Positions 1 to 64,000 of a stretch of 64,000 bases of DNA are shown in pieces. Each line of letters begins with the position of its first letter. Positions within the stretch are counted from its first letter, which is position 1. This DNA is from a virus. Lineage: Duplodnaviria > Caudoviricetes. The notes beneath the pieces are model-generated. The model made no database searches, had not been told where the DNA came from, and worked only from the letters and a program-made list of their open reading frames with translations. The DNA lies in the IMG/VR virus record IMGVR_UViG_3300023435_000009; one strand, written 5' to 3'. The translations under genes and the position numbers were made by a program.

Positions 1-392
1 TGGAAAAGGTGAGCAAGGAGGGGGGCAACACGGAGAGTGTCCCTCACCAGCGGCAATGGCTTAACAGGTTGCTCAAGTCCGTCCCCAGGGCTTACGGTAA
101 TGAGCACACACCTGGTCGTTGTTGGCGGAGGTCAAGACTCCGGGAGGTACTTGGGAATACTATCAAGCCGAGTTCACAGGAGAACGTGACTTACCCTCGG
201 TTGTTTAAGTTGTTTCCGGTGGCTGAGGACTTGAATGCTGATCCTGTAGTCCTTCAACACTTCCGGGATCTGTTTGATACCCATTATTTTTTTGACGCCG
301 TGACAGAGATCGAAGAGGGGGAGAACCCTGTTTATGATCTCAATGTTCCTGAGGGTGAGTCCTTTGTAGCCAATGGTTTGACAAATCATAAC
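1..392 (+). mobile_element. C-terminal part of an intein in terminase
   Basis: Intein blocks F/G: VYDLNVPEGESFVANGLTNHN followed by Thr (HN|T at 392/393); the extein TFLAAAIAAYE fits the Thr of a Walker A GK|T. Confidence 0.9.
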
Positions 393-1967
393 ACGTTCTT
401 GGCGGCTGCTATTGCAGCATATGAGACCTACAAGCTCCTTCTGAAGGGTGATCCACAATCGTTTTACGGGTTGCCTGCTTCGAACAACGTCCAGATCATC
501 TCAGTTGCAACAGACAAGGACCAGGCGGGACTCCTCTACCAGGAGGCATCAGGACATTTCCGGAATTGCGGGTTCTTCAGCCCGTACATGGCCAACAACA
601 CCCAAAGTTACGCTCGGTTCCAGACCCCAAAGGACATCGAGCGGTTTGGTCGGTACGCAGACGATCAGACAGCCAAGGCAACCATTAAAGTGACCTTCCG
701 GTCCTGTGTTGCGAAGGGGCTTCGTGGTGCCGGTAACTTCGTGGTGATCCTGGATGAGATGGCGCACTTCACGGATGAGGGGCAATCCTCCGCCGACGCC
801 GTCTACACAGCGGTGACACCGTCCACGGCTACCTTCTCCCCGAAGGCTGAGAGGGTGCTTCCTGAGGGGGACTTTGACCCCCAGGGGGACGGTTCCGAGG
901 GACGCCACTACCGGGAGGCCACCGACTCCAGTGATGGTCGCATCATCTCCATCTCGTCCCCTCTGGGTCGTCAGGGGATGTTCTACAAGAACTTCCAGCT
1001 TGGGATGAGTGGGGGGAAGGCTGCTGAGAACTATCTGTGCATTCAGGCTCCCACGTGGGAGGTCAACCCCACGGTACCCTCGACGGAGTTGGAAAAGCAC
1101 TACGTCAAGGATCCTGTTGTGTTCTTCACGGAGTTCGGTGCAGAGTTTTCTGACCGGACGAAGGGGTTCATCGAGGACGAGAAGGACTTTATGGCTTGTG
1201 TGCCCCCTACGGCCAAGCCCGCCTCAATGGGGCTTTCACGCCGTCCTCATTATGTTGGACTGGATATCGCTCTGGTGGGTGATGCCTCGGCCATTGCTAT
1301 TGGGCACCTGGACGATGACGACCGGATTGTGCTGGATGTAGTGGACCAGATCAAGGCGGGAGATGGGAAGTACGAGCATCATGAACGGTTGGAGTTCGAT
1401 GACGTTGCTGATTGGGTGGCGGAGTATGCCCGAAAGTTCTTTTTTTCCGAAGGTATGTTTGATCACTGGGCTGGGATCCCCTTTGAGCAGGCCCTCCACA
1501 AGCGGGGGCTTCAGCAGTGCAATGCAGAGCACATGACCCGTAATTTGAACTCTGACATCTTCAAGAATTTCAAGGATATGATGTGGGACAAACGGTTGGT
1601 ACTCTACGATTGGCCTCTCTCGGAGGACAAGAGCAAGGAGCACTGTCCGTACATCACGGAGATGCTTGAGCTTCAGGCGGAGTACCACTCGAAGTATGTG
1701 ATCGAGGTCCACGCCCCCAAGATCGCTGGCAAGCACGACGATATGTCTGATGCCATCGTGCGGATGGTGTGGCTGGCTTCCAAGCACCTTGCCAATCCTC
1801 GTTACATCTCACGAGGTGGGGGGAAGCACAGGACTAGGACACAGCAGCAGAAGGCCAACAATGCAGGAGACGCTCGACGTGCCCTTATCCGGTCACGGCG
1901 AATGGGCAGCAGTCCTGATCGGCAGTTGTCCCGGTCACGTCCCGGTTGTATCCGAGGGAGACGTTGA
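9..1967 (+). CDS. terL: Terminase large subunit (5'-truncated, intein-interrupted)
   Basis: Walker B-like VVILDEMAH, coupling motif IISISSP, RNase H-like nuclease motifs YVGLDIA and KHDDMSDA; first gene of a terminase-portal-head cluster. Confidence 0.9.
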   Translation: MSKEGGNTESVPHQRQWLNRLLKSVPRAYGNEHTPGRCWRRSRLREVLGNTIKPSSQENVTYPRLFKLFPVAEDLNADPVVLQHFRDLFDTHYFFDAVTEIEEGENPVYDLNVPEGESFVANGLTNHNTFLAAAIAAYETYKLLLKGDPQSFYGLPASNNVQIISVATDKDQAGLLYQEASGHFRNCGFFSPYMANNTQSYARFQTPKDIERFGRYADDQTAKATIKVTFRSCVAKGLRGAGNFVVILDEMAHFTDEGQSSADAVYTAVTPSTATFSPKAERVLPEGDFDPQGDGSEGRHYREATDSSDGRIISISSPLGRQGMFYKNFQLGMSGGKAAENYLCIQAPTWEVNPTVPSTELEKHYVKDPVVFFTEFGAEFSDRTKGFIEDEKDFMACVPPTAKPASMGLSRRPHYVGLDIALVGDASAIAIGHLDDDDRIVLDVVDQIKAGDGKYEHHERLEFDDVADWVAEYARKFFFSEGMFDHWAGIPFEQALHKRGLQQCNAEHMTRNLNSDIFKNFKDMMWDKRLVLYDWPLSEDKSKEHCPYITEMLELQAEYHSKYVIEVHAPKIAGKHDDMSDAIVRMVWLASKHLANPRYISRGGGKHRTRTQQQKANNAGDARRALIRSRRMGSSPDRQLSRSRPGCIRGRR

Positions 1968-1992
1968 CTTTTTATACAAAGACACCCACACT
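1964..1992 (+). promoter_or_regulatory. Possible sigma70-type promoter for tnpB #1
   Basis: TTGACT-17 nt-CACACT directly upstream of the ORF; weak -10. Confidence 0.35.
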
Positions 1993-1997
1993 AAAAG

Positions 1998-3413
1998 ATG
2001 GGGGGTTTTACAAACGTCTTGAAGGTCACCCGAATACTTTTTTCTAAAGACCTCAATGCAGGCAAGTTTGCCGTCTTAGAGGAACAAGCACGTCGATTAG
2101 GACAACTTCGTTCAGAAATATGGCAACGATTCGGATCCATAAATGGCGTTGGGAAATCGGATAGAGAAATCCGAGACGAATGGTTGCAACAGAAAAGAGA
2201 GTTTGATGTTCCAGCCAACGCCTGGAAAGAAACCCTGAGAGACGCTATCTCAGATGTCAGGGCATCCCGAGAAGCTGCAAAGGTCAAAGTACGAAAGACA
2301 ATACATTGTCACACAAAGGACACTGCCGAAAGAAAACATCGGTACACGCTTCTTAAGTCAGATAACTGGACAACTGACCCTTACCTGACTCGTGTCATGC
2401 GAAAGCATTGGAAGCGTGGACACAATCACACACATAATCAAATTATCGTTCGTGCCGACAAGTACAGGATCTTTGAGCTTGATAGTCGGGTTTGGCTCAA
2501 GATACCAGGGCTAACACCACGAAAAATGGTTACAATACCTTTGGACACAACCGTACACCCAACAGGTACTCTCCGACTGATCCTTCGGGACGATAGGGTC
2601 GAGATTCACTACCAAATTGAAGTCAAAAAGGAGAATCGTCACGGAGATACCGTACTAGGTGTGGACAAGGGGTACACAGAAGTCTTTGTAGACTCTGACG
2701 GAGAACACCATGGGAAAGAACTTGGGAAACTGTTATCCTCGGAGTCCGATTACTTAAAAACCAAGCATCAACGACGGAACAAGATCAAAGCAATTACTGA
2801 AAGGAAGCCACACAAAAGAGCGAACATCGAACGAAACAATCTTGGTCGAAAGAAATTGGATCGACGAGATCGGGTTGTGAAAGCCCATGTTCGGGACAAG
2901 GTTTTCAAGGCTGCTCATGCTGTCGTTGACAAGGCAGAGGTAGTTGTTGCTGAGGATCTGACTTTCCCCATTTCTTCGAGGAAATCTTACGGAAGGAATA
3001 TGAACAGGAGACTTTCTGCTTGGACCAAGGGTGTCATTGCGGAGAGTCTTGATTCCGTATCTCAGCGTAGAGGTTCTACGCTTGCACTCGTTAATTGTGC
3101 ATATACATCGCAAGTGGATTCTCGTTATGGTGTTCTTCGTGGACGTCGTAGAGGGGACTCATTTTACTGTTTTGATGGGGTTGTTTTGCACTCTGATGAG
3201 AATGCTGCACGAAACGTTTTGGCAAGACATTACGACTTTGAGATAGGTCGTTGGACTTCATACCGGGAGGTTCGGAGTATTTTGCTTGAACGGACTGAAT
3301 GCCATCGGTTGGGACTGCTCAACCAGGACACCAGTTGCAGACCTGAGGGTCTATCAACGGTGAGCGAATTACCTTTTGGACACATGTCCTACTTAAAAAG
3401 GAACAGACGCTAA
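1998..3413 (+). mobile_element. tnpB: TnpB RNA-guided nuclease #1 (IS607/IS200-605 accessory type), no transposase
   Basis: RuvC triad GVDKG / VAEDL / HSDENAA intact; AYTSQ motif; lower GC than flanks; probable start TTG 2019 (LKVTRIL, matches paralog at 37066). Confidence 0.88.
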
Positions 3414-3670
3414 TGGGAATTCTGAGTCCTCTCAGTCCTGTCCGGGCGGACCACCGCTACATCCAAACCCTGATGCAGTCCATTTTGGGTGGTAAGGTAG
3501 AGCAGGTGCCAGAGGAGTGCAGCATGGTGTCAAGGGTCTTCCTGAAGGCAGGGGGGTCGTGGCAGCGTTTGTTCCAGGGTTCACCAGAGGACACGATCCT
3601 GCTCAAGCGTATTCTCAGGCACGCTTTCAAAACGAAGAGGCTGACCCCGAAGAGGAACTGGAAAGCATGA
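3413..3670 (+). CDS. Hypothetical protein (85 aa)
   Basis: Overlapping start/stop with both neighbours (TAATG, ATGA). Confidence 0.6.
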   Translation: MGILSPLSPVRADHRYIQTLMQSILGGKVEQVPEECSMVSRVFLKAGGSWQRLFQGSPEDTILLKRILRHAFKTKRLTPKRNWKA

Positions 3671-3966
3671 GGGATGGTAGGCAACAGAGAGCGGCTGACG
3701 CTTTTAACGCCCATGTGAGCAACGCCTCCAGATCTTTGTCCCAAGCTTCCCGTTGTGTTACGGAATTCCTCGGGGGGCGGGACATCCTCCGACGTTTGTC
3801 GAGGATGCAGGCGGAACTTGCGGGATTGCATGCCCCCAATGCTCGGACCACTGACGACCACGATCTCCTCCCGGAGGAGACACAGGCGGAACGCTCCCGT
3901 GCCCGTAGACAGAAGCGGGCGGAGGAGCGGAAACACAAGGTAGAGGCAAATGGCCAAACGCACTAA
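3667..3966 (+). CDS. Hypothetical protein (99 aa)
   Basis: ATG 3667 overlaps the previous stop; the stop overlaps the portal start. Confidence 0.6.
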   Translation: MRDGRQQRAADAFNAHVSNASRSLSQASRCVTEFLGGRDILRRLSRMQAELAGLHAPNARTTDDHDLLPEETQAERSRARRQKRAEERKHKVEANGQTH

Positions 3967-6900
3967 GTCCGACGACGCCGTGGAGGTCAAAGCGATCCCA
4001 CCCCGAAAAGGTGTAAGGACCGGCAAACCGGGCAAGATCGTCACCTCTGCCATGCGGATGAAGACTGCCATGGGTCTCCCCACGGCAGGGACGATGATGG
4101 GTGTGGGGGGCAACTACTACTCCCCCGAGTTGTCTACCGATTTCCTAGAGTTGCCCCAGAGCAGAGACGAACAGCGCAACTTCTACCGTTTCTTCTATGA
4201 TTACGAGCCCTTCGTCGGCCAGGCCATCGACCAGCACACGGAACTGCCCCTGTCCAAGCTTCGGCTCCGTATGCCTGTGGCCAAGAACCGGGAACTGGCC
4301 GAGAAGTCCATGCGGTTCTGTGAGCGCTGGGCGAAGAAGATCAAGCTCCTCCAGAAGCTGATGCGGATCACCCATGAGTACCACCTGATGGGTGAGGCCA
4401 ACATCTTCTGTGAGGATACCAACGAGGAGATGCCGGACGAGGTTCGGGCGCAGTTGATCCGAGAGATCAAAGAGGACGGGACTCTGGTCGAGCGTTGGGA
4501 CGAGTATGAGGACGCTGATGAGCGGGCCGTTGCGTGGTTGAAGAAGAACTACAAGGGCTGGACGGCGGTTCGGGTGCTGCCCCCGGAACAGGTCAAGGTG
4601 GAGAGCTTCCCCTTCACGGATGAGAAGTTGGTCGAGCTTGTGCCGGACGCCAAGAGCAAGGCCATCGTGGAAAGAGCCCGTGGCGGTGACCCAAACGCCG
4701 AGCGCATCGTGAACTCGATGCCCACCGACATTGTGCAGGCAATCCTAGAGGGTCGGAACCCGGTCCTCAACACGGACAAGGACGCTGGCTCTTTCGTTTA
4801 TACCCTGGAGCGGAAAAGGTCGGACTACGAACCTCACGGTAAGTCCATTCTTCAGCGGTGTTTTCTGCCAGGCACCCCCATTTGGGTCAGTCGAGGTGGT
4901 GTGCCCCAAGAAGTACCCGTTGAGGACGTTCAGAACGGGGAGATGGTGTTGACCCATAATGGTCGGTTCCGATCATGTCAGGTGGGATCTCGCTCCGTGG
5001 ATGAAGAGATCACCGTGATTGACGTGGAGGGGATCCAAGATCCTTTGCGTCTGACATCTGAACACAGAGTGATGCGAATTGCCGAGGACGGTACCGAGGA
5101 GTGGGTTGAGGCCCGGCACATGCGAGTGGGTGACTTGGTGCGTGAAGCACACATCGCTCCTGAGAGTGACGACGTTCCAAGTGTTGTTGATCTGGTCGAA
5201 TGGTGGCAGGGTCGGCAGTTGTTGTCGACCAAGAGGGGACGACCAAAGCTGGGACTGTCAGAAACGGATCGTCAGTTGCAGGTGCTGTCCAGTACCGCAG
5301 ATTCAGAACTGACTGTTTGTTTTGAGTACCTGTCTGATAACAGAAATCATTTGCGAGCAACAGAAGGTTTGACTCGACTTCTGCAATGGGCACACAAGCT
5401 CACTGCACCCGTTGTCAAAACACAATCTGAGGTGGCCCTGGAAGCGGGGGTTTCCGCACGGGATGTACGGGTCTATGCCCCCAGGTTGCGGAAAGAAGGT
5501 TTACTCAAAACGGAAGCTGTCTCATTAGGCCGAGGTAAACAGGTAACATGGTACCCATCTACGACGTCTGAATTACCGTCCGTTCAGACCACAATAACGT
5601 CTCCAGTTAGTTCAATTAACGTTACAGAGGAGTTTTGTTACCTCCTTGGGACATGGTTGGGGGACGGTTCCATCTGGACAGAAAAAGAGACCCTTTTGAA
5701 CGTGCATTCTCTCAAGTGGTCCCTCCATGATGAGGGAATGCGAGAAAGGATTCGGGGTCTGATCAAAGAGTGTTTTCCTGGTGTGGACATTATCACTGGT
5801 TCTCTGATGAGTAAAAAGGGACATCAGGGTGACGTTCGTGTGGAGGACCCCCTTCTAGCCCGTTGGTTCCTTGAGGAATTTGGGCACGGGTTCGATGGCA
5901 AACATCTGCCGGAATGGGTTTTCAATCTTCCTGTGTTGATGTTGCGGGCTCTCCTTCAAGGAGTGGTTGATACGGACGGATGGGTGAAGAAGGACGGAAC
6001 CACTTTAACTATAGACTTGAGGAACAAAGTCCTGGTACAGCAGCTCCATCTGTTGGCAAACCGAGTGGGGTTTCATACTCAGGTGCGGAAAACAATCCAG
6101 CGTCCGCACGTTTGGAAAAGAAAGTGGGAGAATCAACAGGGAGCACAGGAAAAGACGTACTCCTACGAGGAGCGGGAGTGTTGGAAGGTTGAATGTTGCC
6201 GCTCTGATGATATCCGGGCATGGACAGAGGGGGGGCTAAAAACCCCCACCTTGAGTGTTCCCCAACAGAAATACACCTGGTGTTCCCGTTTTAAGGGGGG
6301 GCATCTCACCCGTAAGGTCCGAGATGTTAGAATTCGCCCGTACCAGGGAGTTGTGTACTCCTTTGGTGTTGTTGGGGATGAGTCCCATATAACTGGGGGC
6401 ATCACTACTCACAACTGTATGAGAACTCTCGTCTTTAGAGACAAAGTTCGACAGTCGCTCACATCGATAGCTTCCCGACATATGACACCTTACCGTCTGG
6501 TTTATGCCGAGGACATGAACGAGGAGCAGACCGAGGCCCTCCGTGAGCAAGTCGACTTAGCTCTTCAAGACCCTGACTACTCAATCGTTACGAACTTCCA
6601 GGTCAACTGGGAGGAGATGGGTGCTGACCAGCGGCTCCCGGACTGGTCCTGGGTGTGGGACAACACGAATCAGCAGCTTTATGCTGGTCTCGGTGTGACC
6701 GAGGCTCTTTTGTCAGGTGAATCCAGCTACTCTGGGGACAGGATTTCCCTGGAGGTCATCAACAGCCGCTACATGTTCCTGAGGGAGGTGCTTCAGGACT
6801 TGGTGGAGGAGAACTTCTTCGAGCCAATGTGTCGCCGGATGGGTTTTGTGGAGGAGGATGAGGATGGGAACATGCAGGTAATCGTTCCTGGCCTGTCCTT

Positions 6901-7201
6901 CACCCGGTTGGCCCTGCGGGACACGGCGGACACATTCGACGCTCTGTTCAATTTGTACCAGAAGGGTTCGTTGGATATTGATGTGATCCTCGATCTTATG
7001 AATATCGATCCGGTGACCACCCAGGAGAAGCTCAAGCGGGATCTGTTCACGTTGAATGATGCCACCTTCAACGAGCTTCTCCGGGGCGTGTATGGCAAAG
7101 CTGGGGATCTGCTTGTGGACGGTACAACCATCATGGAGAAGATCGCAGAGAACCTGGGCCTCAAGTATGTGAAGCCCAAGGACGATGCCGGTCGTTTCTA
7201 A
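3950..7201 (+). CDS. Portal protein (about 564 aa after intein removal)
   Basis: Position after terminase; helical phage-portal-like sequence (FYRFFYDYEPFVGQAID; GVTEALLSGE); interrupted by an intein. Confidence 0.8.
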   Translation: MAKRTKSDDAVEVKAIPPRKGVRTGKPGKIVTSAMRMKTAMGLPTAGTMMGVGGNYYSPELSTDFLELPQSRDEQRNFYRFFYDYEPFVGQAIDQHTELPLSKLRLRMPVAKNRELAEKSMRFCERWAKKIKLLQKLMRITHEYHLMGEANIFCEDTNEEMPDEVRAQLIREIKEDGTLVERWDEYEDADERAVAWLKKNYKGWTAVRVLPPEQVKVESFPFTDEKLVELVPDAKSKAIVERARGGDPNAERIVNSMPTDIVQAILEGRNPVLNTDKDAGSFVYTLERKRSDYEPHGKSILQRCFLPGTPIWVSRGGVPQEVPVEDVQNGEMVLTHNGRFRSCQVGSRSVDEEITVIDVEGIQDPLRLTSEHRVMRIAEDGTEEWVEARHMRVGDLVREAHIAPESDDVPSVVDLVEWWQGRQLLSTKRGRPKLGLSETDRQLQVLSSTADSELTVCFEYLSDNRNHLRATEGLTRLLQWAHKLTAPVVKTQSEVALEAGVSARDVRVYAPRLRKEGLLKTEAVSLGRGKQVTWYPSTTSELPSVQTTITSPVSSINVTEEFCYLLGTWLGDGSIWTEKETLLNVHSLKWSLHDEGMRERIRGLIKECFPGVDIITGSLMSKKGHQGDVRVEDPLLARWFLEEFGHGFDGKHLPEWVFNLPVLMLRALLQGVVDTDGWVKKDGTTLTIDLRNKVLVQQLHLLANRVGFHTQVRKTIQRPHVWKRKWENQQGAQEKTYSYEERECWKVECCRSDDIRAWTEGGLKTPTLSVPQQKYTWCSRFKGGHLTRKVRDVRIRPYQGVVYSFGVVGDESHITGGITTHNCMRTLVFRDKVRQSLTSIASRHMTPYRLVYAEDMNEEQTEALREQVDLALQDPDYSIVTNFQVNWEEMGADQRLPDWSWVWDNTNQQLYAGLGVTEALLSGESSYSGDRISLEVINSRYMFLREVLQDLVEENFFEPMCRRMGFVEEDEDGNMQVIVPGLSFTRLALRDTADTFDALFNLYQKGSLDIDVILDLMNIDPVTTQEKLKRDLFTLNDATFNELLRGVYGKAGDLLVDGTTIMEKIAENLGLKYVKPKDDAGRF
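4859..6415 (+). mobile_element. Intein (519 aa) with LAGLIDADG endonuclease in portal
   Basis: N-terminus CFLPGT, block B LRLTSEH, LAGLIDADG motifs YLLGTWLGDGS and LQGVVDTDG, C-terminus TTHN|C. Confidence 0.92.
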
Positions 7202-7236
7202 GCCTATCCCTTCCCTCCCTTAGAGGGGGATCTATC

Positions 7237-10200
7237 GTGAAAAGAGCCGACGCAGAAAACGGGAAAAAGACGGGTGACCGTTCAGACGTTGGTCTGTTTA
7301 TCCCTCTTCCCGGAGATTTGGCATCCCAGTTTCCTGATCTAGGTAGCAACGACCAGTCGGTGCCTCACTCCACCTTCCTCTTCGTAGGATCCGTCCCGCA
7401 GGGCCGGGAAGAGCGGCTGCTGGAGGTGGTGAGGGGTGTGCTGGCAGAGTTGTCCGGTCCGGTCCGGGCGCAACTGGCGTCGGACATTGAGTACTTTGTA
7501 CATCCGGCCAAGCAACGTCGGGTGGCGGTCCTCCCCGTCCGTTTTAGCCATGATCTGGCGGCGATTCGATGGAAGCTCCGGGACGCTCTGGTAGATGACG
7601 GGTTTGATGTGGATGACAGCTTCCCATTGATCTACCGTCCCCATGTGACCTTGGAGTATCTTAACGACCTGGACGAGACCTATGTCGGGACTGTCCCGTC
7701 CGGTGGGTGGTCCCTCAACGGGATCGAAGTCTGGGGTCTGCCCCGTGTGGTGGAGGTCCCCTTCAGCAGCGTCAGCAAGTTGGCCCACCGGCATGTGGAG
7801 TCCAAGGCCCACCACCGTTCCGTCGCACTCATGAAGTTCCTTTCAGGGGTAGCCCGGAAGCTGGGCGTTGGTAACGACGTGTACGTCGTCGGTGGTGCCG
7901 TCCGGAACTTTGTGCTGGATCCCACGGGTCTGAAGTATCCGATTAAGGACATAGATGTCGTCATAGATCCTGTAGCGCTCCGCCGCCCTGACGCCTCCGA
8001 CTGGTTCGCCCAGAAGGTGAAGCGGGCCATCCCCGTGGACGTGAGCCTCGTGACTAACTCGTATGGGGTGAGCATTGTTACAATTACGGGGGATTGGATC
8101 CTGGATGGTGTGTCCATGGCTGGGGAAGTCATAGAGATCGCCAACGCCCGGACCGAGTCCTATGGCGGCACTGCTGGTAAGGGTTACAAACCCCATTTGG
8201 TGGAGCCTGCGACCATCGAAGAGGATGTTAAACGCAGAGACTTCAGTTTTAATACCCTCCTCTGGCGGATGCATGACCTTGCCAACGGCCCGGATCAAGT
8301 GGCGATTCTGGACCTGACGGGCTGCGGGATGAAGGATCTCCAGGATGGGTGGATGCGCTGCCCCTCCAAGCCGGACAGGACCTTCTCGGACGATCCTTCG
8401 AGGATGGTCCGAACTATAAAGTTCATGTTGAAATACGGTTTCAAGATCAGCTCCGAGGTCAAGGCGTCCATCAAGAAGAACGCCCCGAAGCTCAAGAACA
8501 TCCCACCGGGGCACCTGTCCAATATGATCATTGAGACTTTCTTCACGCCCGGTGTGGGAAAGAAGGCCCTCCTGGAGATGGACAAGCTGGGGCTGCTTGA
8601 GGTGACACGGGACATCGCCAGGAAGGATAAGAAGTTCCGGCAGGCTTTGGCCAACTGGGCGGACGCTCATGCCTCCGTGGAGTTCATCTTCGATCTGATG
8701 GATCTGGGGATGCCTTCCGGCAAGCGGTTGGGTTTCCTGAAGCCTGCACAGAAGGATCGTGTACGGGAGATCACCGTACAGATGGATGCCGATGGGTCGG
8801 ATGCCTTTGTGCGGCTGTTGGAGCAGCCGGGCAAGGTCCTCGACATGCCCGGACTCATTACAGAATATGGGTTCAAGGGTGCTGAGATCCGTGCCCTTGT
8901 AGAGGCAGCCCGCACGGCTCTGTTGGACGAGCCTCTCCTGGCCTCGTCCGGTCGGAAGTGGGAGGACAAGATCCGGCGCAGGCTGGGTAAACCTGCTGGG
9001 AAGACCGCTGGAAATGAGGCTCATGTGGTAGCCTCTAAGCCTGTTGTGATTGACGAGGTTCACCTCAAAAAGCTCAAGAAGGACTTCCTCACCTTCACCC
9101 GACAGATTAAGAAACCGAAGGACTACGACCAAGCCCGGTATATGGCTGACGCCTATACTCGTTGGCGGGTGCAGTTCGAGGATTTCATCAAGCGTCTCTG
9201 GAAGTACATGGATGGCCTTCACTGGAGGCATCCGAATTTGTTCTCTGAAAACGACAGAGACTACTGGCGTCGAGTCGTTGGGGAGGATACCTGGGTCCTT
9301 CAAACTGAGAACTTCCCGCTACAGCATCCTGATGACTACTGGACAGAGGAACAGTGTGTTGCTGAGTTTGAGCAGCGACGTGGGCCATGGGTCCGAAAAG
9401 TTCAGAGAGGGGCTCGGGAGGCTTGGTCCCGTCTTGATGACTTCGTCTCGTGGATGGAGACCAACCGTCTCCAAGCGCTACAGACAGAGGGGGACAAGGT
9501 CACACTTGAGTACCCCGAGGTTTACAAGGAGAACATCGACGGTTTCCAGTTGACGTTCAAGGGAATCGAACCGGATGACCGGGCGGAGGTTAAGGGGTTC
9601 TTGGCAGGGCTGAAGAGGTATAAGGCACTGGCTGCGAAGCGTATGCCCCTTCTTCTTCGGAGGAAACTCCCCATCGTCGTGAACAGTATGGGTGAGGTGG
9701 GGCTTGAGTGGGGTGGTCAGTACCACACCCGTTACATTGATTTCAACCTTGCCTCGTCCAGTAGCTCAGGGATACAGAATCGCACTGTTCATGTCTTGGC
9801 TCATGAGATGGGGCATCATATCTTCAAGTCTCTTGGCAGTAAGTCCCGGAAGTTCTGGGACACCCTCATCCGGGGGGACATGGAGCCGTTGGATCTGAAA
9901 AAGATTTACCCCCTGATGAAGGCGGGGGAGGATCTTCAGTGGCTTGCTTTCGACATCGAGGAGAAAGATCCAATCCTTGCCCTCCAGTTAACAGGGGTGA
10001 GCGAGGACTGGCGATGGAAGCACAATGTCCCGACTAAAGAGAAGGTCAAGGAGTTCATTGACGGCGGTGAGGTGCAGATCCATGTTCCCAAGCGCCCCAT
10101 CACCTACTACGCCTCAAAGAACCCAGAGGAAGCCTTCTGTGAGGTGGTCGGGCTTCTGGTTGCCAATGGCCCTGGGTCGGTGGACAACGAGATCCTCCAC

Positions 10201-13200
10201 TGGCTTCGGGTGATCGTACCGTCAGCCAAGATCGCCAACCTCCAGGGTGTGGTGGAAGTCCCGAAAAACACCCACCCAGTCAAGGTGGAGCCGCCCAAGG
10301 CCAAGAGGAAGCAGTTTCCCTTCGTAGGGTACATCGACTTCCAGGGCATCAAGATTGACGTTGAGAATAAGCAGGGGGACGTGCGGAAGGGTGTCAGCCC
10401 TGATGGTGAAGAGTGGGAAACCCACATGTTCCACCATTATGGCGAAATTCGGAATACTGAGGGTACAGATGGCGATAAATTAGATGTTTATGTGGGGGAC
10501 AATCACGACTCTTCCCTGGCGGTCGTTGTCCACCAGCAGGATCCTGACTCAGGCAAGTTCGATGAGGACAAGGTCATGCTCGGCTTTGATTCGGTCGAGG
10601 AGGCCATCGGAGCCTACAAGAAGCAGTACGACCAGCCTGGGTTCTACGTTGAGGGCGAGCACCTGGAGATGCCCATAGGGCAGTTCTGGCGCTGGGTCAA
10701 TGAGGACCGGAACAAGGGTAAGAAGGTCAAGGATGCTGTTGTGCATACAGCGGCCCAGCACGCCCCCTCTACGGCCCCGACGTGGTTTCCCGAGGTAGAG
10801 GGGCGGGTCACAGACATAGCGGCGTCAGGGGACAACGACGAGGGTTGGAAGGCAGCGTCCCAGCGGAGGACTGCCGAGCATAATGACGATTACCAGAGAC
10901 GGGAGAAGGTGCTGCCGGAGGACCTAGACTTTGCCCGGAAGCACCATCTGCCCTTAGAAGAGGATCAGTATTGGGGCACTGTGGTGCCCCTTAAAGCGCT
11001 TTATACAAAGCGTCCCCAATACCACATTTTTGGCATGAACTTAGGTGATCAGAAGCGGTTTGTTTTCGCATCCATTCCTTTGTCCTTGTTAGTCCCGGCT
11101 CAAGAAACTGTCTCGTTGATAGGGCTGCATCGCTACACCGAAGGAAATGTGCGGAGTGACAAGGGTGTACCAGAAGTAGTGCTCTGTGAGTCAGCTTTTT
11201 TTGTCATGGAGGGGCACACCCGGTTGGCCGCAGAGAGGCTCAGAGGGCACTCACGGGCCGAGGTGAAGCTGTTCCTTTATGACGGTAAGAAGTTTCGGAA
11301 GCCTACAGATGAGGATCTGCCCTCATCTGTGCGGCTCCTTAAAAGGAGGCGGAGAGCAACCGCCGCCCAGCGGATAGCAGATCGTTACGTTGAGGGCCTG
11401 CAGATCAACCTGAACGTGGGTGACCCCGTTTTCTACGGGAAATGGAAGTCTTCGCCAGGTACCATCAAGGACTTCAAAACGGATCCCAAGAGCGGTGACC
11501 CTGTTGTGACGGTCGAACCTTATCCGAAGGGACGCAAGAAGCCGAAGGATCTCAAGCTCCTCAAGATCAGGGAGCGGCAGCCCAAGCCAGAAGAGAAGAA
11601 GGCTGGGATGCTGGAGCCGCCTCCGGCGATGGTGAAGTCTGTCCTTGAGTGGGTCATGGCCGTGACACAGAGCACTAAGGCGTTCCGGGCCAAGGAGGAT
11701 TTGGCAAAGGCTCAGGATGTCCTTCAGGCGTTGACAGCACTCAAGCGGGACATGACGAAGCAGCGGGGTGTTCTTGAGGACGCCGTTGCGGATCCGAAGG
11801 TCGGTGTCCGGGCCGAGTACGCAGCCCTTAAGCAGTACGTGGAGACCCTCTTTGAGGACAACCGGAGGACGGCGGTCTTTGTGCAGCGTCTCGTGTGGGG
11901 GCCTCCCAAGTTCAAGAAGTTCACTGAGGCCCACAACAAGGGTGACCTGCCAAGGTATGTGAGGTCAGTCGGTGACGAGGTAGACGAGGCCCTTGCGGAC
12001 AGGATGAAGGCCGTTAAGGGACAGGTCCAGAAGCTCCGGGCCGGGGCCGGTGGTCCCTCAAAGGTGCAGCCAATAATGCCCGGAAAGGAACTGGTAACCC
12101 GGATCCCCGTAGATCTGCGTGGGTGGAAGTACGAGGGGCAGGTTACCGTAGAGAAGGGGGTCAAGGGACTTGTAGATGTCATCACCAAGGCCATGGCCCG
12201 TAAGACGGACATCGATGAGGAGTCCCGGAAGTTCTTTGACGAGTTGATGGAGGGCAACAAGAAGCAGTGGCAGTCTATCGCTGTAAAGTTGGACCCGAAC
12301 CAGACCCCTCACGGGAGATGGCAGTCCGCAACCAAGATGCTGACCCTGAAGTTCGGTGGTCCCGAGAAGGACGCCGCATGGTACCGCCCCCTCATCGAAC
12401 ATGAGTTGCGGCACGTTGCACAGGATCTGATCAATTTCTCCGAGGGTCTGTATGACAGAGGGGGCCGACCTTCTCGTAAGATGCTTACTCCAGACTACAC
12501 CCAGCAGGACGAGGATGCGGCGAGGCAGAAGCTGAGGGCCGTGGGCATCGATCCACGTCAGGTAGCGATTCATCATCTGGACGATGTGGAGTTCTACACG
12601 GACCTGGCAGACGCTGTCGGAGAGTACAAGAGGCAGCAGCCAAAGTTCGACCATCTCCCTCGTAATGAGACCATCAGGTTCTTTGTGGGTGGGAAGGCCA
12701 ATCCTGAGGTGGCACAGGAACTTCGCAGTTTGCGGATGCACCCCCTCCCCTTCTTCACGACGTTGAAGAGGGTTCCTTCCGCAAGGGGTAAGTACCAGAA
12801 GGCTGTGAATGAACTGCTTAAGGCCACGGGCGGGTCCGCTACCAGGGTGGCTCTCCGTTACCTCCAGGGGAAGCAGGCTGGCGTGTTCCAGGGGCCACCG
12901 GCGCTGTTGAAGACCATCCAGGAGTGGGCGCTGGCCACCTACGCCGGACACATCCTCGCTGGGGTTGAGACAGACCTAGAAACGATCCTTGACGCCAAGG
13001 GGCCGATCAAGAGGGCCATCCAGGACATGGGCAAGGGATACGATGAGGTCACTAAGGCGGGCAGTCTTTCCGTTGGCGGATCCTTCAAGTTCCCGATGAC
13101 GGACACCTTCGGCGGTTCCAGTAGTCTCTCCAAGAGTGTCTGGGGGGTCAAAAGGACGGGGGAAGACGTCTACCTGATCGGGAAGGGTGACCGTTCCGTT

Positions 13201-16200
13201 TCCTGGAAGCCCCAACAGTTGCCCTGGCAGTGGGGTCGTGGACCGTGGACCCTTGAGGAAGTCAAAAAGCATCTGATGCCCTACATCAGCAGGGCGACGC
13301 AGAGGATGCGGTCGAAGCTGGATCAACCTGTTGTTGACCCCAACATGCCCAAGGCCGTGGAGTTAACCCTCCTGAAGCGAAAGTGCCTCCAGTACACGAC
13401 TAAGGCCAAGCATTACTCCGGGAAGGCCACCACTAAATTCAAGCTGGATCTGTCCGGTTGGAAGTACCTACCCAATCCCCGAGAGGCCGAAAAGCACATC
13501 AAGGATGAAGAAGGTTGGGATGTGGTGAAGGTGGTGCTGGACTTCAAGGGGAGCCAGACAAAGGGCGGCTACTGGTCCCTCAAGGAGAGGACCCTGGACG
13601 TAGAGATCGGGGCCGGGGCCACCAGCCACTATATCCGAACACCAGAGCAGGCCCGGACGGTGTCTCTGTTCGAGACAGGTATAACGCAGATCACAGGGAC
13701 TTGTCGTCATGAGGTCCAGCATATTGGACAGGATGCCCTGAGGCTCGCTAAGGGATTATCGGAGGACGCAGGTCTCCCTGGCCGCACTCTACGGAACCCG
13801 GACTTCACCCCCGAGGGGCGGAAGCTGCACGTCCCTGAGGGGGATGCTCCTTCTGGGAAGGTACACCCGCTTCGGGATGTGGAGTTCCATACCCGGATCC
13901 AGGACGAGATAGAGAAGTTCTCTCGCTTTGTGCGGAAGGGTGTTGTCGCCAAGGCTAAGATCAAGGAGGCCCTCCATATCTGGGTGGGGGCGTCCCCCGA
14001 GAATGAGATGAAGGATCCAGACGGCAAGGTCATCATGACCACGCAGCAGTTCTTCTACTCCCTGCGGAAGTACGAGAAGGGGAAGTGGCAGAAGGCCGTC
14101 GATGAGTTCAGGAAGGGTCTTATGCGGAAGGGTCTCCGGATCAGTTCTGAGGACATCCAGTCGGCCATGACGCAGAGGGTCAGGCAGGACCAGGAGTACT
14201 TTGCCTCGCTCTTGGGCACTGTCGCTCAGATCCAGTCCGAGATCGATGCTCATCCCGATTATTACTCTACATCGGACAAGAACAGGAAGCTCTGGTTGGC
14301 GTGGAAAGATCTGGCTTTGCTAGGGGATCGGCTGGCCAGGGCCGTGTTGGATCAGAAGAGCATCCCGCCGGGCAAGAATAAAGCCTTCGAGTTGGCTGCT
14401 CGTGCCTTCATCTCTATACGGGGGACTCCCCGTGACATTGAGAAGTGGATGGTGAAGAACAAGCGGCACATCAACCTTCTCAACGACACCGTAGACTGGC
14501 CAGACAAGTCAGAGGACGAGAAGCTCAAGGTGGGGGCCTTTACGGTACACAACACCCTTGGGTTGGAAGGGGCGGACCTTGACCGAAGTAAGAAGAACGT
14601 TCAGAAGGCTGAGTCGCTGATTCGTCGGATGCCCTTTCCGAAGGGACTCAAACAGGTTCTTTATGGGGACGTTTACATAGTAGCTCGGCTAAACAAAACC
14701 AAAACGTGGGCCTTCTACTACCCTCGGGACGACAACGTCTATGTCAGGGCTGACACCAAGGGTGTGTTGGGAGAGACTCACAGCCTTATTCACGAACTGG
14801 CTCATCGCTATTGGGAACAGTTCGCATCCGTTTCCAAGAAGCACGCCTGGATCCGCCACCACGCCCATATGTCCGGCAAGAGCATGCCCGCCGAGAAGAT
14901 GCCGATGCCGAACGTTGGGGAGACTCTCCCCCTCAAGATTCCGGGTGCCCCTCGGGGGTTCGAACCTGTGGTTTCCCATGTCCATGCCGGGAAGTACTGG
15001 TTCGATGTGCCCTCCAAGGATGGGAAGACGACCAGGACGATGAACTACCCCGTCCACGAGATGGCGAAGTTCCTTTATGACCGGGACGAGAGGACAAAGC
15101 GGCGGGAGACCTTCCCGACCCCCTATGCAGCGAAGAACGCTGAGGAACACTTCTGTGAATCCACGGCATTGAGGGCATTGGGCAAACTGAAGGGGTCAAA
15201 CTTGGATGAGTACGACCGAATCTGGGGTGGCTCAGGGGGGCGGGTGGCCAGTCAGGACTCATCAGTAGAGGCCAAAGTGGACTTCTCTGGCACTCGTTGG
15301 GTAGTGGCACCCCCGTCCAAGTTGGACGAGGCACAGGCTGAAACCGTTTGGCAGGTTTATCATACATCCTATGGGAACCTTGGTGAACACATCTCAAACC
15401 TGTCGGAGCTGTTGTCCAAGTACCAGTTGTTCTGGCTCGTGGATGTAGACGGGGATGAGAAACCGGATGCGTTCATTGCCTATAAAAAGACCCCAGCGGG
15501 TAAGAAGATAGGTGTTATCGGTTCTGACGGGTCTCCGTTGGCCAAGCGACTAGTGGTACGGAAACTCCTCCAGTTGTTTCAGGGCAACGGGTACTACGTC
15601 GAGGCTTCGGGACGACCGGCACAAATGCTAGACTCCGCTGGGGTGCCCCATGTGACGGATCAGGCTGATGTGGAGGCCGTGATGGCTCCGAAAAAGATCC
15701 ACTGGTTGGGGGACGGTAAGTACACCAGGGCCATTGGTGGTTTGGGGACGAAGGAGAAACGCTTGTACGGACATCCCAGGATCCCACGAGCACGTAAGCA
15801 GGCACGTCGGTTGGCCACCCGCTGGCTCAGGTCCTCTGCGAGCATCCCGGCCCAGCAGATTGCAGCACGTTATCTGGAGGCCGGTGCCTACCCCACAAGC
15901 CGTTTGGTGGAGGGTCCACTCATTGACGGGCATATCCCACCGAGAACCCCACAGGGACGGCCTCCGGCGTATTTATACCGCTCTATGCCGGTGGCGGAGT
16001 ACGAGGCAGCAGTGTCTCGGGGTCAGATGCGGGGGCGTCCGCTCCACGCCGCAGGCGAGCCTGTTTTCTACACCCTCAACCCAGGCGAGAACGTCCTGGT
16101 CGCAATAGAGTACCGTGACCGAGATGGCTGGGACTCCAAGGTGGGTATGGGAGGCAGCACCATTTACGCCATCACCCACGACGCTATTCCGATGTCGAGA

Positions 16201-16335
16201 GTTGCTGAGTTGGCACGGGGGGCCAAGGGGGATCTGAAACGGTGGAAGTCCGCTGCCAAGTTCAAGGACAAGAAGAAGGTCAAGAAGCAGGATGGCGGCG
16301 AGATGACCGGAGGTAAAGCTGATGTGTTCTTCTAA
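7237..16335 (+). CDS. Giant multidomain (polyvalent) protein, 3032 aa
   Basis: Domains read by motif: 2H phosphoesterase (HST 7366, HVT 7642); class II CCA/poly(A) nucleotidyltransferase (GGAVR, DID, RRDF, FSDDPSR); HExxH peptidases (9802, 12400, 13708, 14791); phage pyrophosphatase (YGEI..DGDKLDVYVG..DEDKVMLG); ParB-like (EGHTR); SH3/KOW-like; GNAT-like. Confidence 0.85.
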   Translation: MKRADAENGKKTGDRSDVGLFIPLPGDLASQFPDLGSNDQSVPHSTFLFVGSVPQGREERLLEVVRGVLAELSGPVRAQLASDIEYFVHPAKQRRVAVLPVRFSHDLAAIRWKLRDALVDDGFDVDDSFPLIYRPHVTLEYLNDLDETYVGTVPSGGWSLNGIEVWGLPRVVEVPFSSVSKLAHRHVESKAHHRSVALMKFLSGVARKLGVGNDVYVVGGAVRNFVLDPTGLKYPIKDIDVVIDPVALRRPDASDWFAQKVKRAIPVDVSLVTNSYGVSIVTITGDWILDGVSMAGEVIEIANARTESYGGTAGKGYKPHLVEPATIEEDVKRRDFSFNTLLWRMHDLANGPDQVAILDLTGCGMKDLQDGWMRCPSKPDRTFSDDPSRMVRTIKFMLKYGFKISSEVKASIKKNAPKLKNIPPGHLSNMIIETFFTPGVGKKALLEMDKLGLLEVTRDIARKDKKFRQALANWADAHASVEFIFDLMDLGMPSGKRLGFLKPAQKDRVREITVQMDADGSDAFVRLLEQPGKVLDMPGLITEYGFKGAEIRALVEAARTALLDEPLLASSGRKWEDKIRRRLGKPAGKTAGNEAHVVASKPVVIDEVHLKKLKKDFLTFTRQIKKPKDYDQARYMADAYTRWRVQFEDFIKRLWKYMDGLHWRHPNLFSENDRDYWRRVVGEDTWVLQTENFPLQHPDDYWTEEQCVAEFEQRRGPWVRKVQRGAREAWSRLDDFVSWMETNRLQALQTEGDKVTLEYPEVYKENIDGFQLTFKGIEPDDRAEVKGFLAGLKRYKALAAKRMPLLLRRKLPIVVNSMGEVGLEWGGQYHTRYIDFNLASSSSSGIQNRTVHVLAHEMGHHIFKSLGSKSRKFWDTLIRGDMEPLDLKKIYPLMKAGEDLQWLAFDIEEKDPILALQLTGVSEDWRWKHNVPTKEKVKEFIDGGEVQIHVPKRPITYYASKNPEEAFCEVVGLLVANGPGSVDNEILHWLRVIVPSAKIANLQGVVEVPKNTHPVKVEPPKAKRKQFPFVGYIDFQGIKIDVENKQGDVRKGVSPDGEEWETHMFHHYGEIRNTEGTDGDKLDVYVGDNHDSSLAVVVHQQDPDSGKFDEDKVMLGFDSVEEAIGAYKKQYDQPGFYVEGEHLEMPIGQFWRWVNEDRNKGKKVKDAVVHTAAQHAPSTAPTWFPEVEGRVTDIAASGDNDEGWKAASQRRTAEHNDDYQRREKVLPEDLDFARKHHLPLEEDQYWGTVVPLKALYTKRPQYHIFGMNLGDQKRFVFASIPLSLLVPAQETVSLIGLHRYTEGNVRSDKGVPEVVLCESAFFVMEGHTRLAAERLRGHSRAEVKLFLYDGKKFRKPTDEDLPSSVRLLKRRRRATAAQRIADRYVEGLQINLNVGDPVFYGKWKSSPGTIKDFKTDPKSGDPVVTVEPYPKGRKKPKDLKLLKIRERQPKPEEKKAGMLEPPPAMVKSVLEWVMAVTQSTKAFRAKEDLAKAQDVLQALTALKRDMTKQRGVLEDAVADPKVGVRAEYAALKQYVETLFEDNRRTAVFVQRLVWGPPKFKKFTEAHNKGDLPRYVRSVGDEVDEALADRMKAVKGQVQKLRAGAGGPSKVQPIMPGKELVTRIPVDLRGWKYEGQVTVEKGVKGLVDVITKAMARKTDIDEESRKFFDELMEGNKKQWQSIAVKLDPNQTPHGRWQSATKMLTLKFGGPEKDAAWYRPLIEHELRHVAQDLINFSEGLYDRGGRPSRKMLTPDYTQQDEDAARQKLRAVGIDPRQVAIHHLDDVEFYTDLADAVGEYKRQQPKFDHLPRNETIRFFVGGKANPEVAQELRSLRMHPLPFFTTLKRVPSARGKYQKAVNELLKATGGSATRVALRYLQGKQAGVFQGPPALLKTIQEWALATYAGHILAGVETDLETILDAKGPIKRAIQDMGKGYDEVTKAGSLSVGGSFKFPMTDTFGGSSSLSKSVWGVKRTGEDVYLIGKGDRSVSWKPQQLPWQWGRGPWTLEEVKKHLMPYISRATQRMRSKLDQPVVDPNMPKAVELTLLKRKCLQYTTKAKHYSGKATTKFKLDLSGWKYLPNPREAEKHIKDEEGWDVVKVVLDFKGSQTKGGYWSLKERTLDVEIGAGATSHYIRTPEQARTVSLFETGITQITGTCRHEVQHIGQDALRLAKGLSEDAGLPGRTLRNPDFTPEGRKLHVPEGDAPSGKVHPLRDVEFHTRIQDEIEKFSRFVRKGVVAKAKIKEALHIWVGASPENEMKDPDGKVIMTTQQFFYSLRKYEKGKWQKAVDEFRKGLMRKGLRISSEDIQSAMTQRVRQDQEYFASLLGTVAQIQSEIDAHPDYYSTSDKNRKLWLAWKDLALLGDRLARAVLDQKSIPPGKNKAFELAARAFISIRGTPRDIEKWMVKNKRHINLLNDTVDWPDKSEDEKLKVGAFTVHNTLGLEGADLDRSKKNVQKAESLIRRMPFPKGLKQVLYGDVYIVARLNKTKTWAFYYPRDDNVYVRADTKGVLGETHSLIHELAHRYWEQFASVSKKHAWIRHHAHMSGKSMPAEKMPMPNVGETLPLKIPGAPRGFEPVVSHVHAGKYWFDVPSKDGKTTRTMNYPVHEMAKFLYDRDERTKRRETFPTPYAAKNAEEHFCESTALRALGKLKGSNLDEYDRIWGGSGGRVASQDSSVEAKVDFSGTRWVVAPPSKLDEAQAETVWQVYHTSYGNLGEHISNLSELLSKYQLFWLVDVDGDEKPDAFIAYKKTPAGKKIGVIGSDGSPLAKRLVVRKLLQLFQGNGYYVEASGRPAQMLDSAGVPHVTDQADVEAVMAPKKIHWLGDGKYTRAIGGLGTKEKRLYGHPRIPRARKQARRLATRWLRSSASIPAQQIAARYLEAGAYPTSRLVEGPLIDGHIPPRTPQGRPPAYLYRSMPVAEYEAAVSRGQMRGRPLHAAGEPVFYTLNPGENVLVAIEYRDRDGWDSKVGMGGSTIYAITHDAIPMSRVAELARGAKGDLKRWKSAAKFKDKKKVKKQDGGEMTGGKADVFF

Positions 16336-17152
16336 CTTTATCGGACAGGTTTATTCCTTGCATGATCCTGTGACACAGGAGTTGCGTTATGTTGGACAAA
16401 CAACACACACACTGGAACATCGTTTGAAACAACACTTGAAGCAGTTGAAAAAAAGCACACACAAAAACAACTGGATTCGGTCTCTTCTTCCTAGTCGACC
16501 TTTGATTCGGCACGTTTGTTTCGCTGCCTCTCAGTCTGAATTGGATCTTCTGGAGATAGGCCACATCGCAAAAACAAAAACCTCTGGGTGTCGTCTGACT
16601 AATGCAACTACAGGGGGGAGGGGAGGGAGGCATTCTGCTGAGACCATCGCAAAAATGAGAGTGGCACACACAGGAAAAGTGTTTTCACAGGAGGCTCGAC
16701 AAAACATGTCCAAGGCAAAAAAGGGTCATCCTGTTTCGGAAGAGACCAGACGTAAAATTGCTGCCGCAAATACAGGACATGTGCCATCGCTGGACACTCG
16801 AACCAAATTAAGTTTAGCACTTCTTGGCCATACCGTTACAAGTGAGACGAGACAACGCATCTCAGAGGGTAACAAGGGCAAAGAGCGTACTGCTGCTTTT
16901 CGAAGACATCTATCGAAAATTAACCTTGGAAAGAAACACACGGAAGAGTCTAGGCTTCGAATGTCGGGGCGGGTGATGCCTGAGGAGACCCGACAGAAAA
17001 TTTCTAGGGCATTGAAAGGGCGAGCAAAAGAGGGGATGTCCGAAGAAACCAAGCGTAAGATTTCGGATGCCAAAAAAGGAAAGACACTGTCCTTTGAGAC
17101 CAGGCAACGAATGTCAGAGGCGCAAAAAGTCCGATGGGCAAAACAAAAATGA
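16322..17152 (+). mobile_element. Free-standing GIY-YIG homing endonuclease with NUMOD3 repeats
   Basis: VYSLHDP..RYVGQT..RLKQH N-terminal domain; about seven H/V-SxETRxKIS repeats; AT-richer than flanks. Confidence 0.85.
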
Positions 17153-20100
17153 AGACCTTTTTTGATGATGAAAGGGTGGTGCGCCGGATTGCAACCCTGT
17201 ACGTATGCCGGGTTGCACAGGATCACAAATACAAAAAAAGGCACAAGTCCCCTGGCGGAACTAAGATATACGAGTACAGCGACCGTCATGTGAACGACCG
17301 GAACAAGGGCAAAGCCCAGAAGGTTGAAAAGCTTCGGCATGGCATCACCAAGCTCCGGGGTCAGGTCCATAAGGATCTCAAGTCCAAGGATGAGAAGACC
17401 CGTGCAACGGCCCTGGCTGTTGGTCTCATGGACGCCACCTACGAAAGAATTGGTAATCCGACTTCTGCCAAAGAGGGCCATTTTGGGGTCACTGGATGGA
17501 AGGCCCAACACATCACATTTTCCGGGGGCACAGCCACCATCAAGTACGTTGGGAAATCCGGCGTGAAGCATGAGAAGGTCATCAGCACCCCAGGTTCTGT
17601 GGCGGCGCTCAAGGCTGCTGTGAAGGGTAAGAAGCCCGGAGACACCGTGGTGGACGCCTCAGCAGAGGATGTGAACGGATACCTCAAGCCCTTCGGTGTC
17701 ACCGCCAAAGATATTCGTGGCTTTCATGCTAATACAGAGATGCAAACCCGGCTCAAGGCTATCCGGTCCAAGGGCGGCAAGCTGCCCACCGACAAAAAGG
17801 AGCGAGAGAAGGCCCTCAAGGAGGAGTTCAAGAAGGCCCTGGCTGAGACAGCCGAGGCGGTAGGGCATGAGGCAGCTACGTTGAAGAGCCAGTACCTTGT
17901 GCCAGGTTTGGAGTCCGATTTCCTTAAGGATGGAACGGTCAACGACAAGATGGTGAAGAAAGGCTCAGAGTTGGCACACCGCTGGTTGAAGACGGCCATC
18001 ATCAACATCAACAACGCCACCGATGGTCCCGAAGGAGATCTGATGTTGAGGGGCGACTACGGGCTCCAGTCCAGCCTGACTTACTACGAGCAGGCGATCA
18101 TGCAGGATTTGATCATCCACCACCACCCGATCCTGAACACTCCCGAGGGGTATACGCTCAGGGGGCACAAGGTCGGCCCCAGTGCTGTGTGTGAGTTGAT
18201 GGGAGCCGGATACCTGGAGGACCATGGCGGGGAGATATACTTGTCCCCTATGTACGAAGCCAAGCAGAAGCTCTACCGGACAGCCTCTTCATCCAGACTG
18301 ATCCTGTTGTATGAGCGGCACTACCCACCCGAGGACAGGTCCATCGAGCATTACGCTGCTTGGCGCAACAGCCTGACCCTCCCGATGGCCCGGACGGCAG
18401 CCTATGACATCATCAGACACTGCCCCCATTGTCAGTGCGTCCTGCACGACGGTCCTCGCTACCATGAGCACTGCGACGACTGTGGGTACGACGTAGATTT
18501 CCCAGGCGGACGGGAGCGTCTGAAGGACGGGGAATGGACACCCATCCCCGAGGATGACCCCCGGCTGGTCCTGTTCAAAGAGAAGAAGGCAACGCAACTG
18601 GATGCTTTCGAGAAGATGTGGCGGACGGCAACCAAGACCCACGGGGAACGTGAGGACGAGGAAGCCGAGCGGTTGCTACGCCCCGAGCCTAAGAAGAAGC
18701 CCCCCCGGAATGATCTCCGCCGGGAGCAGATGAACACGGACAAGGACAAGGACACAGAGTCGGAGGGTGCTGACGGGGACAAGGACCTCTCTTTGAATTA
18801 CAAGCGGATTGCCCTGCGCTGGCTCGCTGCGGCTGGTGAACACAAGCCCGGCGAGGTGTGGCAGACGGAGTCCGGTTGGGCAGGGCAGAACCCAGACGGT
18901 GTCCCTCATACCTTCAAGGATCGGACGAAAGCCGAAGCCTACGCCAAGGGTCAGTCCGAGGCCCCTGAGGACGAGGAGAAAGCTGCCCCTGAGGAGGAGC
19001 AGTCCCCTGAGACCACCCCTCAGCCTGAGGAACCGAAGAAGAAGCCGAAGCCCCGGAAGGATCCTGAGCAGGTTCGATTTGACCGGAAGGTCCAACGGGA
19101 GGTGAAGAACCTGAGGGCAGAACGTAAGGGTGTCAAGGACGCCAAGGTGGAGCTTCGTCAGGCCAAAAAGGATCTCAAGGAGGCTCGTGCAGAACTCAAG
19201 GCAACCCAGAAGGGAACGCCTGGGTACGTCATAGCTAAGGATACAGTCGACACTGCCAAGGAGTTGGTGGACCAGGCCCAGGAACAGTTGGACACGGCAA
19301 CGGAGTCTTTCGAGGCCACCAAAAAGCGGGTGGAGGAGATAAAGTCAGAGCGGGTGGAACGCTACCCCGACAGCAATACGGAGTTGGGCCGTATTCGTTT
19401 GCTCCTTCGAGAGTTTGATCAGACGTCAGATGATGACAATGACGGGAGTATGAGGGCCGAGACGCTTGAGGATAAACTCTCCAAGTACGACGTTGCTTCT
19501 CAGGAGCAGGCAGCCTCTGCTTTCCAGAAGGAAAGCACCTCCTTGGCCCATCAGGAGTTAACCCCTGAGTTGGTTCAGGAGATCGTGGCAGCCGAGAAGC
19601 AGCTTAAAAAGAAGGGCCTGTCCGCCGAGGTTTTCGGGGAGTTGACTGCCCGTGTGATGTTCGGGCACAGCATCCTGGCGAACCCCACCAAGGTTTCGCC
19701 TATGCGTGGAGTCGAGGTGGATGGTGCGGAGCAGGCGAAGATCGCCAGAGACTCCTACGATCACTACTCTAAGCTCAATCCCGAACTCCGGGCCAACGCA
19801 TTCCGGCAGGCAGCGGAGGAACTCAAAAAGCACCCGGACGATTCACCCGATAGTGTCCATCTGTCCCGTGTGGTGGATGGTCTCTACCTGGCCTCAGTAG
19901 CGGCTGGGGATGATGACTCCGTGAGGGAGACGGACGGGAAGAGACTCATTCCTGAGCCGTCCGGCATCTTCAAGGCCCTGGTTAAGATGCAGAAGGGCGA
20001 CGACAGTTTTGGGAGCGAATCAGGTGACCTTGTAGATCTCATGTCTACTGAGTTCTATGGACCCAAGGGAAGGGCTGCACTGCGGACCCGGATCTCAGAA

Positions 20101-20718
20101 TTGGATGACAATGACCTGACCAACCTGTTTACGGGAGGGGATCAGGAACTGGATCGGATGATCCAGGACGCCCTTTCCAAAATGACAGAGCCTTGGCAGC
20201 GGGAGTTGCTCAGGGGTCTGATGCAGGATCTGACCCTGGACTCAATGACGACCCAGCATGCAATCCTGACGAGTCAGGCGGGGGCTGAGGAAGGCCCCGA
20301 AACTCTGAAAAACCAGGGCACCCGGTCCATGCCTAAGACCCCGGAGGAGATGGACTACACGCTGACGGACTATCGGCGTCGGGCAGCAGATGCTGCTTCG
20401 GATGAGATGGAGGCTCTCTTGGCGTGCCTGAGGGGGCATAAGGATTCTGAGACCGCTCGTCAGGCGTGTCAGGAGAAGGCAAATGCGTACCGGATCAAGT
20501 CCCACGCTGGGTTCCTGCAACTCGTAACTGATGAGTTTGGTATCCGAGATGAACTAGATCCTTTCCTGGTTCAGTTACGAACGATGTTGGATCGTCAGGA
20601 TCTCGCAGAACTTGATTTCAAGTTTGTTTCTGAGGGAGCAAAAACGGCGTTTACACGGAAAACAGTCCGTGCAGTTCAATCCTCTGCCTATACGGATGAC
20701 ATAAAGGCGAGGGGCTGA
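17149..20718 (+). CDS. Multidomain protein with N-terminal DNA topoisomerase IB domain
   Basis: Topo IB catalytic pattern ERIGN, GKSG, KDIRGFH, GH..ATLKSQY (Tyr at 17893); then a small Cys cluster, a coiled coil and a helical C-terminus. ATG 17149 overlaps the endonuclease stop. Confidence 0.8.
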   Translation: MKTFFDDERVVRRIATLYVCRVAQDHKYKKRHKSPGGTKIYEYSDRHVNDRNKGKAQKVEKLRHGITKLRGQVHKDLKSKDEKTRATALAVGLMDATYERIGNPTSAKEGHFGVTGWKAQHITFSGGTATIKYVGKSGVKHEKVISTPGSVAALKAAVKGKKPGDTVVDASAEDVNGYLKPFGVTAKDIRGFHANTEMQTRLKAIRSKGGKLPTDKKEREKALKEEFKKALAETAEAVGHEAATLKSQYLVPGLESDFLKDGTVNDKMVKKGSELAHRWLKTAIININNATDGPEGDLMLRGDYGLQSSLTYYEQAIMQDLIIHHHPILNTPEGYTLRGHKVGPSAVCELMGAGYLEDHGGEIYLSPMYEAKQKLYRTASSSRLILLYERHYPPEDRSIEHYAAWRNSLTLPMARTAAYDIIRHCPHCQCVLHDGPRYHEHCDDCGYDVDFPGGRERLKDGEWTPIPEDDPRLVLFKEKKATQLDAFEKMWRTATKTHGEREDEEAERLLRPEPKKKPPRNDLRREQMNTDKDKDTESEGADGDKDLSLNYKRIALRWLAAAGEHKPGEVWQTESGWAGQNPDGVPHTFKDRTKAEAYAKGQSEAPEDEEKAAPEEEQSPETTPQPEEPKKKPKPRKDPEQVRFDRKVQREVKNLRAERKGVKDAKVELRQAKKDLKEARAELKATQKGTPGYVIAKDTVDTAKELVDQAQEQLDTATESFEATKKRVEEIKSERVERYPDSNTELGRIRLLLREFDQTSDDDNDGSMRAETLEDKLSKYDVASQEQAASAFQKESTSLAHQELTPELVQEIVAAEKQLKKKGLSAEVFGELTARVMFGHSILANPTKVSPMRGVEVDGAEQAKIARDSYDHYSKLNPELRANAFRQAAEELKKHPDDSPDSVHLSRVVDGLYLASVAAGDDDSVRETDGKRLIPEPSGIFKALVKMQKGDDSFGSESGDLVDLMSTEFYGPKGRAALRTRISELDDNDLTNLFTGGDQELDRMIQDALSKMTEPWQRELLRGLMQDLTLDSMTTQHAILTSQAGAEEGPETLKNQGTRSMPKTPEEMDYTLTDYRRRAADAASDEMEALLACLRGHKDSETARQACQEKANAYRIKSHAGFLQLVTDEFGIRDELDPFLVQLRTMLDRQDLAELDFKFVSEGAKTAFTRKTVRAVQSSAYTDDIKARG
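20677..20692 (+). promoter_or_regulatory. Candidate phage promoter (AAT-N8-TATA)
   Basis: CAATCCTCTGCCTATA, 15/16 identical to 43729-43744; upstream of the head operon. Confidence 0.5.
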
Positions 20719-20785
20719 GTGCCCAGCGCTTACCTCCTTTGGGAGGAGCTAATCCGGTCGGCAGACCACATGAGGAGGAATTCCG

Positions 20786-21622
20786 ATGACTGAAATGACG
20801 AAGAAGGGCGCTCAGGTAGTGACCAATGATCTGGATCGGGTTGCGACCCTGTTCCAGCAGGATTGGGCCACGCTGGGTATTCCGCAGAAGCTGGCCGTGG
20901 ATTTCGCATACCGTTGTGATCTTCTGAGCGACGCCGTCGAGAAGAGAGCTGGGGTGCCGAAGACCGCAGCGCCGGACTTCAACCCTGAGGAAATCGGGGA
21001 GGAGAAGGCCGGGCCACTCGAAGACGAGCTGGACGAGGCTTTCATGAAGGGCGAGTTCACCCAGCAAGAGAACCGGGAACTGCGTGAGCGGTACCAGGAC
21101 GGCGACCTGGGCATCACCCCCAACCTCGACCCACAGGCCCCCGCCAGCGGCAAGCAGGGTTTCGAGCAGGTCGGCAGGGACAGCCTGAGCAGCAGGCTCG
21201 CAGCGCTGTGTACCCGTGTGCAGGGTCATGCCACCCGGTGTGGATCATCTGATCCGGCCCTTGCCGGACGCATGTTCCGGCTCGCCAGTGCCCTCCTGGA
21301 CGTGCAGCGGGACGTGCTGACGGGGAAGACCTCGGCGGACCACGCTGTTCGGACGCTCCAGGCCAGCAATCTCCTGAACACTGACAGCCCCTCGGACAAG
21401 TTCGCAGCGCTGGTCGCCCATGCAACCAGGGTGGCGAAGAAGTCCGAGGACGAAGACGAGGACGTTCCTGACGAGGGCAAGGAAGCCGGAAAGATCCCAC
21501 CCCAGTTCAAGGAATTCCTCGATAAAAAGAAGGACGAGAAGGGCGACGAGGACAAGGATGACGACAAGGCCGACGACAAGGGCGACAAGAAGGCCCACGG
21601 CTACAACCTGTTCGCCCAGTAA
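20786..21622 (+). CDS. Hypothetical head-associated protein (278 aa)
   Basis: Shine-Dalgarno GAGGAGG; acidic/lysine tail; first gene of the protease-scaffold-MCP operon. Confidence 0.7.
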   Translation: MTEMTKKGAQVVTNDLDRVATLFQQDWATLGIPQKLAVDFAYRCDLLSDAVEKRAGVPKTAAPDFNPEEIGEEKAGPLEDELDEAFMKGEFTQQENRELRERYQDGDLGITPNLDPQAPASGKQGFEQVGRDSLSSRLAALCTRVQGHATRCGSSDPALAGRMFRLASALLDVQRDVLTGKTSADHAVRTLQASNLLNTDSPSDKFAALVAHATRVAKKSEDEDEDVPDEGKEAGKIPPQFKEFLDKKKDEKGDEDKDDDKADDKGDKKAHGYNLFAQ

Positions 21623-21632
21623 GGAGCCCAGC

Positions 21633-22214
21633 ATGACATCCACCAAATCCGCAGCTTACGTGGATTTCCAACAGAGGGCTAAGGAGTTCTCTGTCGGGGA
21701 TGAGGTGTCACCGCTGTTCTCCCTCCAGGTCATCGTAGGACGTGTCGTAGCCGTGTGGCCCGCCATCGGAATGGTGGACGTTGAGTGGCCGCACGGCTCC
21801 GAACGAGTCCCCGTAGAAGACCTCCAGCGGGGGAATGGTTCCGAGTTTACCCCACCCGAGACGGACAGCGCTAATGTCCCTGGTGGTGAGGGTACGGTTT
21901 CAGTCCCCGGTGGTCCCAAGGACGCTGTCACCAGGGTCGCCACTGCTTATCTGAAAAAGTCCCTTTACTGGGCAGCCCGTGATCGTCACTACAAGGCAAC
22001 AGCCGAGGAGATCACCAGCGGGCAGTTCAACTGTCCCAAGTGCAAGGGTGCCTTCCTTCGTCCTGCCACGTACAAGCGGGCGGAGGGTGTGAGTGATCGT
22101 CTGCTGGCCTGTCCGGAGTGCCTGTTCCTCATCAAGAGGAGCGCCCTGATAGGGCATCCTGACTACATTGACGATGGGATTGACGGTGTCCAGGCGGATA
22201 GGAAGGTGGTCTAA
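21633..22214 (+). CDS. Hypothetical head-cluster protein with SH3-like and zinc-ribbon parts (193 aa)
   Basis: AAGGAG SD then ATG 21633; CPKC...CPEC; contains RVATAYL-KKS. Confidence 0.7.
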   Translation: MTSTKSAAYVDFQQRAKEFSVGDEVSPLFSLQVIVGRVVAVWPAIGMVDVEWPHGSERVPVEDLQRGNGSEFTPPETDSANVPGGEGTVSVPGGPKDAVTRVATAYLKKSLYWAARDRHYKATAEEITSGQFNCPKCKGAFLRPATYKRAEGVSDRLLACPECLFLIKRSALIGHPDYIDDGIDGVQADRKVV

Positions 22215-23791
22215 TGGCGTTCTTTCGTTACGCCAATGCCAAGGTCGTTCACCCACAGGTCTCCAAGACCCAGTGGATGAATGTCCGCACGGCTGCGAAG
22301 AAGGTAGCCACCGAGGACGGTGAGATCGCCCCTAGTCTGATTCAGCGGGCGTCCGAGTTCCTGGGTGCGGAGTTCAGCCCTAAGCGGTACCTCCTAACCC
22401 ACGCCACGATCATTGCCTCCGTGGATGTGTCCTCCCCTCCGGGTGTGAAGACAGGGTCCATCATGGAGGACGGTTTCCGGGTGATGCGGAAGTACTCGGA
22501 TTTCCGGGTCACAACCGAGACCGATAAGTACATAAACAACAATTTTGACGCCTGGTCCCGTGGTGTGTTGCTCAAGGCATTCCAGACCTTCATTGGGGGC
22601 CATAATTTCTTGGAGCACGTTCAGATCGAGGACTTATCGAAAGGTCGCATTATTGATGCGGTTGCTCGGGATGTTGGCGACTCGATCTATGTGGACATTC
22701 TGATCGCTACAGACCGGAGGCATAAGGATCTCGTCAAGGCCATCGAGAGTGGCAAGATGGGAACCTTGTCCATGGGCTGTACAGTCGATTTTACGATATG
22801 TACGAAATGTGGGCATGTTGCAGCCGATGAGACCGAAATGTGCCCACATGTAAAATATAAGAAGGGTAACCTCTTCTTTGATGAGCAGGGTCAGAAAAAT
22901 CGGGTAGCAGAATTGTGTGGACATGAGTCACTTGATCCCACCGGAGGGGTGACCTTCATCGAGGCTTCCTGGGTGGAGACTCCGGCTTTCACCGGGGCCG
23001 TGATGCGGAACGTGCTCGAACCCTCCGTTCAAATGTCCCAACAGATTCAGAAAGTCCTGGCATCAACCCCTCCACAGTGGTTGGAGGATGCGACGGCTAA
23101 GGCGGCATCCATGGACGGTGTCATCACCCGCAATTTCCAGAATCCCACCCGGACCCAGTTCCGTACCTCCGACTTCATAGCGGGGGATGTCTTCCTGGCT
23201 GGGTGGTTGGAAGATGATGGGGGATCTGAAGAGCCAGAGGGCGAACCTGCAGAGACGGCCCCCGAGGAAGAGCCGACAGAGACGGCTCCTGAAGAGACGA
23301 CTCCAGCAGAGACCCCCACCAGTCCGCTCAAGGACATGGAGGATGAGGTTTACAAGGACGTACTAGAGAAGCTGAAGCAGCGTCTCAAAGACGACATGCA
23401 ACAGCCTAGTACCGAGGAGCCACATACCCCCTCGGAGTCCACCAACGAGAACTTGAATCATCAAGCCGCCGTCCGAGCCTATCAGGCCGGATTGCAGGTT
23501 GTTTGTAGAACGGCTTCATCTGATGTTGCTCTGGTTGACGGCGTGGCGCAGTTCAATCAGCAACTCGGAGTCGATGTTCCTGTGTTGTTGTATCGGGTGG
23601 CACTCAAGGTGGGGGATCCCGCTGAACATGGCTCGTCCCAAGCATACCGCAAGGCATGCAGGACGGCGATGGAGCGGAAACCTACATCTAGGGAGTCTTT
23701 GGTACTTGCTCGGTTAGGACAGTTGCTCTTCAGGAGAGGGTCTCTTGAGGGCGGATACGATGGCAAACGCCACGGAGGAGATGGATCATGA
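22214..23791 (+). CDS. Prohead (maturation) protease
   Basis: HK97/herpes-type protease pattern: NFLEH, TLSMGC, EASWVETPAF, with a CTKC...CPH insert; directly upstream of scaffold and MCP. Confidence 0.75.
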   Translation: MAFFRYANAKVVHPQVSKTQWMNVRTAAKKVATEDGEIAPSLIQRASEFLGAEFSPKRYLLTHATIIASVDVSSPPGVKTGSIMEDGFRVMRKYSDFRVTTETDKYINNNFDAWSRGVLLKAFQTFIGGHNFLEHVQIEDLSKGRIIDAVARDVGDSIYVDILIATDRRHKDLVKAIESGKMGTLSMGCTVDFTICTKCGHVAADETEMCPHVKYKKGNLFFDEQGQKNRVAELCGHESLDPTGGVTFIEASWVETPAFTGAVMRNVLEPSVQMSQQIQKVLASTPPQWLEDATAKAASMDGVITRNFQNPTRTQFRTSDFIAGDVFLAGWLEDDGGSEEPEGEPAETAPEEEPTETAPEETTPAETPTSPLKDMEDEVYKDVLEKLKQRLKDDMQQPSTEEPHTPSESTNENLNHQAAVRAYQAGLQVVCRTASSDVALVDGVAQFNQQLGVDVPVLLYRVALKVGDPAEHGSSQAYRKACRTAMERKPTSRESLVLARLGQLLFRRGSLEGGYDGKRHGGDGS

Positions 23792-25089
23792 AGAGAGAAC
23801 GTCTGACGAACAGGGCAGCGTCGGCTCCGCCCGCAAACCCAGGGTACGGTACGGAAGATCAGGATCACCCGGCGCACCAGGCCGATCCGGCACACGGTGA
23901 CTACGCCAAGGGCGACCCTGATGCATGGGCCGAGACCCCGAACCCCCCGCCGTATGCCGAGGGAAACCCCCCTGCGGATCCCGGCTATGACGTCGAGGAC
24001 CAGGATCACCCCGCCCACACGAAGAACCCTCGGGTTCCGAAGGAGGCACGGGGACTCCAGGCTGCCATCCTTTCGATGGCCGAGGCGAAGGCTGACAAGT
24101 GCCTCAAGGTAGCCAAGGCGATGCTTCGGGGTCGGAAGGGCATCACCGCCTCAATGGTCGAGGAGCAGGCATTCACGATGATGGACTGGTCGGATGCCCA
24201 CCTTGCTTCCACTCAGGAGCGACTCGGCGGCGGGTTCCTGGCCGAAGAGTTCGAGGACGACCTCGGTCCGGTGGACATGGACATCCTCGGGGATGACGAT
24301 CTGCCCCCCCCGGACGAGACCGAGTACCTGGAAGACGATGAGTTGGACGCCCTCCTGGCGGATGACGACGAGTTGGACGATGACATGGGCGACCCCATGG
24401 CTATGCTCACTGCCAAGGTCGAGACCCTCACCTCCGAGTTGACCGCCATGAAGGCTGCGGCCAAGAAGGGTGAGGACGACGAGGAAGTCGTAGAGGGCAA
24501 GAAGAAGGCCAAGAAGGGCGAGGACGAGGATGCCCCGGAGGAGAAGGACCCCAAGGAGGTAGATGCCAGCATGTTCGCCTCCGCCGACGAGATGGGCAAC
24601 CCCATCCAGATGACCGCTGAGGATTCGATCCTCAACGAGATCTTCGGTTCCAAGAAGTCTGAGGACGAAGACGAGGAAGCGGACGAGGACGACGATAAGG
24701 AAGCCAAGAAGAAGAAGGCCAAGAAGTCTGAGGACGAAGACGACGTCGAAGAGGACGAGGACAAGGAAGCCAAAAAGAAGAAGGCCAAGAAGTCCGAGGA
24801 CGAAGACGACGTTGAGGAGGACGTTGAAGAGGACGACGACAAGGAAGCCAAGAAGAAGAAGGCCAAGAAGTCCGAGGACGAAGACGACGTCGAGGAGGAC
24901 GTTGAAGAGGATGAGGACAAGGAAGCCAAGAAGAAGAAGGCTTCCAAGCAGCGTCCCCAGCCCCGTAAGCCCTCCAAGGGTGTCAGCCGGGTCGGTTCCG
25001 TGACCCGCACGAGCGGCGGCGAGATCAATGACCTCTCCAAGCTCTGGGAGACCTCCCCCGACGTGTCCGACGTCTTCAACGGCAAGTAG
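23788..25089 (+). CDS. Capsid scaffold protein
   Basis: Highly acidic/Lys-rich low-complexity protein between protease and capsid genes. Confidence 0.7.
   Translation: MKRERLTNRAASAPPANPGYGTEDQDHPAHQADPAHGDYAKGDPDAWAETPNPPPYAEGNPPADPGYDVEDQDHPAHTKNPRVPKEARGLQAAILSMAEAKADKCLKVAKAMLRGRKGITASMVEEQAFTMMDWSDAHLASTQERLGGGFLAEEFEDDLGPVDMDILGDDDLPPPDETEYLEDDELDALLADDDELDDDMGDPMAMLTAKVETLTSELTAMKAAAKKGEDDEEVVEGKKKAKKGEDEDAPEEKDPKEVDASMFASADEMGNPIQMTAEDSILNEIFGSKKSEDEDEEADEDDDKEAKKKKAKKSEDEDDVEEDEDKEAKKKKAKKSEDEDDVEEDVEEDDDKEAKKKKAKKSEDEDDVEEDVEEDEDKEAKKKKASKQRPQPRKPSKGVSRVGSVTRTSGGEINDLSKLWETSPDVSDVFNGK
24652..24942 (+). repeat. Four in-frame tandem repeats (66-78 nt) encoding KKSEDED...DKEAKKKKA
   Basis: Directly visible in DNA and protein. 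Confidence 0.9.
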
Positions 25090-25096
25090 CATTCAC

Positions 25097-25141
25097 AACT
25101 GCAGCCTGGTCTTAGCCATGTTTCAAGACCAGGCTGCAGTT
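25097..25141 (+). terminator. Perfect 17-bp stem-loop after the scaffold gene
   Basis: AACTGCAGCCTGGTCTT / AAGACCAGGCTGCAGTT with an 11-nt loop; short T run only. Confidence 0.65.
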
Positions 25142-25240
25142 TGGATCTGATACTCTTCGTATTTCCTTGTTTTACATCCCTTGTCTTTTCGTTTCCCCCT
25201 CTTTTGTGTGTAACAAGTAACTTTTCTGCCCGTTTGGGGC

Positions 25241-25255
25241 GGTAGAACCCTTATA
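25241..25255 (+). promoter_or_regulatory. Candidate phage promoter (GGT-N8-TATA) for the decoration/MCP operon
   Basis: GGTAGAACCCTTATA; same spacing as other copies. Confidence 0.45.
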
Positions 25256-25374
25256 TTTGCACCATAAGCATGAAAGGGCAGAAGCCCACTGTCGGTTGTC
25301 ATAGGGGCACCCGGCGGATAGGAACTCGGCGGAGAAATCCACCGGACCTGTAAACAGAGTGCAAGGAGGGTAAA

Positions 25375-26109
25375 ATGCCACTGCACGGACAGGCCAGCGG
25401 CGGGTGGACCGAATCGTCAAGCGCACTGCGGATTTTGAATCTCGGGATTCGGAACTCCATTGGTGTGCTCGCTGACGATGCGTTCACGCAAGCCAACCCG
25501 GTTGCGGTTGCAACAGGGATCTCGACTCGTCTCGACGTCACCCAGGTGGGCGTCCTGAGCGGGTCTGTGTGTTTCGGACGCCCCGCAGCGGGCAACAACT
25601 TCGTAGGTGGTCCCGGTACCAATGCGATCCAGACCCTGATCCAGGCCAGCCCGATTCGGGCACTGACCTACAGGCCTCTCGGCGTGTTCATCAACAGCGC
25701 TTCGGGCAATGCCTACGAGAACACCCCGGCGGTGGCCTCCGGCATCGGTCCCTACGTCAGCGCTATGGGCACCTACGCCTCGGCGCTCTACGAGACCGAC
25801 GTCATCGACACGGTGGCGGATGCGGGTGGTGGTGCAGGTTCCTGGGCCATCGGTGACAACCTCGTTTACACCACGGGCAACGAGCTGATCACCTCACGGA
25901 ACGGTTTCCTGATGCCCAAGTGGCAGGCGTGTTCCGGTGGTGCAGCGCTCATGGCAGTGGCCGGACTCGACCAGCCGGAACTGGCCGCACAGTCCTTCGT
26001 AGGAATCGGCGGCGCAGCCGGTGTGCGTGGTTCCTCCACCATCATCGGTGTGGTCAAGATGGCTCCCGATGCTTTCCAGACGGAAGTCGTCTGGGACCAG
26101 CGGGTTTAA
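25375..26109 (+). CDS. Putative capsid decoration/cement protein (244 aa)
   Basis: Strong SD AAGGAGG; Gly/Ala-rich beta-type protein immediately upstream of MCP. Confidence 0.55.
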   Translation: MPLHGQASGGWTESSSALRILNLGIRNSIGVLADDAFTQANPVAVATGISTRLDVTQVGVLSGSVCFGRPAAGNNFVGGPGTNAIQTLIQASPIRALTYRPLGVFINSASGNAYENTPAVASGIGPYVSAMGTYASALYETDVIDTVADAGGGAGSWAIGDNLVYTTGNELITSRNGFLMPKWQACSGGAALMAVAGLDQPELAAQSFVGIGGAAGVRGSSTIIGVVKMAPDAFQTEVVWDQRV

Positions 26110-26121
26110 GGGAGGTACATC

Positions 26122-27000
26122 ATGAGTGAGATGACCAATGCAGTGAAACAGCAGGTAATCGGTGAGTACATCAAGACCCCCGGTGGTCGTGCCAAGCTCG
26201 CCGCCTCCATGACCCAGCCCCTGCGCCTCCGCAGGGACTATGCCGCTGTCGGACGCAAGACCTTCCTGGTCGAGCAGCTTCCCGATGGCGCTCTTCCGAT
26301 TTACGATAAAGACCCCGATGTTACGGCATATGTGGTAGGTGAGGAAGGTCAGAACATCCTCGCCATCACCAAGCCTCGTCGGGTGATCTTCCCGCTGTTC
26401 GAGATCGCCTCGAACCCCGAGATCCCCTTGACCCAGATCAAGGAACGGCGCTTCGATCTGATCGAGCGTTCCCTCGACCTGGCCAAGGCTCAGATCCAGG
26501 CGGCAGAGGACGAGCGGGTCTTCGCAGTCCTCGACTCCATCGCCACGGCGGGCTTCGACTCCCTGGCTGGCCAGATCAACCCCGACATTCCGGTGGTTGC
26601 ACCCGTGTCCGGTGCGGTTCTGTCCGACGCCTTCGGGCTGATCGAGCGCCACGACCTCCGGGTCGCCCGTGTATACATGAACGCCCGTGACTACGCAGAC
26701 CTCCGCAAGTTCGGGCGGGACATCCTCGACATCGAGAGCCAGGCCACCCTGCTGAAGACCGGCCTGATGGCGACCCTTTGGGGCGCTCAGATCATCGTCA
26801 GCCGTCTGGTGCCGGTCGGCACCGTGTACGTTTGCTGCGAAGGGGAACACTTCGGGAGGATTCCGGTTCGTACGGAACTCACCGTCCTCAGCGCCGACGA
26901 CCCGAAGGCACGCACCATCGGTTTCTCGGTCTTCGAGAATTTGGGCATCGGGGCGTTCAACCCTCGTGGCCTCACCCGCCTCACTATCACCCGCGCATAG
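26122..27000 (+). CDS. Major capsid protein (HK97 fold, 292 aa)
   Basis: SD GGAGGT, strong codon bias, position after scaffold, followed by a terminator; sequence pattern typical of HK97-fold capsids (PLFEIAS...AEDERVF). Confidence 0.8.
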   Translation: MSEMTNAVKQQVIGEYIKTPGGRAKLAASMTQPLRLRRDYAAVGRKTFLVEQLPDGALPIYDKDPDVTAYVVGEEGQNILAITKPRRVIFPLFEIASNPEIPLTQIKERRFDLIERSLDLAKAQIQAAEDERVFAVLDSIATAGFDSLAGQINPDIPVVAPVSGAVLSDAFGLIERHDLRVARVYMNARDYADLRKFGRDILDIESQATLLKTGLMATLWGAQIIVSRLVPVGTVYVCCEGEHFGRIPVRTELTVLSADDPKARTIGFSVFENLGIGAFNPRGLTRLTITRA

Positions 27001-27006
27001 TCCCAT

Positions 27007-27047
27007 AATTTCGGGGGGTTTGGGCGATGCCTGAACCCCCCGAAGTT
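27007..27047 (+). terminator. Stem-loop terminator after MCP
   Basis: TTCGGGGGGTT / AACCCCCCGAA inverted repeat followed by a T-rich tract. Confidence 0.65.
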
Positions 27048-27153
27048 GTTCTCCCATCCAGATTTCCGTTGCTAAGATAGCCCCAGGACGGTGCGTTCAA
27101 TGGGATCTGCCTGTCCCTGATGCTCCTAGAAACCTGTAGAAACCCTTTTAGGT

Positions 27154-29721
27154 TTGTGTTACAGTGGGATCCTGATAGGGGGGTGCATGAGGTGGTATGA
27201 AGCAGCCGGGTTGGGCAGGCAAGGGTTGTTTGATCTGTACCAGGAAAAAACGGACAAGGAAATAGCAGCAACGTATGGGGTTACAGATGCCTCCGTGTTG
27301 CAGGCCAGGAGGGGTTTTGGCATTCCTAGCCTGACGATGAGAGAAAGGCGGGAGCTTGTAAACCCTCCTGAGAGAAGCCTTTCCGATCTGACCCCTTCTG
27401 CCTTGGCTGATTTGTATAATCAGATGGGCGATGTGCAGATTGCTAAGATATTTGGGGTTGCCAAACCAGCCATTCAGAGACTGAGACGGAGATGGGGCAT
27501 TGCACCGTTGTCAAAGGCGGACCGCTCTGTGATACGTTCCGTTGCCTTTACAGCGGAACAAAAGGAAATTTGTATCGGGACCGTGTTGGGAGATGGGCAC
27601 ATTCTAAGCAGGGGGGTTCTTAAGGTGGCCCATTCGATTAATCAGCTCACCTATACGAGAAGGATGCACAGCCTTCTGTCCCCCCACACCCGTCCAATGT
27701 TTTACGAAGAAAAAAGGATGCGAGACAGCGGGGCTCTTACTTTCGGGTTTGGCTTCTGTACCGTACAGCATCCATGGTTAGCGCATCTGAGAGAAGTGTT
27801 TTACCCATACGGGGTGAAGGTGTTTCCTGATGATGTTCTACGGAATCTGACTGCTCGGTCTCTAGCCTACTGGTATTTCGATGACGGTCACTTGGCTGAT
27901 GGACTTCCAAGTATAGCTCTCGGGGACTTTACGACCGACGAAGCGCAGCGGATTATCGAAACTGTACGGGACAACTTCTATTTTGATGCATACCAGAGGG
28001 TTTCCTCCTCAACATGCAAGGTGTTCAGGCTTAGGGCTCGATCCGCCGACTCCTTTTACGCCTTGATTCGGGACTATGCGACTCCTGATATGTTCTACAA
28101 GTTGCCGCCTCATCATCGGCCTATTGGGGTGTCCTCTACAGCACTTATAACTCCTGTGACGGTGCCACTGAGTCCTGATCTACCTCAGAGCTTAAGAAGT
28201 CGGTCTAAGCAGTGGACATCCTTGGGCAACACAGAACGTCGTTGTTTGGTAAAGGATGTGGTTGGGTATTGGCGTGGGCAGGGGTTCCCCCATTCGGAAG
28301 CCAAGGTGGCCGAGTTGTTCACATTGTCAGGGCTGGAACAGGCTCAAGTGATTCAGGGGGGTGTTATTAAGGCCCGCCAGGTGGGACAGGCCCTTTGTCA
28401 TGCCTTTTGCCCTCACATATGGAAGGCTCGCAACTGGGACGGCACCCTGAGTCCCATGGCTATCTTCCAGGATGACCGCATGTTGGGGGAGGCGTTACGA
28501 CGAGGACTAGACGCAGATTATGTGCCAAATGGGGCACAAGTTCGGAGAGCGGTTCGTTACTACAAGAGGTCCGGGGTCTATAATTTCAGACCGTCAGCGG
28601 CTAAGGTACTGGTGGATCGTTATTGTATTCCCGGTGGTGTTGTGTGGGATCCTTGTGCTGGATACGGGGGTCGGATGCTTGGCACGGTTTTGTCGAAGCA
28701 GCGCCCACAGTATGTGGCATGTGATCCCCAACCCGAGACCTACGTGAGTCTCCTAAAATTCCAGGACTGGTTGGATGATTACGTCCCTGGGGTTACACAG
28801 AGAATTAGTCTTCACAACATTCCAGCGGAGGATTTTAACCCCCCTGACGTTGATATGGTCATGACATCTCCTCCTTACTGGAAGAAGGAGATGTACGGGG
28901 ATGGTGCAAACCTGGCAGGTAATAGATATCCCACATATGAGGCATGGCTGTCAGGGTTTTGGGTGCCTGTCCTTCAGAAAGCTGCGGATGCCCTTAAGCC
29001 GGGTGGTTGGTTGGTTCTGAACGTCGATGATTTTAAAATCGGCAGGAAGGAATACTCCTTGATTCGGGATACCCTGCGGGTTGTCGAAGGTACCGGGGTG
29101 TTTGAGAAGCCTGAGACATACATTTACGCCATGCCTATCGGGAAGGACCAAGAAAATGCTGAGAAGGTCTTTTGTTGGGTGAAAAGGGGGGTGCCAGAGG
29201 GGACGTCTACGGGCCACCAAGGTGCCGTTGTCGTTAGTGCCGAGAAATGTGTAGGCTGTGGGGGCATCTTTCCGAGTCACCTGATGGAGAAGGGGCGATG
29301 CGTCAAGTGTGTAGCAACACCCGTGAAGCGTTTGTGTAAGGGGTGTGGGAAGGAGTTTGAGCCAACTCGGGCGGACCATGAGTTCCATTCGAAGAATTGT
29401 CACGCCAGGTGGAGACGTCGGGAATACAGGAAGACGCACCCGGCAAAAAAAACACGGACGTTCGTATGTGTAGACTGTGGCAGGAAATGGCAGACGGAAC
29501 TGTTGGGGCATTTTACCCGTTGTCTGTCCTGTGCTGAGATTAAAAAGAACCATGCTCGGGACAAGCTGTGTCAGTACCATAAGTGCAGGAGGCCGTTCCA
29601 TGACAACTCCCCCAAGAATTCCATGCAGTATTGCCATCCTGAACACAGAAGACGAGAAAAGTTGTTTCGATTGGGGCAGGCACCGGAAAAATTCAGGAAG
29701 GACGATCCAGTGTTGGGCTAG
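27154..29721 (+). CDS. HTH-LAGLIDADG endonuclease fused to an N4/N6 DNA methyltransferase and Cys zinc ribbons
   Basis: GTVLGDG and AYWYFDDG (LAGLIDADG_2 type); MTase motif I WDPCAGYGG and motif IV TSPPY; C-terminal CxxC pairs; start may be ATG 27187. Confidence 0.8.
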   Translation: MCYSGILIGGCMRWYEAAGLGRQGLFDLYQEKTDKEIAATYGVTDASVLQARRGFGIPSLTMRERRELVNPPERSLSDLTPSALADLYNQMGDVQIAKIFGVAKPAIQRLRRRWGIAPLSKADRSVIRSVAFTAEQKEICIGTVLGDGHILSRGVLKVAHSINQLTYTRRMHSLLSPHTRPMFYEEKRMRDSGALTFGFGFCTVQHPWLAHLREVFYPYGVKVFPDDVLRNLTARSLAYWYFDDGHLADGLPSIALGDFTTDEAQRIIETVRDNFYFDAYQRVSSSTCKVFRLRARSADSFYALIRDYATPDMFYKLPPHHRPIGVSSTALITPVTVPLSPDLPQSLRSRSKQWTSLGNTERRCLVKDVVGYWRGQGFPHSEAKVAELFTLSGLEQAQVIQGGVIKARQVGQALCHAFCPHIWKARNWDGTLSPMAIFQDDRMLGEALRRGLDADYVPNGAQVRRAVRYYKRSGVYNFRPSAAKVLVDRYCIPGGVVWDPCAGYGGRMLGTVLSKQRPQYVACDPQPETYVSLLKFQDWLDDYVPGVTQRISLHNIPAEDFNPPDVDMVMTSPPYWKKEMYGDGANLAGNRYPTYEAWLSGFWVPVLQKAADALKPGGWLVLNVDDFKIGRKEYSLIRDTLRVVEGTGVFEKPETYIYAMPIGKDQENAEKVFCWVKRGVPEGTSTGHQGAVVVSAEKCVGCGGIFPSHLMEKGRCVKCVATPVKRLCKGCGKEFEPTRADHEFHSKNCHARWRRREYRKTHPAKKTRTFVCVDCGRKWQTELLGHFTRCLSCAEIKKNHARDKLCQYHKCRRPFHDNSPKNSMQYCHPEHRRREKLFRLGQAPEKFRKDDPVLG

Positions 29722-30296
29722 CCCTTCAGTTCGGGTGCATGCTTTTCCAGCCACGCTATAGCGACCAGGGCTGCAGGGCCTGGGATGCCTCCCAGCTTGA
29801 GGGTGGGGACGGACAGTTTGAGGTATTTGTAGAAGAACGTCAGGTGTGCCTCATCCAGGCCGTAGTTTCGGGCAGCATTCACGTAGCCTTCGACGGGGGG
29901 GACCTTTCCCCGGTGCCAGGTTTCCATGTTCATGCTTGTTCTGTAGGCTTCTCCTTCGTAGGTGGCCCGCCATGTCTGGTCAAGAAGGTACCGCACGGGG
30001 AAGAGTGCGTCTCGGGCTTGTACGACGTGTTCGTGTTCATGGGCACAGATGACCATCTGAGCCCATAAGCCGTGTCCAGGGGCCGCTACGCCTACCGTGA
30101 AGGGTGTGTAGATGGTTCTCCCGATGGTGGTGGTGAATTGGGTCAGGAAAGCGTCTTTGTCCAGGATGCCCATCACATCTAGGACACGCCCGATGAGTTG
30201 CATTTCTTCCGCTGACGCTTTGTTCTGAACTTCCGATCCATAGGTCTCGGTCATGTGTGTCCAGAGTGCTTTGACTTGTTCCGGTGTCGGTTTCAT
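29718..30296 (-). CDS. Putative HExxH metallopeptidase-like protein (192 aa)
   Basis: AHEHEHVVQ...YEGEAY; start overlaps the lipoprotein stop (ATGA). Confidence 0.6.
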   Translation of the reverse strand: MKPTPEQVKALWTHMTETYGSEVQNKASAEEMQLIGRVLDVMGILDKDAFLTQFTTTIGRTIYTPFTVGVAAPGHGLWAQMVICAHEHEHVVQARDALFPVRYLLDQTWRATYEGEAYRTSMNMETWHRGKVPPVEGYVNAARNYGLDEAHLTFFYKYLKLSVPTLKLGGIPGPAALVAIAWLEKHAPELKG

Positions 30297-30526
30297 TCTG
30301 CATTTCCCCAGAGGCAGGAGTGCCCCTCCGTTGTTTCCGCACAATACCATCCGTCCCCTATGTTGCAGTCCATCATGATTATCCAGTGACCCTGAGGGCT
30401 GCACAGTTCTACCCTGTTGTCAGTAGAACAGCGGGAGCGGTTGGCGGGGGCACACTCCTCTCCTTCTGGTGCAAGGGGGCTGCACCCCATAAGGCACAGG
30501 AAAAATAACGTTAGTAGTTTTTTCAT
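30293..30526 (-). CDS. Small Cys-rich lipoprotein (77 aa)
   Basis: SD GAGGAGG; MKK + hydrophobic stretch + lipobox LMGC; six further Cys. Confidence 0.7.
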   Translation of the reverse strand: MKKLLTLFFLCLMGCSPLAPEGEECAPANRSRCSTDNRVELCSPQGHWIIMMDCNIGDGWYCAETTEGHSCLWGNAE

Positions 30527-30666
30527 CTTGATTCCTCCTCCTTTCAGTGTACCCCGAAATCGGAGGTGGTTTCGGTAGAAGTATGATAAACGGCATCTTA
30601 GGTAGGGCCTGTTGTTTGTCCCTTTGGGCGAAGTCACAGAGGTGGCCTACATGTGGGGGATGCCTC

Positions 30667-31185
30667 GTGCCTGAGACCTTCAGAAACCGAGACTGTGTGA
30701 CGTTTAACAAGTCCGACACAGTCACGTCTGAGGTAGATGACGCTCTGGCTACTAATGGTTGGCCCGGCGGCGTGGCTGTTAACTGGGCTACTGACCCGGT
30801 AGAGCGGTTCGCTGTGACTCGGTCTGATGGAGCTGGGATGGGGTTCCTCCTCAAAGGTTCCGATGAGGTTGGGGACAGGTACACGGCGCAGACCAGGAAT
30901 CAGGTGTACTACAGGGTGGCGACCCTTTGTTTCGGTGGCTGGTTGATGATGACGACTTCCTTCGAGCGTTACACCTGGGCGTCTCGTCAAGTTGGACCCC
31001 TGGTGGAGATTCCGTATGCTGAGAGCGACCGTTTGCACTTTTCCAATAGGGGCTTGTGGACGAACGAGGATGAGTGGACTCTTTCCGGTGACCCGAGAGC
31101 ACCTAATTCACAAGTGGTGGGGACTGTGATGCAGGTGCCCACCGTAGCCAACGACCACTTCATAACCATCCAGACGTTGCTGTAA
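30667..31185 (+). CDS. Paralog 1 of a tandem triplet, putative virion protein
   Basis: GTG start with GGGGGA SD; shares FSxRGxWTNEDExTLSG..APN with the next two genes. Confidence 0.7.
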   Translation: MPETFRNRDCVTFNKSDTVTSEVDDALATNGWPGGVAVNWATDPVERFAVTRSDGAGMGFLLKGSDEVGDRYTAQTRNQVYYRVATLCFGGWLMMTTSFERYTWASRQVGPLVEIPYAESDRLHFSNRGLWTNEDEWTLSGDPRAPNSQVVGTVMQVPTVANDHFITIQTLL

Positions 31186-31706
31186 TGCCTGAGATCATCA
31201 GAACACGAGACTGCGTGGCACACTTCAAGGGTGATGCCTACCCCGTGGCCATCTCAGACGTCCTGATTACGAACGGGTGGCGTGGTTGCCAGGGTGTGAT
31301 GTGGACGGACTCCCCTGAAGACGAGTTCATGGTAACTCTCTCTGACGGTATGTTTGGTGGGTTCCTTCTTTGGGGGTCTGACGAGGTTCCTGACATGTTT
31401 ACGGGGATGTCGGGGAATCAGGTCCGAGAGGGTTATGGTATTTTGTGTACTGGGGGCTGGTTGTTATCCACCCCTGTGTTCGAGCAGTTCACATATGCCA
31501 GTCGGGTGGGTGGTCCTCCATTGGTCCCCCTCGTTTACACTGCGGGAGAGCGCCTCTTGTTTTCCCTCAGGGGTCGATGGACAAATGAGGATGAATGGAC
31601 CCTGTCTGGTGATCCTAGAGCGCCTAACGATAACTTTGCTGGTAGTGTCTGTCAGCCCCCTCGGACGCTGAACAACAACTGCCTAGTTCTGACGACGGTT
31701 TTGTAA
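31185..31706 (+). CDS. Paralog 2 of the tandem triplet
   Basis: TAATG coupling; same conserved motifs. Confidence 0.75.
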   Translation: MPEIIRTRDCVAHFKGDAYPVAISDVLITNGWRGCQGVMWTDSPEDEFMVTLSDGMFGGFLLWGSDEVPDMFTGMSGNQVREGYGILCTGGWLLSTPVFEQFTYASRVGGPPLVPLVYTAGERLLFSLRGRWTNEDEWTLSGDPRAPNDNFAGSVCQPPRTLNNNCLVLTTVL

Positions 31707-32236
31707 TGGCAAGAAAACTCATCACTGAGATCGTCCGGGCACGGGACAGCATCGTCTTCTACAAGGTGGACTCTACGACCGTCACAATAGATCCGGTTAT
31801 GTTGGCTGCGGGGTGGTCCGGTGGTCAGGGTGTGCAATGGGTTGCAGGGGTCGATGACGAGCGCACAATAACCTTTTCTGATGGTCGGTTTGGTGGTTTC
31901 CTTATCTGGGGTTCCGACGAGCTTGCAGACCAACTCACTGCTGTCACGGATAGTCAGGTGGCTTACCGATACACCACAATGCTGTTCGGTGGGTGCCTCT
32001 TTTCTACCTCTACCTTCGAGCAGTCCACCTACGCCTCCCGGTTGGTGGGTCCGCTGGTCCCTATCGTATACCAACCGAACGACGCCCTGTACTTCTCCCT
32101 CCGGGGTTGGTGGACGAATGAAGACGAGGCCACCCTTTCCGGGGCTGCCTATGCTCCGAACGCCACTGCTGGCTTTGTCGCCCAGGTCCCAAAGGCGAGT
32201 AATAATTTTTATATTGGGATTCAGACACTCTTGTAG
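31706..32236 (+). CDS. Paralog 3 of the tandem triplet
   Basis: TAATG coupling; same conserved motifs. Confidence 0.75.
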   Translation: MARKLITEIVRARDSIVFYKVDSTTVTIDPVMLAAGWSGGQGVQWVAGVDDERTITFSDGRFGGFLIWGSDELADQLTAVTDSQVAYRYTTMLFGGCLFSTSTFEQSTYASRLVGPLVPIVYQPNDALYFSLRGWWTNEDEATLSGAAYAPNATAGFVAQVPKASNNFYIGIQTLL

Positions 32237-32288
32237 ATGGCGGGTACAGTAGAGGCGGTACCTGATCTGCCAGAAGCAGGAGGAGTTT

Positions 32289-33287
32289 ATGGAGATCCAA
32301 TTTGTCGCTGGTGAGTTTCAGCAGTTCCGAGTGTTGCACAAGGTCCATCTGGGACAATTTTCGTTAGACATCCCCGAAGAAGCAGTGGTCGAGTTTGACG
32401 GGATGACTGTCAAGTGGGGGGGCAAGGACTACGCTGTCCCAGCGTTGCGGGGGGCGATCCGAGCCGATTGGTTGGTGCCGGTGGCGGACACCACCACGAC
32501 GACCTTCGCACCTAAGGCCGCAGGGGTTCAGGTCCGGCCTGCTACGACAACGGGGCGGGATAGAGGCGAAGCTTTCTCGGTCACAGCCGTAGACGAGGAT
32601 GAGCAGGTCGTTGGGTCTGTCCAAGATTCGAAGGACAAGACTGAAACGGCCCGTAAGGTAGCAGCAGCGGTGGCGACACCACACAGGCCCGCAGCACCCC
32701 AGTCGGTGGAGGCGTCACCTCAGGTAACCCCCGAACCTGCGCCAGCACCTGGAAAGATGCAGGTGATAGACACTGAGGATGACCAGGGCGCTGTCACCGT
32801 CGCAACGATAGGTAGCCCCACAAAGTCCTCCTTCGTCTCAGGTGACGAGCATGAGGCTGCCGAAGCTCCGCGTCGTGTGGAGTCCCGTAAAGGGAACATC
32901 AAGAGGGTGCCGGTGCCCAGCGCTGTCAATGCCGATGCCGAGGGTGGAACACCCATCACGGAGACCCTGGCGGGTGGTGCTACGGGAGATGTTGCTGTTG
33001 CCACCGAAGGGGATACTCTCGAAGAGCTGCTCCCCAACGCTGTCTCTACGGGAACACCCCCCGCTACCAAGCCCCCCGAGAAGGCCAAGGCGAAGAAGGT
33101 TCCGACAGAAGTTCCCCAGGTAGGCGGAGAGGACTTCAACTGGAGCAAGAAGGGTCACTGGCGTGACAGGGTACAGAGGGCGCTGGTCTACAAGGACAAC
33201 CCCGAGGCTCTTGCCGCCATCAAGGCCATTGAGATCAAGTCTGTGGTCAAGCAGCTTGGCGTAGAGTTGCGGAAGCTCTCTCGTTAG
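32289..33287 (+). CDS. Hypothetical Pro/Ala-rich protein (332 aa)
   Basis: SD GGAGGAG; long ORF with coding bias. Confidence 0.7.
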   Translation: MEIQFVAGEFQQFRVLHKVHLGQFSLDIPEEAVVEFDGMTVKWGGKDYAVPALRGAIRADWLVPVADTTTTTFAPKAAGVQVRPATTTGRDRGEAFSVTAVDEDEQVVGSVQDSKDKTETARKVAAAVATPHRPAAPQSVEASPQVTPEPAPAPGKMQVIDTEDDQGAVTVATIGSPTKSSFVSGDEHEAAEAPRRVESRKGNIKRVPVPSAVNADAEGGTPITETLAGGATGDVAVATEGDTLEELLPNAVSTGTPPATKPPEKAKAKKVPTEVPQVGGEDFNWSKKGHWRDRVQRALVYKDNPEALAAIKAIEIKSVVKQLGVELRKLSR

Positions 33288-33357
33288 TTCCCAACCTTTC
33301 CCGCTAGTCAGTCTATCAGGCCACCCCCAGTAGGTACGGCTTTATCCGGGGGCATGA

Positions 33358-33756
33358 ATGAAACAGACGACAGCAAGCAGCCAAGCGGCCTGGGCACTCC
33401 TGACTGAGGGTGTGACCAACGCACGGGTAGAGGCCCATCGGTTGCAGCATCTGATAGGTCGGGCTACGGCCCTGGTAGAGGGTTCCGACGAGAAGGAGCA
33501 TCTCTACCAAGTGGCAGGGGACATTATTGTAGCCATGCCACAGAGACTCGACCAACTGCTTCGGGCACTGGACCGTACAGGGTTGGCTCTCTCCAAGATG
33601 GGTGAGGAATTCCTGAGTTCACGATTGCCGCTGTCAGACAAGACAATGGTGGAGGAGGCGGTAGCATCTGCCTTTGGGAAGGGCCAACCCCGCCACTCAG
33701 AGGCCCGACGCCTGGCCCAGAGATACCTCCAGAAGCAAGCGGAGTCCCAGGAGTGA
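33358..33756 (+). CDS. Hypothetical helical protein (132 aa) ending in RLAQRYL-QKQA
   Basis: Overlaps the next gene (GTGA); carries the recurrent motif. Confidence 0.7.
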   Translation: MKQTTASSQAAWALLTEGVTNARVEAHRLQHLIGRATALVEGSDEKEHLYQVAGDIIVAMPQRLDQLLRALDRTGLALSKMGEEFLSSRLPLSDKTMVEEAVASAFGKGQPRHSEARRLAQRYLQKQAESQE

Positions 33757-35843
33757 AACTGAAAGCCGACTCGTTGGTAGCAGGGTACAGGCCCCCGATG
33801 GAGGAGCTTACGGGGTGGAAGACCTTTACTCCGTCCACAGACGGCACCAGGCCGCCCGCTACGTCCCCCAAGGACCAGGCCCTGCCCTCACCCCCCAACA
33901 GTCGGAGTAAGCCCATAGGGAAGCCCTCCCTCAACGCACCACCCTCTTCTGAGGATGCACTCGATGGAAGGCCCTTGCACACGGACCGAGTTCGGACTTT
34001 GGCTATCCCAGGTGAGTACAGCCCTCATCCGAACCCTGAACCTCGGACGACGCCTGTCCGGCGACAGAATCTGGCAGCGAGAAGGAAGGTGGCTGGGGGC
34101 TATTATGATCTGAAGCCCCAAACACCTGTGTCTGAGGTTCTTAAGCGGTGGGTGGGTGATGGGGCCAAAGCCTACGATGACTCCATGCCTCAGTTCTACT
34201 CCGCTCAGGAGTTGTGGCCCTACCGTGAGTTTACCCGGAAACGGGAGACTGCTCTCAGGGGATTTGCACGTGTCCGTGGGAAGATGGTAGAGCTTCCGGG
34301 GTTTGTCAAATGGGACGTCCTCAAACAGGACATGCAGAAACGAGGGTGGGATCTTAACAGTCCGTTGCTTCTGTTTGTGGGAAGGAACGGGTCGGCCAAG
34401 ATAGGGGAAGGGAACCATCGTCTTGCGATAGCCAAGGAGTTGGGGCTTAAGCGGATCCCTGTGCGGTTCCTATTTGACCAGAGGGTGGTCAAGGAAAAGC
34501 CCCCTACAGTGTCTCCTCAGGCAGTGAAAAAGGTCGTGGAGAAAGAGGTCCAGAAGCCGCTCTCTGATAAAGACCGGGTTCAGATCGAGGGCCTCATGCA
34601 GCAGATGGAGGACATGGGAATCCTGGCTGCAATGAAGGGTCCGACTTTTCCTGGGATGAACAGGCAGCGCAAGCAGTACGGGGACGCCAAGCGTTATCAG
34701 AAGCAGTACTACCTGAAAAACCGGAACAAGATCCATCAGCGAATGACTCGTTGGTACCGAAAGTACAAGTCCAACCCGTTGTTGAAGAGGGACAAAAAAC
34801 GTCGTCAGGATTACCCCAATCGTTTCAAGAGGTTCCCTGGGGGATTCGGGTCCAACAGTGAACGAGGGAAAGACTGGCGGGAGAAGCAGAAGAAGGCAAC
34901 CTGGGAGGTCGGTGTCCCGATCTGGTATCTACCCTGGGATGAAGAGGGTCACTTGATGTCCGTGGACACTGCTACGGGGACAGTGCTGGTACGAACGCCT
35001 AGCGGGTCAGAGACCCTAACCCTTCCCGAGATGTTCGAGTCCATTGTGTTCGAGTCCGAAGAAGACATGGAGAAGGTGTTCGCTTTCCTGGACGAGGCGT
35101 TGGGGTACGCCCCCGGTGAGGACGATCCTGAGGATCCCAACCAGGAGTCGTTGATCGATCAGTGGTACTTTCCTACGGAGAAGCTGGGCTGGTTCATGGA
35201 AAAAGGTCCAGCAGATAGTTCCGTTGAGTACTACAACAGAGGTACGGACAAGAAGCCTGAGGAGCACCAACCTCTGGAGGGCTTTGAGCCGTATGACCAC
35301 CCGGTTATGGACAATCCTGGATCCGCCAAGGTGATACCCTGGAACTCTGATCTGGTCAACAATAAGGCTGCTGCTCGTATCGCTGAGATTCAGGAGGGGT
35401 GTTCCACAAAGCTAATGGAACAGGCCAAGGGTTTGATCCCCCAGAGAGTTCGGTACAGCCCCCGGAACAAGATGTGGTTGTTCGACGTGCCTGGCTCGAA
35501 GGGGGCTTACCGAGTCCGTGTGAAGGTGTTGCCCAAAGGGAACACCACGACCGTCTCCAAGATGGATGTTTTAGTTTCGTGTTCCTGTCCGTATTGGCGG
35601 TGGCAGGGTCCTGAGCACTGGGCGAAGGTAAATGATTACTTGTATGGACGCTCCCAAGGGACAGCAGCCAAACCTTCGATGAAGGATCCTGATGGTACGC
35701 ACAGAGCCTGTAAGCACGTACTTGCTTGTTTTGAAGCAATGAAGAATTATGCGTTAATTAAGCGGCGTAACAAAAAAACAGCGGCAAGGGCCACAGCCAT
35801 TGCCCATCGGTATTTGGGACAGGCAAACTGGAGGCAGTGTTGA
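33753..35843 (+). CDS. Multidomain protein: ParB-like domain, SH3-like segment, SWIM-type zinc finger
   Basis: IGEGNHRLAIAKELG (ParB/Srx); SCSCPYW...ACKHV (SWIM); ends KTAA...AIAHRYL. Confidence 0.75.
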   Translation: MKLKADSLVAGYRPPMEELTGWKTFTPSTDGTRPPATSPKDQALPSPPNSRSKPIGKPSLNAPPSSEDALDGRPLHTDRVRTLAIPGEYSPHPNPEPRTTPVRRQNLAARRKVAGGYYDLKPQTPVSEVLKRWVGDGAKAYDDSMPQFYSAQELWPYREFTRKRETALRGFARVRGKMVELPGFVKWDVLKQDMQKRGWDLNSPLLLFVGRNGSAKIGEGNHRLAIAKELGLKRIPVRFLFDQRVVKEKPPTVSPQAVKKVVEKEVQKPLSDKDRVQIEGLMQQMEDMGILAAMKGPTFPGMNRQRKQYGDAKRYQKQYYLKNRNKIHQRMTRWYRKYKSNPLLKRDKKRRQDYPNRFKRFPGGFGSNSERGKDWREKQKKATWEVGVPIWYLPWDEEGHLMSVDTATGTVLVRTPSGSETLTLPEMFESIVFESEEDMEKVFAFLDEALGYAPGEDDPEDPNQESLIDQWYFPTEKLGWFMEKGPADSSVEYYNRGTDKKPEEHQPLEGFEPYDHPVMDNPGSAKVIPWNSDLVNNKAAARIAEIQEGCSTKLMEQAKGLIPQRVRYSPRNKMWLFDVPGSKGAYRVRVKVLPKGNTTTVSKMDVLVSCSCPYWRWQGPEHWAKVNDYLYGRSQGTAAKPSMKDPDGTHRACKHVLACFEAMKNYALIKRRNKKTAARATAIAHRYLGQANWRQC

Positions 35844-36595
35844 GAGAGAATCGACTCATACTTCAGTGTCCAAGGTGCAGAAAATTCTTCCCACGTAAAG
35901 CAAGTATTGTTCGGGAACTGCGCAAGCGCAACCCACAGGTTCAAATGTGCTGCGGAACTCAGTGTGCAAGTAGCTTGAAACGACGGGTGGTGAAGATAGA
36001 GGACAGGAAGATTTTTGAGTATCTTATTGGGGTGGTGTTGGGTGACGGGCATGTGGGTGATAGAGCCGTTCGGGTTGCTGTCGGATTACAGGATGAGGAA
36101 TATGTTGAAGTCCTGAGTTCACTGTTCCAATTGGGGGTAGGTACAGCACCTACGATTCAAAGAAATGTAATGGCTCGTTCATATCAGGTTGTGTTGTGTT
36201 TCTTGGCGGGGGCAGAGTTGTTCCAACCCTATAAGTATTTAGGGGGCTGTGAGTGGTCATTAAAAGGGATCAAACATCCTGGGTTTGTTTTGGGTGGGCT
36301 CTGCGATACGGACGGTGGTTGGGAAATCAAGAAAGGACGCCGGATTGCCTTCACCATAACCCAAAAGGATAACGGAAATTTGGAACGAACTCTTCCCCTT
36401 TGGAAGAGTCTCGGGATAATTGTCACTTTGCGTCATTATGCTGTTGACCGAGCGGTGTTGAGAGTGCCCTCAACATCCCAGGAACGATTCCAGAAAAAGG
36501 TGATGTTATTTCATCCCCGGAAAAAGTTCGCTACTCCTGATTGGTATCCTGTACGTGCAGGGGAAAAAAGGAGCAGTCAAAATGCCGACCTATGA
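35837..36595 (+). mobile_element. Free-standing LAGLIDADG homing endonuclease
   Basis: YLIGVVLGDG and LGGLCDTDG motifs; N-terminal CPRC...CC..C; lower GC. Confidence 0.8.
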
Positions 36596-36959
36596 GTTCC
36601 AGTGTAAGTCGTGCGAAGCGGGGTTCGAGAAGATCCTCCGCCTCTCAGAATACAACGATCCACAGGTGTGCCCTGAGTGCAAGAGCACCGATACCCAAAG
36701 GATTGTTTCAGCATGTGCCTTCGTTCTTGTGGGGGATGGGTGGCCCAGCAAGGATCTCCGTTGCAAGGGCCAGATGACCCGTAAAAACGCCCGGATGGGC
36801 AAAAAGATGAAGGACCATGTCTCCCCCGGCGAGACCCTGGCCCCCAATGTAAACGGGGAAGAGACCAAGTCCTGGGCTGATGCCCAGAAGTTGGCAAAAG
36901 ACAAGGGTAAGAATGCTGCCAGCTACGAACCGATGGTTCAAAAGGAAAAACGAGGTTGA
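36582..36959 (+). CDS. FmdB-family zinc-ribbon protein
   Basis: MPTYEFQCKSC...CPEC signature; AAGGAG SD. Confidence 0.8.
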   Translation: MPTYEFQCKSCEAGFEKILRLSEYNDPQVCPECKSTDTQRIVSACAFVLVGDGWPSKDLRCKGQMTRKNARMGKKMKDHVSPGETLAPNVNGEETKSWADAQKLAKDKGKNAASYEPMVQKEKRG

Positions 36960-36967
36960 AGTGTTGC

Positions 36968-36995
36968 TTGATACTTAGGCAATCGCAGTTATACT
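36968..36995 (+). promoter_or_regulatory. Sigma70-type promoter at the left end of TnpB element #2
   Basis: TTGATA-16 nt-TATACT. Confidence 0.55.
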
Positions 36996-37002
36996 AGTCC
37001 TT

Positions 37003-37053
37003 ATGAGCAGGGCTTGCACCATAGGGTGGTTTGCTACGTGCATCAGAAAATAA
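37003..37053 (+). pseudogene. Possible remnant of an IS607 serine-recombinase (tnpA) N-terminus
   Basis: MSRACTIGWFATCIRK* resembles the start of a MerR-type HTH (xxIGEFA); lies between the promoter and tnpB. Confidence 0.3.
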
Positions 37054-37065
37054 GGAGTTAGGATT

Positions 37066-38457
37066 TTGAGAGTCACCCGCATTCTTCAGGCAGATGTCCC
37101 ACCCACCTTGTTGCAGATATGTAAGGTTACAGGGTTTCTTCGTGCAGACATCTGGCGCAGATATGGCGCTCTGAAGAATGTAAGTAAAAGTGCGTTGGAC
37201 ATCCGTAAGGAAATCGTAGCAGGTGGTTTTTACGCCTCTCTCGACGTAGACGGAACCATACGTAATGAAACGACCAAAGACGTCGTGAACGACATCCTAC
37301 TCTATAAAGCAGCGGCAAAGGGAAAGGTTCGCAAAGCAATTGCGCTGCGAACTGACGACAAGACAGAACGTAAACGACTCTACACACTCTTGAAGTCCGA
37401 TAAATGGCTGGAGGATTCCTTTCTCCATCGTCAAATGCGTAAGCATTTCAAGCACGGTGTCTCACACACGAAAAATCAGTTTGTCGTGAGATCCGACCAA
37501 TTCAAAATAAAACACGTTGCTGGTTACCTAACTATCACTATTCGAATCGCTCGTAAATATGGTGACAATATAGTTCTGACGACAACTTCAAATGGTACAA
37601 ACGTAGACCTGAGTGGTTGTAACCTTCGTGTTATTGTGAAGGATGATGTAACTGAAATCCATTACAGTATGGACAAGGGTGAGGGACGTACGCACGGTAG
37701 CCAGACGTTGGGCGTTGATAAGGGCTATACCGAAGCATTCGTTGATTCGGATGGTGAACATCATGGTGAGCAGTTCGGTGCTGTGATGACTGAGTACAGC
37801 GATAAGGTCAGTAAGACTGGTTCAGCTAGGAACAAGTTACATGCTCTGGAGAAAAAACACCGTCAGGGTGGAAACCTCAAAAAAGCTGACAACATCAGGA
37901 CTCACAATCTTGGGCGTAAAAAGATTGATGCCCGCAGGCAACTAGCTCAAACACAACTACGAGGTATTGCCTTCAAGGCTACCCATACCATTGTGGATAA
38001 GGCAGCAGTAGTTGTATCAGAGGATCTAACCTCTCCGATCGCAAAAAAACGACCTTGGAAAAGGTTTAATAGAAGAATGAGTGGCTGGGCAAAGGGAGCA
38101 CTTGCTGAGGCCCTCGATTCGGTTTGTACGCAGCGTGAGGCCAGTCACGAACTGGTCAACTGTGCCTACACATCGCAGATGGACTCTGTAACAGGTTTGC
38201 TGCAAGGTAAACGTGTTGGGGACAAGTTTCACCGTATTAACGGGGATGTTATTCAGGCCGATCACAATGCTGCATTGAACGTGTTAGTCCGGTTGTCTGA
38301 CAAGGACATCGGGCGTTTCACCTCCTATCAAGAGGTGAGGCGCATCTTGTTGGCACGTTCTCCGGCGGAACTGACCGTCAAGAGGCACGAGTTGCAGTCG
38401 AAAGGCTATCAACCGTGTGCGGATAAACCCTCACGATCAGAAGTGATCAACTTCTAA
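37066..38457 (+). mobile_element. tnpB: TnpB RNA-guided nuclease #2 (paralog of #1)
   Basis: GVDKGYTEAFVDSDGEHHG, VSEDL, QADHNAA; TTG start with AAGGAG SD. Confidence 0.88.
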
Positions 38458-38471
38458 GGGACAGGTAACTC

Positions 38472-39272
38472 ATGAGCGACACATTTGGCCCCTTCAACGT
38501 TCGCCCCGGTGTGCTGCAACGCTCTACCAACTTTCAGGATCTGGTGTTGCGTCACCGTGAAGGGACAACGGCGTATCGCCTTTGGGTGTCCGACTCGATT
38601 GAGAACGCCTATGGGACGTTGGCCAACTCAGGTCTCGCTGGTACTGGCGGCACAATGATGCTGGAGGTTGCCAAGGGAAGCTTGGGGATGACCGCTGGAC
38701 CTCGTGTGCGTGGTTGGCGTGTAGAGGAGAGCAGGAGGGGGCAGACCAGCTTTTTGGTAGATCCCAGGGATGTGCCTCTTTCCGATAACGTGGTGGTTTA
38801 CCATCGGGTGCAGGAGCAGCGGATGGGCAACTGGCTCGCCGTGCCTGCTGGTGCTATTCTCAACCCCAATAACCCTATTGGGGGACCAACTCTTGTTGTG
38901 CCTCCTGCTCCCTTTTTTGCAGCCTCCGCCAGTGTCCTGAGTCTTCAGTCCCTGGCCCCATTGATGACGGGTTGTGCCGGGGGGGTTCTCCCAGTCGTGG
39001 ACGAGACACTCCAGACGCCTACACCGATGCATCTGGTGTTCCCCCGTCCGGCGAGCACCATTATCGTCCGGAACCTCTCTGTGGGGGACACATTGTTGGT
39101 CTCCTTCAGTTTGGGGATGCCTATGATCGAGGTGGCTCCTGGTGAAGCTACAATCCCCACGGGTGGTGGTTATGCCCTCCCCGGAGTCCGGGAAATTGTG
39201 GTTGCTTCGTGGGTGCAGGGGCAAGATGCCGTCCCCTTCTCCGTAGAAGCTACGATTGGAATGCAAGTTTAA
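38472..39272 (+). CDS. Hypothetical protein, likely virion (266 aa)
   Basis: Long ORF with coding bias in a structural cluster. Confidence 0.65.
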   Translation: MSDTFGPFNVRPGVLQRSTNFQDLVLRHREGTTAYRLWVSDSIENAYGTLANSGLAGTGGTMMLEVAKGSLGMTAGPRVRGWRVEESRRGQTSFLVDPRDVPLSDNVVVYHRVQEQRMGNWLAVPAGAILNPNNPIGGPTLVVPPAPFFAASASVLSLQSLAPLMTGCAGGVLPVVDETLQTPTPMHLVFPRPASTIIVRNLSVGDTLLVSFSLGMPMIEVAPGEATIPTGGGYALPGVREIVVASWVQGQDAVPFSVEATIGMQV

Positions 39273-39292
39273 CTCCCACTCAGATCGGCCTG

Positions 39293-39307
39293 AATAGATC
39301 CCTTATA
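39293..39307 (+). promoter_or_regulatory. Candidate phage promoter (AAT-N8-TATA)
   Basis: AATAGATCCCTTATA upstream of the 39366 gene. Confidence 0.45.
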
Positions 39308-39365
39308 ACTGCCGCTGGATGACTGACTAGGGTGCCCCGGTGCCCACAACGTATAGAGGTGTAAG

Positions 39366-41690
39366 ATGCCGTACATCTGTCTCGCCCGAGATGATATCCC
39401 CAACGGTGTGGTTCAGGTTCTGGATCTTCAGCCCAACGCTTCCCAGCCCCCTCCGGGCACCCCTACGGCACAGTCACGTTACGTCAATCGGCCCTTGGCG
39501 GCTCCGGTGTCCGTGACTGCTGCCGGTGGTCTGGCTGCGGACGGTTTTGGCCTCGCAGCTTATTTGATGGACCGGGTTGAGCCTGGTGGTTTGGAGGTGG
39601 CTGCGGCTACCCTAACGGCAACCAGTCCTCTCCACGGGGACACAGTCACGGTGGCGGGCGTCGCTTTGACGGCCATCGCCAACTTAGCAACCGGAACCGC
39701 TCAGATGGTGGGTCCGACTGCTGCTGACACGGTCACGGTGGGAGTTACACCCTTCACCTGTGTGGAAGCCGTCGCAACCGGAACCGCTCAGATGGTGGAT
39801 CCGGTGGATGCCGACACCATCGACATCAAGACGGTCCCCTTCCTTTGTGTCGAGAACTACGCCGTTGGGACAGCGACGGTTGGCGGTGCAACTGCCGCTG
39901 GTGATACTCTTGTTATCAAGGGCGTCATCTTCACAGCGGTCAACCCTGGTCCCGGTGTTCCTGCCAACCAGACGTTCACCGATGTGGCTGGCTCAGGTAG
40001 TGCCATCCTCACGGCTGACTCTCTGGTGGCGACGATTAACGATCCTGCATCTCAGGTCCTGATTTTGGCTGCGGCTCCGGCGGGGATCACGGGAGTCGTT
40101 GCTGACAATGTCGGGGGTACCTCCGCAGTTGTCACCCTCACGGCGGATCACCTGGGTCTCCAGGGGGAACTCAGCCTGGTCCAGACTGGTGGAAACATCG
40201 TTGTGTCTGGGGCAGCGATGGTTGCTGTGGTTCCGGATCCCGCTGTTCAAGAGTTCGCTGGACTCCTCCAGGCGGTCGGTGGGACCAACATCGCAGTGGC
40301 CACCTCCTTGGCCCTGGCCGTCAACGACCCCGCTTCCCAGGCGCTTATCCTTGCGGCTGTCGCTCCCGCTGGTGGTGCCGTGTGTGCCGCAGCGACAGGT
40401 GGAACGGATACAGTGACCCTCACGGCGGATCTTCCCGGAGCACAGGGCGACTTTGCACTGGCTGAGAGCACCGCTGGAGCACGGGTGACCATTTCTGGTG
40501 CTGCCTTGGTCCATGTGGACGCTGACCCGGCGACTCAGGAGTTCAATTCACTTGCCCACTACGCCCCAGCGGGAACCAACGTAGCTGTGGCCACAAGCCT
40601 CGTGCTGGCCCTCAACGACGTAGCGAATCCTGAACCAGTGGGCGCTGACAACGCTGGAGGCACCCTCGACACCGTCACAATCACGGCGGGCAACAGGGGC
40701 CTGGTTGGGGAACTGGCGTTGGCAGAGAGTACCGTTGGAGCACGGGTGACCATCTCTGGTGCGACCCTGGTAGCGATCCTGCCGGTAGCGGCGACCCAGG
40801 AGTTTGCAGCTCTGGCGGCGGTAGCGAACAACGACGCTGTCGCCACCTCCTTCCGTACCACCCTCGTGGACGGAGCTACCATTGCCCTCATGCAGATCGT
40901 GACAGGTGGTCCTTATGTATCGGCGGTAGCGCCGGGTGCGGCAATCGTTACTATGACAGCACTGGATGCTTTGGCGGCGGCGCTCATCGGTCCCACCGGG
41001 AACATGCAGTTCATCACCTCCAACGATACACGGCTGGTGCAGGATGCGGTGGCAGCGGTGACGAGCACTCTGAACCGTGCTCACCAGACCTGGACGGGGG
41101 CCTTCCAGGTTGCCACGGCGGCAGCCCTCCAGGCACGAGTGGACGCTGGGACAGCAATGGCGCTGGCGGATCTCGATACGGTTCTGCTGGCTCAGGGTGG
41201 TGGCGAACTGACGGTACTCGGTGGAAGCAATTCGACCGGCACGGTGGTGGACGTCCTGTCCATCCTGGCGGGTCGGGGCTACAGGGCACCCACCAACAAC
41301 GATCAGACGGGAGCCGTCAACATCTACATGACGGGAGCCGCCACATGGAACCCGGTCACGCTTGGTGGGTTCACCGAACTGGTCCGGGAGTTCAGCGCCA
41401 ACTGGGGTCACGGAGAGATCCGTTCCATGGCCATCGGTGGTGACTGGGTGGCTCGGGAGATCACCCCAATCCGTCACACGGTGGACACGGATGCCCTTCA
41501 GATCTCACTGGCACATGGTACTCTGGCTGTGTTTGGAGCGGTTGCTGGACAGCCTCCGGTCACGCTCTGGCCGGACAGTGACTTCCAGCCCTTCTACCCC
41601 TGGACCTATCAGAAGACCCTGGGGTTCCCTACGGTCAACAACGCCCGGCTTTTGACCATTTATGATGACACAGGCGCTGTCCTGGCATAA
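39366..41690 (+). CDS. Ala/Gly/Thr-rich structural protein with internal repeat modules (774 aa)
   Basis: Shares N- and C-termini with the next two genes; about five ~90-aa QEF...ND...VT.TA...ISGA modules. Confidence 0.75.
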   Translation: MPYICLARDDIPNGVVQVLDLQPNASQPPPGTPTAQSRYVNRPLAAPVSVTAAGGLAADGFGLAAYLMDRVEPGGLEVAAATLTATSPLHGDTVTVAGVALTAIANLATGTAQMVGPTAADTVTVGVTPFTCVEAVATGTAQMVDPVDADTIDIKTVPFLCVENYAVGTATVGGATAAGDTLVIKGVIFTAVNPGPGVPANQTFTDVAGSGSAILTADSLVATINDPASQVLILAAAPAGITGVVADNVGGTSAVVTLTADHLGLQGELSLVQTGGNIVVSGAAMVAVVPDPAVQEFAGLLQAVGGTNIAVATSLALAVNDPASQALILAAVAPAGGAVCAAATGGTDTVTLTADLPGAQGDFALAESTAGARVTISGAALVHVDADPATQEFNSLAHYAPAGTNVAVATSLVLALNDVANPEPVGADNAGGTLDTVTITAGNRGLVGELALAESTVGARVTISGATLVAILPVAATQEFAALAAVANNDAVATSFRTTLVDGATIALMQIVTGGPYVSAVAPGAAIVTMTALDALAAALIGPTGNMQFITSNDTRLVQDAVAAVTSTLNRAHQTWTGAFQVATAAALQARVDAGTAMALADLDTVLLAQGGGELTVLGGSNSTGTVVDVLSILAGRGYRAPTNNDQTGAVNIYMTGAATWNPVTLGGFTELVREFSANWGHGEIRSMAIGGDWVAREITPIRHTVDTDALQISLAHGTLAVFGAVAGQPPVTLWPDSDFQPFYPWTYQKTLGFPTVNNARLLTIYDDTGAVLA

Positions 41691-41702
41691 CGGAGGATCC
41701 TA

Positions 41703-42500
41703 ATGGCACGTGCGTACATTGCTCTGGTTCGTGGAGACATTGACGACAACATGCTGCAGATCCTCGATCTCCAGCCCAACAGTTCCCAGCGGAACTCGGT
41801 CTACGACGGCGCAGGGCAGACCGGCTACATGGCGTGGACGCCCCAGCACGACGTCGTGGTCACCGCCGTCCCGGTAGCGAATACCCAGATGGTGGCGGAT
41901 TCCTATGGCCTGGCAGCCTACCTGGTGGACAACGTCGAGGACAACGACAACGCAAACATCATCCTCACGGATGCCCGTGCCAACGCAGTCGCTACAGGCA
42001 TCCTGAATGCTGTGGTTGCAGGGACGGCAGTCACTCTGGCAGCTATTGATGCTCTCATCGCAATTGCTACGGGTGGTGCTACGTCCGGTCTCGCCACGGC
42101 GGACTCTACCGGGACGGTAGAGGAAGTTCTCCGTATCCTCGGCGGCGAGGTTTACAAGGTGGCTGCGGCGGCGACCCTGTCAGGCGCTGCGGCAGCCTTT
42201 GTCGGTCCCGTACACGTTCCCGCTGGCGGGTTCGTAGTGCCCGTAACGGTCAATGGAATCGTGACGTACCCCTCCGACTGGCGGAACGTTCGCACGTTCA
42301 TGGACAACGGTTATTTGCACCTGTCCCGGCTTGCCGGAAATCTGTCACAGGTTGCAGCGGCGACCTACGTGTGGGACAACCCGGCGCTCACCTACGGGGC
42401 AGCGGGTACGGCCCTCTTTGTGGACGCCACCCAGATGCTTACCACGATTTCCAGGGCGCTAGTGGTGTACGACGCTACGGGTGCCGTGATCACCACTTAA
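41703..42500 (+). CDS. Paralogous structural protein without the module (265 aa)
   Basis: MARAYIAL.RGDIDDNMLQILDLQPNSS start; ends VYDATGAV. Confidence 0.75.
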   Translation: MARAYIALVRGDIDDNMLQILDLQPNSSQRNSVYDGAGQTGYMAWTPQHDVVVTAVPVANTQMVADSYGLAAYLVDNVEDNDNANIILTDARANAVATGILNAVVAGTAVTLAAIDALIAIATGGATSGLATADSTGTVEEVLRILGGEVYKVAAAATLSGAAAAFVGPVHVPAGGFVVPVTVNGIVTYPSDWRNVRTFMDNGYLHLSRLAGNLSQVAAATYVWDNPALTYGAAGTALFVDATQMLTTISRALVVYDATGAVITT

Positions 42501-42512
42501 GGGAGGATTCCG

Positions 42513-43685
42513 ATGGCACGTGCGTACATTGCTCTGGCTCGGGGAGACATTGACGATAACATGTTGCAGATCCTCGATCTGCAACCCAACAGTTCCCTTC
42601 GTAACCCAATCTACGAGGGTGCAGGACAGACCGGCTACATGGCGTGGACGGCCCAGAACGAGACAATTGCCCACACGAACGTAGGTGGTTTTCTCCAAGC
42701 GACTGCCACCTACGTCGGCCTGGCAACCTACATCGGTGCAAGGGTCGATGACATCACGGGCGGTGGTAACAACTGCGTGGTGGCGCTGGAAGCCAACAGG
42801 GCAGCGCAGGCTATCCTTGCTCGGGTTCGTCAGGGTCAGGCTCTGACTCTGGCCGGGATCAATGCAGCAATCCAGTCCGTGCCCGGTTTGGCCACCTCCG
42901 GTATCGTCGGAACAGGTACATCAACCGCAACGGTGGCGGAAATCCTTCGCATCGTGGGCGGGGAAGTGTTCCAAATCGCTGCCGCCATCCCCTTCTCAGG
43001 TGCTGCTGGGATCTTCCTCGGCACGGCAGGAGCCTTCATTGTCCCCGTGGTGGTCAACGGAATCACAACGTATCCGGCAGCTTGGCGACACGTCCGCCCG
43101 TTCATCGACACCGGCTCGCTGCATCAGTCCCGCTTCACGGGTGCCCTGTCTCAGCTTGCCGCTGCGACCTATGTGTGGAACAACCCGGCACTCACCTATG
43201 CCCCGGCCAACACCGCTACGGGTACAGCGCTCGTCATCGCAGGTTTGGTAGCGGGTGACACCTTCACCCTCAAGGACATCCCCTTCACCTGTGTCAATGG
43301 TGTGCCCAACCCGGCGGTCCAGGAGTACCGGGACATCGCCGGATCAGGAAGTGCCGTGGCCTCGGCTACGACCCTGGCGGCAGCGATCAACGACCCCGCC
43401 ACCCAGGTGCTCATCGCAGCAGTCGCCCTGGCTGGGCCGACTTGTGCGGCAACAAATGTGGGTGGCACCTCCGCCACGGTGACCATCCTCGCTTCCGTCA
43501 TGGGCGCTCAGGGGCAGTTCACAATGCTTCAGACGGGTGCCCACCTCACCCTCTCCGGTGCTGCACTGGTTGCAGCCGCAGACGCCAGCGATCAGGGCTA
43601 CTGGGTAGACGCCACGCCCCTGACATCTACGACCAGCCTGGCGCTGACGGTGTACGATGCAACCGGAGCCGTGATCCTCAACTGA
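42513..43685 (+). CDS. Paralogous structural protein with one module (390 aa)
   Basis: 5' DNA nearly identical to the 41703 gene. Confidence 0.75.
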   Translation: MARAYIALARGDIDDNMLQILDLQPNSSLRNPIYEGAGQTGYMAWTAQNETIAHTNVGGFLQATATYVGLATYIGARVDDITGGGNNCVVALEANRAAQAILARVRQGQALTLAGINAAIQSVPGLATSGIVGTGTSTATVAEILRIVGGEVFQIAAAIPFSGAAGIFLGTAGAFIVPVVVNGITTYPAAWRHVRPFIDTGSLHQSRFTGALSQLAAATYVWNNPALTYAPANTATGTALVIAGLVAGDTFTLKDIPFTCVNGVPNPAVQEYRDIAGSGSAVASATTLAAAINDPATQVLIAAVALAGPTCAATNVGGTSATVTILASVMGAQGQFTMLQTGAHLTLSGAALVAAADASDQGYWVDATPLTSTTSLALTVYDATGAVILN

Positions 43686-43690
43686 TCCCA

Positions 43691-43724
43691 GGCAGGGTGG
43701 TCCCGCTCACAGGACCACCCTGCC
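43691..43724 (+). terminator. Perfect 13-bp stem-loop ending the paralog operon
   Basis: GGCAGGGTGGTCC / GGACCACCCTGCC; no U-tract. Confidence 0.55.
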
Positions 43725-43728
43725 TCAC

Positions 43729-43744
43729 CAATCCTCCGCCTATA
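43729..43744 (+). promoter_or_regulatory. Candidate phage promoter (AAT-N8-TATA)
   Basis: CAATCCTCCGCCTATA right after the hairpin; near-identical to 20677. Confidence 0.5.
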
Positions 43745-43796
43745 AGCCCCCTCAGAGTAGTACCCTCCGTCAGTCGGAGTGGAAGGATGGAGCACT

Positions 43797-44045
43797 ATGA
43801 CAGACACGACACAGAACACGTACAGAACGTCGGATCTCTATTATGCCGCCTACCTCAAAGTAGCCGGTGTGCCCTTTGTGGAAACAGTGCGGGATAAAGT
43901 CCGGCTGTACTTCCACTTTGAGGTTACGGACGGGATGCGAGAGTTGAAGAATGCGTTCTACAACCGCACGGCGAAGGTTCCCGCTCTCAGTTATGCAGAC
44001 GAGATCCGAACGATGAAGGCCCTCACCCACTCCGAGGACGAGTGA
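43797..44045 (+). CDS. Small DUF5659-like protein
   Basis: YRTSDLYYAAYL...LYFHF pattern. Confidence 0.6.
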   Translation: MTDTTQNTYRTSDLYYAAYLKVAGVPFVETVRDKVRLYFHFEVTDGMRELKNAFYNRTAKVPALSYADEIRTMKALTHSEDE

Positions 44046-44062
44046 CCACCTGAGGAAGAGCG

Positions 44063-44398
44063 ATGGCTGCATTACAGCACGCACTCCCACCTTGGCAGAT
44101 CCTACTGGCCATCTACGGGCTGGCCTATCTCCTCAGGCATAAGTGTATCTTCCTGATGGGACGGGCACGGTGGCTCGATTGGATGCTCGAATGCACCTTC
44201 TGTGTAGGAGGGCACGCCGGATGGCTTGTGTGGTTGCTTGCAGTGGCCATCAACGGGGGCTGGCCCCTGACTACTTGGTGGGGAAATAGCTGTTCCTTTG
44301 TGCTCTGGGTTTTCATCGGCGCAGGATGGGTCTGCATAGTCGATCCGGTGGTAAGGTGCTTTGACAGTAGGAGCGAGGAAGGCACCGATGGATATTGA
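44063..44398 (+). CDS. Small membrane protein (possible holin-like/DUF1360-like)
   Basis: Three hydrophobic segments; CTFC.G.H.GW motif. Confidence 0.5.
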   Translation: MAALQHALPPWQILLAIYGLAYLLRHKCIFLMGRARWLDWMLECTFCVGGHAGWLVWLLAVAINGGWPLTTWWGNSCSFVLWVFIGAGWVCIVDPVVRCFDSRSEEGTDGY

Positions 44399-44657
44399 GT
44401 ACAACGGGGACAGTTGCAACATCGTCGTCCCCACGAAGCAGAAGGTCGGCACCTTCGTGAATGCCTTTAGAGTACTCCCCGACGTGGGGGACGAAGTGCT
44501 CCTGGATTTCTGCATTTACTCACAGCAGGAGCAGGAAGCAAACGTCGTTGCCCGACTCCGTGTCCATCGAGAGTTCCTCGTCCAGATCCGTGACCGCCTG
44601 AACCTGACCATGCAGGAGATCCCCGTCGAAACCGTAAGCAATGAGTTGGTACATTAG
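44388..44657 (+). CDS. Small hypothetical protein (DUF3467-like)
   Basis: FVNAFRV...EVLLDF...VVARL pattern. Confidence 0.5.
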   Translation: MDIEYNGDSCNIVVPTKQKVGTFVNAFRVLPDVGDEVLLDFCIYSQQEQEANVVARLRVHREFLVQIRDRLNLTMQEIPVETVSNELVH

Positions 44658-44668
44658 GGGAGGCGGAC

Positions 44669-45559
44669 ATGGCTTTCAGTCCAGGACAGAATATCGGGCG
44701 TGGGGATTTGGATATCTTCCTTGTGGACGCCCATGGCAACCCCACCCAGGCAGCGGAGATCTACTACGCCCTGTTCTATGTCGATCCAGGACCACCTGAG
44801 GTTGAGGTACTGATCGGATCCGCCCAGCGGACACCCGTGAACCCACAGATCGGTGAGTACTACGCAGCCCTCCAGATTCCCGGCCTCGCCACCCTGGGGA
44901 ACTACCGTATCCGATGGTACTTCCGAGAGTACGTGTCCCAGGCGCTCACCGAAGTCGTGCAGCAGTTCGAGGTCGTGGAACCCGCTGCAATAGGTGTCGT
45001 ACACTACTCGGCAGACCAATGGTCGATGATCAATAAGCTCCGATTATTACTCCGAGATCAGAATCCTGATAAATTTTATAAATTCCGTCCTCCGGAACAC
45101 GAAGGGGCAATCGGAAAGTATAACAGGGTCTTCGGACAGATCTGGGAGGACGCTGAACTGCTGGAGTACCTCGAACGGTCCCTGGACTGGTTCAACATGT
45201 TCCCACCACTCAGCCAAGGGATCAGCACCATCGATATGTTGGTCAACGCAATGCCCGCCTGGAGAACCGCTATCCTGTGGGGAGCTATCACCCACGCCTG
45301 TTTCGCTATGGCGATGAATTGGGTGGCCGACGAGTTCGATTATAGCATAGGTGGGGTTAGCCTTACCATTGAGAAGTCCTCGAAATATGAGAGCTTGAAA
45401 CAGAACTCTGAAACCATGTTTGATAAGGCCACCGAGTCCAAACAACGGACGGTCAAGTTCATCCGTGGTTTGCAGCAGCCACGATTCGGAATGGGCGTTC
45501 GCTCATCTTTCGGACCTTTTGTAGGTCGAGGGGTCCTGAGCCCGAGATCTTTCGTCTAA
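44669..45559 (+). CDS. Putative head-tail connector/neck protein
   Basis: Ig-like N-terminus; LRLLLRD...DAELLEYL...DYSIGGVSL helical C-terminus typical of myovirus adaptors. Confidence 0.55.
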   Translation: MAFSPGQNIGRGDLDIFLVDAHGNPTQAAEIYYALFYVDPGPPEVEVLIGSAQRTPVNPQIGEYYAALQIPGLATLGNYRIRWYFREYVSQALTEVVQQFEVVEPAAIGVVHYSADQWSMINKLRLLLRDQNPDKFYKFRPPEHEGAIGKYNRVFGQIWEDAELLEYLERSLDWFNMFPPLSQGISTIDMLVNAMPAWRTAILWGAITHACFAMAMNWVADEFDYSIGGVSLTIEKSSKYESLKQNSETMFDKATESKQRTVKFIRGLQQPRFGMGVRSSFGPFVGRGVLSPRSFV

Positions 45560-45585
45560 TTTTTTCAAAGGGTTACACCTATTCC

Positions 45586-45615
45586 TTGACAATGCTAGTT
45601 AAGTATCGGCATACT
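45586..45615 (+). promoter_or_regulatory. Sigma70-type promoter
   Basis: TTGACA-18 nt-CATACT upstream of an endonuclease-like gene. Confidence 0.55.
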
Positions 45616-45643
45616 ACCCGAGGCGCAACCCTCGGAGGCTCCA

Positions 45644-47017
45644 ATGTCCAACAAAGTGAAATGTCCTGCATGCGGAAAAGAGATCGCTGTTAAGGGTGTC
45701 CCTGGGCACACGAACGGCTGTCCCAAGTGGAATGGTTTTTCCAAGCTCCCTCCTTCTGAGTTTGACTTCGACCGCTACTACCGCCGGAAGCTGTGGGCTG
45801 ACGGGATGGTAGAGGGAGAGGACTATGTGTCCTGCTTCCTGTGTGGGGGGGACCACCGGGCGAGGAGGCTGGCGGATCATCTGAAGGTGAAACATCAAAT
45901 GACCACGGAGGCGTACCGGGAGGTCTTTGATGGTGTCCTTGTGGTTGCCAAGGGGAGTCTCCGGCAGCGGGCGGCTACGGTACGGGAACGGTACGGAGTG
46001 GACAACGTGGCTCAGGCTGTGGAGATCCGGCAGAAGCTGGTTGAAAACAGCCGGGCTGCAGATCCAGACGTGGTAGCCAAACGGAAGGCAACCAACGTGG
46101 CCCGCTATGGGCACGAGAACCCGTTTGGAGGGGAGGGTGGTAGTGAACGGGCACGTCGGGGGATGAAGGCCAAGTACGGGGCCGAGAACCCCCAGCAAGT
46201 GCCTGAGATCCGGGAAAGGACTATCAAAACGACGGAGGAGAGGCACGGTGCCCCCTCGACGTTTGAGACTGAGGGGTACAGGGAGCGGTTCCGAAAGATC
46301 AGCCAGGAGCGGTTCGGGGCGGACCACCCAATGCAGTCCGAAGAGGGGAAGAGGCGTTGTTTCCGCACCATTCAGGCTCACCATGGGGTGGATACTGTGT
46401 TTGCTCTGCCGGAAGTCCAGGCCCGTGCCTACGCCTCCAACCTTGCCAACCACGGGGGCCGTCACTCTCAGCAGTGCCCCGAGGTGTTGGCCAAGGCACG
46501 GGAAACCTGGATGGAGAAGTACGGGGTAGATAACCCGTCCAAGTGCGAGGAGATCAAGGCCCGGATCAAGGAAGTCTGGATGGGGAAGTACGGGGTGCCT
46601 TTCCCGCCTCAGAGCATGTGGTTTAACCGTGAGCAGAGTTGTCCCAACAAGCTGGAGCAGGCTGTTCAGAAGATGCTCCCTGCCTATGTTGTGTTTGCAG
46701 GGGATGGGTCCTACTGGGTGCGTTGTGCTGGGGCGTCACGGGCAAGGAACCCAGACTTCGTGGTGTTGACCCATGACCAGCTTGAGGCGTACAAGGCGGG
46801 TGCAGCTCTGAATGGTCTCAGGACGTGGCGCATCATCGAGGCGTTTGGTGATTATTGGCATGGACCCCTAAAGACGGGAGTAGACCGACAGACGCATAAA
46901 CTAGATGTTATTGATTATTACACGAAGGCCGGGATCCAGTGCCTCATCCTGTGGGAATCTGAAATCAAAAAGCATCCTCGTCAGACGGCGGAGCGGTTGA
47001 GATCCTTCCTGGGATGA
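45644..47017 (+). mobile_element. Putative Vsr/EDxHD-like homing endonuclease with zinc fingers and YGVDN repeats
   Basis: CPAC and C..C...HL..KH fingers; repeated (R/K)YG.(D/E)N..Q..E units; C-terminal PDF..IEAFGDYWHG..LWESE. Confidence 0.65.
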
Positions 47018-47084
47018 TCATCAGGGCTGCGGTTGGAGTAGACCAGGTGAATGTACTGGGACGTTTGCCCTTGGAGGTACCAAC

Positions 47085-47318
47085 ATGGGACTTTTTATCT
47101 TTTGGATTGTGATGATGTTTCTGGGTGCCTGGATAGGGAGCGGTAAGAACCGGAGCGGTGAGGGGTTTGCATGGGCCTTTTTCTTCGGGCCTCTGGGAGT
47201 TCTTATTATTGCCCTGCGGTCTGAGCACTTCGACTATGTGTGCCCTATGTGTAAACTTGGCATCCGTCAGGGCGCTACCATATGTCCTCATTGCCGTAGT
47301 GGTCCAGGCAAGGAATAG
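47085..47318 (+). CDS. Small membrane protein with double zinc ribbon
   Basis: Two TM-like segments; CPMC...CPHC. Confidence 0.6.
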   Translation: MGLFIFWIVMMFLGAWIGSGKNRSGEGFAWAFFFGPLGVLIIALRSEHFDYVCPMCKLGIRQGATICPHCRSGPGKE

Positions 47319-47365
47319 GTGTTAAGGGGCCGGGGTCGTTGAGAAGCGTTGTGCTGGAGTAGACC

Positions 47366-47983
47366 ATGGTACGGAGGCACCCGATGAGTGATCCTATTCT
47401 GTTGTCTGTCCACGGGGAGCGGGGTCCGGTCAAGGACGACTCTTTGGTGTTCACCTTTGAGATACGTCGGGACTCCTACGAGCCCTTCTCGTATGTCTTC
47501 ACGGCTGAGGAGAAGCTGCTCCAGAAGAGGGTCAAGAGCCTCGTCTGGAGGCTGGCAGGCCACGTTATAGAGGTTTGCGACGAGAAGTCACTGGACCTGA
47601 TGCATCCTGGGGATGATGGTGTTGTGGAGCGTGTAGGTAGCGTCGGCACCCAGGTGATGCTGATCTTCTCAGATGCCTCCGAGAGGTTTCAGGCCCTCAA
47701 TGAGGTACTGAACGAAGCTGTTCGTCGTTTGTGGGTGGCTACGGTGGGGTGTGTCTCAGTCTCCGTTTTTGGAGTCACCCCTCAGGTTGCTGCCTTCTGT
47801 CACGGAAACCTTCATGCCACTCTGGAGGAGTCGGGGGAGTACGCCCTGACGGGAGCCTGGGGTCAGCAGTACCTGAAGAACATCGCAGGGGATCATCCTA
47901 GCCAACCTCTGAGTAGATCGTGTAACTGCCCCATGGTGGGTTGCCAACAGCTTCATTTTTCAGGGACATTCCGCCTCCTTTAG
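47366..47983 (+). CDS. Hypothetical protein
   Basis: ORF with coding bias; start may be ATG 47384. Confidence 0.55.
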   Translation: MVRRHPMSDPILLSVHGERGPVKDDSLVFTFEIRRDSYEPFSYVFTAEEKLLQKRVKSLVWRLAGHVIEVCDEKSLDLMHPGDDGVVERVGSVGTQVMLIFSDASERFQALNEVLNEAVRRLWVATVGCVSVSVFGVTPQVAAFCHGNLHATLEESGEYALTGAWGQQYLKNIAGDHPSQPLSRSCNCPMVGCQQLHFSGTFRLL

Positions 47984-48012
47984 GTTCAATTGAGCCCCTC
48001 TTCTTTTTCCGG

Positions 48013-48041
48013 TTGACACAGTCTTTCCTTTTTTGTATAAT
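48013..48041 (+). promoter_or_regulatory. Perfect sigma70 consensus promoter
   Basis: TTGACA-17 nt-TATAAT, 6 nt before ATG 48048. Confidence 0.8.
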
Positions 48042-48047
48042 CCAATC

Positions 48048-49280
48048 ATGAAGGTGATTCGCTCCACCAAGTGTACTCTTAAGTTCTCCACAGCAGCTAA
48101 ATTGGCTACCCTGGAGATGGTCCTTGCAGAGTATGGGCAGGTTACCAACTTTTTCATCCAGTACTTATGGGTTCTCCCCAAGGTACCTTCCAAGAGCGCA
48201 CTGCTCAAACCCATCGTAGACCTTCCCAAAACGTGGCTCAGTGCCCGCTTACGTAAAGTAGCCGCTAGGGAAGCTATTTCGATGATTGTTGCCGCAAAGC
48301 GACGATGGAAGGACAAGGCCGTACAACCAACGCATAACGGTAAGTCGATGTACGTTTCATCGACGATTGCTGAGTTGCACGAAGCGCAGGACGCCACGGA
48401 ATTCGATTACTGGCTTAAGTTGTGGTCTATTGGTAGAGGGATTATCTTCCATCTCCCAATCCGACTCCACCAGCATTACCATAAGTTGGCTGCCCGAGGC
48501 AAGCGTCTCAACAGCTATGTTATTACCGCTGAGTCCGTTACCTTTGCTTTTGAAACAGACACTGGCCTTAAACGAACAGAAGGTCATCCACTTGGTGTTG
48601 ATACAGGAATTAAAGCGCTTGCGACCACGTCGGATGGTTTGCAGCTTGGTACCGATATCCAACCAATGATCGAGCGGATTAATCGTTGCAAGCATGGGTC
48701 GAAGGGACAGAAGACTGCCCGCAGGGCCTTGAAACAACGGATGGATGAGGTTGCCAGGGATCTTTTAGAAATTCCTGACATTAAGATAATAGTGGTTGAG
48801 AACCTTCGGGGTCTCAATCACAAGAGTCGTGTCAAACGTCGCTTGACCAAAAATATGCGGCGATCTCTTGGTTCGTGGGCTTATCGTTATTGGTTGGGTC
48901 GGGTTCAGGGTCGTTGCGAGGACAACCGTGTTGTCTTCAAAGCGGTGAACCCAGCGTATACTTCTCAACGATGTCCTGAATGTGGTTACACCGAGAGGGG
49001 GAATCGAAACGGAGAGGTGTTCAAGTGTCGGAAGTGTGGTCACACCGACAACGCAGATGTTAATGCTGCCAGGAACATTTTGACTCGATTTCGCTGGGGA
49101 CCTTACGGTGCCCCATTCAAACCTAGCGTCAAAGTCATGAAAGGGACGGTTGTCCCCGATAGTTTTGTGTTAGGAACGGTACAGTCCCCACATGGCAGGA
49201 TTCGTCTACATTGTTCAGGCCGAGGACACCTATCGTTTCAAGGTGGGTCAAACGGTGAATCTTCCTCAGCGGATGCGTAA
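48048..49280 (+). mobile_element. tnpB: TnpB RNA-guided nuclease #3 with zinc finger
   Basis: GVDTG / VVENL / NADVNAARN; CPECG...CRKCG; the ORF runs past the probable element end into the next gene. Confidence 0.9.
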
Positions 49281-49815
49281 CCTTCAATTGGGGTCACCTG
49301 TTCCTCTTCATCTGGTGGGTTGGTTCCGTGTGGACAACCCTCAGCGGGAGGAGGCGGAGTGGCACCATCGTCTGGGTATCAATAGGCGGCATGGGGAGTG
49401 GTTCGATCTGTCCTTGGAGAACCTCACCAAGATCCTGGGGGTTTGTGATTACTTTGGGAGGACGGTGCCTCCTGAAGGCCCTCATATCTTCGACGGGGAT
49501 CGGCCCTACTATGTGTCCTGGGGTGAGGGGTTCATCTTCCCTGTGACCGTGGATGATCGTGATGGGGAGGATCCAGCCCTCGTGTACTTCACACCACGGA
49601 TGAACCACAACGGGCTGGTCGAACACGCATGGCCACCGGGTTGGGTTGCGGACCCTTGCACTTTGCCCGAGGCCGTTTACGAGTGGCAGATCAGTGCTGA
49701 TCCCCGAGGTGCTCTGCTTCACCATGGGATTGACTCAGATAACACGGAAGCTGATCACTTCCACGTCCTGTGTTACCAAGCGATGCGGGACGCCAGGGCA
49801 GTCAGGGGGATTTAA
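49192..49815 (+). CDS. GIY-YIG-like (T5orf172/MUG113) domain protein
   Basis: FVYIVQ..FKVG.T..QR..NLQ..GEWF. Confidence 0.75.
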   Translation: MAGFVYIVQAEDTYRFKVGQTVNLPQRMRNLQLGSPVPLHLVGWFRVDNPQREEAEWHHRLGINRRHGEWFDLSLENLTKILGVCDYFGRTVPPEGPHIFDGDRPYYVSWGEGFIFPVTVDDRDGEDPALVYFTPRMNHNGLVEHAWPPGWVADPCTLPEAVYEWQISADPRGALLHHGIDSDNTEADHFHVLCYQAMRDARAVRGI

Positions 49816-50411
49816 TGAAGCCTAGCTTGTGGTCAGATGAGGGTCTACAGGGGATCCTGGATGTTTTGGGTGGACCGGAGTCGGTGGCTGATCAGGTAGG
49901 ACCGGCGGATGACTCAGTGGAGACCCTTGTTGTCCCTGCCGAACCCTCCTGGTCCTGCCTCCAGGCGGCAGCTTTTCTGAATGCCAACATCCAGAAGGGC
50001 ACGCATTGTCCAGCGTGCCGTCAGAATGTGAAACTTTACAAACGGTCTTTGAATGCCAACATGGTGCGCTTTCTGTTGGACCTGATTCGTTTGGCTGCCC
50101 AGAGAGGTGTGCCGTGGGTCCATCACCGAGATTGCACATATACGGGACGGGACTATTCCTACCTTGCTTCTTGGGGGTTGGCGGTCACTCAGGCGGAGGT
50201 TGAGGGGGGCACTAAGCGGACCTCCGGGATGTGGCGGGCAACGGCTAAGGGTGTGGCTTTTGCAGAGGGAAAAATCAAATGTCCTGCTCATGCTCTCATG
50301 TACAATAGGCGGGTGTTCGAGTACCAGGGTGACCCCGTATCCATCACGGACGCTCTGGGTACGAGGTTCGATTACAGCAAACTGATGCAACCTGCATCGT
50401 TGGACAAGTAA
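49815..50411 (+). CDS. Hypothetical protein with CPAC ribbon and winged-helix-like C-terminus
   Basis: TAATG coupling; CPACRQNVKLYKRSL. Confidence 0.6.
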   Translation: MKPSLWSDEGLQGILDVLGGPESVADQVGPADDSVETLVVPAEPSWSCLQAAAFLNANIQKGTHCPACRQNVKLYKRSLNANMVRFLLDLIRLAAQRGVPWVHHRDCTYTGRDYSYLASWGLAVTQAEVEGGTKRTSGMWRATAKGVAFAEGKIKCPAHALMYNRRVFEYQGDPVSITDALGTRFDYSKLMQPASLDK

Positions 50412-50465
50412 CCCTCTTCAGTCTATAATCCTCAGTGCCCACATACTACGGGCGGTGAGGTTGCG

Positions 50466-50792
50466 ATGAACACCCGAAACCAAGTTCAGAAGTTGCTTGA
50501 GGGATGCCCTGACTTCCCGACCCTCCAGGATGTGGCTGCTGAGACCGAGCCTGAGGTGTTCCTCCCCAGGACGGATGCCGAGGATGCCTGCAGGGCGGTT
50601 CTGCCCGGTGATAGCTTGGAGGGGCACGTCTTTGAGGACACCCTGGAGCCGAACCCCTACCTGGGAGTCCCAGCTTCTGATCTGCGAGGGATGCTTGAGT
50701 GGATGGAGGGTGACGAGCGGCGTGAGGTTGAGCGTGCCCTGGTACTTAAGCAGTTGCAGCACTCTGACGGGAAGATGCCGATGAAGCGCTGA
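50466..50792 (+). CDS. Hypothetical acidic protein (108 aa)
   Basis: GAGG SD; ORF track. Confidence 0.55.
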   Translation: MNTRNQVQKLLEGCPDFPTLQDVAAETEPEVFLPRTDAEDACRAVLPGDSLEGHVFEDTLEPNPYLGVPASDLRGMLEWMEGDERREVERALVLKQLQHSDGKMPMKR

Positions 50793-50799
50793 CCCCTAG

Positions 50800-51846
50800 C
50801 TAGTAGATCCTCACACCAATCCTGAATTTCATCGCTCGGAGTGCCGGGTATTTCGGGATACGCTTCCGGCAAGGGGAGATACCCCTGCGGAGGCGTTCCT
50901 TTCGTGCTGCCGCCAAGCTGACATGCATTCGGGATGCCGCTATCCTGTCCGGGACTTTTCCGAGTTCAGCCTTCACCCAGGGATCAGGTTTGACCTTTTT
51001 GACTTTCGCTGGCTTGGGAGTCTTGTAGCTCGGGATCCCTCGTTTCACCCGTTGCAATCTCACAACGTAGGCCCCTACTCCCAGTTGACGGGCGAGAACC
51101 GCATCCTTCATTTGTCCGAGGGGTTGCTTGTCCCAGTAGGTGTTTTGGGGTGCGACATAGTTCGGGATTCCTCGTTTTATTCTCTGCCGCCGGAGACCAC
51201 CGGGGTCAACACCCAGTTGACGGGCGAGGTGTCCGTCTAGCATTTGGCCGAGGGGTTGTTTGTCCCAGTCAATGCCCTTTGACCCTCTGTTGACGCCAGG
51301 GGTGAGAGAGGGTATGCCGAACCTGTGGCGGGCGAGAGTGGCTGCGCTTGGGGCACAACCCATACGGCGAGCGATCTCACAGTCTGATAGGACACCAAAC
51401 AAGGAAACGTCCCAGATGTAGGGCTCATTCGTGGGTGGGATGTTTCGTTCCCGTCTTGCCTTTTTGACGACGTTGGTGGGACAGCCCATCTGTGTGGCGA
51501 TGACCTTGTCCGACTTCCGTCCCAGGGGCACGTCAGTCCAGTCCAGATGCGCCCAAGGGTCAAAGGCAGCGATGCCCCTCTTGAGCCTTTGGCTCCGCAC
51601 GGTGAGGCGGGCGAGTCCTGTTGCACGGGCCAGGGCAGCGTCGGAGCAGAGGCCCAGGAATTGGCCCCAGTAGTTCCAGTTTGTGTCCTTGCGGTCCTTG
51701 TCACCGTATCCTGTGTAGGCTGCGATGCCGAGGGCTGTCCTGTGTTCCCATACGGCGGTGGCTGAGGTGCCGACCATGTGGGCAATCGTGGGGTCAGGAT
51801 AGGTTCCCAGCCATTTGTCCCAGAGGGTCCAGTCAATGGCGTTCAC
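50800..51846 (-). CDS. Tandem HTH-like repeat protein (seven ~40-aa units)
   Basis: Repeated W..xLG..D..[IL]A...G....V...R...GI. Confidence 0.75.
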   Translation of the reverse strand: MNAIDWTLWDKWLGTYPDPTIAHMVGTSATAVWEHRTALGIAAYTGYGDKDRKDTNWNYWGQFLGLCSDAALARATGLARLTVRSQRLKRGIAAFDPWAHLDWTDVPLGRKSDKVIATQMGCPTNVVKKARRERNIPPTNEPYIWDVSLFGVLSDCEIARRMGCAPSAATLARHRFGIPSLTPGVNRGSKGIDWDKQPLGQMLDGHLARQLGVDPGGLRRQRIKRGIPNYVAPQNTYWDKQPLGQMKDAVLARQLGVGAYVVRLQRVKRGIPSYKTPKPAKVKKVKPDPWVKAELGKVPDRIAASRMHVSLAAARKERLRRGISPCRKRIPKYPALRAMKFRIGVRIY

Positions 51847-52154
51847 AGGGCACCCCCTGCGGCGGCGTTCCGTCTGGCGGCAGTGGCGAGGAGAGCGGGG
51901 AGCTTCCCCTTGGCGTCCTTGAGGGTGTCGAACCGGCGGTTCATGTAGTGAGGGTAGTGGATGTGTTCCTCATCCTGGAATTGCCATTTGAAGCCACCTT
52001 CGAAGTGGCCTAAGTATCCGGCGCACCAGCGTCCGGCACCCATTTCGTACCCCTTGTAGAGGTAGCCTTGGACGACTCCGTCGACTGCAACCTTGTATAC
52101 GTTGGCTCCGCTTTCCTTGTCTCCGGTCTTCGTGAACGTGACCATCGGGTCCAT
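51843..52154 (-). CDS. Hypothetical protein (103 aa)
   Basis: SD AAGGAG; overlaps the next minus-strand gene. Confidence 0.6.
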   Translation of the reverse strand: MDPMVTFTKTGDKESGANVYKVAVDGVVQGYLYKGYEMGAGRWCAGYLGHFEGGFKWQFQDEEHIHYPHYMNRRFDTLKDAKGKLPALLATAARRNAAAGGAL

Positions 52155-52222
52155 GGTGGGTCTCCTTTACGGGGTCATTTGCCCCTCACCTTAACTACTC
52201 TGGCCTGTGGTAAGATGATCCC

Positions 52223-52654
52223 ATGAAACGAAGAAGACGCAGGAAGTCATCGAAGCCGTTCCCCGCCAAGCTCTTCAGGGAAGCCTACTCTGAGCCGCCC
52301 TGTAAGTTTTGGCATGTCTATGTTATTCAGTCTCTGACGGTCCTGACGAAGAAGGGGGTCGGATACACCTACGTGGGAGCCACAAACAACCCACGTCGCC
52401 GTTTACGCCAGCACAACGGCGACCTTTCCGGTGGTGCCCGGAGTACGTTCAGGGGGCGACCCTGGATACCTCGTGCCTTGTTCGGACCTTATCAGGACAG
52501 AAGGGAGGCTATGCGGGCTGAGTACGCCTTGAAGCATGGGAAGCGTGGAGAGAACCGTTGTCGCTGGGCCTCGACTGATTCGAAATGGTGTAGGGGTGCT
52601 GGTCCGGACCATCCCTGGGTTGCAGATCCCACTGTTGCGGTAGAGCCTCTATAA
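52223..52654 (+). CDS. SLX1-like GIY-YIG nuclease
   Basis: HVYVIQS..YVGATNNPRRRLRQHNG..GGARST..RPW..EYALK. Confidence 0.8.
   Translation: MKRRRRRKSSKPFPAKLFREAYSEPPCKFWHVYVIQSLTVLTKKGVGYTYVGATNNPRRRLRQHNGDLSGGARSTFRGRPWIPRALFGPYQDRREAMRAEYALKHGKRGENRCRWASTDSKWCRGAGPDHPWVADPTVAVEPL
52639..52653 (+). promoter_or_regulatory. Candidate phage promoter (GGT-N8-TATA)
   Basis: GGTAGAGCCTCTATA upstream of the 52697 gene. Confidence 0.45.
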
Positions 52655-52696
52655 ACCTCTGAGGATGTGACAGAAGGGTCTAACTGGAGGTTTTCG

Positions 52697-54340
52697 ATGA
52701 GTACCCGAATGGCCACGGAGTTCCCCTCAGAAGAGGCCCTGAAGAAGTACCTTAAGGAACATCCTAAGGCTGACCCGAAAAAGCACTCGGTGGCGGAATC
52801 TGGTGGGGAGTCCGAAAAGAAGGAACCGGAGGGGAAACAGCCCCAGAAGAGATACAGGTACCCTAGTGCCCTGATGAGTAAAGGTAACCTTTATTTCACT
52901 GACGCCGATGAGGTCGAGGCGTTTGCCAAGAAGACTAAATCCCTGTCGGGAGATAAGCAGACAGATGCCCAGGTCATGAAGAAGTTTTTGGCTGGGGCCT
53001 CACCAGGGACTAAAAAGAAAGTGGAGACTATGACTCCTGCTGAGTTCATGGGGCTTGTCAAAGCTCTTTTGGAGAATAAGGGGTTTAAGGATTCCCCCAT
53101 GTATAAGTCCCCGGCAGCGAAGCCTGATGCGAAGGAGCCAAAGAAAAAGGAGCCAAAGAAAAAGGAGCCAAAGAAAAAGGAGCAGACTGCCCCTAGTGGT
53201 TCACTGCCCTCTCCTGAGGCTTTGCGGATGAAGTCGTTCAAAGTTCCAGAGAAGCTTTCGCAGGCAGCCGTAGATAACCCTGTTGATATGCTGAAGTATC
53301 TGAGTAAGAAGGAAGGCAAAGACGATCTTCCCATTTGGGATGTTCCGAAGAAGTTTGCTGACGCTTTCCTTGCCGTTTTAGATGGGGCACCGGACGATGC
53401 TGCTAAGAAGAAAGCGGTCTTTAAGGTGGTGGAAAAGGCCACGCCACTTCAACTTGAATGGATCTGGTCCGAACTAGGATCTTGGAACTACGAGGGTCTG
53501 GCATCGGAACTAGCACATCGTTATGATGTGGGTCGTGATGGGGACTTGGAGCTTGCTGCTGTAGAGTACCTCCGAACATATAACGAAAAGATGCTTAAGA
53601 CTCTGGACCGGGGTTTTCACGCCGGAGACTGGGGGGCAGAAGCTAAAAAGAACCCTCGTTGGTGGAATGACTACGGTATCGAATGGGACATGGGAAAAAA
53701 GAAGAAGGCTATGGCCAACTCAGCAACAAGGATTGCTGCCCGTTACCTCGACATGGTGGCCTGCGATTGCGGTGACGAACTGTTCGCCGGGCGTGAGCAC
53801 GGTGAGGGGGGCAAGGGCTACGGTGAGTCTGGTCCCGATGTCCGAGGTCCCGGTAAGTGGCAACCCAAGCCGAAGGGTAAGTGCTACTACGAGACCGGCG
53901 ACGAGAAGGACCGCTGTTACGTTACGCAACATGGTGGCCCAGGCGGGCAGAAAAAGCCCGGCCCTGCTACGAAGCCTGGCGACTGGAAGACCTACGAGAA
54001 GCAGCGTTGGAAGGGGGCTGCTCTGTCACACCCCGAGGACGAAGAGGGGGCGCTGAAGGCGCTGAAGGTCTTCGCTAAGAAGGCTGAGTTGCCTTTCGCC
54101 ATCCAGGGTATAGAGAACCGGGAGTATCCGGTGAAGAGCCCCAAGGGGTTTGGGTCCCTGTTCGATAAGCTCTACATCAGCGTGGAGTGGTGGCAACCCT
54201 CATGGTGTAAGATTCAGTGGGGCTACACCCACCCCTCTGGTGGTTCCAACGGGTTGAACATTGGATCTGTCGGATGGGATGTTGATAAGGAGAAGTGGTA
54301 CTGGAAGTTGGATACCGGCAAGTACGGTTGGATCAACTAG
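52697..54340 (+). CDS. Multimodule hypothetical protein carrying RIAARYL
   Basis: GGAGG SD; Lys-rich linkers; modules separated by RMA/KKA/RIAARYL/GAA sites. Confidence 0.7.
   Translation: MSTRMATEFPSEEALKKYLKEHPKADPKKHSVAESGGESEKKEPEGKQPQKRYRYPSALMSKGNLYFTDADEVEAFAKKTKSLSGDKQTDAQVMKKFLAGASPGTKKKVETMTPAEFMGLVKALLENKGFKDSPMYKSPAAKPDAKEPKKKEPKKKEPKKKEQTAPSGSLPSPEALRMKSFKVPEKLSQAAVDNPVDMLKYLSKKEGKDDLPIWDVPKKFADAFLAVLDGAPDDAAKKKAVFKVVEKATPLQLEWIWSELGSWNYEGLASELAHRYDVGRDGDLELAAVEYLRTYNEKMLKTLDRGFHAGDWGAEAKKNPRWWNDYGIEWDMGKKKKAMANSATRIAARYLDMVACDCGDELFAGREHGEGGKGYGESGPDVRGPGKWQPKPKGKCYYETGDEKDRCYVTQHGGPGGQKKPGPATKPGDWKTYEKQRWKGAALSHPEDEEGALKALKVFAKKAELPFAIQGIENREYPVKSPKGFGSLFDKLYISVEWWQPSWCKIQWGYTHPSGGSNGLNIGSVGWDVDKEKWYWKLDTGKYGWIN
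53132..53183 (+). repeat. 15-nt tandem repeat x3.5 (KEPKK)
   Basis: AAGGAGCCAAAGAAA repeated. Confidence 0.9.
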
Positions 54341-54843
54341 GTTCTTTGTGCCTCCAGCACGTCCAGCACCATCCCTAACGCCTCCTCCACGATCTGCTGT
54401 TTGGCCTTTGTCCGAGACAGCTTGGCGTCTACGTACACGAAGCAGGTGATCGCTTTGTTCCCCAGTGCCGCCACACCTATGTAGGCGATTCCCACATCTG
54501 AGCGGGGGTTGGCGGGGTCTTCCCGTGACAGGGTGCCTGTGACACCCACCCCGATGTCAGCCATTTCCGCCCCCATTTCCGCCAAGTCGGCGGCGATTTC
54601 GGGGCTGTAGACACCGTGACTTTGAATGAGTCGGGCGACGTGTCCCTCACGACCCAGGCGGTGATCCAGACGTTCCTTGGCTGCGTTGCCGTAGACCACG
54701 GAACCCTCCCGGAAAACCTCGCTGGCTCCGGGGATATTCGTGATGGCAGATGCCAGCGCTCCGCCTGTACAGGACTCCACTGTGTAGATGTGGACCCCCA
54801 TTTTGTCGAGTTCGGCTACCAGTTTCTCCGCAATGTCAGTCAT
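54337..54843 (-). CDS. pncC: CinA C-terminal / PncC-type NMN deamidase
   Basis: VESCTGG..ASAITNIPGAS..F..G.V.Y.N.AK..GVGVTG: CinA family signature with catalytic Ser and Lys. Confidence 0.85.
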   Translation of the reverse strand: MTDIAEKLVAELDKMGVHIYTVESCTGGALASAITNIPGASEVFREGSVVYGNAAKERLDHRLGREGHVARLIQSHGVYSPEIAADLAEMGAEMADIGVGVTGTLSREDPANPRSDVGIAYIGVAALGNKAITCFVYVDAKLSRTKAKQQIVEEALGMVLDVLEAQRT

Positions 54844-55042
54844 GGTAATCTCCTTCCCTTACCAGGAGGCAGCGACCTGCATCATCAGGCCCGATCCGAG
54901 GATCGCTTCGCCCCAGAAAACAGGCCAGCCGTTGTTGGCCGCTTTTACCTTGATGCAGTTGTTGTCCCATTCCGGGTAGGACTTGGAACTCGCCATGAGC
55001 GCCTTGACACCTTCCACCGTGGTCAAATCGGACATTGGTCAC
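54836..55042 (-). CDS. Small hypothetical protein
   Basis: GGAGG SD; overlaps the pncC start. Confidence 0.55.
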   Translation of the reverse strand: MTNVRFDHGGRCQGAHGEFQVLPGMGQQLHQGKSGQQRLACFLGRSDPRIGPDDAGRCLLVREGDYHD

Positions 55043-55171
55043 CTCCTACAAGGGTCTACTCCAACAGCGCCGGAGATGATCCCGTTGGGTTCTCGTTGGG
55101 GTAGACGGGGGTATGCCTGACAGGGGATCATCCTACCGATCCGCTGAGTAGTTGTGGTGTAGGAGGACAAG

Positions 55172-55363
55172 ATGAGCGACGTCACTTTCAAGCCAGGGGA
55201 CAGCGTGATCGTTGCCCACCCTGTTTCCGCAATGGAGCGGGGTCTTTTGGGTGTGACCTTCACCGTGAAACGGCTGGCCCTGACACCATCCCTCAGAGTT
55301 GTCTGTAAGGACGACTGGGGCTCCTGGCACATCCATCCTGAGGCTTTGGAACATGTCTCGTAG
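55172..55363 (-). CDS. Small SH3/KOW-like hypothetical protein
   Basis: FKPGDSVIV pattern; ORF track. Confidence 0.45.
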
Positions 55364-55401
55364 GGTTGCTAACAGTAGGTCAAAACAGCCTTTTAATGAG
55401 G

Positions 55402-55860
55402 ACACCAGTCGGGAAGGGACTCAAAAGTCCTTGACTTGGTCATCCCTCATTCCTATCGTATTTAGCGTAAAGGTGATAGCCAAGCTCTTCAAACTGTTCT
55501 TTGGGATTTTGGATTTGGTGGTTGGTGAGGAAAGACCTCACCGTAAAATCCAAATCGTTGAAGAACTTAGCAGTCTTAACGATTGTGAATGACCGGGAGT
55601 TCCTCGGTTACAGCCTGCTGTCCTGGAAGCTCTGGCTTGATTCATTTGAATCAAGTGAAACTACTGGTTGGGCAGGAACCTAACTTCAATCAAGGCTTGT
55701 CCTCGATTGAGTCAGTTTAGGAGAACGGACTCTAAGCGACTGACCATCATCCGTGCAGCTTTACAAAGCGGGCGGTAACTCCCGCCGGGTCGGGTCTGCT
55801 ATATCACCATCAGACATAACGCCATAGTCTGACACACCGTGTGACATCCTGTCTGATCCG
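55402..55860 (+). ncRNA. Candidate large structured non-coding RNA
   Basis: About 460 nt lacking a credible ORF, with at least seven stem-loops, including a GUAA-capped one. Confidence 0.55.
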
Positions 55861-55903
55861 TTTTGCCGCCTATACGATCACCCTGATGACACTGGAGTCG
55901 CTA

Positions 55904-56125
55904 ATGGATAAGACCACAGGTACCACCCGGATTTACGAGTACATCGCAGATGACGGAACCATCTACTGGTCCTTGAAAAAGAGCGCCCAGATAGTATCAC
56001 CCCCGACCCGCCTTCTCCTCCAGGAGAAGAAGGGGACGATAGTGGGGCAGTTTATTGCCCAACTTCGGATACGTGCCTTGGCGCTACAAAAGCCCAATGG
56101 GAGTGGCAGTACAACGGTACAGTAG
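55904..56125 (+). CDS. Small hypothetical protein
   Basis: GGAG SD, ATG 55904. Confidence 0.55.
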   Translation: MDKTTGTTRIYEYIADDGTIYWSLKKSAQIVSPPTRLLLQEKKGTIVGQFIAQLRIRALALQKPNGSGSTTVQ

Positions 56126-56153
56126 CGGAAGGTTTTAACCGGAGGAGCAAGGA

Positions 56154-56546
56154 ATGAAAGACAACGACTTGAAAGTGGTGGATGACAAGGGGACCGAAGA
56201 GGTCACCCCCGAGATTGCAATGGTGGAGACCCTGGAGGATCCTCCTGAGGTGGCCGGGGAGGCCCCGCAGGATCCTGACATCGCTGGTGTGTTGACCCCC
56301 GAGGAGCAGAGTCAGTTGCAGATGCTCCGCCAGAAGGGTGGTCAGCTTACGATGGAGATCGGCCAACTGGAGCTTCGGAAGGCCCGTGTCCTGGGGACCA
56401 TCTCGGACGTCGAGGCCCAGGGGCAGAATCTGCTGAAAGTCGCTGCGAAGCGGATGGGGATCCCTGATGGGCAGCCCTGGCAGGTGCTCCCGGACGGCAG
56501 GGCACGGCTCGTGACGCAAACGCCAGAGGGGATGCCCCAGGGCTAA
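56154..56546 (+). CDS. Small coiled-coil hypothetical protein
   Basis: GGAGGAG SD; acidic N-terminus, coiled coil. Confidence 0.65.
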   Translation: MKDNDLKVVDDKGTEEVTPEIAMVETLEDPPEVAGEAPQDPDIAGVLTPEEQSQLQMLRQKGGQLTMEIGQLELRKARVLGTISDVEAQGQNLLKVAAKRMGIPDGQPWQVLPDGRARLVTQTPEGMPQG

Positions 56547-56556
56547 AGGATGAAGT

Positions 56557-57969
56557 ATGGCTCACGGATGGGATCCAGACCCCACAGCGCAACCAATACC
56601 GCCGCAGAACGGTCAGGTTATTACGCCGTTCGAGCGGGGGGTGTTGGATGTGCGGTGGGACAATCCAGCGCTGCTGGCGGGGAACACCCTGTACACAGTG
56701 ATTGGGGTGAATGTCTATCGGTCTGATGTTTCCGACCGTGGCCCCTACTTCCGAGTCAACGAATACCCCATTGGTGGTGCCTATTTTCGGGACAGGACGG
56801 AGAACGTCTTCATCTCCCGTGAGCCGGTACTGTGGAACCAGTCCTGGTTGTTCAAGGGGAACGCCCCAAACGACCGTCGATGGGTGTTAAAAACTCACAG
56901 CCCTATCGCCAAGAAGATCCCTCAGGGTCCATTCCAAACGGCAACGGCAGCCAACGCCCCTTCGGACGTGACAGTCTATGTGGATGGGGTTGAAGTTCCT
57001 GTTGATGACGTGTTTGGTCCCTCTGGGGAGGTGACTCTCATCAACCAGGCCACCTTCGATTCGTTGACGGAGAAGAACGAGACGGCGATCCTCCCATCTG
57101 AGACTAGCGTCGTGGAAATCTCCTACTGGGTAACCAGGAACCACGTCCGGTCAGGTCTGGATGCCAATCTTTTCTATCGATTGACGACGGTGGTTTTGGA
57201 TGCCACCACGCCCAGCGGATACAAGGAGACGGCCCTTTCCTATTGTCCAGCGCTGACCCTCAACGATGTAGAGACCATGGACTACATCTGGCGGGAAGCC
57301 GTCAGGCGGAATCACTGGATTCTGCAACAGGGTGGGGAGCGGGTGAAACTGTTTATCCGGCGACAGTCTGGTGTGCCCTGTTCTTGTGAGTTGGACGACC
57401 GCATGAGGGAATACTCGAAGCAGCCCTCCAACCGTTGCACAATCTGCTACGGGACAGGTTTCATCGGGGGTTATGAAGGACCATACTCGATCATCATCGT
57501 CCCTGATGATGCGGAACGACGGATCTCCCAACTGGCTCAGGGGCGACGTAAAGAACACACCTACGAGATCTGGACGGGACCGTCTCCCGTCGTGACCCAG
57601 CGGGACTTTATAGCCAAGCAGACTAACGAGCGTTATTCTGTGGGTCCGGTACGTCGGCCCTCTAACAGGGGTAACAGGCTCCAACAACATTTCAACATCG
57701 CCTACTTCGATGAGCAGGACATTCGGTACTCTGTGCCTATTGATGGGACAGCATCCTTCCCGTGGCCCGAGACCCGTTATGGTCAACTCTCTTACCCGCC
57801 GATGCCAGTGGACGGCGAGTTGAAGCCTCCGCAGTGGGCACAGCCTGATATACCCCCGTACCCTGAGGGAGAGAGTGCCCAGATCCCGATGGAAACGGAG
57901 AAGGATAGTACCCCGAACGAGAAGGAACAGCGAGGCCGCACTCCGGTCTGGGAAAACACTTCGTACTAA
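56557..57969 (+). CDS. Putative neck/head-closure protein
   Basis: FN3-like N-terminus; GERVKLFIRR..PCSC..CTICYGTGF pattern seen in myovirus neck proteins. Confidence 0.6.
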   Translation: MAHGWDPDPTAQPIPPQNGQVITPFERGVLDVRWDNPALLAGNTLYTVIGVNVYRSDVSDRGPYFRVNEYPIGGAYFRDRTENVFISREPVLWNQSWLFKGNAPNDRRWVLKTHSPIAKKIPQGPFQTATAANAPSDVTVYVDGVEVPVDDVFGPSGEVTLINQATFDSLTEKNETAILPSETSVVEISYWVTRNHVRSGLDANLFYRLTTVVLDATTPSGYKETALSYCPALTLNDVETMDYIWREAVRRNHWILQQGGERVKLFIRRQSGVPCSCELDDRMREYSKQPSNRCTICYGTGFIGGYEGPYSIIIVPDDAERRISQLAQGRRKEHTYEIWTGPSPVVTQRDFIAKQTNERYSVGPVRRPSNRGNRLQQHFNIAYFDEQDIRYSVPIDGTASFPWPETRYGQLSYPPMPVDGELKPPQWAQPDIPPYPEGESAQIPMETEKDSTPNEKEQRGRTPVWENTSY

Positions 57970-57978
57970 GAGGAGCCC

Positions 57979-58947
57979 GTGAAGTTTTTAGGGGACTGTC
58001 GAGTTTGTGGGCGGCTGGTTCCAACTTACCGTTCACTGGGCCAACATTTACGTCACGCCACAGATCCATCTCATGCTCGTTTGCGTAAGAAATGGGACAC
58101 CTGGCGGGCCGAGTACCGAGCAACTCTTTGTTGTCGCAAATGTGGGCAACTTTGGGAGATCTCAGACATAGGGGCCAAGGACTCTAAACGATGCCCTAAG
58201 TGCGAGAAACTCCGCCGGTCTATGAGTAAACGGCAATACGAAAAGCTGACGTTTAATAAACTACCTGATCCTCGCCAAGTCATGAGCCCCTCAGGGTCTA
58301 AAGCTAAGTGGGATGGTCTTTCAAGCCGACATCTTGTCTGGACCCCTGGGGATTTAATCTATCGCCAAGTCGTAGCAGGAGTTAAGGGGGGAGAACACCT
58401 AAATGCCCTCAGGGTTCGGCTGGGGATTTCCTACAAGGTACTTCGGGCAGTGGCGGTACATGCCTTTGGGGCAGAGGTTGTTCGGCAGTTGATGAGGCAA
58501 CGGAAAGTTGAGTCTGCCCGCCGGATGGTGAAAAAGGCCCAAACCCGCAGTGGACTAGAGGATCGTTTTGTTGCCGACCTGCAAGTTGCAGGTGTTCCCG
58601 TGGTGTCTCGGAATGACTGGTTGACATTAGAGGTGGCAGGCGTCCGCACGCATCGGGAAGCAGACATTAAGGTGGGCCTCCCCAAAGGGCGGAAGTTGGT
58701 GGTGCTTTGTGATGGGGAGGTTTTCCACGGGCCAAACACCTTATATGGGGATCCCCAGACTCGTATTGCAGACGACGTGGCAACAGCATGGGCTTTTTTC
58801 TCTTTGGGTTATTCCGTCTGTAGATACTCTGAGTCTGAGATCGGGTCCGGCCAAGCCTTGTCCCATTTGCAGAGGGTGCTCCCCGCACTACAGGGGGATG
58901 ACCGGATCCTCCGTCTTTGGTTTCCTCCGACAGAGGAGTTCCACTGA
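57979..58947 (+). mobile_element. Putative Vsr/EDxHD-like endonuclease with zinc fingers
   Basis: CRVC..HL..H, CRKC..CPKC; EADI..VLCDGEVFHG..GYSVCRYSESE. Confidence 0.65.
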
Positions 58948-59558
58948 TGGCCGAGTCAGCCAAGAGAGTCCGAGCTATCCTGGGTGGTCCCTTGGCAAAG
59001 ATGACGGGGCTTCCCGTCACGCCTAAGCTGCTCATGAAGGTGGGTAAGTGCCTGACGGATGCTCTGGCTGAGGAGTCCAAAAAGTACTTCAGCAAAAGAG
59101 GTTGGTCCGGCAGAGACCCAATGGGAGGTCCCGCCATATGGGATTCCTACTCATGTCGATTACGGGGTAAGAGTACCTTGGAGATCACATCTTCCTTTTA
59201 TGGGATGAATGTTCTAGCAAGGGGGGACATCCCTGAACGGAAGATGACCTGGCTCACCCAGGAGGCGAAGGACAGGCAACCCACCAAGTATAAGCTGACG
59301 GACCAGGAGAAGCGGTTGGGGATGAAGCAGACGGGTCGGGTGTCCAAGGGTACCCGAATGCCCCTGATCGTGCCCATCACGACTGATGGCGGTACAGTAG
59401 AGCTACGGCGAGCGCCGCTTCAGCTTGGGAACGCTTGGATTCATCCGGGGATCGCAAAGTTCACGTTCTTCGAGACTGCAGTGCGGAAATGGAAAGCTCG
59501 TTGTGGACAGATCATCGTGGATGAGTTCATCCGAATTGCCACTGGAGGCAAGCCGTGA
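58947..59558 (+). CDS. Putative tail-completion/neck protein (HK97 gp10-like)
   Basis: Basic protein ending HPG..FFETAV; position among neck genes. Confidence 0.45.
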   Translation: MAESAKRVRAILGGPLAKMTGLPVTPKLLMKVGKCLTDALAEESKKYFSKRGWSGRDPMGGPAIWDSYSCRLRGKSTLEITSSFYGMNVLARGDIPERKMTWLTQEAKDRQPTKYKLTDQEKRLGMKQTGRVSKGTRMPLIVPITTDGGTVELRRAPLQLGNAWIHPGIAKFTFFETAVRKWKARCGQIIVDEFIRIATGGKP

Positions 59559-60136
59559 GAGAAGCCCGCATCAAATGTCTTTGTCGGTCGTTGCGGCTGC
59601 CTGACCTCAAAATCATTCTTGTGAAAGGGCAGGAGGTGTCCATCGCAGAGGGGATCGCAATCGCTTCGGGGGATCTGGCGACCGCTGTGCGGATCAAAGC
59701 GGTGCGGGTCCGGTACGTGACCGTTTGTACTACGCAACGGGAGGCCCCTGACACTACCTTGAGGGTTGGGAAGCTCCGTCCCCCAGTGCTCCGTCCGAAA
59801 ACACCACTGAAGGCACCCCAGGCGCTCCCAGAGCCCCCTCCGGCTACCCTGACGACCCAGGTCGTGAAGGTTGATGTGGACACAGGGGCGATAGTGCAAG
59901 AAATCACGGACAAACTGCTGGCAAAGCTGGCCACACTGCCTCTCGGTAGTGTGGCGTTGGGTGCCCAACAGGGTATTGTAGATGAGCCCCTTCATTTCAT
60001 CCCCTCAGGGATGGTGCCTGAAGGGACTGAGGATTCCGTCCAGGTGACGGCTGAGGAGTCCAATGACGAGGCGGTGGCAAAAGCTACTGCTGCCCTTAGA
60101 AAGAGAAAGGGTCTGAAGACGGGGAAGAAAACATGA
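59555..60136 (+). CDS. Hypothetical protein (193 aa)
   Basis: GTGA overlaps with neighbours. Confidence 0.6.
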   Translation: MREARIKCLCRSLRLPDLKIILVKGQEVSIAEGIAIASGDLATAVRIKAVRVRYVTVCTTQREAPDTTLRVGKLRPPVLRPKTPLKAPQALPEPPPATLTTQVVKVDVDTGAIVQEITDKLLAKLATLPLGSVALGAQQGIVDEPLHFIPSGMVPEGTEDSVQVTAEESNDEAVAKATAALRKRKGLKTGKKT

Positions 60137-61167
60137 CGAAGGTTGAGACAGAAAAAAAATCTAAGGTGCCTTTGGGTTGTTCCATCGACATAGGGACTAT
60201 GAATTTGGTGTCTGCCCGGCGGACAGTCAAGGGTGTTGAGACCAAGCGGATGCGGGATGTTTTCCTGGACTTGTCCCCCAGTGCCAAGAAGATGCTGAAG
60301 CTCTCCGGGAAGTCCTTTGTGGATCGTGGGGACGACGTCCTCATCCTTGGGGATGCAGCGATGGAGATTGCCAATGTGTTCGGGCGGGAACCCCGCAGGC
60401 CCCTGTCTTCGGGCATTGTGTCTCCCAGCGAGGCATCGAGCCTGGAGGTTCTGGGTCTGCTGATCAAGAACGTGCTGGGTGAGCCTCAGGTTCCTAATGA
60501 GGTCTGCTACTACTCGGTCCCGGCAGCACCGCTGGATCAGCCGGATCGAGACGTGATTTACCACCAGGGTGTTTTCCAACGTATCGTGAAGGAGTGTGGG
60601 TACACCCCATACGCAGGTAACGAGGCGATGGCAATCATTTACAGCGAAGCTGCAGCGGATGATTTCTCAGGACTTTCCTTGTCCTTTGGGTCAGGTATGG
60701 TGAATGTCGCTCTGGCTATTAACACCATCGAGGGTCTAACCTTTTCAGTTGGCAGGGGTGGCGATTGGATTGACAAGGGTGCTTCCTCATCCGTAGGAGC
60801 TACCCAGGCCCGGATGTGTGCCGTTAAGGAGGCAGGATTTGATCTGAACAAGCCGGACGGTCGCTACCAGGAGGCTTTGGCCTTTTACTACCGGGCGATG
60901 GTAGAGTACGTCTTCGATCAGATCGTGGCCCGTTTTAAGCTGATCGAGGGTCAGTTTGCTCTTGCCCGTCCAATCCCTCTCATCGTGTCCGGTGGCACGA
61001 GCATGGCGGGGGGTTTCATGGAGTTCTTCACCAAGGTGTTCGAGGAGCGACGGAAGAAGTTCCCGATTGAGATCTTGGACATCCGGCAGGCTAAGGAGCC
61101 TTTGAACTGTGTGGCCTACGGTCTGCTTGTCCAGGCCATTCAGGAACAGGAAGGAGATGACGAATGA
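60133..61167 (+). CDS. Actin-like ATPase (ParM/MreB/AlfA superfamily)
   Basis: Phosphate-1 SIDIGTMN, connect-1 GNEAMA, phosphate-2 SFGSGMVN, adenosine IVSGGTS. Confidence 0.8.
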   Translation: MTKVETEKKSKVPLGCSIDIGTMNLVSARRTVKGVETKRMRDVFLDLSPSAKKMLKLSGKSFVDRGDDVLILGDAAMEIANVFGREPRRPLSSGIVSPSEASSLEVLGLLIKNVLGEPQVPNEVCYYSVPAAPLDQPDRDVIYHQGVFQRIVKECGYTPYAGNEAMAIIYSEAAADDFSGLSLSFGSGMVNVALAINTIEGLTFSVGRGGDWIDKGASSSVGATQARMCAVKEAGFDLNKPDGRYQEALAFYYRAMVEYVFDQIVARFKLIEGQFALARPIPLIVSGGTSMAGGFMEFFTKVFEERRKKFPIEILDIRQAKEPLNCVAYGLLVQAIQEQEGDDE

Positions 61168-62318
61168 ATGGGATTTCCGCTACGCCGCACACGACCGGCT
61201 GGACCAAGCCCACTAGGGGCCTCCAGTGCATCCACCCCGTGGTGTACCACTGCACGGATCAGAACAGTTTTTTCCGGGCTCTCATGTACTACCGGAAGAA
61301 ACCCCGTACCCCTTACGAGATTTCCGAGGAGCGAAGTGTCCCTGGAGGGACCGCTCCAGTCCGTGCCATAGGCTTTTTGGTTGAGGACGGGTTGACAAAT
61401 GAAGCCTATCAGGTGGACCTGTACAACGTGGACGTTCCGACACTGGACCAGGACATCCAAGATGTCTTCGGAGAATGGGACAAGGCGGAGTCGTTGGAGA
61501 TGTTCCTGTTGGGGGACATCTGGGAAGCGTCCTGGGCTTCTAAGGCTAACGTGGATGAGGTCGAAGCGATGGAGGAGTCCCTTCGGACCCAACGGCACGA
61601 ACGTCCGCAGAAGACCATCTCTGAGGACAAGGTTCAGGAGTATCGGGACCAGGCCCCTGATGAGATGCCCAGTTGCCATGATTTCCCCGTGCTCACAGAC
61701 TCACCACGGTCCCTTTCTAGGCTGAGGGTGCCGGAGGTCTCACAGGGTCCTTTCCTCTTCTCCGAGGAGCGAGAGTATGCACGGTGCCATCTTGAGGCGA
61801 TGGCTATGGTCGAGGAGGCAGAGGTTCCCTTCCAGGACATCCCCTGGTCACCCATCGTCACAACCCGCCCGTGCGTGTCCTTGGTTGACTGGTTGATTCA
61901 GTTGGCGCTGGCACAGAAGGCGGGGCACAATCTTGCCGTGTGTGATGATCTCAGAACGAGGCCGCTCGGGTTCATTGATGACGAGACGGATGAGTGGGTT
62001 TGTCTGGATCTGGCCCACCTGCACATAGGAGACCCCATTCCTGAGACCGTGGCCAAATCTCTTGGTAGGACGTCTCAGGAGATCAAACAGCTTCTCAATA
62101 CGGAAGAGGGTCGTACCCTTCTGATCACGGGGGCGCTCCCTGAGGCTCCGCCTGCGTCCGATGAGCGTCTGGATGAACTCAGTGCCACTTGGTGTGCCGA
62201 GGCTGAAGCTGACAAACCCGTGGACGTGGGAGTACATCAGCTTGTGCGCCCGAGTCCCCAGGACCCCCCCGTGCTGTCGGAAACGTCAGGGCGAGGGAAG
62301 GCAAAGGACGACGAATGA
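61164..62318 (+). CDS. Hypothetical protein, paralog A
   Basis: C-terminal ~170 aa nearly repeated in the next gene. Confidence 0.7.
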   Translation: MNGISATPHTTGWTKPTRGLQCIHPVVYHCTDQNSFFRALMYYRKKPRTPYEISEERSVPGGTAPVRAIGFLVEDGLTNEAYQVDLYNVDVPTLDQDIQDVFGEWDKAESLEMFLLGDIWEASWASKANVDEVEAMEESLRTQRHERPQKTISEDKVQEYRDQAPDEMPSCHDFPVLTDSPRSLSRLRVPEVSQGPFLFSEEREYARCHLEAMAMVEEAEVPFQDIPWSPIVTTRPCVSLVDWLIQLALAQKAGHNLAVCDDLRTRPLGFIDDETDEWVCLDLAHLHIGDPIPETVAKSLGRTSQEIKQLLNTEEGRTLLITGALPEAPPASDERLDELSATWCAEAEADKPVDVGVHQLVRPSPQDPPVLSETSGRGKAKDDE

Positions 62319-63034
62319 GCACCGTGAAGACGTTCGAGGTCATCACACGCACGACCGTGGAGTTGCCTGACGGTACGATGCAGACGTCTGACAAGACCTT
62401 TAAGCTGGACCCTGACTCCGTCAATATCCATAGCCATGGAGATGCAGGGATGGGGCACTTCCTGTCCCTTTCCGGGATGACCATCCCAGACCCCCTCCGG
62501 CGGCGAGAGATTGTTCCCGGTACAGGAGAGGAGGTGGTGGAGAATGCTCGTCGCCACGTTGGTGCCAGGGCTGTGATAGAGGAGGCTGAGGCTCCTTTCC
62601 GGGCGGTCTCCTGGCCCCCTGTCGTTACACCTCGTCCGTGCGAGTCCTTGACGGACTGGCTGCTTCAGTTGGTGCAGGCAAAGGAAGCGGGGCACGATCT
62701 TGCCGTGTGTGAGGATCCCAAAGCGAGGATGTTCGGGTTCATCGAGGATGAGACGGATGAGTGGGTTTGCCTGAAGCTGGTTTGCCTACATATCGGAGAT
62801 CCTATTCCTGAGGTCGTGGCTAAGGGTTTGGGCTTGCCCGCTGAGGAGATCAAGCAGCTTCTCCATACGGGGGAGGGTCGTACCCTTTTGATTCGGGGGG
62901 CCTTGCCTATTGCACCGCCTGCGTCTGATGAGAAGCTGGCGGAACTCAGTGCCACTTGGTGTGCCGAGGCTGTGGCCGACAAACCCATGGACGTGGGGGA
63001 GCATCATCTTGTGCGGCCAGGGCTGCCTGGATGA
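62315..63034 (+). CDS. Hypothetical protein, paralog B
   Basis: Shares GHxLAVCxD..GFIxDETDEWVCL..LHIGDPIPE. Confidence 0.7.
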   Translation: MSTVKTFEVITRTTVELPDGTMQTSDKTFKLDPDSVNIHSHGDAGMGHFLSLSGMTIPDPLRRREIVPGTGEEVVENARRHVGARAVIEEAEAPFRAVSWPPVVTPRPCESLTDWLLQLVQAKEAGHDLAVCEDPKARMFGFIEDETDEWVCLKLVCLHIGDPIPEVVAKGLGLPAEEIKQLLHTGEGRTLLIRGALPIAPPASDEKLAELSATWCAEAVADKPMDVGEHHLVRPGLPG

Positions 63035-63333
63035 AAGAGATTCGTCTGACTTTGGTTGAGGATGATGGGTCGGAGATGACCTACGTGGTTATGACCACTA
63101 CCTTCGAGATGTCTCAGTCAGCGAACATTGTACCAGTCCGCACCACGGGTATTCCAAGTCCGGTCGCCTACGTTCGGGGTGTCACCCCACCAGCGGAGAT
63201 CAGTTTCAAGGGCTTTGTGCTAAACACAGTCAAGACGGAACTGGACCCCCCCATTGTGGCCACCGTGGTAGAGGAAGAGCCTCCTGGAGCCTTCCGAGAG
63301 TTTCTGGAGGGGAGCCCCTCCGCCCCCCATTGA
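63031..63333 (+). CDS. Hypothetical protein (100 aa)
   Basis: ATGA coupling at 63031. Confidence 0.55.
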   Translation: MKEIRLTLVEDDGSEMTYVVMTTTFEMSQSANIVPVRTTGIPSPVAYVRGVTPPAEISFKGFVLNTVKTELDPPIVATVVEEEPPGAFREFLEGSPSAPH

Positions 63334-63399
63334 CGTTAAAACACTGATAATTTCCGTTGGCTGATGGGTAAAGTATTCAGTTGTTGACGGAGGTGTCCC

Positions 63400-64000
63400 A
63401 TTTATTTCAGATTAACAGCGGCCCTCAAAAGACGCTTCATTCTAGAGTTGCGGAAGTACTGGCAGTATCACCCCCGGTACAGGGATCTGGTGGACAACAT
63501 CCAGGGGAAGTATTCCTTCAAGGAACGACCCCAGCATAGCATCGTCGTTAAGACAGGTGGTGGTAGTCGGGTTGACCTCTCGGCGGACAACTACATTGGC
63601 ATCGTTACCAGCTACGTCTACCTGACCCGAGTGCAGAACTACCCTGGGACCGCTTTGGAGTGGGTCCGGGAGGACTCTGTAGCCATCCAGAACAACAGTG
63701 GGCGTTTCCCTTCCTCGCCGGGGGTCTACTTCATCGAGTTGACGGGGGACACGGAGTTCTACGTTGATCAGCTTTTGGACGTCTACAGGGAAGCCGTCAC
63801 AGCAGTCAGTACCACGCACTGGCAGCTTCAACAGCCGCCTGTGACGGGAACCCTCCGCCTCTTCGAAATGCCTGCTGGATTCCAGCTTGTGGAGGAGGTC
63901 AACTACACCCTCACCCTGGACGGTTCAGGTAAACCTACGGGTGAGATCGTGCTGACTGAGGCCCTCACAGGAGGCCGGTCTCTGGTGGCTGATTACCGTT
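63400..64000 (+). CDS. Probable tail-terminator/neck-region structural protein, 3'-truncated, not in the ORF track
   Basis: Frame open from 63400 to the window end (IYFRLTAALKRRFILELRKYW...); GGAGGT SD; in-frame TGA at 63385 means no upstream start. Confidence 0.7.
   Translation, partial: MYFRLTAALKRRFILELRKYWQYHPRYRDLVDNIQGKYSFKERPQHSIVVKTGGGSRVDLSADNYIGIVTSYVYLTRVQNYPGTALEWVREDSVAIQNNSGRFPSSPGVYFIELTGDTEFYVDQLLDVYREAVTAVSTTHWQLQQPPVTGTLRLFEMPAGFQLVEEVNYTLTLDGSGKPTGEIVLTEALTGGRSLVADYR

What the first reader, a model, noticed from the sequence alone, without database searches (positions are those of the whole stretch)
7237..54340. A recurring (R/K)[IVL]AxR[YW]L + K/R-x-A code marks domain junctions: candidate capsid-loading and polyprotein-processing system
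Seen in the sequence: near-identical heptapeptides occur at KLAHRHV 7777, RIADRYV 11371, RVALRYL 12844, RLATRWL 15808, QIAARYL 15856, RIATLYV 17185, ELAHRWL 17968, RIALRWL 18805, RVATAYL 21933, RLAQRYL 33709, AIAHRYL 35796 and RIAARYL 53729. They lie in linkers or at termini, never inside enzyme cores. They are usually followed within 2-5 residues by K/R-x-A/S (SKA, KQAG, RVA, KTA, KKS, KQA). Bare K/R-x-A sites (KTAG 9001, KKAG 11596, RVAS 15241, KSAA 16246) mark the other junctions. I did not notice the motif in terminase, portal, MCP or the mobile nucleases. Established: T4 and phiKZ prohead proteases cut internal head proteins at short motifs, and T4 uses a capsid-targeting peptide. Inference: this is an amphipathic docking helix plus a protease site that loads many unrelated enzymes into the head and releases them as separate modules.
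Basis: partly seen in the sequence, partly recalled or inferred. Interest (0 to 1): 0.9.

Follow-up and report, generated by a model that had tools for sequence, protein, structure and literature searches.

The report
Shared peptide tag on huge-phage proteins
A short helical peptide (about R-V-A-x-R-Y/W-L) recurs far above chance at the ends and domain junctions of many unrelated enzyme modules encoded beside the head genes of a clade of huge phages; it looks like a common docking tag, perhaps for loading these enzymes into the capsid, but neither its binding partner nor any cleavage has been shown.

Summary
All 12 heptapeptides and the 4 K/R-x-A sites are at the stated coordinates. The core [IVL]A.R[YW][LV] occurs 9 times in the window's coding frames, against 0.13 expected, and never in other frames. 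Codons vary, so selection acts on the peptide.

In 80 related loci and one 536-kb relative:
- 71 instances fall into 32 non-homologous contexts.
- 14 contexts lie within 16 residues of an ORF end.
- The same modules are fused in one phage, with the tag at the junction, and separate in another, with the tag at a terminus.

The tag is an amphipathic helix behind a flexible linker (two AlphaFold models). Carriers are a 3032-aa polyvalent protein, a TopoIB protein, a ParB/SWIM protein and small head-cluster proteins. Terminase, portal, tail and mobile genes lack it; the capsid protein matches only a loosened pattern.

The "K/R-x-A code" is weak. It follows 41% of tags against 12% background, fits helical periodicity, and bare sites are uninformative. 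Two bare sites are decayed tags.

Best reading (about 0.45): a portable docking tag for one common partner in the procapsid. The partner is unknown and cleavage is not shown. No paper found describes it. The scan noted the same motif in an overlapping window of this genome, not on other DNA.

The parts
7237..16335 (+). 3032-aa polyvalent protein carrying 4 clear tags, 1 diverged tag and 2 decayed tags
   Evidence: Pfam hits: 2_5_RNA_ligase2 41-147, PolyA_pol 215-373, InPase 1031-1154. Its modules are shuffled or free-standing in relatives.
7777..7797 (+). KLAHRHV, diverged tag at the junction of the 2H and nucleotidyltransferase modules
   Evidence: Lies between the Pfam domains. Orthologues have KVASRFL (L049) and RMASRIV (G001) at the same place.
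11371..11391 (+). RIADRYV, tag in front of an SH3-like module
   Evidence: PSSM score 28. The same tag-plus-SH3 unit follows the NTase module directly in G001, as RVANRYM.
12844..12864 (+). RVALRYL, tag just upstream of the second zincin-B module
   Evidence: PSSM score 29. The G001 homologue of this module is a separate 265-aa ORF with a C-terminal tag.
15241..15252 (+). RVAS, remnant of a tag after the zincin module
   Evidence: After the same module L007 has RVARRYM, and the L051 ORF ends RLASRYLRREATK*.
15808..15876 (+). Tandem tags RLATRWL and QIAARYL, 9 residues apart
   Evidence: This arrangement resembles L051, where one ORF ends with a tag and the next ORF begins with one.
16234..16257 (+). 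LKRWKSAA, decayed tag at the start of the TopoIB module; the ORF is then cut by the GIY-YIG gene
   Evidence: Homologous to L007 RVAARWLKSAAGKYKDKKTVKKQDGGE.
17134..20718 (+). 1194-aa TopoIB protein with tags at residues 18, 279 and 558
   Evidence: Pfam Topoisom_I 55-251. Conservation profile from the orthologue alignment.
17185..17205 (+). RIATLYV, weak N-terminal tag of the TopoIB module
   Evidence: Relatives have canonical tags here, either as the ORF N-terminus (L061, L051) or as an internal junction (L028 at 898, L023 at 422).
17968..17988 (+). ELAHRWL at the C-terminal edge of the TopoIB domain
   Evidence: PSSM score 15.7. Not conserved in orthologues, so membership is doubtful.
18805..18825 (+). 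RIALRWL inside the conserved block DKDLSLNYKR-tag-KPGEVW
   Evidence: Kept in nearly all of 12 orthologues.
21633..22214 (+). Protein C (about 193 aa): SH3-like domain, linker with RVATAYL (21933-21953), then a zinc ribbon
   Evidence: Family consensus is RVAxAF/YV after a linker of variable length. In the AlphaFold model the helix at residues 96-114 lies in the low-confidence stretch between the two confident domains.
33358..33756 (+). Protein D (132 aa): helical hairpin, Gly-rich linker, then a C-terminal tag RLAQRYL (33709-33729)
   Evidence: Alignment A1. AlphaFold mean pLDDT 86, with the tag inside helix 113-131 behind a low-confidence linker. The tag is kept in 108 of 120 homologue clusters.
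33753..35843 (+). Protein E (696 aa, ParB-like plus SWIM) with a C-terminal tag AIAHRYL (35796-35816)
   Evidence: ParB-like GNHR and SWIM CxC..CxH motifs are read from the sequence. Pfam SWIM hits the G001 orthologue. Eight orthologues end with a tag.
52667..54340 (+). Protein F (557 aa) with an internal tag RIAARYL (53729-53749)
   Evidence: PSSM score 27.5. Its N-terminal HPKAD motif is shared with giant proteins of L041/L042.
20786..21622 (+). s278, scaffold-like protein and candidate partner, with a tag-like N-terminal helix RVATLFQ
   Evidence: Conserved C-terminal tail HGFNLxA. In some relatives it is fused to the end of the TopoIB giant protein. Found by the relaxed-pattern scan.
22214..23791 (+). 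Prohead protease (525 aa), candidate partner or processing enzyme
   Evidence: phrog_18299 head maturation protease, E 5e-12. No Pfam or PDB sequence match.
23788..25089 (+). a433, acidic scaffold-like protein and candidate partner, with a tag-like helix KVAKAML
   Evidence: Family consensus C[IL]R[IVL]AxxML, followed by the acidic helix VEDQALDLMD.
26122..27000 (+). Major capsid protein, candidate partner
   Evidence: phrog_2522, E 9e-47. At least 86% identical across the best 80 of 577 related IMG/VR stretches.

Best explanation
The motif is a portable short linear peptide of about 14 residues. Its consensus is A/S-x-R-[VIL]-A-x-R-[YW]-L, often preceded by a run of basic residues. It forms a two-to-four-turn amphipathic helix at the end of a flexible linker.

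In this clade of huge phages, distantly related to phage G, it is attached to the N-terminus, the C-terminus or the inter-module junctions of many unrelated enzyme modules. These include 2H phosphoesterase, nucleotidyltransferase, zincins, TopoIB, ParB/SWIM and small helical proteins, and they are encoded in or near the head-assembly cluster.

The most likely function is a common docking tag. Every tagged module, whether encoded alone or strung into a polyvalent protein, would bind the same partner in the assembling procapsid. That partner could be the scaffold-like proteins, the inner face of the capsid protein, the protease or the portal. The module would so be loaded into the head for delivery with the DNA.

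Shown here: the motif is real and selected at the peptide level; it is portable across contexts; it sits at termini and junctions; it is helical behind a linker; and PSSM hits in the window are confined to these six proteins.

Inferred: that it binds a partner, which partner, and that the outcome is packaging. Proteolysis next to the tag is possible but is neither required nor demonstrated.
For: 1. Enrichment: 9 against 0.13 expected in the window. In relatives, 39 hits against 0 between coding and opposite-strand ORFs. R/K at -1 and A/S at -3 are enriched although neither is in the search pattern.

2. Portability: 71 instances fall into 32 contexts whose flanks are not homologous.

3. Terminal bias: 20 of 59 instances lie 4-16 residues from the stop and 8 lie 4-8 residues from the start. 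Fourteen of 32 independent contexts are terminal. G001 has small ORFs that start MKSFQRVATRYL, MQQSPKHRVASRWI and MGLAQRIIARYL.

4. Fusion and fission at tags:
- The D domain keeps the tag whether it ends there or continues into further domains.
- The TopoIB module begins with the tag, either as an ORF start or as an internal junction.
- The zincin module ends with a tag and a stop in L051, but runs on in L007 and in the window.
- The window's tandem tags correspond to a C-terminal tag plus an N-terminal tag of adjacent ORFs in L051.

5. Structure: in the D model the tag is a helix behind a low-confidence linker of variable length. In the C model the helix lies in the low-confidence stretch between two confident domains. 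Mean hydrophobicity has a period of about 3.6-4 residues.

6. Purifying selection: in 108 D homologue clusters, -1 is R/K in 105, +1 is A in 91 and +3 is R in 97, while +2 is free.

7. Carriers have domains typical of phage polyvalent proteins, which are predicted to be virion-packaged (Pfam; Iyer et al. 2017, PMC5512222). The genes lie between the portal and the neck genes.

8. The two scaffold-like proteins of the head cluster carry conserved tag-like helices: RVATLFQ in s278, and KVAKAML in a433 (family consensus CIRIAxxML).

9. Precedents from established knowledge: the T4 capsid-targeting sequence (PMC3012670, listed); the P1 DarB N-terminal packaging signal and encapsulin cargo-loading peptides are recalled from memory.
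Against: - No partner was identified.
- There are no virion proteomics for any member; the clade is known only from metagenomes.
- In the complete relative G001 about half of the candidate tags lie far from the head cluster, on proteins of unknown function.
- Some clade members have few tags, or a variant with Ala at +3 (G003 and G005), although their MCP is about 88% identical. This speaks against MCP as a universal receptor.
- The cultured distant relatives Tunturi_5 and phage G show no clear tags near their MCP genes.
- Tag 18805 sits in a conserved block, and the C-family helix may belong to its zinc-ribbon domain.
Confidence: 0.45

Rival explanations
1. The motif is the recognition element of a processing protease. 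This could be the prohead protease at 22214, or the zincin modules embedded in the polyvalent protein. The polyprotein would be cut next to it, for instance after K/R-x-A, so the tag marks cleavage junctions rather than docking.
For: - K/R-x-A/S within 5 residues is enriched: 19 of 46 against 12% background. It is strongest after internal tags, 15 of 34.
- Tags lie exactly where relatives have gene boundaries.
- Iyer et al. propose that zincin (MPTase) domains cut polyvalent proteins into units (PMC5512222).
- From memory: assemblin-fold proteases of herpesviruses cut at (V/L/I)-x-A|S.
Against: - Most terminal tags lie 4-16 residues from an ORF end, where cutting would achieve nothing.
- Only 2 of 10 N-terminal and 5 of 21 C-terminal tags have K/R-x-A/S.
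- The spacing between the tag and K/R-x-A varies by 0-2 residues.
- A at +8/+9 fits the hydrophobic face of the helix, and in the D model KQA lies inside the helix.
- KKAG and KQAG are homologous parts of paralogous modules, not independent sites.
- Bare K/R-x-A occurs 51 times in the 3032-aa protein.
Confidence: 0.2
2. The tag acts after ejection. It would tether the enzymes to a conserved platform in the infected cell: a sliding clamp (like a PIP box or beta-clamp motif), RNA polymerase, the ribosome or the incoming DNA.
For: - Terminal or linker position with basic flanks is typical of clamp-binding peptides (established knowledge).
- Many carriers act on nucleic acids: TopoIB, ParB-like, nucleotidyltransferase.
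- Q at -2 is the commonest residue there, 6 of 36.
- About half of the G001 candidates lie outside the head cluster.
Against: - The consensus does not fit Qxx[ILM]xx[FY][FY] or QL[SD]LF: Q is a minority and position 4 is Ala.
- Carriers include non-DNA enzymes and small head-cluster proteins C and D.
- No annotated replication enzyme carried a tag among the G001 tag-bearing ORFs that were scanned against Pfam.
- Multiple tags in one chain, and tag-like helices in scaffold-like proteins, fit assembly better.
Confidence: 0.15
3. The helices bind one another, or bind the helical hairpin of protein D. They would glue the modules into an internal protein body rather than address them to a shell or scaffold receptor.
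For: - Tandem tags and several tags per chain.
- D is a conserved helical hairpin that always carries a tag.
- The tag helix in the D model has fairly high confidence, about 84.
Against: A two-turn helix with two arginines is a poor self-associating unit. There is no direct evidence, and the model output gives no contacts.
Confidence: 0.1
4. It is only a favoured capping or linker helix that is inherited when modules are shuffled. It has no specific binding function.
For: Modules are clearly shuffled together with their tags, for example the tag-plus-SH3 unit.
Against: - Six positions are strongly conserved while the flanks are non-homologous, in 32 contexts.
- It occurs at extreme N- and C-termini of small unrelated ORFs.
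- Position +2 is free, but both arginines and the aromatic residue are fixed.
Confidence: 0.07

Closest known systems
T4 capsid-targeting sequence (CTS) of internal proteins IPI-III, Alt and others
   Same: A short amphipathic peptide shared by unrelated proteins that end up inside the head. In T4 it is sufficient to load foreign proteins, and the genes lie near or within the head module.
   Different: The T4 CTS is strictly N-terminal and is removed by gp21 at L/I-x-E. Here the tag works from either end, internally and in tandem. There is no L/I-x-E site and the sequence is unrelated.
Encapsulin cargo-loading peptides
   Same: The architecture is domain, flexible linker, short conserved terminal peptide. 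The shell is an HK97-fold protein, and many unrelated cargos share one tag.
   Different: Different consensus: encapsulin tags are Gly/Ser/Leu-rich and bind extended. They are usually one per cargo and C-terminal. Binding to the shell is proven there and untested here.
Polyvalent proteins of phages (Iyer et al. 2017)
   Same: Strings of effector domains (2H, NTase, InPase, ParB-like, zincin) encoded beside portal and head genes. They are predicted to be packaged and then processed.
   Different: That paper's text, searched by keyword, never uses the word 'linker' and no passage shown mentions a junction motif. The tag described here is an added layer, and it also marks free-standing modules.
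Herpesvirus and phage scaffold C-terminal capsid-binding tails, with an adjacent protease site (M-site)
   Same: A terminal helix that docks a core protein to the shell, with a nearby x-A|S type cleavage site. The protease fold is shared with phage prohead proteases (recalled knowledge).
   Different: Those tails sit on one scaffold protein, not on dozens of enzymes. Cleavage here is unproven, and the class of this protease is unresolved.
P1 Dar proteins (DarB N-terminal packaging signal)
   Same: Large antirestriction enzymes loaded into heads through a terminal segment. ParB-like (DdrB) and zincin modules are shared themes.
   Different: The P1 signal is not a short motif shared across many proteins, and there is no sequence similarity.

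Membership tests
T4-type capsid-targeting sequence | N-terminal position, 10-19 residues from the start | tested here: not met
   Only 8 of 59 instances are N-terminal; 20 are C-terminal and 31 internal.
T4-type capsid-targeting sequence | Followed by a prohead-protease site (L/I-x-E in T4) | tested here: not met
   No common site follows the tags. K/R-x-A/S follows 2 of 10 N-terminal tags.
T4-type capsid-targeting sequence | Sufficient to load a foreign protein into proheads | not testable with these tools
   Needs an experiment.
Encapsulin-type cargo-loading peptide | Short conserved terminal peptide behind a flexible linker on otherwise unrelated cargos | tested here: met
   D and E families, G001 small ORFs, 32 unrelated contexts.
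Encapsulin-type cargo-loading peptide | Binds a pocket on the inner face of the HK97-fold shell protein | tested here: inconclusive
   No usable computational answer was obtained (see Tried and rejected); an experiment is needed.
Encapsulin-type cargo-loading peptide | Known consensus of family 1-4 tags | tested here: not met
   The consensus here is R-[VIL]-A-x-R-[YW]-L. It is unlike the Gly/Ser/Leu-rich tags recalled from the literature.
Phage polyvalent protein (the carrier, not the tag) | Two or more effector domains in one chain | tested here: met
   Pfam 2_5_RNA_ligase2, PolyA_pol and InPase in the 3032-aa protein.
Phage polyvalent protein (the carrier, not the tag) | Zincin/MPTase module | tested here: inconclusive
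   HExxH motifs (HEMGH, HELAH) are visible in the sequence, but there is no Pfam hit.
Phage polyvalent protein (the carrier, not the tag) | Neighbourhood of portal and head genes | tested here: met
   The portal gene at 3950-7201 lies directly upstream; protease and MCP lie downstream.
Prohead-protease cleavage motif | One site motif present at every processed junction and in scaffold or MCP propeptides | tested here: inconclusive
   K/R-x-A/S is enriched, but it is present after fewer than half of the tags and is common elsewhere.
PIP-box / beta-clamp binding motif | Qxx[ILM]xx[FY][FY] or QL[SD]LF | tested here: not met
   Q at -2 in 6 of 36; Ala at the hydrophobic position; Arg invariant at +3.

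The most novel reading that the evidence does not exclude
The peptide would be a sequence-readable packaging address for a whole clade of uncultivated huge phages. Any module bearing R-[VIL]-A-x-R-[YW]-L at either end or at a junction would be loaded into the capsid by docking to a scaffold or shell site. The scaffold-like proteins would occupy that same site with their own tag-like helices. Tandem tags would mark places where polyproteins are split into separately anchored units. The tag would then define the ejected proteome directly from sequence.
Probability: 0.35. Interest if true: 0.8.

Novelty: new variant of a known kind. Interest (0 to 1): 0.65.

Why it matters
If the tag is a loading signal, it gives a direct computational read-out of which proteins huge phages carry into the cell. 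That "ejectome" is invisible today for phages known only from metagenomes.

It would also explain how giant polyvalent proteins and their free-standing modules are interchangeable in evolution, because each module keeps its own address.

It would supply a short portable peptide for loading cargo into very large HK97-type capsids.

Even if the partner proves to be something else, a six-position motif kept on at least 30 unrelated protein contexts points to one hub protein, and that protein is worth finding.

Tried and rejected
- Complex prediction, MCP (alignment A2) with the last 37 residues of D (A1:96-132): verdict "no answer", score 0.00, controls not run. This is neither for nor against binding. 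The window's portal also contains an intein.
- Fold search of the D model against PDB and BFVD gave no match with E <= 0.001. D is a generic helical hairpin.
- ESM Atlas look-up of D gave no informative neighbours.
- megablast of the head genes against cultured phages found nothing.
- The search for related loci with the last 343 residues of the polyvalent protein found no relatives.
- The look-up of encoding contigs for MCP relatives at 47-53% identity returned only 2-5 kb contigs. The edge of the tag-bearing clade could therefore not be mapped.
- Tunturi_5 and phage G share only the protease core and MCP by BLAST, so a phyletic-profile search for the receptor was not possible.
- A DNA pattern for the Ala(+3) variant was not above control in five genomes.
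- Protease class: no Pfam or PDB sequence match.
- A DNA-level repeat or recombination linker was rejected because codons vary.
- HELAHRYW at 14794 was rejected as a tag because it is a zincin active site.
- Literature searches found no description of the motif.

Full report
**Observation.** All twelve heptapeptides and the four K/R-x-A tetrapeptides translate exactly as claimed at the stated coordinates.
- The core [IVL]A.R[YW][LV] occurs nine times in the window. Every copy is in a + strand coding frame, and none is in the other frames.
- Shuffling each protein gives a mean of 0.13 and never more than 3 in 5000 trials. The strict form R[IVL]A.R[YW]L occurs 5 times against 0.004 expected.
- Codons for the conserved residues differ from copy to copy. 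Selection therefore acts on the peptide and not on a DNA repeat.
It adds one look-alike, HELAHRYW at 14794, which is a zincin HExxH active site.
- No PSSM hit falls in terminase, portal, MCP, TnpB or the homing endonucleases.

**Setting.**
- The window is the head region of a huge phage. It encodes an intein-containing terminase and portal, a 3032-aa polyvalent protein (2H, PolyA_pol, InPase), a GIY-YIG gene and a 1194-aa TopoIB protein. Then come a prohead protease and a 292-aa major capsid protein.
- The capsid protein is at least 86% identical in the best 80 of 577 related IMG/VR stretches, on contigs up to 619 kb.
- It is 48% identical to that of Tunturiibacter phage Tunturi_5 and 38% to that of Bacillus phage G.
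- Those two cultured phages show no clear tags within 20 kb of their MCP genes.
- The window's own D protein occurs on a contig of 528 kb.

**The motif in relatives.**
- In 80 loci (967 kb) the core occurs 39 times in coding-strand ORFs and never in opposite-strand ORFs.
- Position -1, which is not part of the search pattern, is R/K in 29 of 36 distinct instances. Position -3 is A/S in 19 of 36.
- At PSSM >= 14 there are 59 hits, against 2-3 in reversed or opposite-strand controls.
- Of the 59, 20 lie 4-16 residues before the stop codon and 8 lie 4-8 residues after the first possible start.
- After adding the complete 536-kb relative G001, 71 instances fall into 32 contexts whose 80-residue flanks are not homologous. 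Fourteen of these contexts are terminal.
- G001 has small ORFs that begin MKSFQRVATRYL, MQQSPKHRVASRWI and MGLAQRIIARYL. Another ORF has tag-like peptides at both ends. A free-standing zincin-B module ends RVAGRWIGRIAYQ*.

**Fusion and fission at tags.**
- Protein D (33358-33756) keeps the tag right after its conserved domain and a variable Gly-rich linker. This holds whether the protein stops there or continues into other domains.
- In 120 D homologue clusters the tag is found in 108. Position -1 is R/K in 105, +1 is A in 91 and +3 is R in 97, while +2 is free. Ninety-two end within 16 residues of the tag.
- The TopoIB module starts with the tag followed by a KYKDKK..G.T.YEY segment. This is the ORF N-terminus in L061, L051 and the window, and an internal junction in L028 and L023.
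- The zincin module at residues 2352-2664 of the polyvalent protein is followed by RVARRYM in L007 and by RLASRYLRREATK-stop in L051.
- The next L051 ORF starts VTFESQKLAARYL. The window's tandem RLATRWL-9 aa-QIAARYL therefore looks like a fused C-terminal tag plus N-terminal tag.
This is the TopoIB N-terminus, into which the GIY-YIG gene is inserted.
- KLAHRHV at 7777 is a diverged but conserved tag at the 2H/NTase junction, with KVASRFL in L049. ELAHRWL at 17968 is not conserved.

**Structure.**
- The AlphaFold model of D (22-row alignment, mean pLDDT 86) is a helical hairpin. A short third helix follows, then a low-confidence linker (107-112) and a terminal helix (113-131) that contains the tag.
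- The model of protein C has a confident SH3-like barrel and a confident zinc ribbon. The tag-like helix (residues 96-114) lies in the low-confidence stretch between them. The linker before it varies from 4 to about 50 residues among orthologues.
- Mean hydrophobicity peaks at -3, 0/+1, +4/+5 and weakly at +8/+9. The helical moment is greatest at 80-100 degrees.
- One exception: tag 18805 is embedded in a conserved block of about 100 residues.

**The K/R-x-A element.**
- K/R-x-A/S within five residues after the tag occurs in 19 of 46 distinct instances, against 12% at random positions.
- It follows 15 of 34 internal tags, 5 of 21 C-terminal tags and 2 of 10 N-terminal tags.
- The instances are partly homologous. 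KKAG 11596 and the KQAG after 12844 are the same N-terminal piece of two paralogous zincin-B modules, and G001 starts that module as MSISIDAGLLEPPPAMV.
- Spacing varies by 0-2 residues. Small residues at +8/+9 continue the hydrophobic face, and in the D model KQA is inside the helix.
- Bare K/R-x-A/S occurs 51 times in the 3032-aa protein.

**Mechanism.** What is shown is a portable, strongly selected amphipathic helix on flexible tethers. It marks the ends of enzyme modules encoded around the head genes. The best-supported inference is that it docks all these modules to one common partner.
- Packaging into the procapsid is the most economical reading, for four reasons: the gene neighbourhood, the polyvalent-protein domain repertoire (PMC5512222), the multivalency, and the precedents of the T4 CTS (PMC3012670, listed) and encapsulin tags.
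- A lead for the partner: both scaffold-like proteins of the cluster carry conserved tag-like helices. These are s278 RVATLFQ at its N-terminus, and a433 KVAKAML (family consensus C[IL]R[IVL]AxxML) followed by the acidic helix VEDQALDLMD. A relaxed pattern gives 11 hits in the window against 1.0 expected. The three extra hits are all in s278, a433 and MCP.
- Against MCP as the receptor: G003 and G005 have 88%-identical MCPs but few tags. In G003 these carry Ala or Glu at +3, as in RVASAWM and RLAAEWI-RKAAG-RVASAYL.
- In G001 only 9 of 19 candidates lie within 50 kb around MCP. The tag is therefore not strictly a head-cluster feature.

**Rivals.**
- A protease recognition element, which terminal tags and the sparse K/R-x-A argue against.
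- A post-ejection tether to a host or phage platform. The consensus fits neither a PIP box nor a beta-clamp motif.
- Self-association of tags, or binding to the D hairpin.
- A functionless linker helix, which six fixed positions on 32 unrelated contexts argue against.

**Novelty.** Keyword searches of the paper library found no description of this motif, and in the polyvalent-protein paper the word 'linker' does not occur and no passage shown mentions a junction motif. The kind of thing, a capsid or cargo targeting peptide, is known. New would be a single tag that works from either terminus, internally and in tandem, on dozens of modules across a clade of huge phages. Notes e1-5401849 and e1-5401850 agree on the polyvalent protein and on the GIY-YIG split.

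Noticed in passing
16250-17290: The GIY-YIG gene (16322-17152) is inserted inside the N-terminal segment of the TopoIB module. The 3032-aa ORF ends ..RWKSAAKFKDKKKVKKQDGGEMT + GGKADVFF. The next ORF restarts with a second copy of the segment (RIATLYV..KYKKRHKSPGGTKIYEYS). L007 has the uninterrupted form.
   Followed up: partly
20786-21622: The s278 family has a conserved C-terminal tail KKAxHGF(N/D)LxA-stop behind an acidic low-complexity linker. In several relatives (L001, L051, L061, L075, L042) this domain is the C-terminal end of the TopoIB giant protein.
   Followed up: partly
23788-25089: Acidic scaffold-like protein with EDEDD/KKKKAKK repeats. It has a conserved N-terminal PPAxPGYGTEDQDHPAH motif (twice in the window copy), a conserved helical core (CIRIAxxML .. 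VEDQALDLMD) and a conserved C-terminal LSxLWESAPDVSxVF.
   Followed up: partly
52730-52790; L041, L042 and L045: A second recurrent peptide, FPSxEALKKYLKEHPKADPKKHxV, occurs near the N-terminus of protein F and of giant proteins in relatives. In L045 it directly follows a tag variant (ARVAHRYA).
   Followed up: no
11590-11640 and 12865-12915: Two paralogous zincin-B modules share the N-terminal piece KxAG-hh-x-(G/P)PPA(L/M)(L/V)K..EW. G001 encodes this module as a separate 265-aa ORF.
   Followed up: partly
26122-27000: The capsid protein is unusually conserved, at least 86% identical over the best 80 of 577 related IMG/VR stretches. Neighbouring head proteins are only 45-70% identical. It contains RVARVYM at residue 180, probably part of the fold.
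   Followed up: no
33753-35843: Protein E combines a ParB-like motif (GNHRLAIAKELG) with a SWIM zinc finger (CSCPYWRW..CKH). In relatives the D domain is sometimes fused to ParB-like or other domains.
   Followed up: no
3-7201; 37066-38457; 48033-49280: There are intein remnants in the terminase and the portal, and three TnpB-like genes in the window (Pfam Cas12f1-like_TNB).
   Followed up: no
L071 (G003) 3-4553 and 16993-17400: This relative uses a tag variant with Ala or Glu at +3: RVASAWM, RVAQAYT, and the tandem RLAAEWI-RKAAG-RVASAYL. This is a possible handle for covariation with the unknown partner.
   Followed up: partly

Follow-up and report, generated by a model that had tools for sequence, protein, structure and literature searches.

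A giant multi-module gene beside the portal gene of a salt-lake phage, apparently split within its topoisomerase IB module by a homing endonuclease

The window, which is the whole stretch of 64,000 nucleotides of phage DNA analysed here, carries a giant gene among the genes for the virion head (Table 1). Its frame is open across 3032 codons and its product, P0001, starts with GTG, 7 bases downstream of a Shine-Dalgarno-like stretch (GAGGGGG), at an N-terminus to which those of the proteins of relatives are homologous. A preliminary description of this DNA had placed a 3032-aa open reading frame between portal and head genes, and this position is confirmed, with the portal gene upstream and the protease-like and major head protein genes downstream. 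The virion or late-gene neighbourhood of the giant gene, from portal to protease and capsid, is present in the window and in two relatives, the order common to all three being terminase, two small genes, portal, giant gene, two small genes, protease-like gene and capsid gene. The three phages keep the giant gene between portal and protease though its middle modules differ and the identity of ~60% is limited to the first ~590 residues.

Table 1. Positions in the window of the giant gene, its modules and border tags, the inserted cassette and the neighbouring head genes
Feature	Position	Strand	Residues	Matches and motifs
Portal gene, upstream of P0001	3950-7201			PHROG portal 7e-23; carries LAGLIDADG intein
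P0001, front part of the split polyvalent protein (predicted)	7237..16335	+		3032-aa ORF
Module 1, 2H phosphoesterase (motif level)	7279..7761	+	~15-175	Pfam 2_5_RNA_ligase2 E 5.6e-5; TIGR02258 E 7e-5
Border tag (R-V-A-x-R-Y-L type), 2H / NTase	7777..7797	+	181	PSSM 18.2 bits
Module 2, class II CCA-adding/poly(A)-polymerase-type nucleotidyltransferase (NTase)	7819..8991	+	~195-585	Pfam PolyA_pol
Module 3, HExxH...E zincin (motif level), family A copy 1	9028..10221	+	~598-995	HEMGH 856; NPEEAFCE 962
Module 4, InPase (inorganic pyrophosphatase of polyvalent proteins)	10327..10698	+	1031-1154	Pfam PF18823
Module 5, ParB/Srx-like candidate	10954..11331	+	~1240-1365	EGHTR where DGHHR expected
Border tag, ParB-like / KOW-like	11371..11391	+	1379	PSSM 19.0 bits
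Module 6, small beta module, KOW/SH3-like candidate	11410..11586	+	1392-1450	Alignment A6
Module 7, HExxHxxQ copy 1	11629..12831	+	~1465-1865	HELRH 1722; aligns within family A4
Border tag, HExxHxxQ copy 1 / copy 2	12844..12864	+	1870	PSSM 24.0 bits
Module 8, HExxHxxQ copy 2	12889..14166	+	~1885-2310	HEVQH 2158; family A4
Module 9, HExxH...E zincin (motif level), family A copy 2	14281..15231	+	2349-2665	HELAH 2519; NAEEHFCE 2634
Module 10, GNAT-fold acyltransferase module (activity predicted)	15262..15792	+	2676-2852	AlphaFold and fold search
Two border tags, GNAT / tail module	15808..15876	+	2858 and 2874	PSSM 12.6 and 18.6 bits
Module 11, C-terminal ~125-aa module, ART-like candidate	15886..16257	+	2884-3007	140-aa homologue
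Native stub, first 19 residues of topoisomerase IB module	16252..16308	+	3006-3024
Inserted cassette, AT-richer	16309..17265	+		RBS, endonuclease ORF, replacement start with tag and stub for downstream ORF
GIY-YIG/NUMOD3 homing endonuclease ORF	16322-17152	+		Pfam GIY-YIG 31 bits; NUMOD3 84 bits
P0048 (back half), predicted topoisomerase IB module and conserved C-terminal region	17134..20718	+		1194-aa ORF
Border tag in P0048	18805..18825	+	558 (P0048)	PSSM 25.7 bits
Head-protease-like gene, downstream of P0001	22214-23791
Major head protein gene, downstream of P0001	26122-27000			phrog_2522 9e-47

The ORF is not a misassembly. P0001 is called identically on 14 contigs from several samples of salt-lake metagenomes, the longest contig being 528 kb, and a single 21,380-base contig (depth 55) covers positions 7000-21000 with zero differences. 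The junctions are bridged by contigs of another year, among them one from 2019 that crosses the boundary of the endonuclease cassette on either side, and no differing joint occurs. Relatives are built on a similar plan, and an assembly chimera or fusion artefact, which the preliminary description had named as the outcome that would undo its reading, is extremely improbable.

About eleven concatenated modules had been proposed, and eleven can be delimited in P0001 by the extents of independent homologues, which indicate that all of them are separable units. Self-BLAST of P0001 did not find an internal repeat. The firm identities are a class II CCA/poly(A) nucleotidyltransferase, InPase and a GNAT fold. 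At the level of motifs, a 2H phosphoesterase, two paralogous HExxH...E zincins and two HExxHxxQ copies can be assigned, and the ParB-like and KOW/SH3-like modules are candidates, given as leads only. The first, second and fourth modules are enzymes already named in the preliminary description, and all three hold, the 2H phosphoesterase at the level of motifs. In module 1 both H-x-T motifs of 2H enzymes are conserved (H-S-T at residues 44-46, H-V-T at residues 136-138), with profile matches (E ~6e-5) below the curated cut-offs of TIGR02258 and of Pfam 2_5_RNA_ligase2 (23.7 bits, cut-off 27 bits). Module 2 scores 50.6 bits with Pfam PolyA_pol (cut-off 23), matches NCBIfam pcnB at 9.6e-26 and a poly(A) polymerase in the PDB at 2.3e-14, and retains the class II head-domain set of motifs intact (GGAVRN, DIDVV, RRDF and DDPSR); its sequence does not tell whether CCA or poly(A) is added. 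Module 4 matches the InPase family PF18823 with 129 bits against a cut-off of 26.8 (E 1.4e-37), the C-terminal domain of a solved portal protein (PDB 9b41_L) at 7e-17, as well as PHROGs annotated as minor head or virion structural protein.

Four HExxH motifs occur in P0001. Four zincin or peptidase modules had been described, and four modules with conserved motifs are indeed present, but they belong to two families, each represented twice, which hhalign of the two family alignments finds to be unrelated, so that treating them as one family was rejected. The first family comprises modules 3 and 9, which are connected by hhalign of module 3 with the module 9 family (probability 96%, E 3e-9). Module 3 as a whole is 30% identical to a protein of a 485-kb uncultured phage (E 7e-34) and has no Pfam family above cut-off. 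In the alignment of the module 9 family (A3, 30 sequences) the HExxH residues H180, E181 and H184 are invariant, as is E298/E302. Module 9 is the commonest module among the listed matches of the representative search, where it often stands alone at ~350 aa, and one homologue matches Peptidase_Mx at 1.3e-4. Both modules combine HExxH with a downstream Glu, as gluzincins do, and are predicted to be peptidases.

The second family (A4) comprises modules 7 and 8, which are related to each other only via their family, and in it the H, E, H and Q of HExxHxxQ are invariant and are followed ~50 residues later by a near-invariant H/D/E; the alignments in which the motifs of the two families are conserved comprise 20-30 sequences. 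Module 7 also matches repeated modules of the proteins P0002, P0003 and P0014. The AlphaFold model of module 8 has a pLDDT of 85.4, and fold searches with the whole 449-residue model gave no match at E<=1e-3 in the PDB (Foldseek and VIA), AFDB clusters or Atlas; faint Peptidase_M78 and DUF1570 rows appear in these searches, in the VIA rows listed, coverage is mostly of a helical hairpin, and three phage proteins in BFVD match at E 2e-5 to 4e-4. Judged by the model, the HExxHxxQ module appears to be an undescribed family of ~430 residues that folds confidently and is without a solved structural relative. Since no known peptidase matches it structurally, its motifs alone point to a hydrolase. 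A PDB profile search with the zincin alignment gave nothing significant, and neither the four HExxH modules nor their homologues match MPTase-PolyVal (Pfam) or another peptidase family above cut-off. They are not MPTase-PolyVal members, though a similar mode of working may apply.

For modules 5-11, no family was found in Pfam and NCBIfam with ten segments or in Pfam with ten free-standing homologues. The ParB-like reading of module 5 survives as a lead, to which, besides EGHTR, a language-model resemblance to ParB_N contributes (0.94, with 161 of 256 features shared, under the 170 typical of true members), but Pfam and NCBIfam give no HMM match, the PDB gives no sequence match, and a word-index search with this segment by itself gives no homologue. 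Module 6 is found in all 13 relatives aligned in A6, and its SH3-like reading is a lead of the same kind, with weak matches to Spt5 KOW (E 0.2-0.5) but nothing significant in the PDB profile search. The GNAT-like domain, by contrast with these two leads, is firmly placed by its AlphaFold model (pLDDT 91.2): all 50 of the 50 listed PDB matches are GNAT enzymes (probability 1.0, TM about 0.5-0.6), the best being 3fnc (1.4e-5) and RimI 5isv (2.3e-5), while a PDB profile search with the GNAT-like alignment returned nothing significant. In place of the consensus Q/R-x-x-G-x-G/A of the loop that binds the acyl-CoA pyrophosphate, module 10 has an invariant D-G in a G-S-D-G-S loop at the equivalent β4-α3 position; acyltransferase activity is predicted. 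The ART-like reading of the tail found no confirmation and stands as a candidate. Module 11, of which a free-standing 140-aa homologue is 61% identical, has no Pfam HMM match, no PDB match and nothing from a word-index search with this segment by itself; its language-model look-alikes in the ART clan score only 0.85-0.89, and hhalign against a mixed, poor alignment of relatives' ART-like modules was negative. It contains Y-R-S and F-Y-T motifs, and the acidic position of the R/H-S/Y-E triad expected of ARTs varies, being D here and E in the homologue.

Fourteen relatives are ~60% identical to P0001 over the 2H-NTase part, and thirteen of them continue into the topoisomerase IB and tail matched by P0048. 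Across these phages the constant parts of the family appear to be the 2H and class II CCA/poly(A) NTase modules at one end, and topoisomerase IB followed by a long conserved tail at the other, with interchangeable enzyme cassettes between them and on their outer sides. In this phage the set consists of two HExxH...E zincins, InPase, the ParB-like module, the small beta module, two HExxHxxQ modules, GNAT and the small tail module. Each module of residues 1870-3032 is also found free-standing or in other combinations, and 1,448 representative proteins match this part at E<=1e-3. Several of the module families defined here have hundreds of members and lack a Pfam model. Free-standing copies lie on 213-kb and 26-kb phage-like contigs among ordinary small genes outside head modules, and therefore the module families are not always encoded with virion genes.

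P0001 is not the whole protein. Its last 19 native residues align with residues 1 to 19 of a topoisomerase IB module that continues in the downstream ORF, whose product, P0048, holds its own full copy of this beginning (alignment A1). P0048 scores 89.8 bits with Pfam Topoisom_I, matches TopIB in the PDB at 5.8e-11, variola 2h7f at 1.5e-9 and vaccinia 1a41 at 1.2e-6, and has S-Q-Y at residue 252 in the active-site Tyr region. The match to the catalytic core identifies it as a type IB topoisomerase, with activity predicted. P0048 is collinear with the C-terminal parts of 13 relatives, and in 13 of 14 relatives the same polypeptide runs on into topoisomerase IB, which indicates that P0001 and P0048 are halves of one ancestral protein of ~4,200 residues. 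Between them lies the cassette, with a GC content of 0.44-0.49 against about 0.60 in the flanks, and at the DNA level the upstream stub has 86% identity with the intact site in a relative, right to the point where the cassette enters. The giant protein had been taken for one complete ORF; the ORF is real, but on this comparison it is a truncated front whose topoisomerase IB end has been cut off by the homing endonuclease, and its incompleteness, through a cassette placed 19 codons into the topoisomerase module, is a new finding.

As the cassette supplies its own start for the downstream half, two polypeptides should now be made. It is very unlikely that a self-splicing intron or protein trans-splicing still yields a single ~4,200-aa protein, even though the terminase and portal genes of this phage contain inteins and further inteins lie inside the giant gene of relatives. 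A group I intron around the endonuclease was not matched by any Rfam model at E<=5, and the space for an intron core outside the endonuclease ORF amounts to just 13 bases upstream and 113 bases downstream; no intein domain matches at the junction; the upstream ORF enters the cassette and then stops; and the downstream ORF brings a start of its own and a second copy of the module's beginning, neither of which an exact intron or intein would require. In IMG/VR the relatives of the endonuclease are <=37% identical, and none adjoins a topoisomerase or polyvalent module. An endonuclease-free form was not seen in the contigs of four runs, contigs being a source that drops rare variants. The split may be regarded as a clean natural experiment, in which a cut at a module border is tolerated provided that the downstream half gets a new tag.

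This tag, of the type R-V-A-x-R-Y-L, recurs at module borders and is seen 30 times in the giant-protein family against 0.57 expected; the PSSM scores in Table 1 are judged against a shuffled 95th percentile of 10.8 bits. It also occurs near the termini of free-standing modules and in other, unrelated proteins of the phage's structural region; the capsid, scaffold-like and protease proteins lack it. It is conserved as a peptide and not as DNA, and a role as a DNA recombination site was ruled out because its codons vary freely. A second, short tag, K/R-x-A-[GASN], has 6 of its 10 copies within linkers, which make up 10% of the chain, the linker windows having been drawn after the motifs were seen. 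The short tag is invariant at the end of the head-protease domain in 59%-identical relatives, and, being so short, it turns up in the capsid, scaffold-like and protease proteins about as often as chance would predict. Together the two tags suggest candidate signals for processing or capsid targeting. Of the clear processing signals proposed earlier, the conserved border motifs are real, but their cleavage is a reading of motifs.

The border motifs could instead be a conserved helical spacer inherited with the cassettes, the protein working as an uncut multi-enzyme scaffold, much as the N4 virion RNA polymerase reportedly stays whole. Cleavage is a proposal, the residue following the long tag is not conserved, so that there is no obvious scissile bond, and in two AlphaFold models the tags are partly helical. 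In the same models, however, the tag stretches are less confident than the module cores, and selection acts on the tag at the peptide level, its codons being varied. The tag also persists at the extreme termini of free-standing modules, which would have no use for a spacer, and turns up in unrelated proteins of the same phage. The spacer is a possible but doubtful account.

Polyvalent proteins are encoded next to virion genes, and it has been proposed that they enter the host with the DNA and that peptidase domains process them (Iyer et al. 2017; PMC5512222). The preliminary assignment of the giant protein to this class is upheld by the InPase hallmark at 129 bits, the head-module position in this phage and two relatives, and several catalytic domains in one chain, and the sequence evidence places the protein there as a new variant. 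The favoured reading, at a probability of roughly 70%, is that P0001 and P0048 are the endonuclease-split halves of a head-block polyvalent protein of a ~528-kb phage, and that this protein is packaged, cut at its tags and carried into the cell along with the DNA; of these, packaging, ejection and cleavage are the steps inferred here. The giant chain is probably loaded into the capsid: both halves would be made late and enter the prohead, either the head protease or zincins of the protein itself would separate the single modules at the border tags, and these would be released into the cell together with the DNA. There the 2H, NTase and InPase modules could repair or restore the 3' ends of RNA or tRNA or break down cyclic nucleotides that serve as alarm signals, DNA could be the target of topoisomerase IB and of the ParB-like module, and GNAT and the zincins could modify or cut host proteins. 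The counter-defence role by injection that had been put forward earlier may be of this kind.

A cytoplasmic polyprotein, produced late (or early) and cleaved into separate enzymes within the infected cell without being packaged, with its head-block site reflecting co-regulation or locus history, seems rather unlikely. It would suit the free-standing copies among ordinary small genes far from head genes, and CCA-type NTase and topoisomerase IB are ordinary replication and RNA-maintenance functions in jumbo phages (PMC7824862); packaging, moreover, is itself inferred. Against it, the portal-protease position is kept in three phages whose giant proteins share only their beginnings, InPase domains of the same type are fused to portal and minor head proteins, and the border tag occurs in other proteins of the structural region. 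If the giant protein is packaged and cut, the largest phages would carry ready-made RNA-end repair, pyrophosphatase, topoisomerase, acyltransferase and proteases into the cell, and the short peptide tag would be a testable signal for capsid loading and cleavage. More tentatively, and with less chance of being right than wrong, the huge phages of this clade might share more than 1000 enzyme modules, each marked by R-V-A-x-R-Y-L or the shorter K/R-x-A as a common peptide address for prohead entry and head-protease cutting. Were this so, modules could be strung together, split or exchanged without losing delivery, in a plug-and-play system that loads arbitrary enzymes into the capsid.

Like the polyvalent proteins of PMC5512222, the giant protein joins many unrelated enzyme domains in one polypeptide encoded beside portal and head genes, and shares with them the InPase hallmark, 2H, GNAT and metallopeptidase-type modules and a ParB-like candidate. 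It differs in its CCA-type NTase and its topoisomerase IB with a long tail, which are not found among the domains discussed in PMC5512222, and in peptidase-like modules that match neither MPTase-PolyVal nor another peptidase family above cut-off. Among 32 classical polyvalent proteins with an InPase, R-V-A-x-R-Y-L occurs 3 times where 1.6 are expected, which is no enrichment. Head-packaged and ejected anti-defence proteins include DarB and DdrB of phage P1 and the internal proteins of T4, and they carry short terminal peptides, such as a capsid targeting sequence, for entry into the prohead, which the head protease removes. Those proteins have a single function and one N-terminal signal, whereas in the giant protein a candidate signal is repeated at borders among about a dozen fused modules. 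The nrdA gene of Aeromonas phage Aeh1 is reportedly split by the free-standing homing endonuclease mobE, its parts being expressed separately, and as there an endonuclease gene without intron or intein lies inside a coding sequence. Unlike in nrdA, the protein is modular and is interrupted where two modules meet, so that no re-association should be needed, and the cassette brings a replacement N-terminus and a tag for the downstream half, leaving a 19-residue duplication. The topoisomerase IB of poxviruses is carried in the virus particle, and P0048 appears to be a related small type IB enzyme by its variola and vaccinia matches; unlike the poxvirus enzyme, it is part of a multi-enzyme protein of a phage head block, whose packaging is here a probable rather than an observed step.

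P0001, the front part of the split polyvalent protein, is encoded by a frame that is open over 3032 codons and starts with a GTG preceded by a good ribosome-binding stretch; the homologous N-terminus is also where its relatives begin. It lies between portal and head genes, as the preliminary description had it, with the portal gene on its 5' side and the protease-like, scaffold-like and major head protein genes on its 3' side. This gene order recurs in two relatives: the terminase is followed by two small genes, the portal, the giant gene, another two small genes, the protease-like gene, one more gene and the capsid gene. The portal gene owes its length to its LAGLIDADG intein, since the portals of relatives have 562-567 residues. 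A fusion artefact of misassembly, named earlier as a possible objection, is contradicted by the contigs. Fourteen of them (the longest 528,260 bases) encode this 3032-residue protein unchanged, and the runs listed for them are all salt-lake metagenomes of 2017-2019. A 21,380-base contig of depth 55 covers positions 7000-21000 with zero differences, both ends of the endonuclease cassette are bridged by a 2019 contig, and no alternative joint at the cassette occurs among the contigs compared.

Table. Genes around P0001 (window positions) and modules within it (residues)
Feature	Location	Remarks
Terminase large subunit	3-1967	intein remnant; open at window start; 5' of P0001
TnpB-like insertion	1998-3413	Cas12f1-like TNB; directly after terminase, 5' of P0001
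Portal	3950-7201	1083 codons; LAGLIDADG intein; 5' of P0001
P0001	7237-16335 (+)	front part
GIY-YIG/NUMOD3 endonuclease		3' of P0001
P0048	17134-20718 (+)	1194 codons; topoisomerase IB core; 3' of endonuclease gene
Two small genes		between P0048 and head-protease-like gene
Head-protease-like	22214-23791	3' of P0001
Acidic scaffold-like		between head-protease-like and major head protein genes
Major head protein	26122-27000	phrog_2522, 9e-47
Module 1, 2H phosphoesterase (supported)	15-175	H-x-T at 44-46 and 136-138
Module 2, class II CCA-adding/poly(A)-type nucleotidyltransferase	195-585
Module 3, HExxH module	598-995	HEMGH 856, NPEEAFCE 962
Module 4, InPase	1031-1154	129 bits
Module 5, ParB-like candidate	~1240-1365	EGHTR motif
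Module 6, 55-residue beta module	1392-1450
Module 7, HExxHxxQ copy 1	1465-1865	family A4
Module 8, HExxHxxQ copy 2	1885-2310	family A4
Module 9, second HExxH...E zincin	2349-2665
Module 10, GNAT	2676-2852	model pLDDT 91.2
Module 11, candidate ART-like tail	2884-3007

Module limits were set by the extents of independent homologues, and each unit was then tested; the earlier count of about eleven was right. The two H-x-T motifs and Pfam and TIGR matches under the curated cut-offs (E~6e-5) support the proposed 2H phosphoesterase. The sequence matches confirm module 2 as a class II CCA/poly(A)-type nucleotidyltransferase, for which either specificity is possible: Pfam gives 50.6 bits (cut-off 23) and NCBIfam pcnB 9.6e-26, PDB matches to poly(A) polymerase and CCA enzymes reach 2e-14, and motifs A, B and D are all preserved. 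The predicted pyrophosphatase is likewise confirmed by its InPase match. A solved 765-residue phage portal protein (PDB 9b41 chain L) ends with an InPase domain homologous to P0001 residues 1033-1157 (7e-17), direct structural evidence that such a domain can belong to the virion. The ParB-like proposal for module 5 is a lead, its sole support being the EGHTR motif and a language-model look-alike score of 0.94 against ParB_N clusters, but no HMM or PDB match was obtained. Module 6, found in all 13 relatives aligned (A6), is plausibly SH3-like as suggested, but its KOW-motif matches to Spt5 are faint (E 0.2-0.5).

Four zincins or peptidases had been claimed. Four HExxH modules do exist, but they form two families unrelated to each other, each present twice. 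In the HExxHxxQ family (modules 7 and 8), H-E-x-x-H-x-x-Q is invariant, H, D and E about 50 residues downstream are near-invariant, and the N-terminal box reads (A)G-x-F-E-x-P-P-A-M. The AlphaFold model of module 8 is confident (pLDDT 85.4), and its modelled core runs from a sheet to a long helix with HExxH and a later helix opening with a D-V-E-F box, which is the element order of a zincin. The model found no matching solved or predicted cellular structure in Foldseek PDB (best E 0.09), AFDB (0.013), Atlas (TM at most 0.26) or VIA wide (best Z 6.4, on a helical part), so that 'zincin repeat' is a motif-level call. BFVD yields three phage proteins (2e-5 to 4e-4) and, at 0.02, a Serratia phage BF protein named 'structural protein'. 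Modules 7 and 8 are best regarded as members of a phage family not described before, putatively zincin by motif. A free-standing 460-residue copy on a 213-kb contig (L005, 10001-11383) lies alone on its strand amid small genes, with an EF-Tu-like gene nearby and all head genes far away. In the second family, HExxH and two Glu are invariant across 30 sequences of module 9, with which the catalytic half of module 3 aligns at 96% probability (E 3e-9). The entire module 3 recurs in a 485-kb uncultured phage at 30% identity. Among the matches listed in the representative search, module 9 is the most frequent module and often stands by itself as a ~350-residue protein; one homologue weakly matches Peptidase_Mx (1.3e-4). 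The GNAT-like domain was correctly recognized: the model of module 10 confirms the fold, and the 50 listed PDB matches belong without exception to GNAT enzymes, with RimI one of the best. For the possible ART-like tail, the named look-alikes of module 11 are ART-clan families alone (0.85-0.89), but HMM, PDB and hhalign tests returned nothing; a free-standing homologue of 140 residues is 61% identical.

The modules are bordered by conserved tags. The long tag, [RKQST]-[IVLT]-A-x-R-[YWFH]-[LIVMKQ], is found 30 times across P0001, P0048 and 14 giant relatives, against 0.57 in shuffles. A weight matrix trained on relatives and free-standing modules only finds five sites in P0001 (181, 1379, 1870, 2858 and 2874; 12.6-24 bits, shuffled 95th percentile 10.8), all five at module borders, and one in P0048 (558). 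Among 149 representative proteins sharing modules with residues 1870-3032 there are 71 tags against 1.9 expected, and 26 of the 56 carriers have the tag no more than 40 residues from a terminus. The 32 classical InPase-bearing polyvalent proteins compared show no enrichment (3 against 1.6). Its codons vary freely, implying selection on the peptide rather than the DNA. Two further plus-strand ORFs of the window (33358-33753 and 52667-54340), neither in a known family, carry it, one eight residues before the stop and the other, a 557-residue lysine-rich protein, mid-chain; it never occurs on the minus strand. At the remaining borders of P0001 stands a shorter tag, K/R-x-A-[GASN] (K-T-A-G type); of its ten copies, six fall in stretches classed as linker, which make up 10% of the chain (p 2e-4, windows drawn after the motifs were seen). 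K-A-A-S at residues 296-299 of the head protease ends the protease domain and is invariant in relatives 59% identical overall, whose sequences diverge directly after it. A K/R-x-A-[AS] tag is also present in the C-terminal extension of the protease (aa 432-435). The capsid protein has a similar tag at aa 25-28, the conservation of which says little because the capsid is 91% identical among three phages. The clear processing signals noted earlier exist as conserved tags; these fit head-protease cutting or a capsid-address signal without proving either.

The search for long relatives gave 14 giant proteins of 1,681-4,511 residues on contigs up to 521 kb, which share ~60% identity with P0001 residues 1-590 (2H and nucleotidyltransferase), differ in their middles and contain a topoisomerase IB domain. 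In pairwise comparison their C-terminal parts are collinear with P0048, the next-but-one ORF. Residues 3006-3024, the native end of P0001, align with the start of the relatives' topoisomerase module, and P0048 repeats this start behind a border tag (A1). The DNA of the upstream stub shares 86% identity with a relative's uninterrupted site, as far as the exact base where the cassette starts with a ribosome-binding site and the endonuclease ATG, and GC falls from ~0.60 to 0.44-0.49 across 16300-17270. An intron around the endonuclease is disfavoured, as intron models give no match and the non-coding sequence that remains is too short for one. From the collinearity, stub identity, GC fall and lack of an intron, we conclude that the gene was split by a free-standing GIY-YIG endonuclease cassette of ~957 bases (16309-17265), which also supplied a replacement N-terminus to the downstream half.

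In relatives as well, the giant-gene locus is a target of selfish elements. P0007 and P0012 have inteins (LAGLIDADG_3, Intein_splicing) within the CCA-type nucleotidyltransferase module. P0002, on a 59-kb contig, is another split, without an endonuclease: its 4047 residues stop 60 residues into the topoisomerase module, and 12 bases later begins an ORF of 2561 residues that contains the topoisomerase core. P0002 also has RNA ligase, AdoMet decarboxylase-like and ART-PolyVal domains. Elsewhere in the window, an 855-codon ORF directly 3' of the capsid gene (27154-29721) has HTH motifs joined to a LAGLIDADG endonuclease (76 bits) and to an N6/N4 DNA methylase. The window's second gene for a TnpB-like transposase lies at 37066-38457, and one more homing-endonuclease gene at 45644-47017. 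Over its 64 kb, this structural region includes seven or more selfish elements.

The analysis shows the anatomy of the chain, the identities of its modules at the strengths given above, the split, the conserved locus and the border tags. Given established knowledge of polyvalent proteins (PMC5512222) and of head-packaged proteins, we infer that the chain would be synthesised late, loaded into the prohead, cut at the border tags and its modules released along with the DNA. For the 2H, nucleotidyltransferase and InPase trio RNA 3'-end repair is favoured, in which the 2H enzyme would open 2',3'-cyclic phosphates, the nucleotidyltransferase rebuild the RNA end and InPase pull the reaction. In one relative the same chain also includes an RNA ligase domain (PF09414), an association with polyvalent 2H domains not seen by Iyer et al. 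(PMC5512222). Alternatively, the 2H domain might destroy cyclic-nucleotide alarm signals, a reading less favoured than RNA 3'-end repair.

If the phage topoisomerase IB is packaged, poxvirus particles, which carry such an enzyme, offer a precedent. The phage enzyme is related in sequence to those of variola and vaccinia. P0001 shows the testable defining features of polyvalent proteins, and literature searches gave no description of this giant-protein family. It differs from known polyvalent proteins in its constant parts, the CCA-type nucleotidyltransferase and topoisomerase IB, discussion of which as polyvalent domains was not found in the 2017 paper (PMC5512222) or the 2021 jumbo-phage survey (PMC7824862). 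It differs also in peptidase-like modules that fall outside Pfam MPTase-PolyVal and all other peptidase families above cut-off, in a border tag that is clade-specific, and in being split by an endonuclease cassette.

Follow-up and report, generated by a model that had tools for sequence, protein, structure and literature searches.

The E. coli Cca protein is said to be a "multifunctional CCA addition/repair protein" (a description attributed to Yakunin et al. in 2004) in which a class II nucleotidyltransferase (NTase) is fused to an HD domain that reportedly has 2',3'-cyclic phosphodiesterase, 2'-nucleotidase, and phosphatase activities. A CCA polymerase is joined there in one chain to a 3'-phosphate-clearing enzyme, and the phage protein analyzed in this work follows the same logic. 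It is an analogue of Cca and not a member of the same group: the healing domain of Cca is a C-terminal HD domain, whereas the putative healing domain of the phage protein is an N-terminal 2H phosphoesterase domain, with a HAD phosphatase in some relatives.

Many unrelated enzyme domains are likewise found in the giant chains encoded beside the portal gene that have been described as phage polyvalent proteins (Iyer, Burroughs, Anand, de Souza, and Aravind 2017, PMC5512222), and that study lists 2H and InPase among the phage-type polyvalent domains. It also proposes that HExxH modules cut the chain into units and that delivery occurs together with the DNA. A CCA-type NTase is not mentioned there ("cca" has 0 occurrences), and pol-beta NTases appear for conjugative elements only. 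According to the same study, no polyvalent 2H domain had been observed alongside partners for RNA repair, so that RNase or anti-signal roles were favored. In the family studied here, by contrast, an RNA 3'-end polymerase and HAD RNA-repair phosphatases are linked partners of the 2H domain.

Some jumbo and huge phages encode CCA-adding enzymes as solo proteins (Iyer et al. 2021, PMC7824862; Al-Shayeb et al. 2020, PMC7162821). They share with the present protein a class II NTase, a tRNA-rich genomic setting, and a proposed CCA-restoring role. Nevertheless, the GenBank enzymes are only about 30% identical to it and none has a 2H domain, whereas the NTase studied here is part of a polyprotein encoded in a head operon; a tblastn search of GenBank phages returned NTase matches only and no 2H-NTase fusion. 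Phage polyvalent proteins and phage CCA-adding enzymes are each known, and we found no description of a polyvalent protein, encoded beside the portal gene, in which a CCA-type polymerase is combined with end-healing phosphoesterases and a pyrophosphatase. Here, we analyzed a 64-kb stretch of DNA from a giant salt-lake phage (the window) and propose, with slightly better than even confidence, that residues 14 to 591 of one of its proteins constitute a heal-and-extend unit for tRNA 3' ends, with delivery by the capsid being probable.

A polyvalent protein encoded next to the portal gene

The window encodes a 3032-aa protein in a single ORF, which starts directly downstream of the portal gene. 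The genes of this region are as follows.

3950..7201, plus strand: portal protein gene with a LAGLIDADG intein (phrog_16240 portal, E 7e-23, and LAGLIDADG_3), immediately upstream of the polyvalent ORF
7237..16335, plus strand: polyvalent (multi-enzyme) protein gene, a single 3032-aa ORF (ORF list with translation, and domain matches)
16322..17152, plus strand: GIY-YIG/NUMOD3 homing endonuclease gene, between the polyvalent ORF and the next ORF (Pfam and PHROG matches)
17134..20718, plus strand: ORF of 1194 aa that contains a type IB topoisomerase domain (PF01028, E 2.3e-25; syntenic and fused in relatives)

The N-terminal part of the 3032-aa protein consists of the 2H and NTase domains, which occupy roughly its first 600 residues (coding region, 7276-9009). 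The original prediction had described an adjacent 2H phosphoesterase and CCA-type NTase; both are present and adjoining, but they turned out to be two domains of one polypeptide and not the products of two genes. It had also placed a pyrophosphatase in the same chain, where an InPase domain indeed spans aa 1031-1154, and had listed intact 2H motifs (HST, HVT) and NTase motifs (GGAVR, DID, RRDF), all of which are located where it had put them and have invariant catalytic residues. Within the 64-kb window, we found no second copy of the 2H or NTase domain and no tRNA genes; a HAD phosphatase was found neither in the 3032-aa protein nor elsewhere in the window.

In relatives, the topoisomerase ORF (17134..20718) corresponds to the C-terminal continuation of the polyvalent protein, and a single ORF runs from the 2H-NTase part through the topoisomerase part in six of them (L003, L005, L006, L007, L010, and L012). 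An assembly artefact was excluded for the window, since about 100% of its sampled words were present in at least 12 salt-lake metagenome runs.

The 2H domain is structurally closest to RNA cyclic phosphodiesterases

The first domain was recognized by its motifs, its predicted structure, and profile matches below the cutoffs.

7276..7782, plus strand: 2H phosphoesterase domain, LigT/ThpR-like (aa 14-182)
7366-7374, plus strand: 2H motif 1, H44-S-T46 (HST; from the translation)
7642-7650, plus strand: 2H motif 2, H136-V-T138 (HVT; from the translation)

Both HxT motifs are kept in 100% of 41 relatives, with H44, T46, H136, and T138 being invariant. The profile scores all fell below the cutoffs, with 19.5 to 23.6 bits for PF13563 (cutoff, 27), 17.2 bits for PF02834 (cutoff, 23.3), and 22.7 bits for TIGR02258 (E 7.5e-5; cutoff, 65.7). 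The clade of this domain is divergent, and only its fold and motifs assign it to the superfamily. For structural comparisons, we used an alignment-based AlphaFold model (pLDDT 93.9), and a single-sequence model of aa 1-640 (pLDDT 40) was discarded. As seen in the model, the domain adopts a bilobed 2H fold, with pLDDT values above 90 over aa 14-178. The match to the 2',3'-cyclic phosphodiesterase (CPDase) of D. radiodurans (5h7f; Z 14.5, rmsd 3.5, 162 residues aligned) and the conservation of the HxT motifs rescue the weak sequence match. B. subtilis YjcG (2d4g; Z 13.6) and E. coli LigT (4qak; Z 12.0) followed. The LigT/ThpR CPDases (5h7f, 2d4g, and E. coli LigT 4qak/5ldm) thus have the same fold, size, and two HxT motifs (Z 12-14.5 over 147-162 aligned residues), whereas the phage domain is only 14-17% identical to them, scores below the Pfam and TIGRFAM cutoffs, and is fused to an NTase in a virion-module protein. 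As judged from the model, the domain is most likely a putative opener of RNA 2',3'-cyclic phosphates.

The original prediction had also offered an anti-CBASS role of the Acb1 kind. In a rival reading of this kind, the 2H domain alone would destroy host immune nucleotides, such as CBASS cyclic di- and trinucleotides, the cyclic oligoadenylates of type III CRISPR systems, or 2'-5' oligoadenylates, and the neighboring NTase would be unrelated. The 2H fold and both HxT motifs are common to Acb1, the poxvirus cGAMP phosphodiesterase (PDE), and viral 2'-5' PDEs (Z 7.8-10.6), and a counter-signaling or RNase role is what the 2017 study of polyvalent proteins (PMC5512222) proposes for their 2H domains. 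In addition, the occurrence of the same 2H type without any NTase in actinophage virion proteins fits counter-signaling and counts against our preferred reading. Nevertheless, the RNA-end CPDases (Z 12-14.5) lie far above Acb1 of phage FBB1/T4 (7t27; Z 7.8 over 128 residues) and the PDE of phage BCSR5 (Z 8.1). Acb1, to which we found no sequence match of the 2H domain, is a small solo protein; the phage domain has about 170 aa, which is the size of LigT. Repeated pairing with an RNA 3'-end polymerase, HAD phosphatases, and tRNA_lig_CPD would also be unexpected for a nucleotide sponge or PDE. We therefore consider counter-signaling quite improbable, and the Acb1 analogy gained no specific support.

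The second domain is a complete class II nucleotidyltransferase

The NTase begins shortly after the 2H domain and comprises the head, neck, body, and tail of the class II enzymes.

7801..9009, plus strand: complete class II (CCA-adding/PAP-type) NTase, aa 189-591 (PF01743, PDB matches, and predicted structure)
7891-7905, plus strand: NTase motif A, G219-G-A-V-R223 (from the translation)
7948-7956, plus strand: NTase motif A, D238-I-D240 (from the translation)
8233-8244, plus strand: NTase motif B, R333-R-D-F336 (from the translation)
8389-8403, plus strand: NTase motif D, D385-D-P-S-R389 (from the translation)

The head matched PolyA_pol (PF01743) above the cutoff (E 8e-12; 46 bits versus 23). 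Across 120 relatives, all the catalytic residues (among them G219, G220, R223, D238, and D240) are invariant, and so is the RxExY...KP element typical of CCA enzymes. In the same relatives, motif B (R333-R334-(D/E)335 and N339) and motif C (D359..G362.G364...L368) are 92-100% conserved. In motif D (D385-D386-P-x-R389..R392..K395-F396), the Asp and Arg are invariant, and the first position is D, not the E of EDxxR. Motif E (ER...E..K) is not conserved in the family, the aligned stretch (IPPGHLSNMIIE) keeping only P423. The nucleotide-binding pocket of CCA enzymes, whose lack had been named beforehand as speaking against a CCA role, is predicted to be present, given motif D and the full class II fold of the model.

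The NTase model (aa 189-591) was closest to the CCA-adding enzymes 9kma (Z 19.1), 3h37 (18.4), and 1miv (18.3), with 17.0 for 3aql. The enzymes of T. maritima (3h37), B. stearothermophilus (1miv), and A. thaliana (9kma) share with it the head-neck-body-tail arrangement (Z 18-19), motif A (GGxxR/DxD), the RRD of motif B, motif C, the Asp/Arg pocket of motif D, and RxExY...KP. By comparison, the phage NTase is only 17-25% identical to them, has no conserved motif E, has DD instead of ED in motif D, carries an insert of about 25 residues after motif A, and is one domain of a 3032-aa protein.

A poly(A) polymerase (PAP) had to be considered as well. With the family profile, CCA-adding enzymes scored 90-106 bits, compared with 87 for an A-adding enzyme and 80 for E. 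coli PAP. When the single NTase sequence was used, the best match was E. coli PAP I (E 1.4e-15), with pcnB as the top NCBIfam match. CCA-adding, A-adding, and poly(A) enzymes are inseparable by these structural (Z 17-19) or sequence (80-106 bits) comparisons. The NCBIfam equivalog scores were far below the cutoffs (pcnB, 90 bits versus 305; actinobacterial CCA, 74 versus 439), and Pfam and NCBIfam scans revealed no HD domain, NF008137 matching the head only (43.7 bits versus 451). By sequence comparison, the family is a separate, metagenome-only phage clade outside the curated cellular CCA, A-adding, and PcnB families. The unconserved motif E, the DDPxR form of motif D, and the scores far below the equivalog cutoffs count against a tRNA 3'-end heal-and-extend unit, as do the PAP I match of the single sequence and the similar structural scores of the three enzyme types.

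An alternative is a host-shutoff pair that would sabotage host RNA. The NTase would then tag host RNAs for decay by adding poly(A) or other tails, and the 2H domain would be a Usb1-like 3' exoribonuclease that remodels RNA ends. Such a pair would agree with PAP I and pcnB as the best single-sequence and NCBIfam matches, with the missing motif E of CCA enzymes, and with the similarity of the 2H model to Usb1 (Z 12.2), which lies inside the CPDase range. On the other hand, the family profile prefers CCA enzymes, and the invariant RxExY...KP element is absent from the aligned E. coli PAP segment. The body and tail align with the tRNA-binding CCA enzymes (9kma, 3h37, and 1miv) up to aa 584-591 and with PAP only to aa 541. 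Moreover, the neighbors in relatives are repair enzymes (HAD_SAK_1 and RNA ligase) and not nucleases, and the phages of this clade make a heavy investment in supplying and repairing tRNAs, as described below. Sabotage of host RNA is thus very improbable in our view.

In 5-6 relatives, we also observed LAGLIDADG inteins inserted precisely within motif B (RREFTFN|C...HN|T), a kind of position that inteins favor in active enzymes.

A recurring linker motif and a pyrophosphatase domain

Two further features of the chain bear on how the enzymes might be released and driven.

7777..7797, plus strand: junction heptapeptide KLAHRHV between 2H and NTase (aa 181-187), one copy of a recurring linker motif
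10327..10698, plus strand: InPase (type I inorganic pyrophosphatase-like) domain, aa 1031-1154 (PF18823, E 1.4e-37, above the Pfam cutoff)

The linker motif, [ILVTM]A.R[YWHF][LVIMF], occurred 80 times in 150 relatives compared with 5.8 times in shuffled sequences, and 17 copies were located exactly 14 residues ahead of the NTase start. It may be a candidate cleavage site or packaging tag. The InPase domain is fused directly to the NTase in four relatives (P0021, P0025, L004, and L023), and its PHROG matches are minor head, virion structural, and DarB-like proteins. Delivery in the virion is probable on the basis of these annotations, in which InPase-bearing relatives are head or virion proteins, and of the gene position. 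It also agrees with the best viral matches of the 2H domain, which are large proteins of actinophages annotated as "capsid morphogenesis" or structural.

Partners and gene order among relatives

A search of viral contigs with the single protein recovered no relative, but an alignment of the NTase alone did. An exhaustive search yielded 310 cluster representatives at E<1e-30, so that the NTase family comprises at least 310 clusters at 50% identity, all from metagenomes; given this size and origin, one biochemical characterization would annotate many genes. Among the best 150 matches, 41 carry this 2H type together with the NTase, in every order. A Pfam tally of the NTase flanks (n = 122) gave HAD_SAK_1 in 12 cases, tRNA_lig_CPD (a second 2H type) in 4, RNA ligase in 1, and PAP2 in 1, where the "RNA-repair" or "Swiss Army Knife" label of HAD_SAK_1 is that of the Pfam description. 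Single proteins of the NT-HAD-2H and NT-InP-2H types exist, and some solo NTases (family members of about 390-420 aa) have separate 2H or HAD genes beside them (L004, L033, L054, L062, and L073). These recurrent neighbors fit the healing of tRNA or RNA 3' ends followed by re-addition of CCA, as the original prediction had put forward from the sequence; taken as a whole, that interpretation was partly supported.

The order terL-portal-[polyvalent ORF]-topoIB-protease is kept in 36 of 63 nonredundant related loci, and a portal homologue precedes the NTase ORF in 41 of 80 loci. The link to 2H was seen in 23 of the 36 head-module loci compared with 1 of 27 solo NTases, 23 of which have neither 2H nor HAD within 10 kb. 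Since it is concentrated in the head-module lineage, the 2H-NTase link may in part reflect shared descent within polyvalent proteins. On the NTase tree, there are at least 7 changes in the presence of 2H and at least 3 in its order, and head-module and solo forms interleave, with 8 changes.

tRNA genes and a single class II NTase in sister megaphages

The sister megaphages have genomes of 436-536 kb with about 65 tRNA genes each (63-70 in G001 and G002). In G001, the only genome censused for CCA, about 20 of the 63 tRNA genes encode it and about two thirds do not. Five sister genomes each contain a single class II NTase (PF01743) gene, which corresponds to the NTase described here, and an RtcB gene and a HAD_SAK_1 gene lie in, between, or beside their tRNA arrays. 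The module-bearing contigs of about 100 kb are fragments of 21-28%, so that their zero tRNA matches are uninformative. The approximately 65 tRNA genes of the sister phages, the CCA-less majority in G001, and the sole class II NTase had been missed earlier.

It follows from the number of tRNAs (about 65), the CCA-less two thirds in G001, and the sole NTase that plain maturation of phage tRNAs is at least as likely as repair. In its strictest form, this would be housekeeping only: the NTase would merely mature the CCA-less tRNAs of the megaphage, the fusion would be accidental, nothing would be delivered by the capsid, and the 2H domain would have an unrelated job. The same census of G001 and the five sister genomes favors such an explanation, and so do the 23 of 27 solo NTases with neither 2H nor HAD nearby and the interleaving of the two forms on the tree, which implies that the module works in both settings. 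Yet it leaves unexplained why 2H, HAD, and InPase stay by the NTase through at least 3 changes of order, or as adjacent genes, and why an enzyme needed during tRNA production is encoded between the portal and capsid genes in 36 of 63 loci. Housekeeping alone is decidedly unlikely.

A proposed tRNA 3'-end heal-and-extend unit

In the heal-and-extend reading that we prefer, the class II NTase would add or rebuild the CCA tail. Its targets would be the phage's own tRNAs, many of which are transcribed without CCA to judge from the sister genome, and also tRNAs with trimmed or cut ends. The LigT-like 2H domain would open the 2',3'-cyclic phosphate ends left by metal-independent RNases, freeing a 3'-OH for extension. 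Farther along the chain, the InPase would remove pyrophosphate, so that nucleotidyl transfer would be pulled forward. LigT-type enzymes leave a 2'-phosphate, and with no HAD phosphatase in the protein or in the 64-kb window, the healing step may be incomplete in this phage. The enzymes are probably loaded into the capsid because the gene sits between the portal and the protease/capsid genes, like those of phage polyvalent proteins; they would then be separated by cleavage at the linker motifs and enter the host together with the DNA, and they would be active ahead of late-gene expression. If this is true, giant phages with about 65 tRNA genes bring a tRNA-end finishing or mending enzyme inside the capsid, as part of a compact three-enzyme module for RNA 3'-end repair, and the proposed function of a widespread virion 2H domain changes.

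The capsid may also deliver these enzymes as an injected counterdefense, a tRNA 3'-end repair kit to counter host immune systems that inactivate the acceptor end of tRNAs, although we regard this as unlikely. The kit would consist of the cyclic phosphodiesterase, the CCA polymerase, and the pyrophosphatase, with the HAD phosphatase added in relatives. Candidate attacks are those by acceptor-end nucleases, by nucleotide-adding toxins of the MenT/AbiEii type, and by CapRel-type toxins, whose 3'-pyrophosphorylation the InPase-like domain might reverse. If correct, this would be the first example of an injected set of tRNA-repair enzymes, and it would give a repair role to the polyvalent-protein 2H domains that the 2017 study (PMC5512222) set apart from RNA repair.

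Other regions of the polyvalent protein

Between the NTase and InPase domains lies a zincin-like region (about aa 620-1010), which holds the first HExxH motif of the chain.

9802..9816, plus strand: first HExxH motif (HEMGH), aa 856-860 (motif position)

The 3032-aa protein has four HExxH motifs, at aa 856, 1722, 2158, and 2519, with Pfam metallopeptidase matches only below the threshold. The zincin-like region (zinA) recurs beside the NTase in relatives P0093, P0126, L034-36, and L051. No significant Pfam or NCBIfam match was found over aa 1180-3032, where Atlas gave two weak leads, one ParB_N-like (0.82; aa 1185-1480) and the other GNAT-like (0.81; aa 2650-3032).

Gene organization of the head operon

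The 2H phosphoesterase and the class II CCA-type nucleotidyltransferase (NTase) are encoded at the start of one large ORF, which lies in the window among the following genes.

9-1967: large terminase gene, upstream of the portal gene
1998-3413: TnpB/Cas12f-like gene with PF07282 and transposase PHROG matches, after the terminase gene and before the portal gene
3950-7201: portal gene with a LAGLIDADG intein, 36 bases before the polyvalent ORF
7237-16335, + strand: 3032-aa polyvalent ORF, with 2H and NTase at its start
16322-17152: GIY-YIG/NUMOD3 homing endonuclease gene, downstream of the polyvalent ORF
17134-20718: 1194-aa ORF with a type IB topoisomerase domain, downstream of the endonuclease gene
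Downstream of the polyvalent ORF: head-protease-like gene

Given the terminase and portal genes upstream and the topoisomerase IB and protease-like genes downstream, the window corresponds to a phage head-morphogenesis operon. The 2H and NTase sequences are adjacent, as originally predicted, not as separate genes but as two domains of one polypeptide. In the related IMG/VR loci L003, L005, L006, L007, L010, and L012, the region from 2H-NTase through the topoisomerase part is a single ORF, and since a GIY-YIG/NUMOD3 gene stands between the two ORFs here, the polyvalent gene of the window seems to have been split by this endonuclease gene. In 12 or more metagenome runs from salt lakes (2017-2019), about 100% of the words sampled from positions 7237-9100 were present.

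Domain identities and predicted structures

Pfam identified a PolyA_pol head domain (PF01743, aa 215-373, E 8e-12) and the pyrophosphatase expected in the same chain (InPase, PF18823, aa 1031-1154, E 1.4e-37). The 2H match (PF13563, aa 41-147) was below the Pfam cut-off and remained so when scanning the N-terminus alone raised it to E 6e-5; TIGR02258, "RNA 2',3'-cyclic phosphodiesterase," matched this region with E 7.5e-5. The catalytic motifs described as intact were all found in the translation: HST (aa 44-46) and HVT (aa 136-138) of the 2H domain, and GGAVR (aa 219-223), DID (aa 238-240), and RRDF (aa 333-336) of the NTase. The nucleotide-selecting motif D reads DDPSR (aa 385-389). The identities of the 2H, NTase, and InPase domains are almost certain. 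No domain was found by Pfam or NCBIfam in aa 1185-1480 (10792-11676) or aa 2650-3032 (15187-16332), which gave weak ParB_N-like (Atlas 0.82) and GNAT-like (Atlas 0.81) leads, respectively.

In an AlphaFold model built from the alignment of relatives (mean pLDDT 93.9), aa 189-591 matched entire class II enzymes, namely, the CCA enzymes of A. thaliana (Z 19.1), T. maritima (Z 18.4), and B. stearothermophilus (Z 18.3) and the A-adding enzyme of A. aeolicus (Z 18.4), while E. coli poly(A) polymerase (Z 17.0) aligned only to aa 541. Because the model includes the head, neck, body, and tail, the nucleotide-binding pocket, on which the original prediction had staked its CCA-type reading, is present. 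By modeled fold alone, CCA addition, A addition, and polyadenylation are indistinguishable. As a single query, the sequence scored best to PAP I; the family profile ranked CCA-adding enzymes (106-90 bits) above the A-adding enzyme (87) and PAP (80). Moreover, the RxExY...KP element of CCA enzymes' alignments is kept in the family and absent from the aligned E. coli PAP segment. Against this, motif E of CCA enzymes showed no conservation in the 120-sequence NTase alignment. The sequence evidence leans toward CCA addition, and the NTase is probably a CCA-type enzyme working on tRNA ends.

The 2H domain (aa 14-182) was closest to RNA cyclic phosphodiesterases, with D. radiodurans CPDase (Z 14.5) followed by B. 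subtilis YjcG (13.6), P. horikoshii LigT (12.4), Usb1 (12.2), and E. coli LigT (12.0). It might instead destroy CBASS cyclic nucleotides, as the phage enzyme Acb1 does; Iyer et al. 2017 (PMC5512222) favor RNase or anti-signal roles for polyvalent 2H domains, given that these were never seen with RNA ligases. However, Acb1 scored only Z 7.8 against up to 14.5 for CPDases, below viral 2'-5' phosphodiesterases (about 10.5), Penguinpox cGAMP PDE (8.6), and phage BCSR5 PDE (8.1). The anti-CBASS role found no specific support and is improbable. The closest 2H matches in a viral structure library were large proteins of actinophages with capsid morphogenesis or structural annotations (top match, 30% identity, rmsd 2.7); these are without the NTase and resemble the 2H-bearing polyvalent proteins associated with phage heads that Iyer et al. 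2017 (PMC5512222) discuss.

Relatives and conservation of the active sites

An exhaustive phmmer search with aa 1-640 over 1.84 billion cluster representatives gave 9272 matches, 310 of them at E<1e-30, and the best 150 were dissected by domain. All 150 contain the ~390-aa NTase module and 41 contain this 2H domain, in proteins of 276-3381 aa that include solo NTases of 376-420 aa. Across the 41 2H sequences, H44, T46, H136, T138, and a number of structural residues are fully or almost fully conserved, as are G219, G220, R223, K237, D238, D240, R305, E307, Y309, P319, R333, R334, N339, D386, R389, and R392 in 120 NTase sequences. Since the aligned relatives are 40-70% identical to the query, this invariance indicates purifying selection on the active sites.

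The linker motif [ILVTM]A.R[YWHF][LVIMF], a candidate mark for cleavage or packaging, was counted 80 times in the 150 relatives, where shuffles gave 5.8 (~14-fold enrichment), and 17 copies, including KLAHRHV (aa 181-187), stand exactly 14 residues before the NTase. It recurs at domain junctions and also near the N-terminus of some solo NTases (P0022, P0042, P0079, P0101).

Copies of the linker motif in the polyvalent protein
7777-7797: aa 181
11374-11394: aa 1380
12847-12867: aa 1871
15811-15831: aa 2859
15859-15879: aa 2875

Association of the NTase with putative RNA-healing domains

Within the best 150 relatives, the 2H domain lies before or after the NTase, in either case directly or with a spacer; the InPase also joins, as in an 850-aa NT-InPase-2H protein (P0025) and a 615-aa NT-InPase protein (P0021). 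A Pfam scan of 122 flanks (300 aa each, without this 2H and without InPase) returned HAD_SAK_1, "HAD domain in Swiss Army Knife RNA repair proteins" (12/122), DUF5661 (7/122), tRNA_lig_CPD, another 2H cyclic phosphodiesterase (4/122), one RNA ligase (E 2e-34), and one PAP2 phosphatase, besides the typical polyvalent domains ART-PolyVal, GNAT, and Topoisom_I. A profile from one HAD neighbor placed HAD beside the NTase in 15/150, including two NT-HAD-2H proteins. In proteins with both, HAD and 2H may carry out successive steps (opening of the cyclic phosphate, then phosphate removal) rather than being alternatives. In locus L002, the gene before a solo NTase (5896-6819) combines an N-terminal HAD_SAK_1 with a C-terminal part containing HITIAL and HVTIST, and looks like a HAD-2H healing enzyme with a second 2H type.

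Since the best-150 list is biased to proteins with both query domains, a second sample was picked by the NTase alone (80 IMG/VR loci, 63 non-redundant). In the 36 loci with a head operon (terminase, portal, NTase ORF, topoisomerase part, protease), 2H was found in 23, HAD in 4, InPase in 3, and none in 11, some loci having more than one; the 27 other loci had 2H in 1, HAD in 3, InPase in 0, and none of these in 23. The 2H link is therefore mainly a trait of the head-module form and may in part reflect shared descent, which weakens the argument for coupling. Against pure descent, head-module and solo forms are interleaved in the NTase tree (8 changes), which requires no fewer than 7 changes in whether 2H is present and no fewer than 3 in its order, and partners also occur as separate adjacent genes (2H / NT-InP in L004, 2H / NT in L033, NT / HAD in L062 and L073). 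On balance, functional coupling of 2H and NTase appears somewhat favored.

tRNA genes in sister genomes

The 64-kb window contains no tRNA genes. The sister megaphage genomes G001 (contig of L005; 536 kb, CheckV 100%, NTase 67% identical) and G002 (contig of L006; 436 kb, terminal repeats, 100%) gave about 66-70 and 67 tRNA matches, respectively, and CCA is encoded after about 20 of the 63 distinct ARAGORN tRNAs of G001. RtcB lies inside the tRNA array of G001; in G002 it is found between the arrays, with a solo HAD_SAK_1 gene beside or at the edge of one of them. These numbers and neighbors indicate a large investment by the clade in supplying and repairing tRNAs. Five sister genomes (363-536 kb) each have exactly one PF01743 gene, in the large head-module ORF, making the NTase under study the clade's only candidate CCA polymerase. 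The tRNA genes of G001 and G002 (63-70) are grouped in a few arrays, and one G001 call carries a 4-base anticodon label (tgaa, 89 nt).

Proposed role and delivery

In the proposed mechanism, the NTase would add CCA to phage tRNAs that are produced lacking it and rebuild shortened tRNA ends, while the 2H domain would open 2',3'-cyclic phosphates left by metal-independent RNases, freeing the 3'-OH for extension. LigT-type enzymes leave a 2'-phosphate, and no phosphatase was found in the 3032-aa protein, although some relatives have one as HAD, so a gap remains in the healing scheme. The InPase would remove pyrophosphate, a role also considered by Iyer et al. 2017 (PMC5512222). Delivery of the protein in the capsid is reasonably likely, considering that the gene lies between those for portal and protease, along with the similarity to known polyvalent proteins (PMC5512222), the head or virion PHROG annotations of InPase-bearing relatives, and the actinophage capsid morphogenesis/structural matches to 2H. 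For the whole picture, tRNA 3'-end finishing or repair by 2H and NTase delivered in the capsid, the chances seem slightly better than even.

E. coli Cca has an HD domain with cyclic phosphodiesterase and phosphatase activities, and the 2H and NTase in one chain parallel its NTase-plus-HD design. PMC5512222 already describes polyvalent proteins that contain 2H and InPase domains, and lists pol-beta NTases for conjugative elements only; the CCA-type NTase, present here, is not mentioned in Iyer et al. 2017 (PMC5512222; 'cca', 0 occurrences). Jumbo and huge phages are known to encode CCA-adding enzymes in stand-alone genes (PMC7824862; PMC7162821), whereas here the NTase is a domain of a polyvalent protein with 2H. 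Among GenBank phages, NTase relatives were only ~30% identical and none had a 2H domain. The protein thus joins two described kinds and is no new category.

Inteins and split genes

The portal intein spans about aa 320-820 of 1083; intein-free portals in relatives have ~565 aa. A weak trace of intein splicing is seen in the large terminase at aa 90-128 (PF14890, E 4.5e-4, under the cut-off), and the terminase ORF of relative L008/L009 has 1457 aa, which suggests inteins there too. The 3032-aa protein of the window has no intein; LAGLIDADG inteins of ~455 aa lie exactly inside NTase motif B of the relatives P0009, P0040, P0042, P0052, P0063, and P0119, at RREFTFN/C...VVHN/T (slashes, junctions), a site that falls between N339 and T340 in the protein of the window (about 8251-8254). 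The NTase is split into two ORFs in L011, L022, L023 (9755-10744 and 11572-13896), L055, L063/L064, L080, and L081, some with gaps of ~0.8-1 kb, where an intron or free-standing endonuclease gene may have been inserted.
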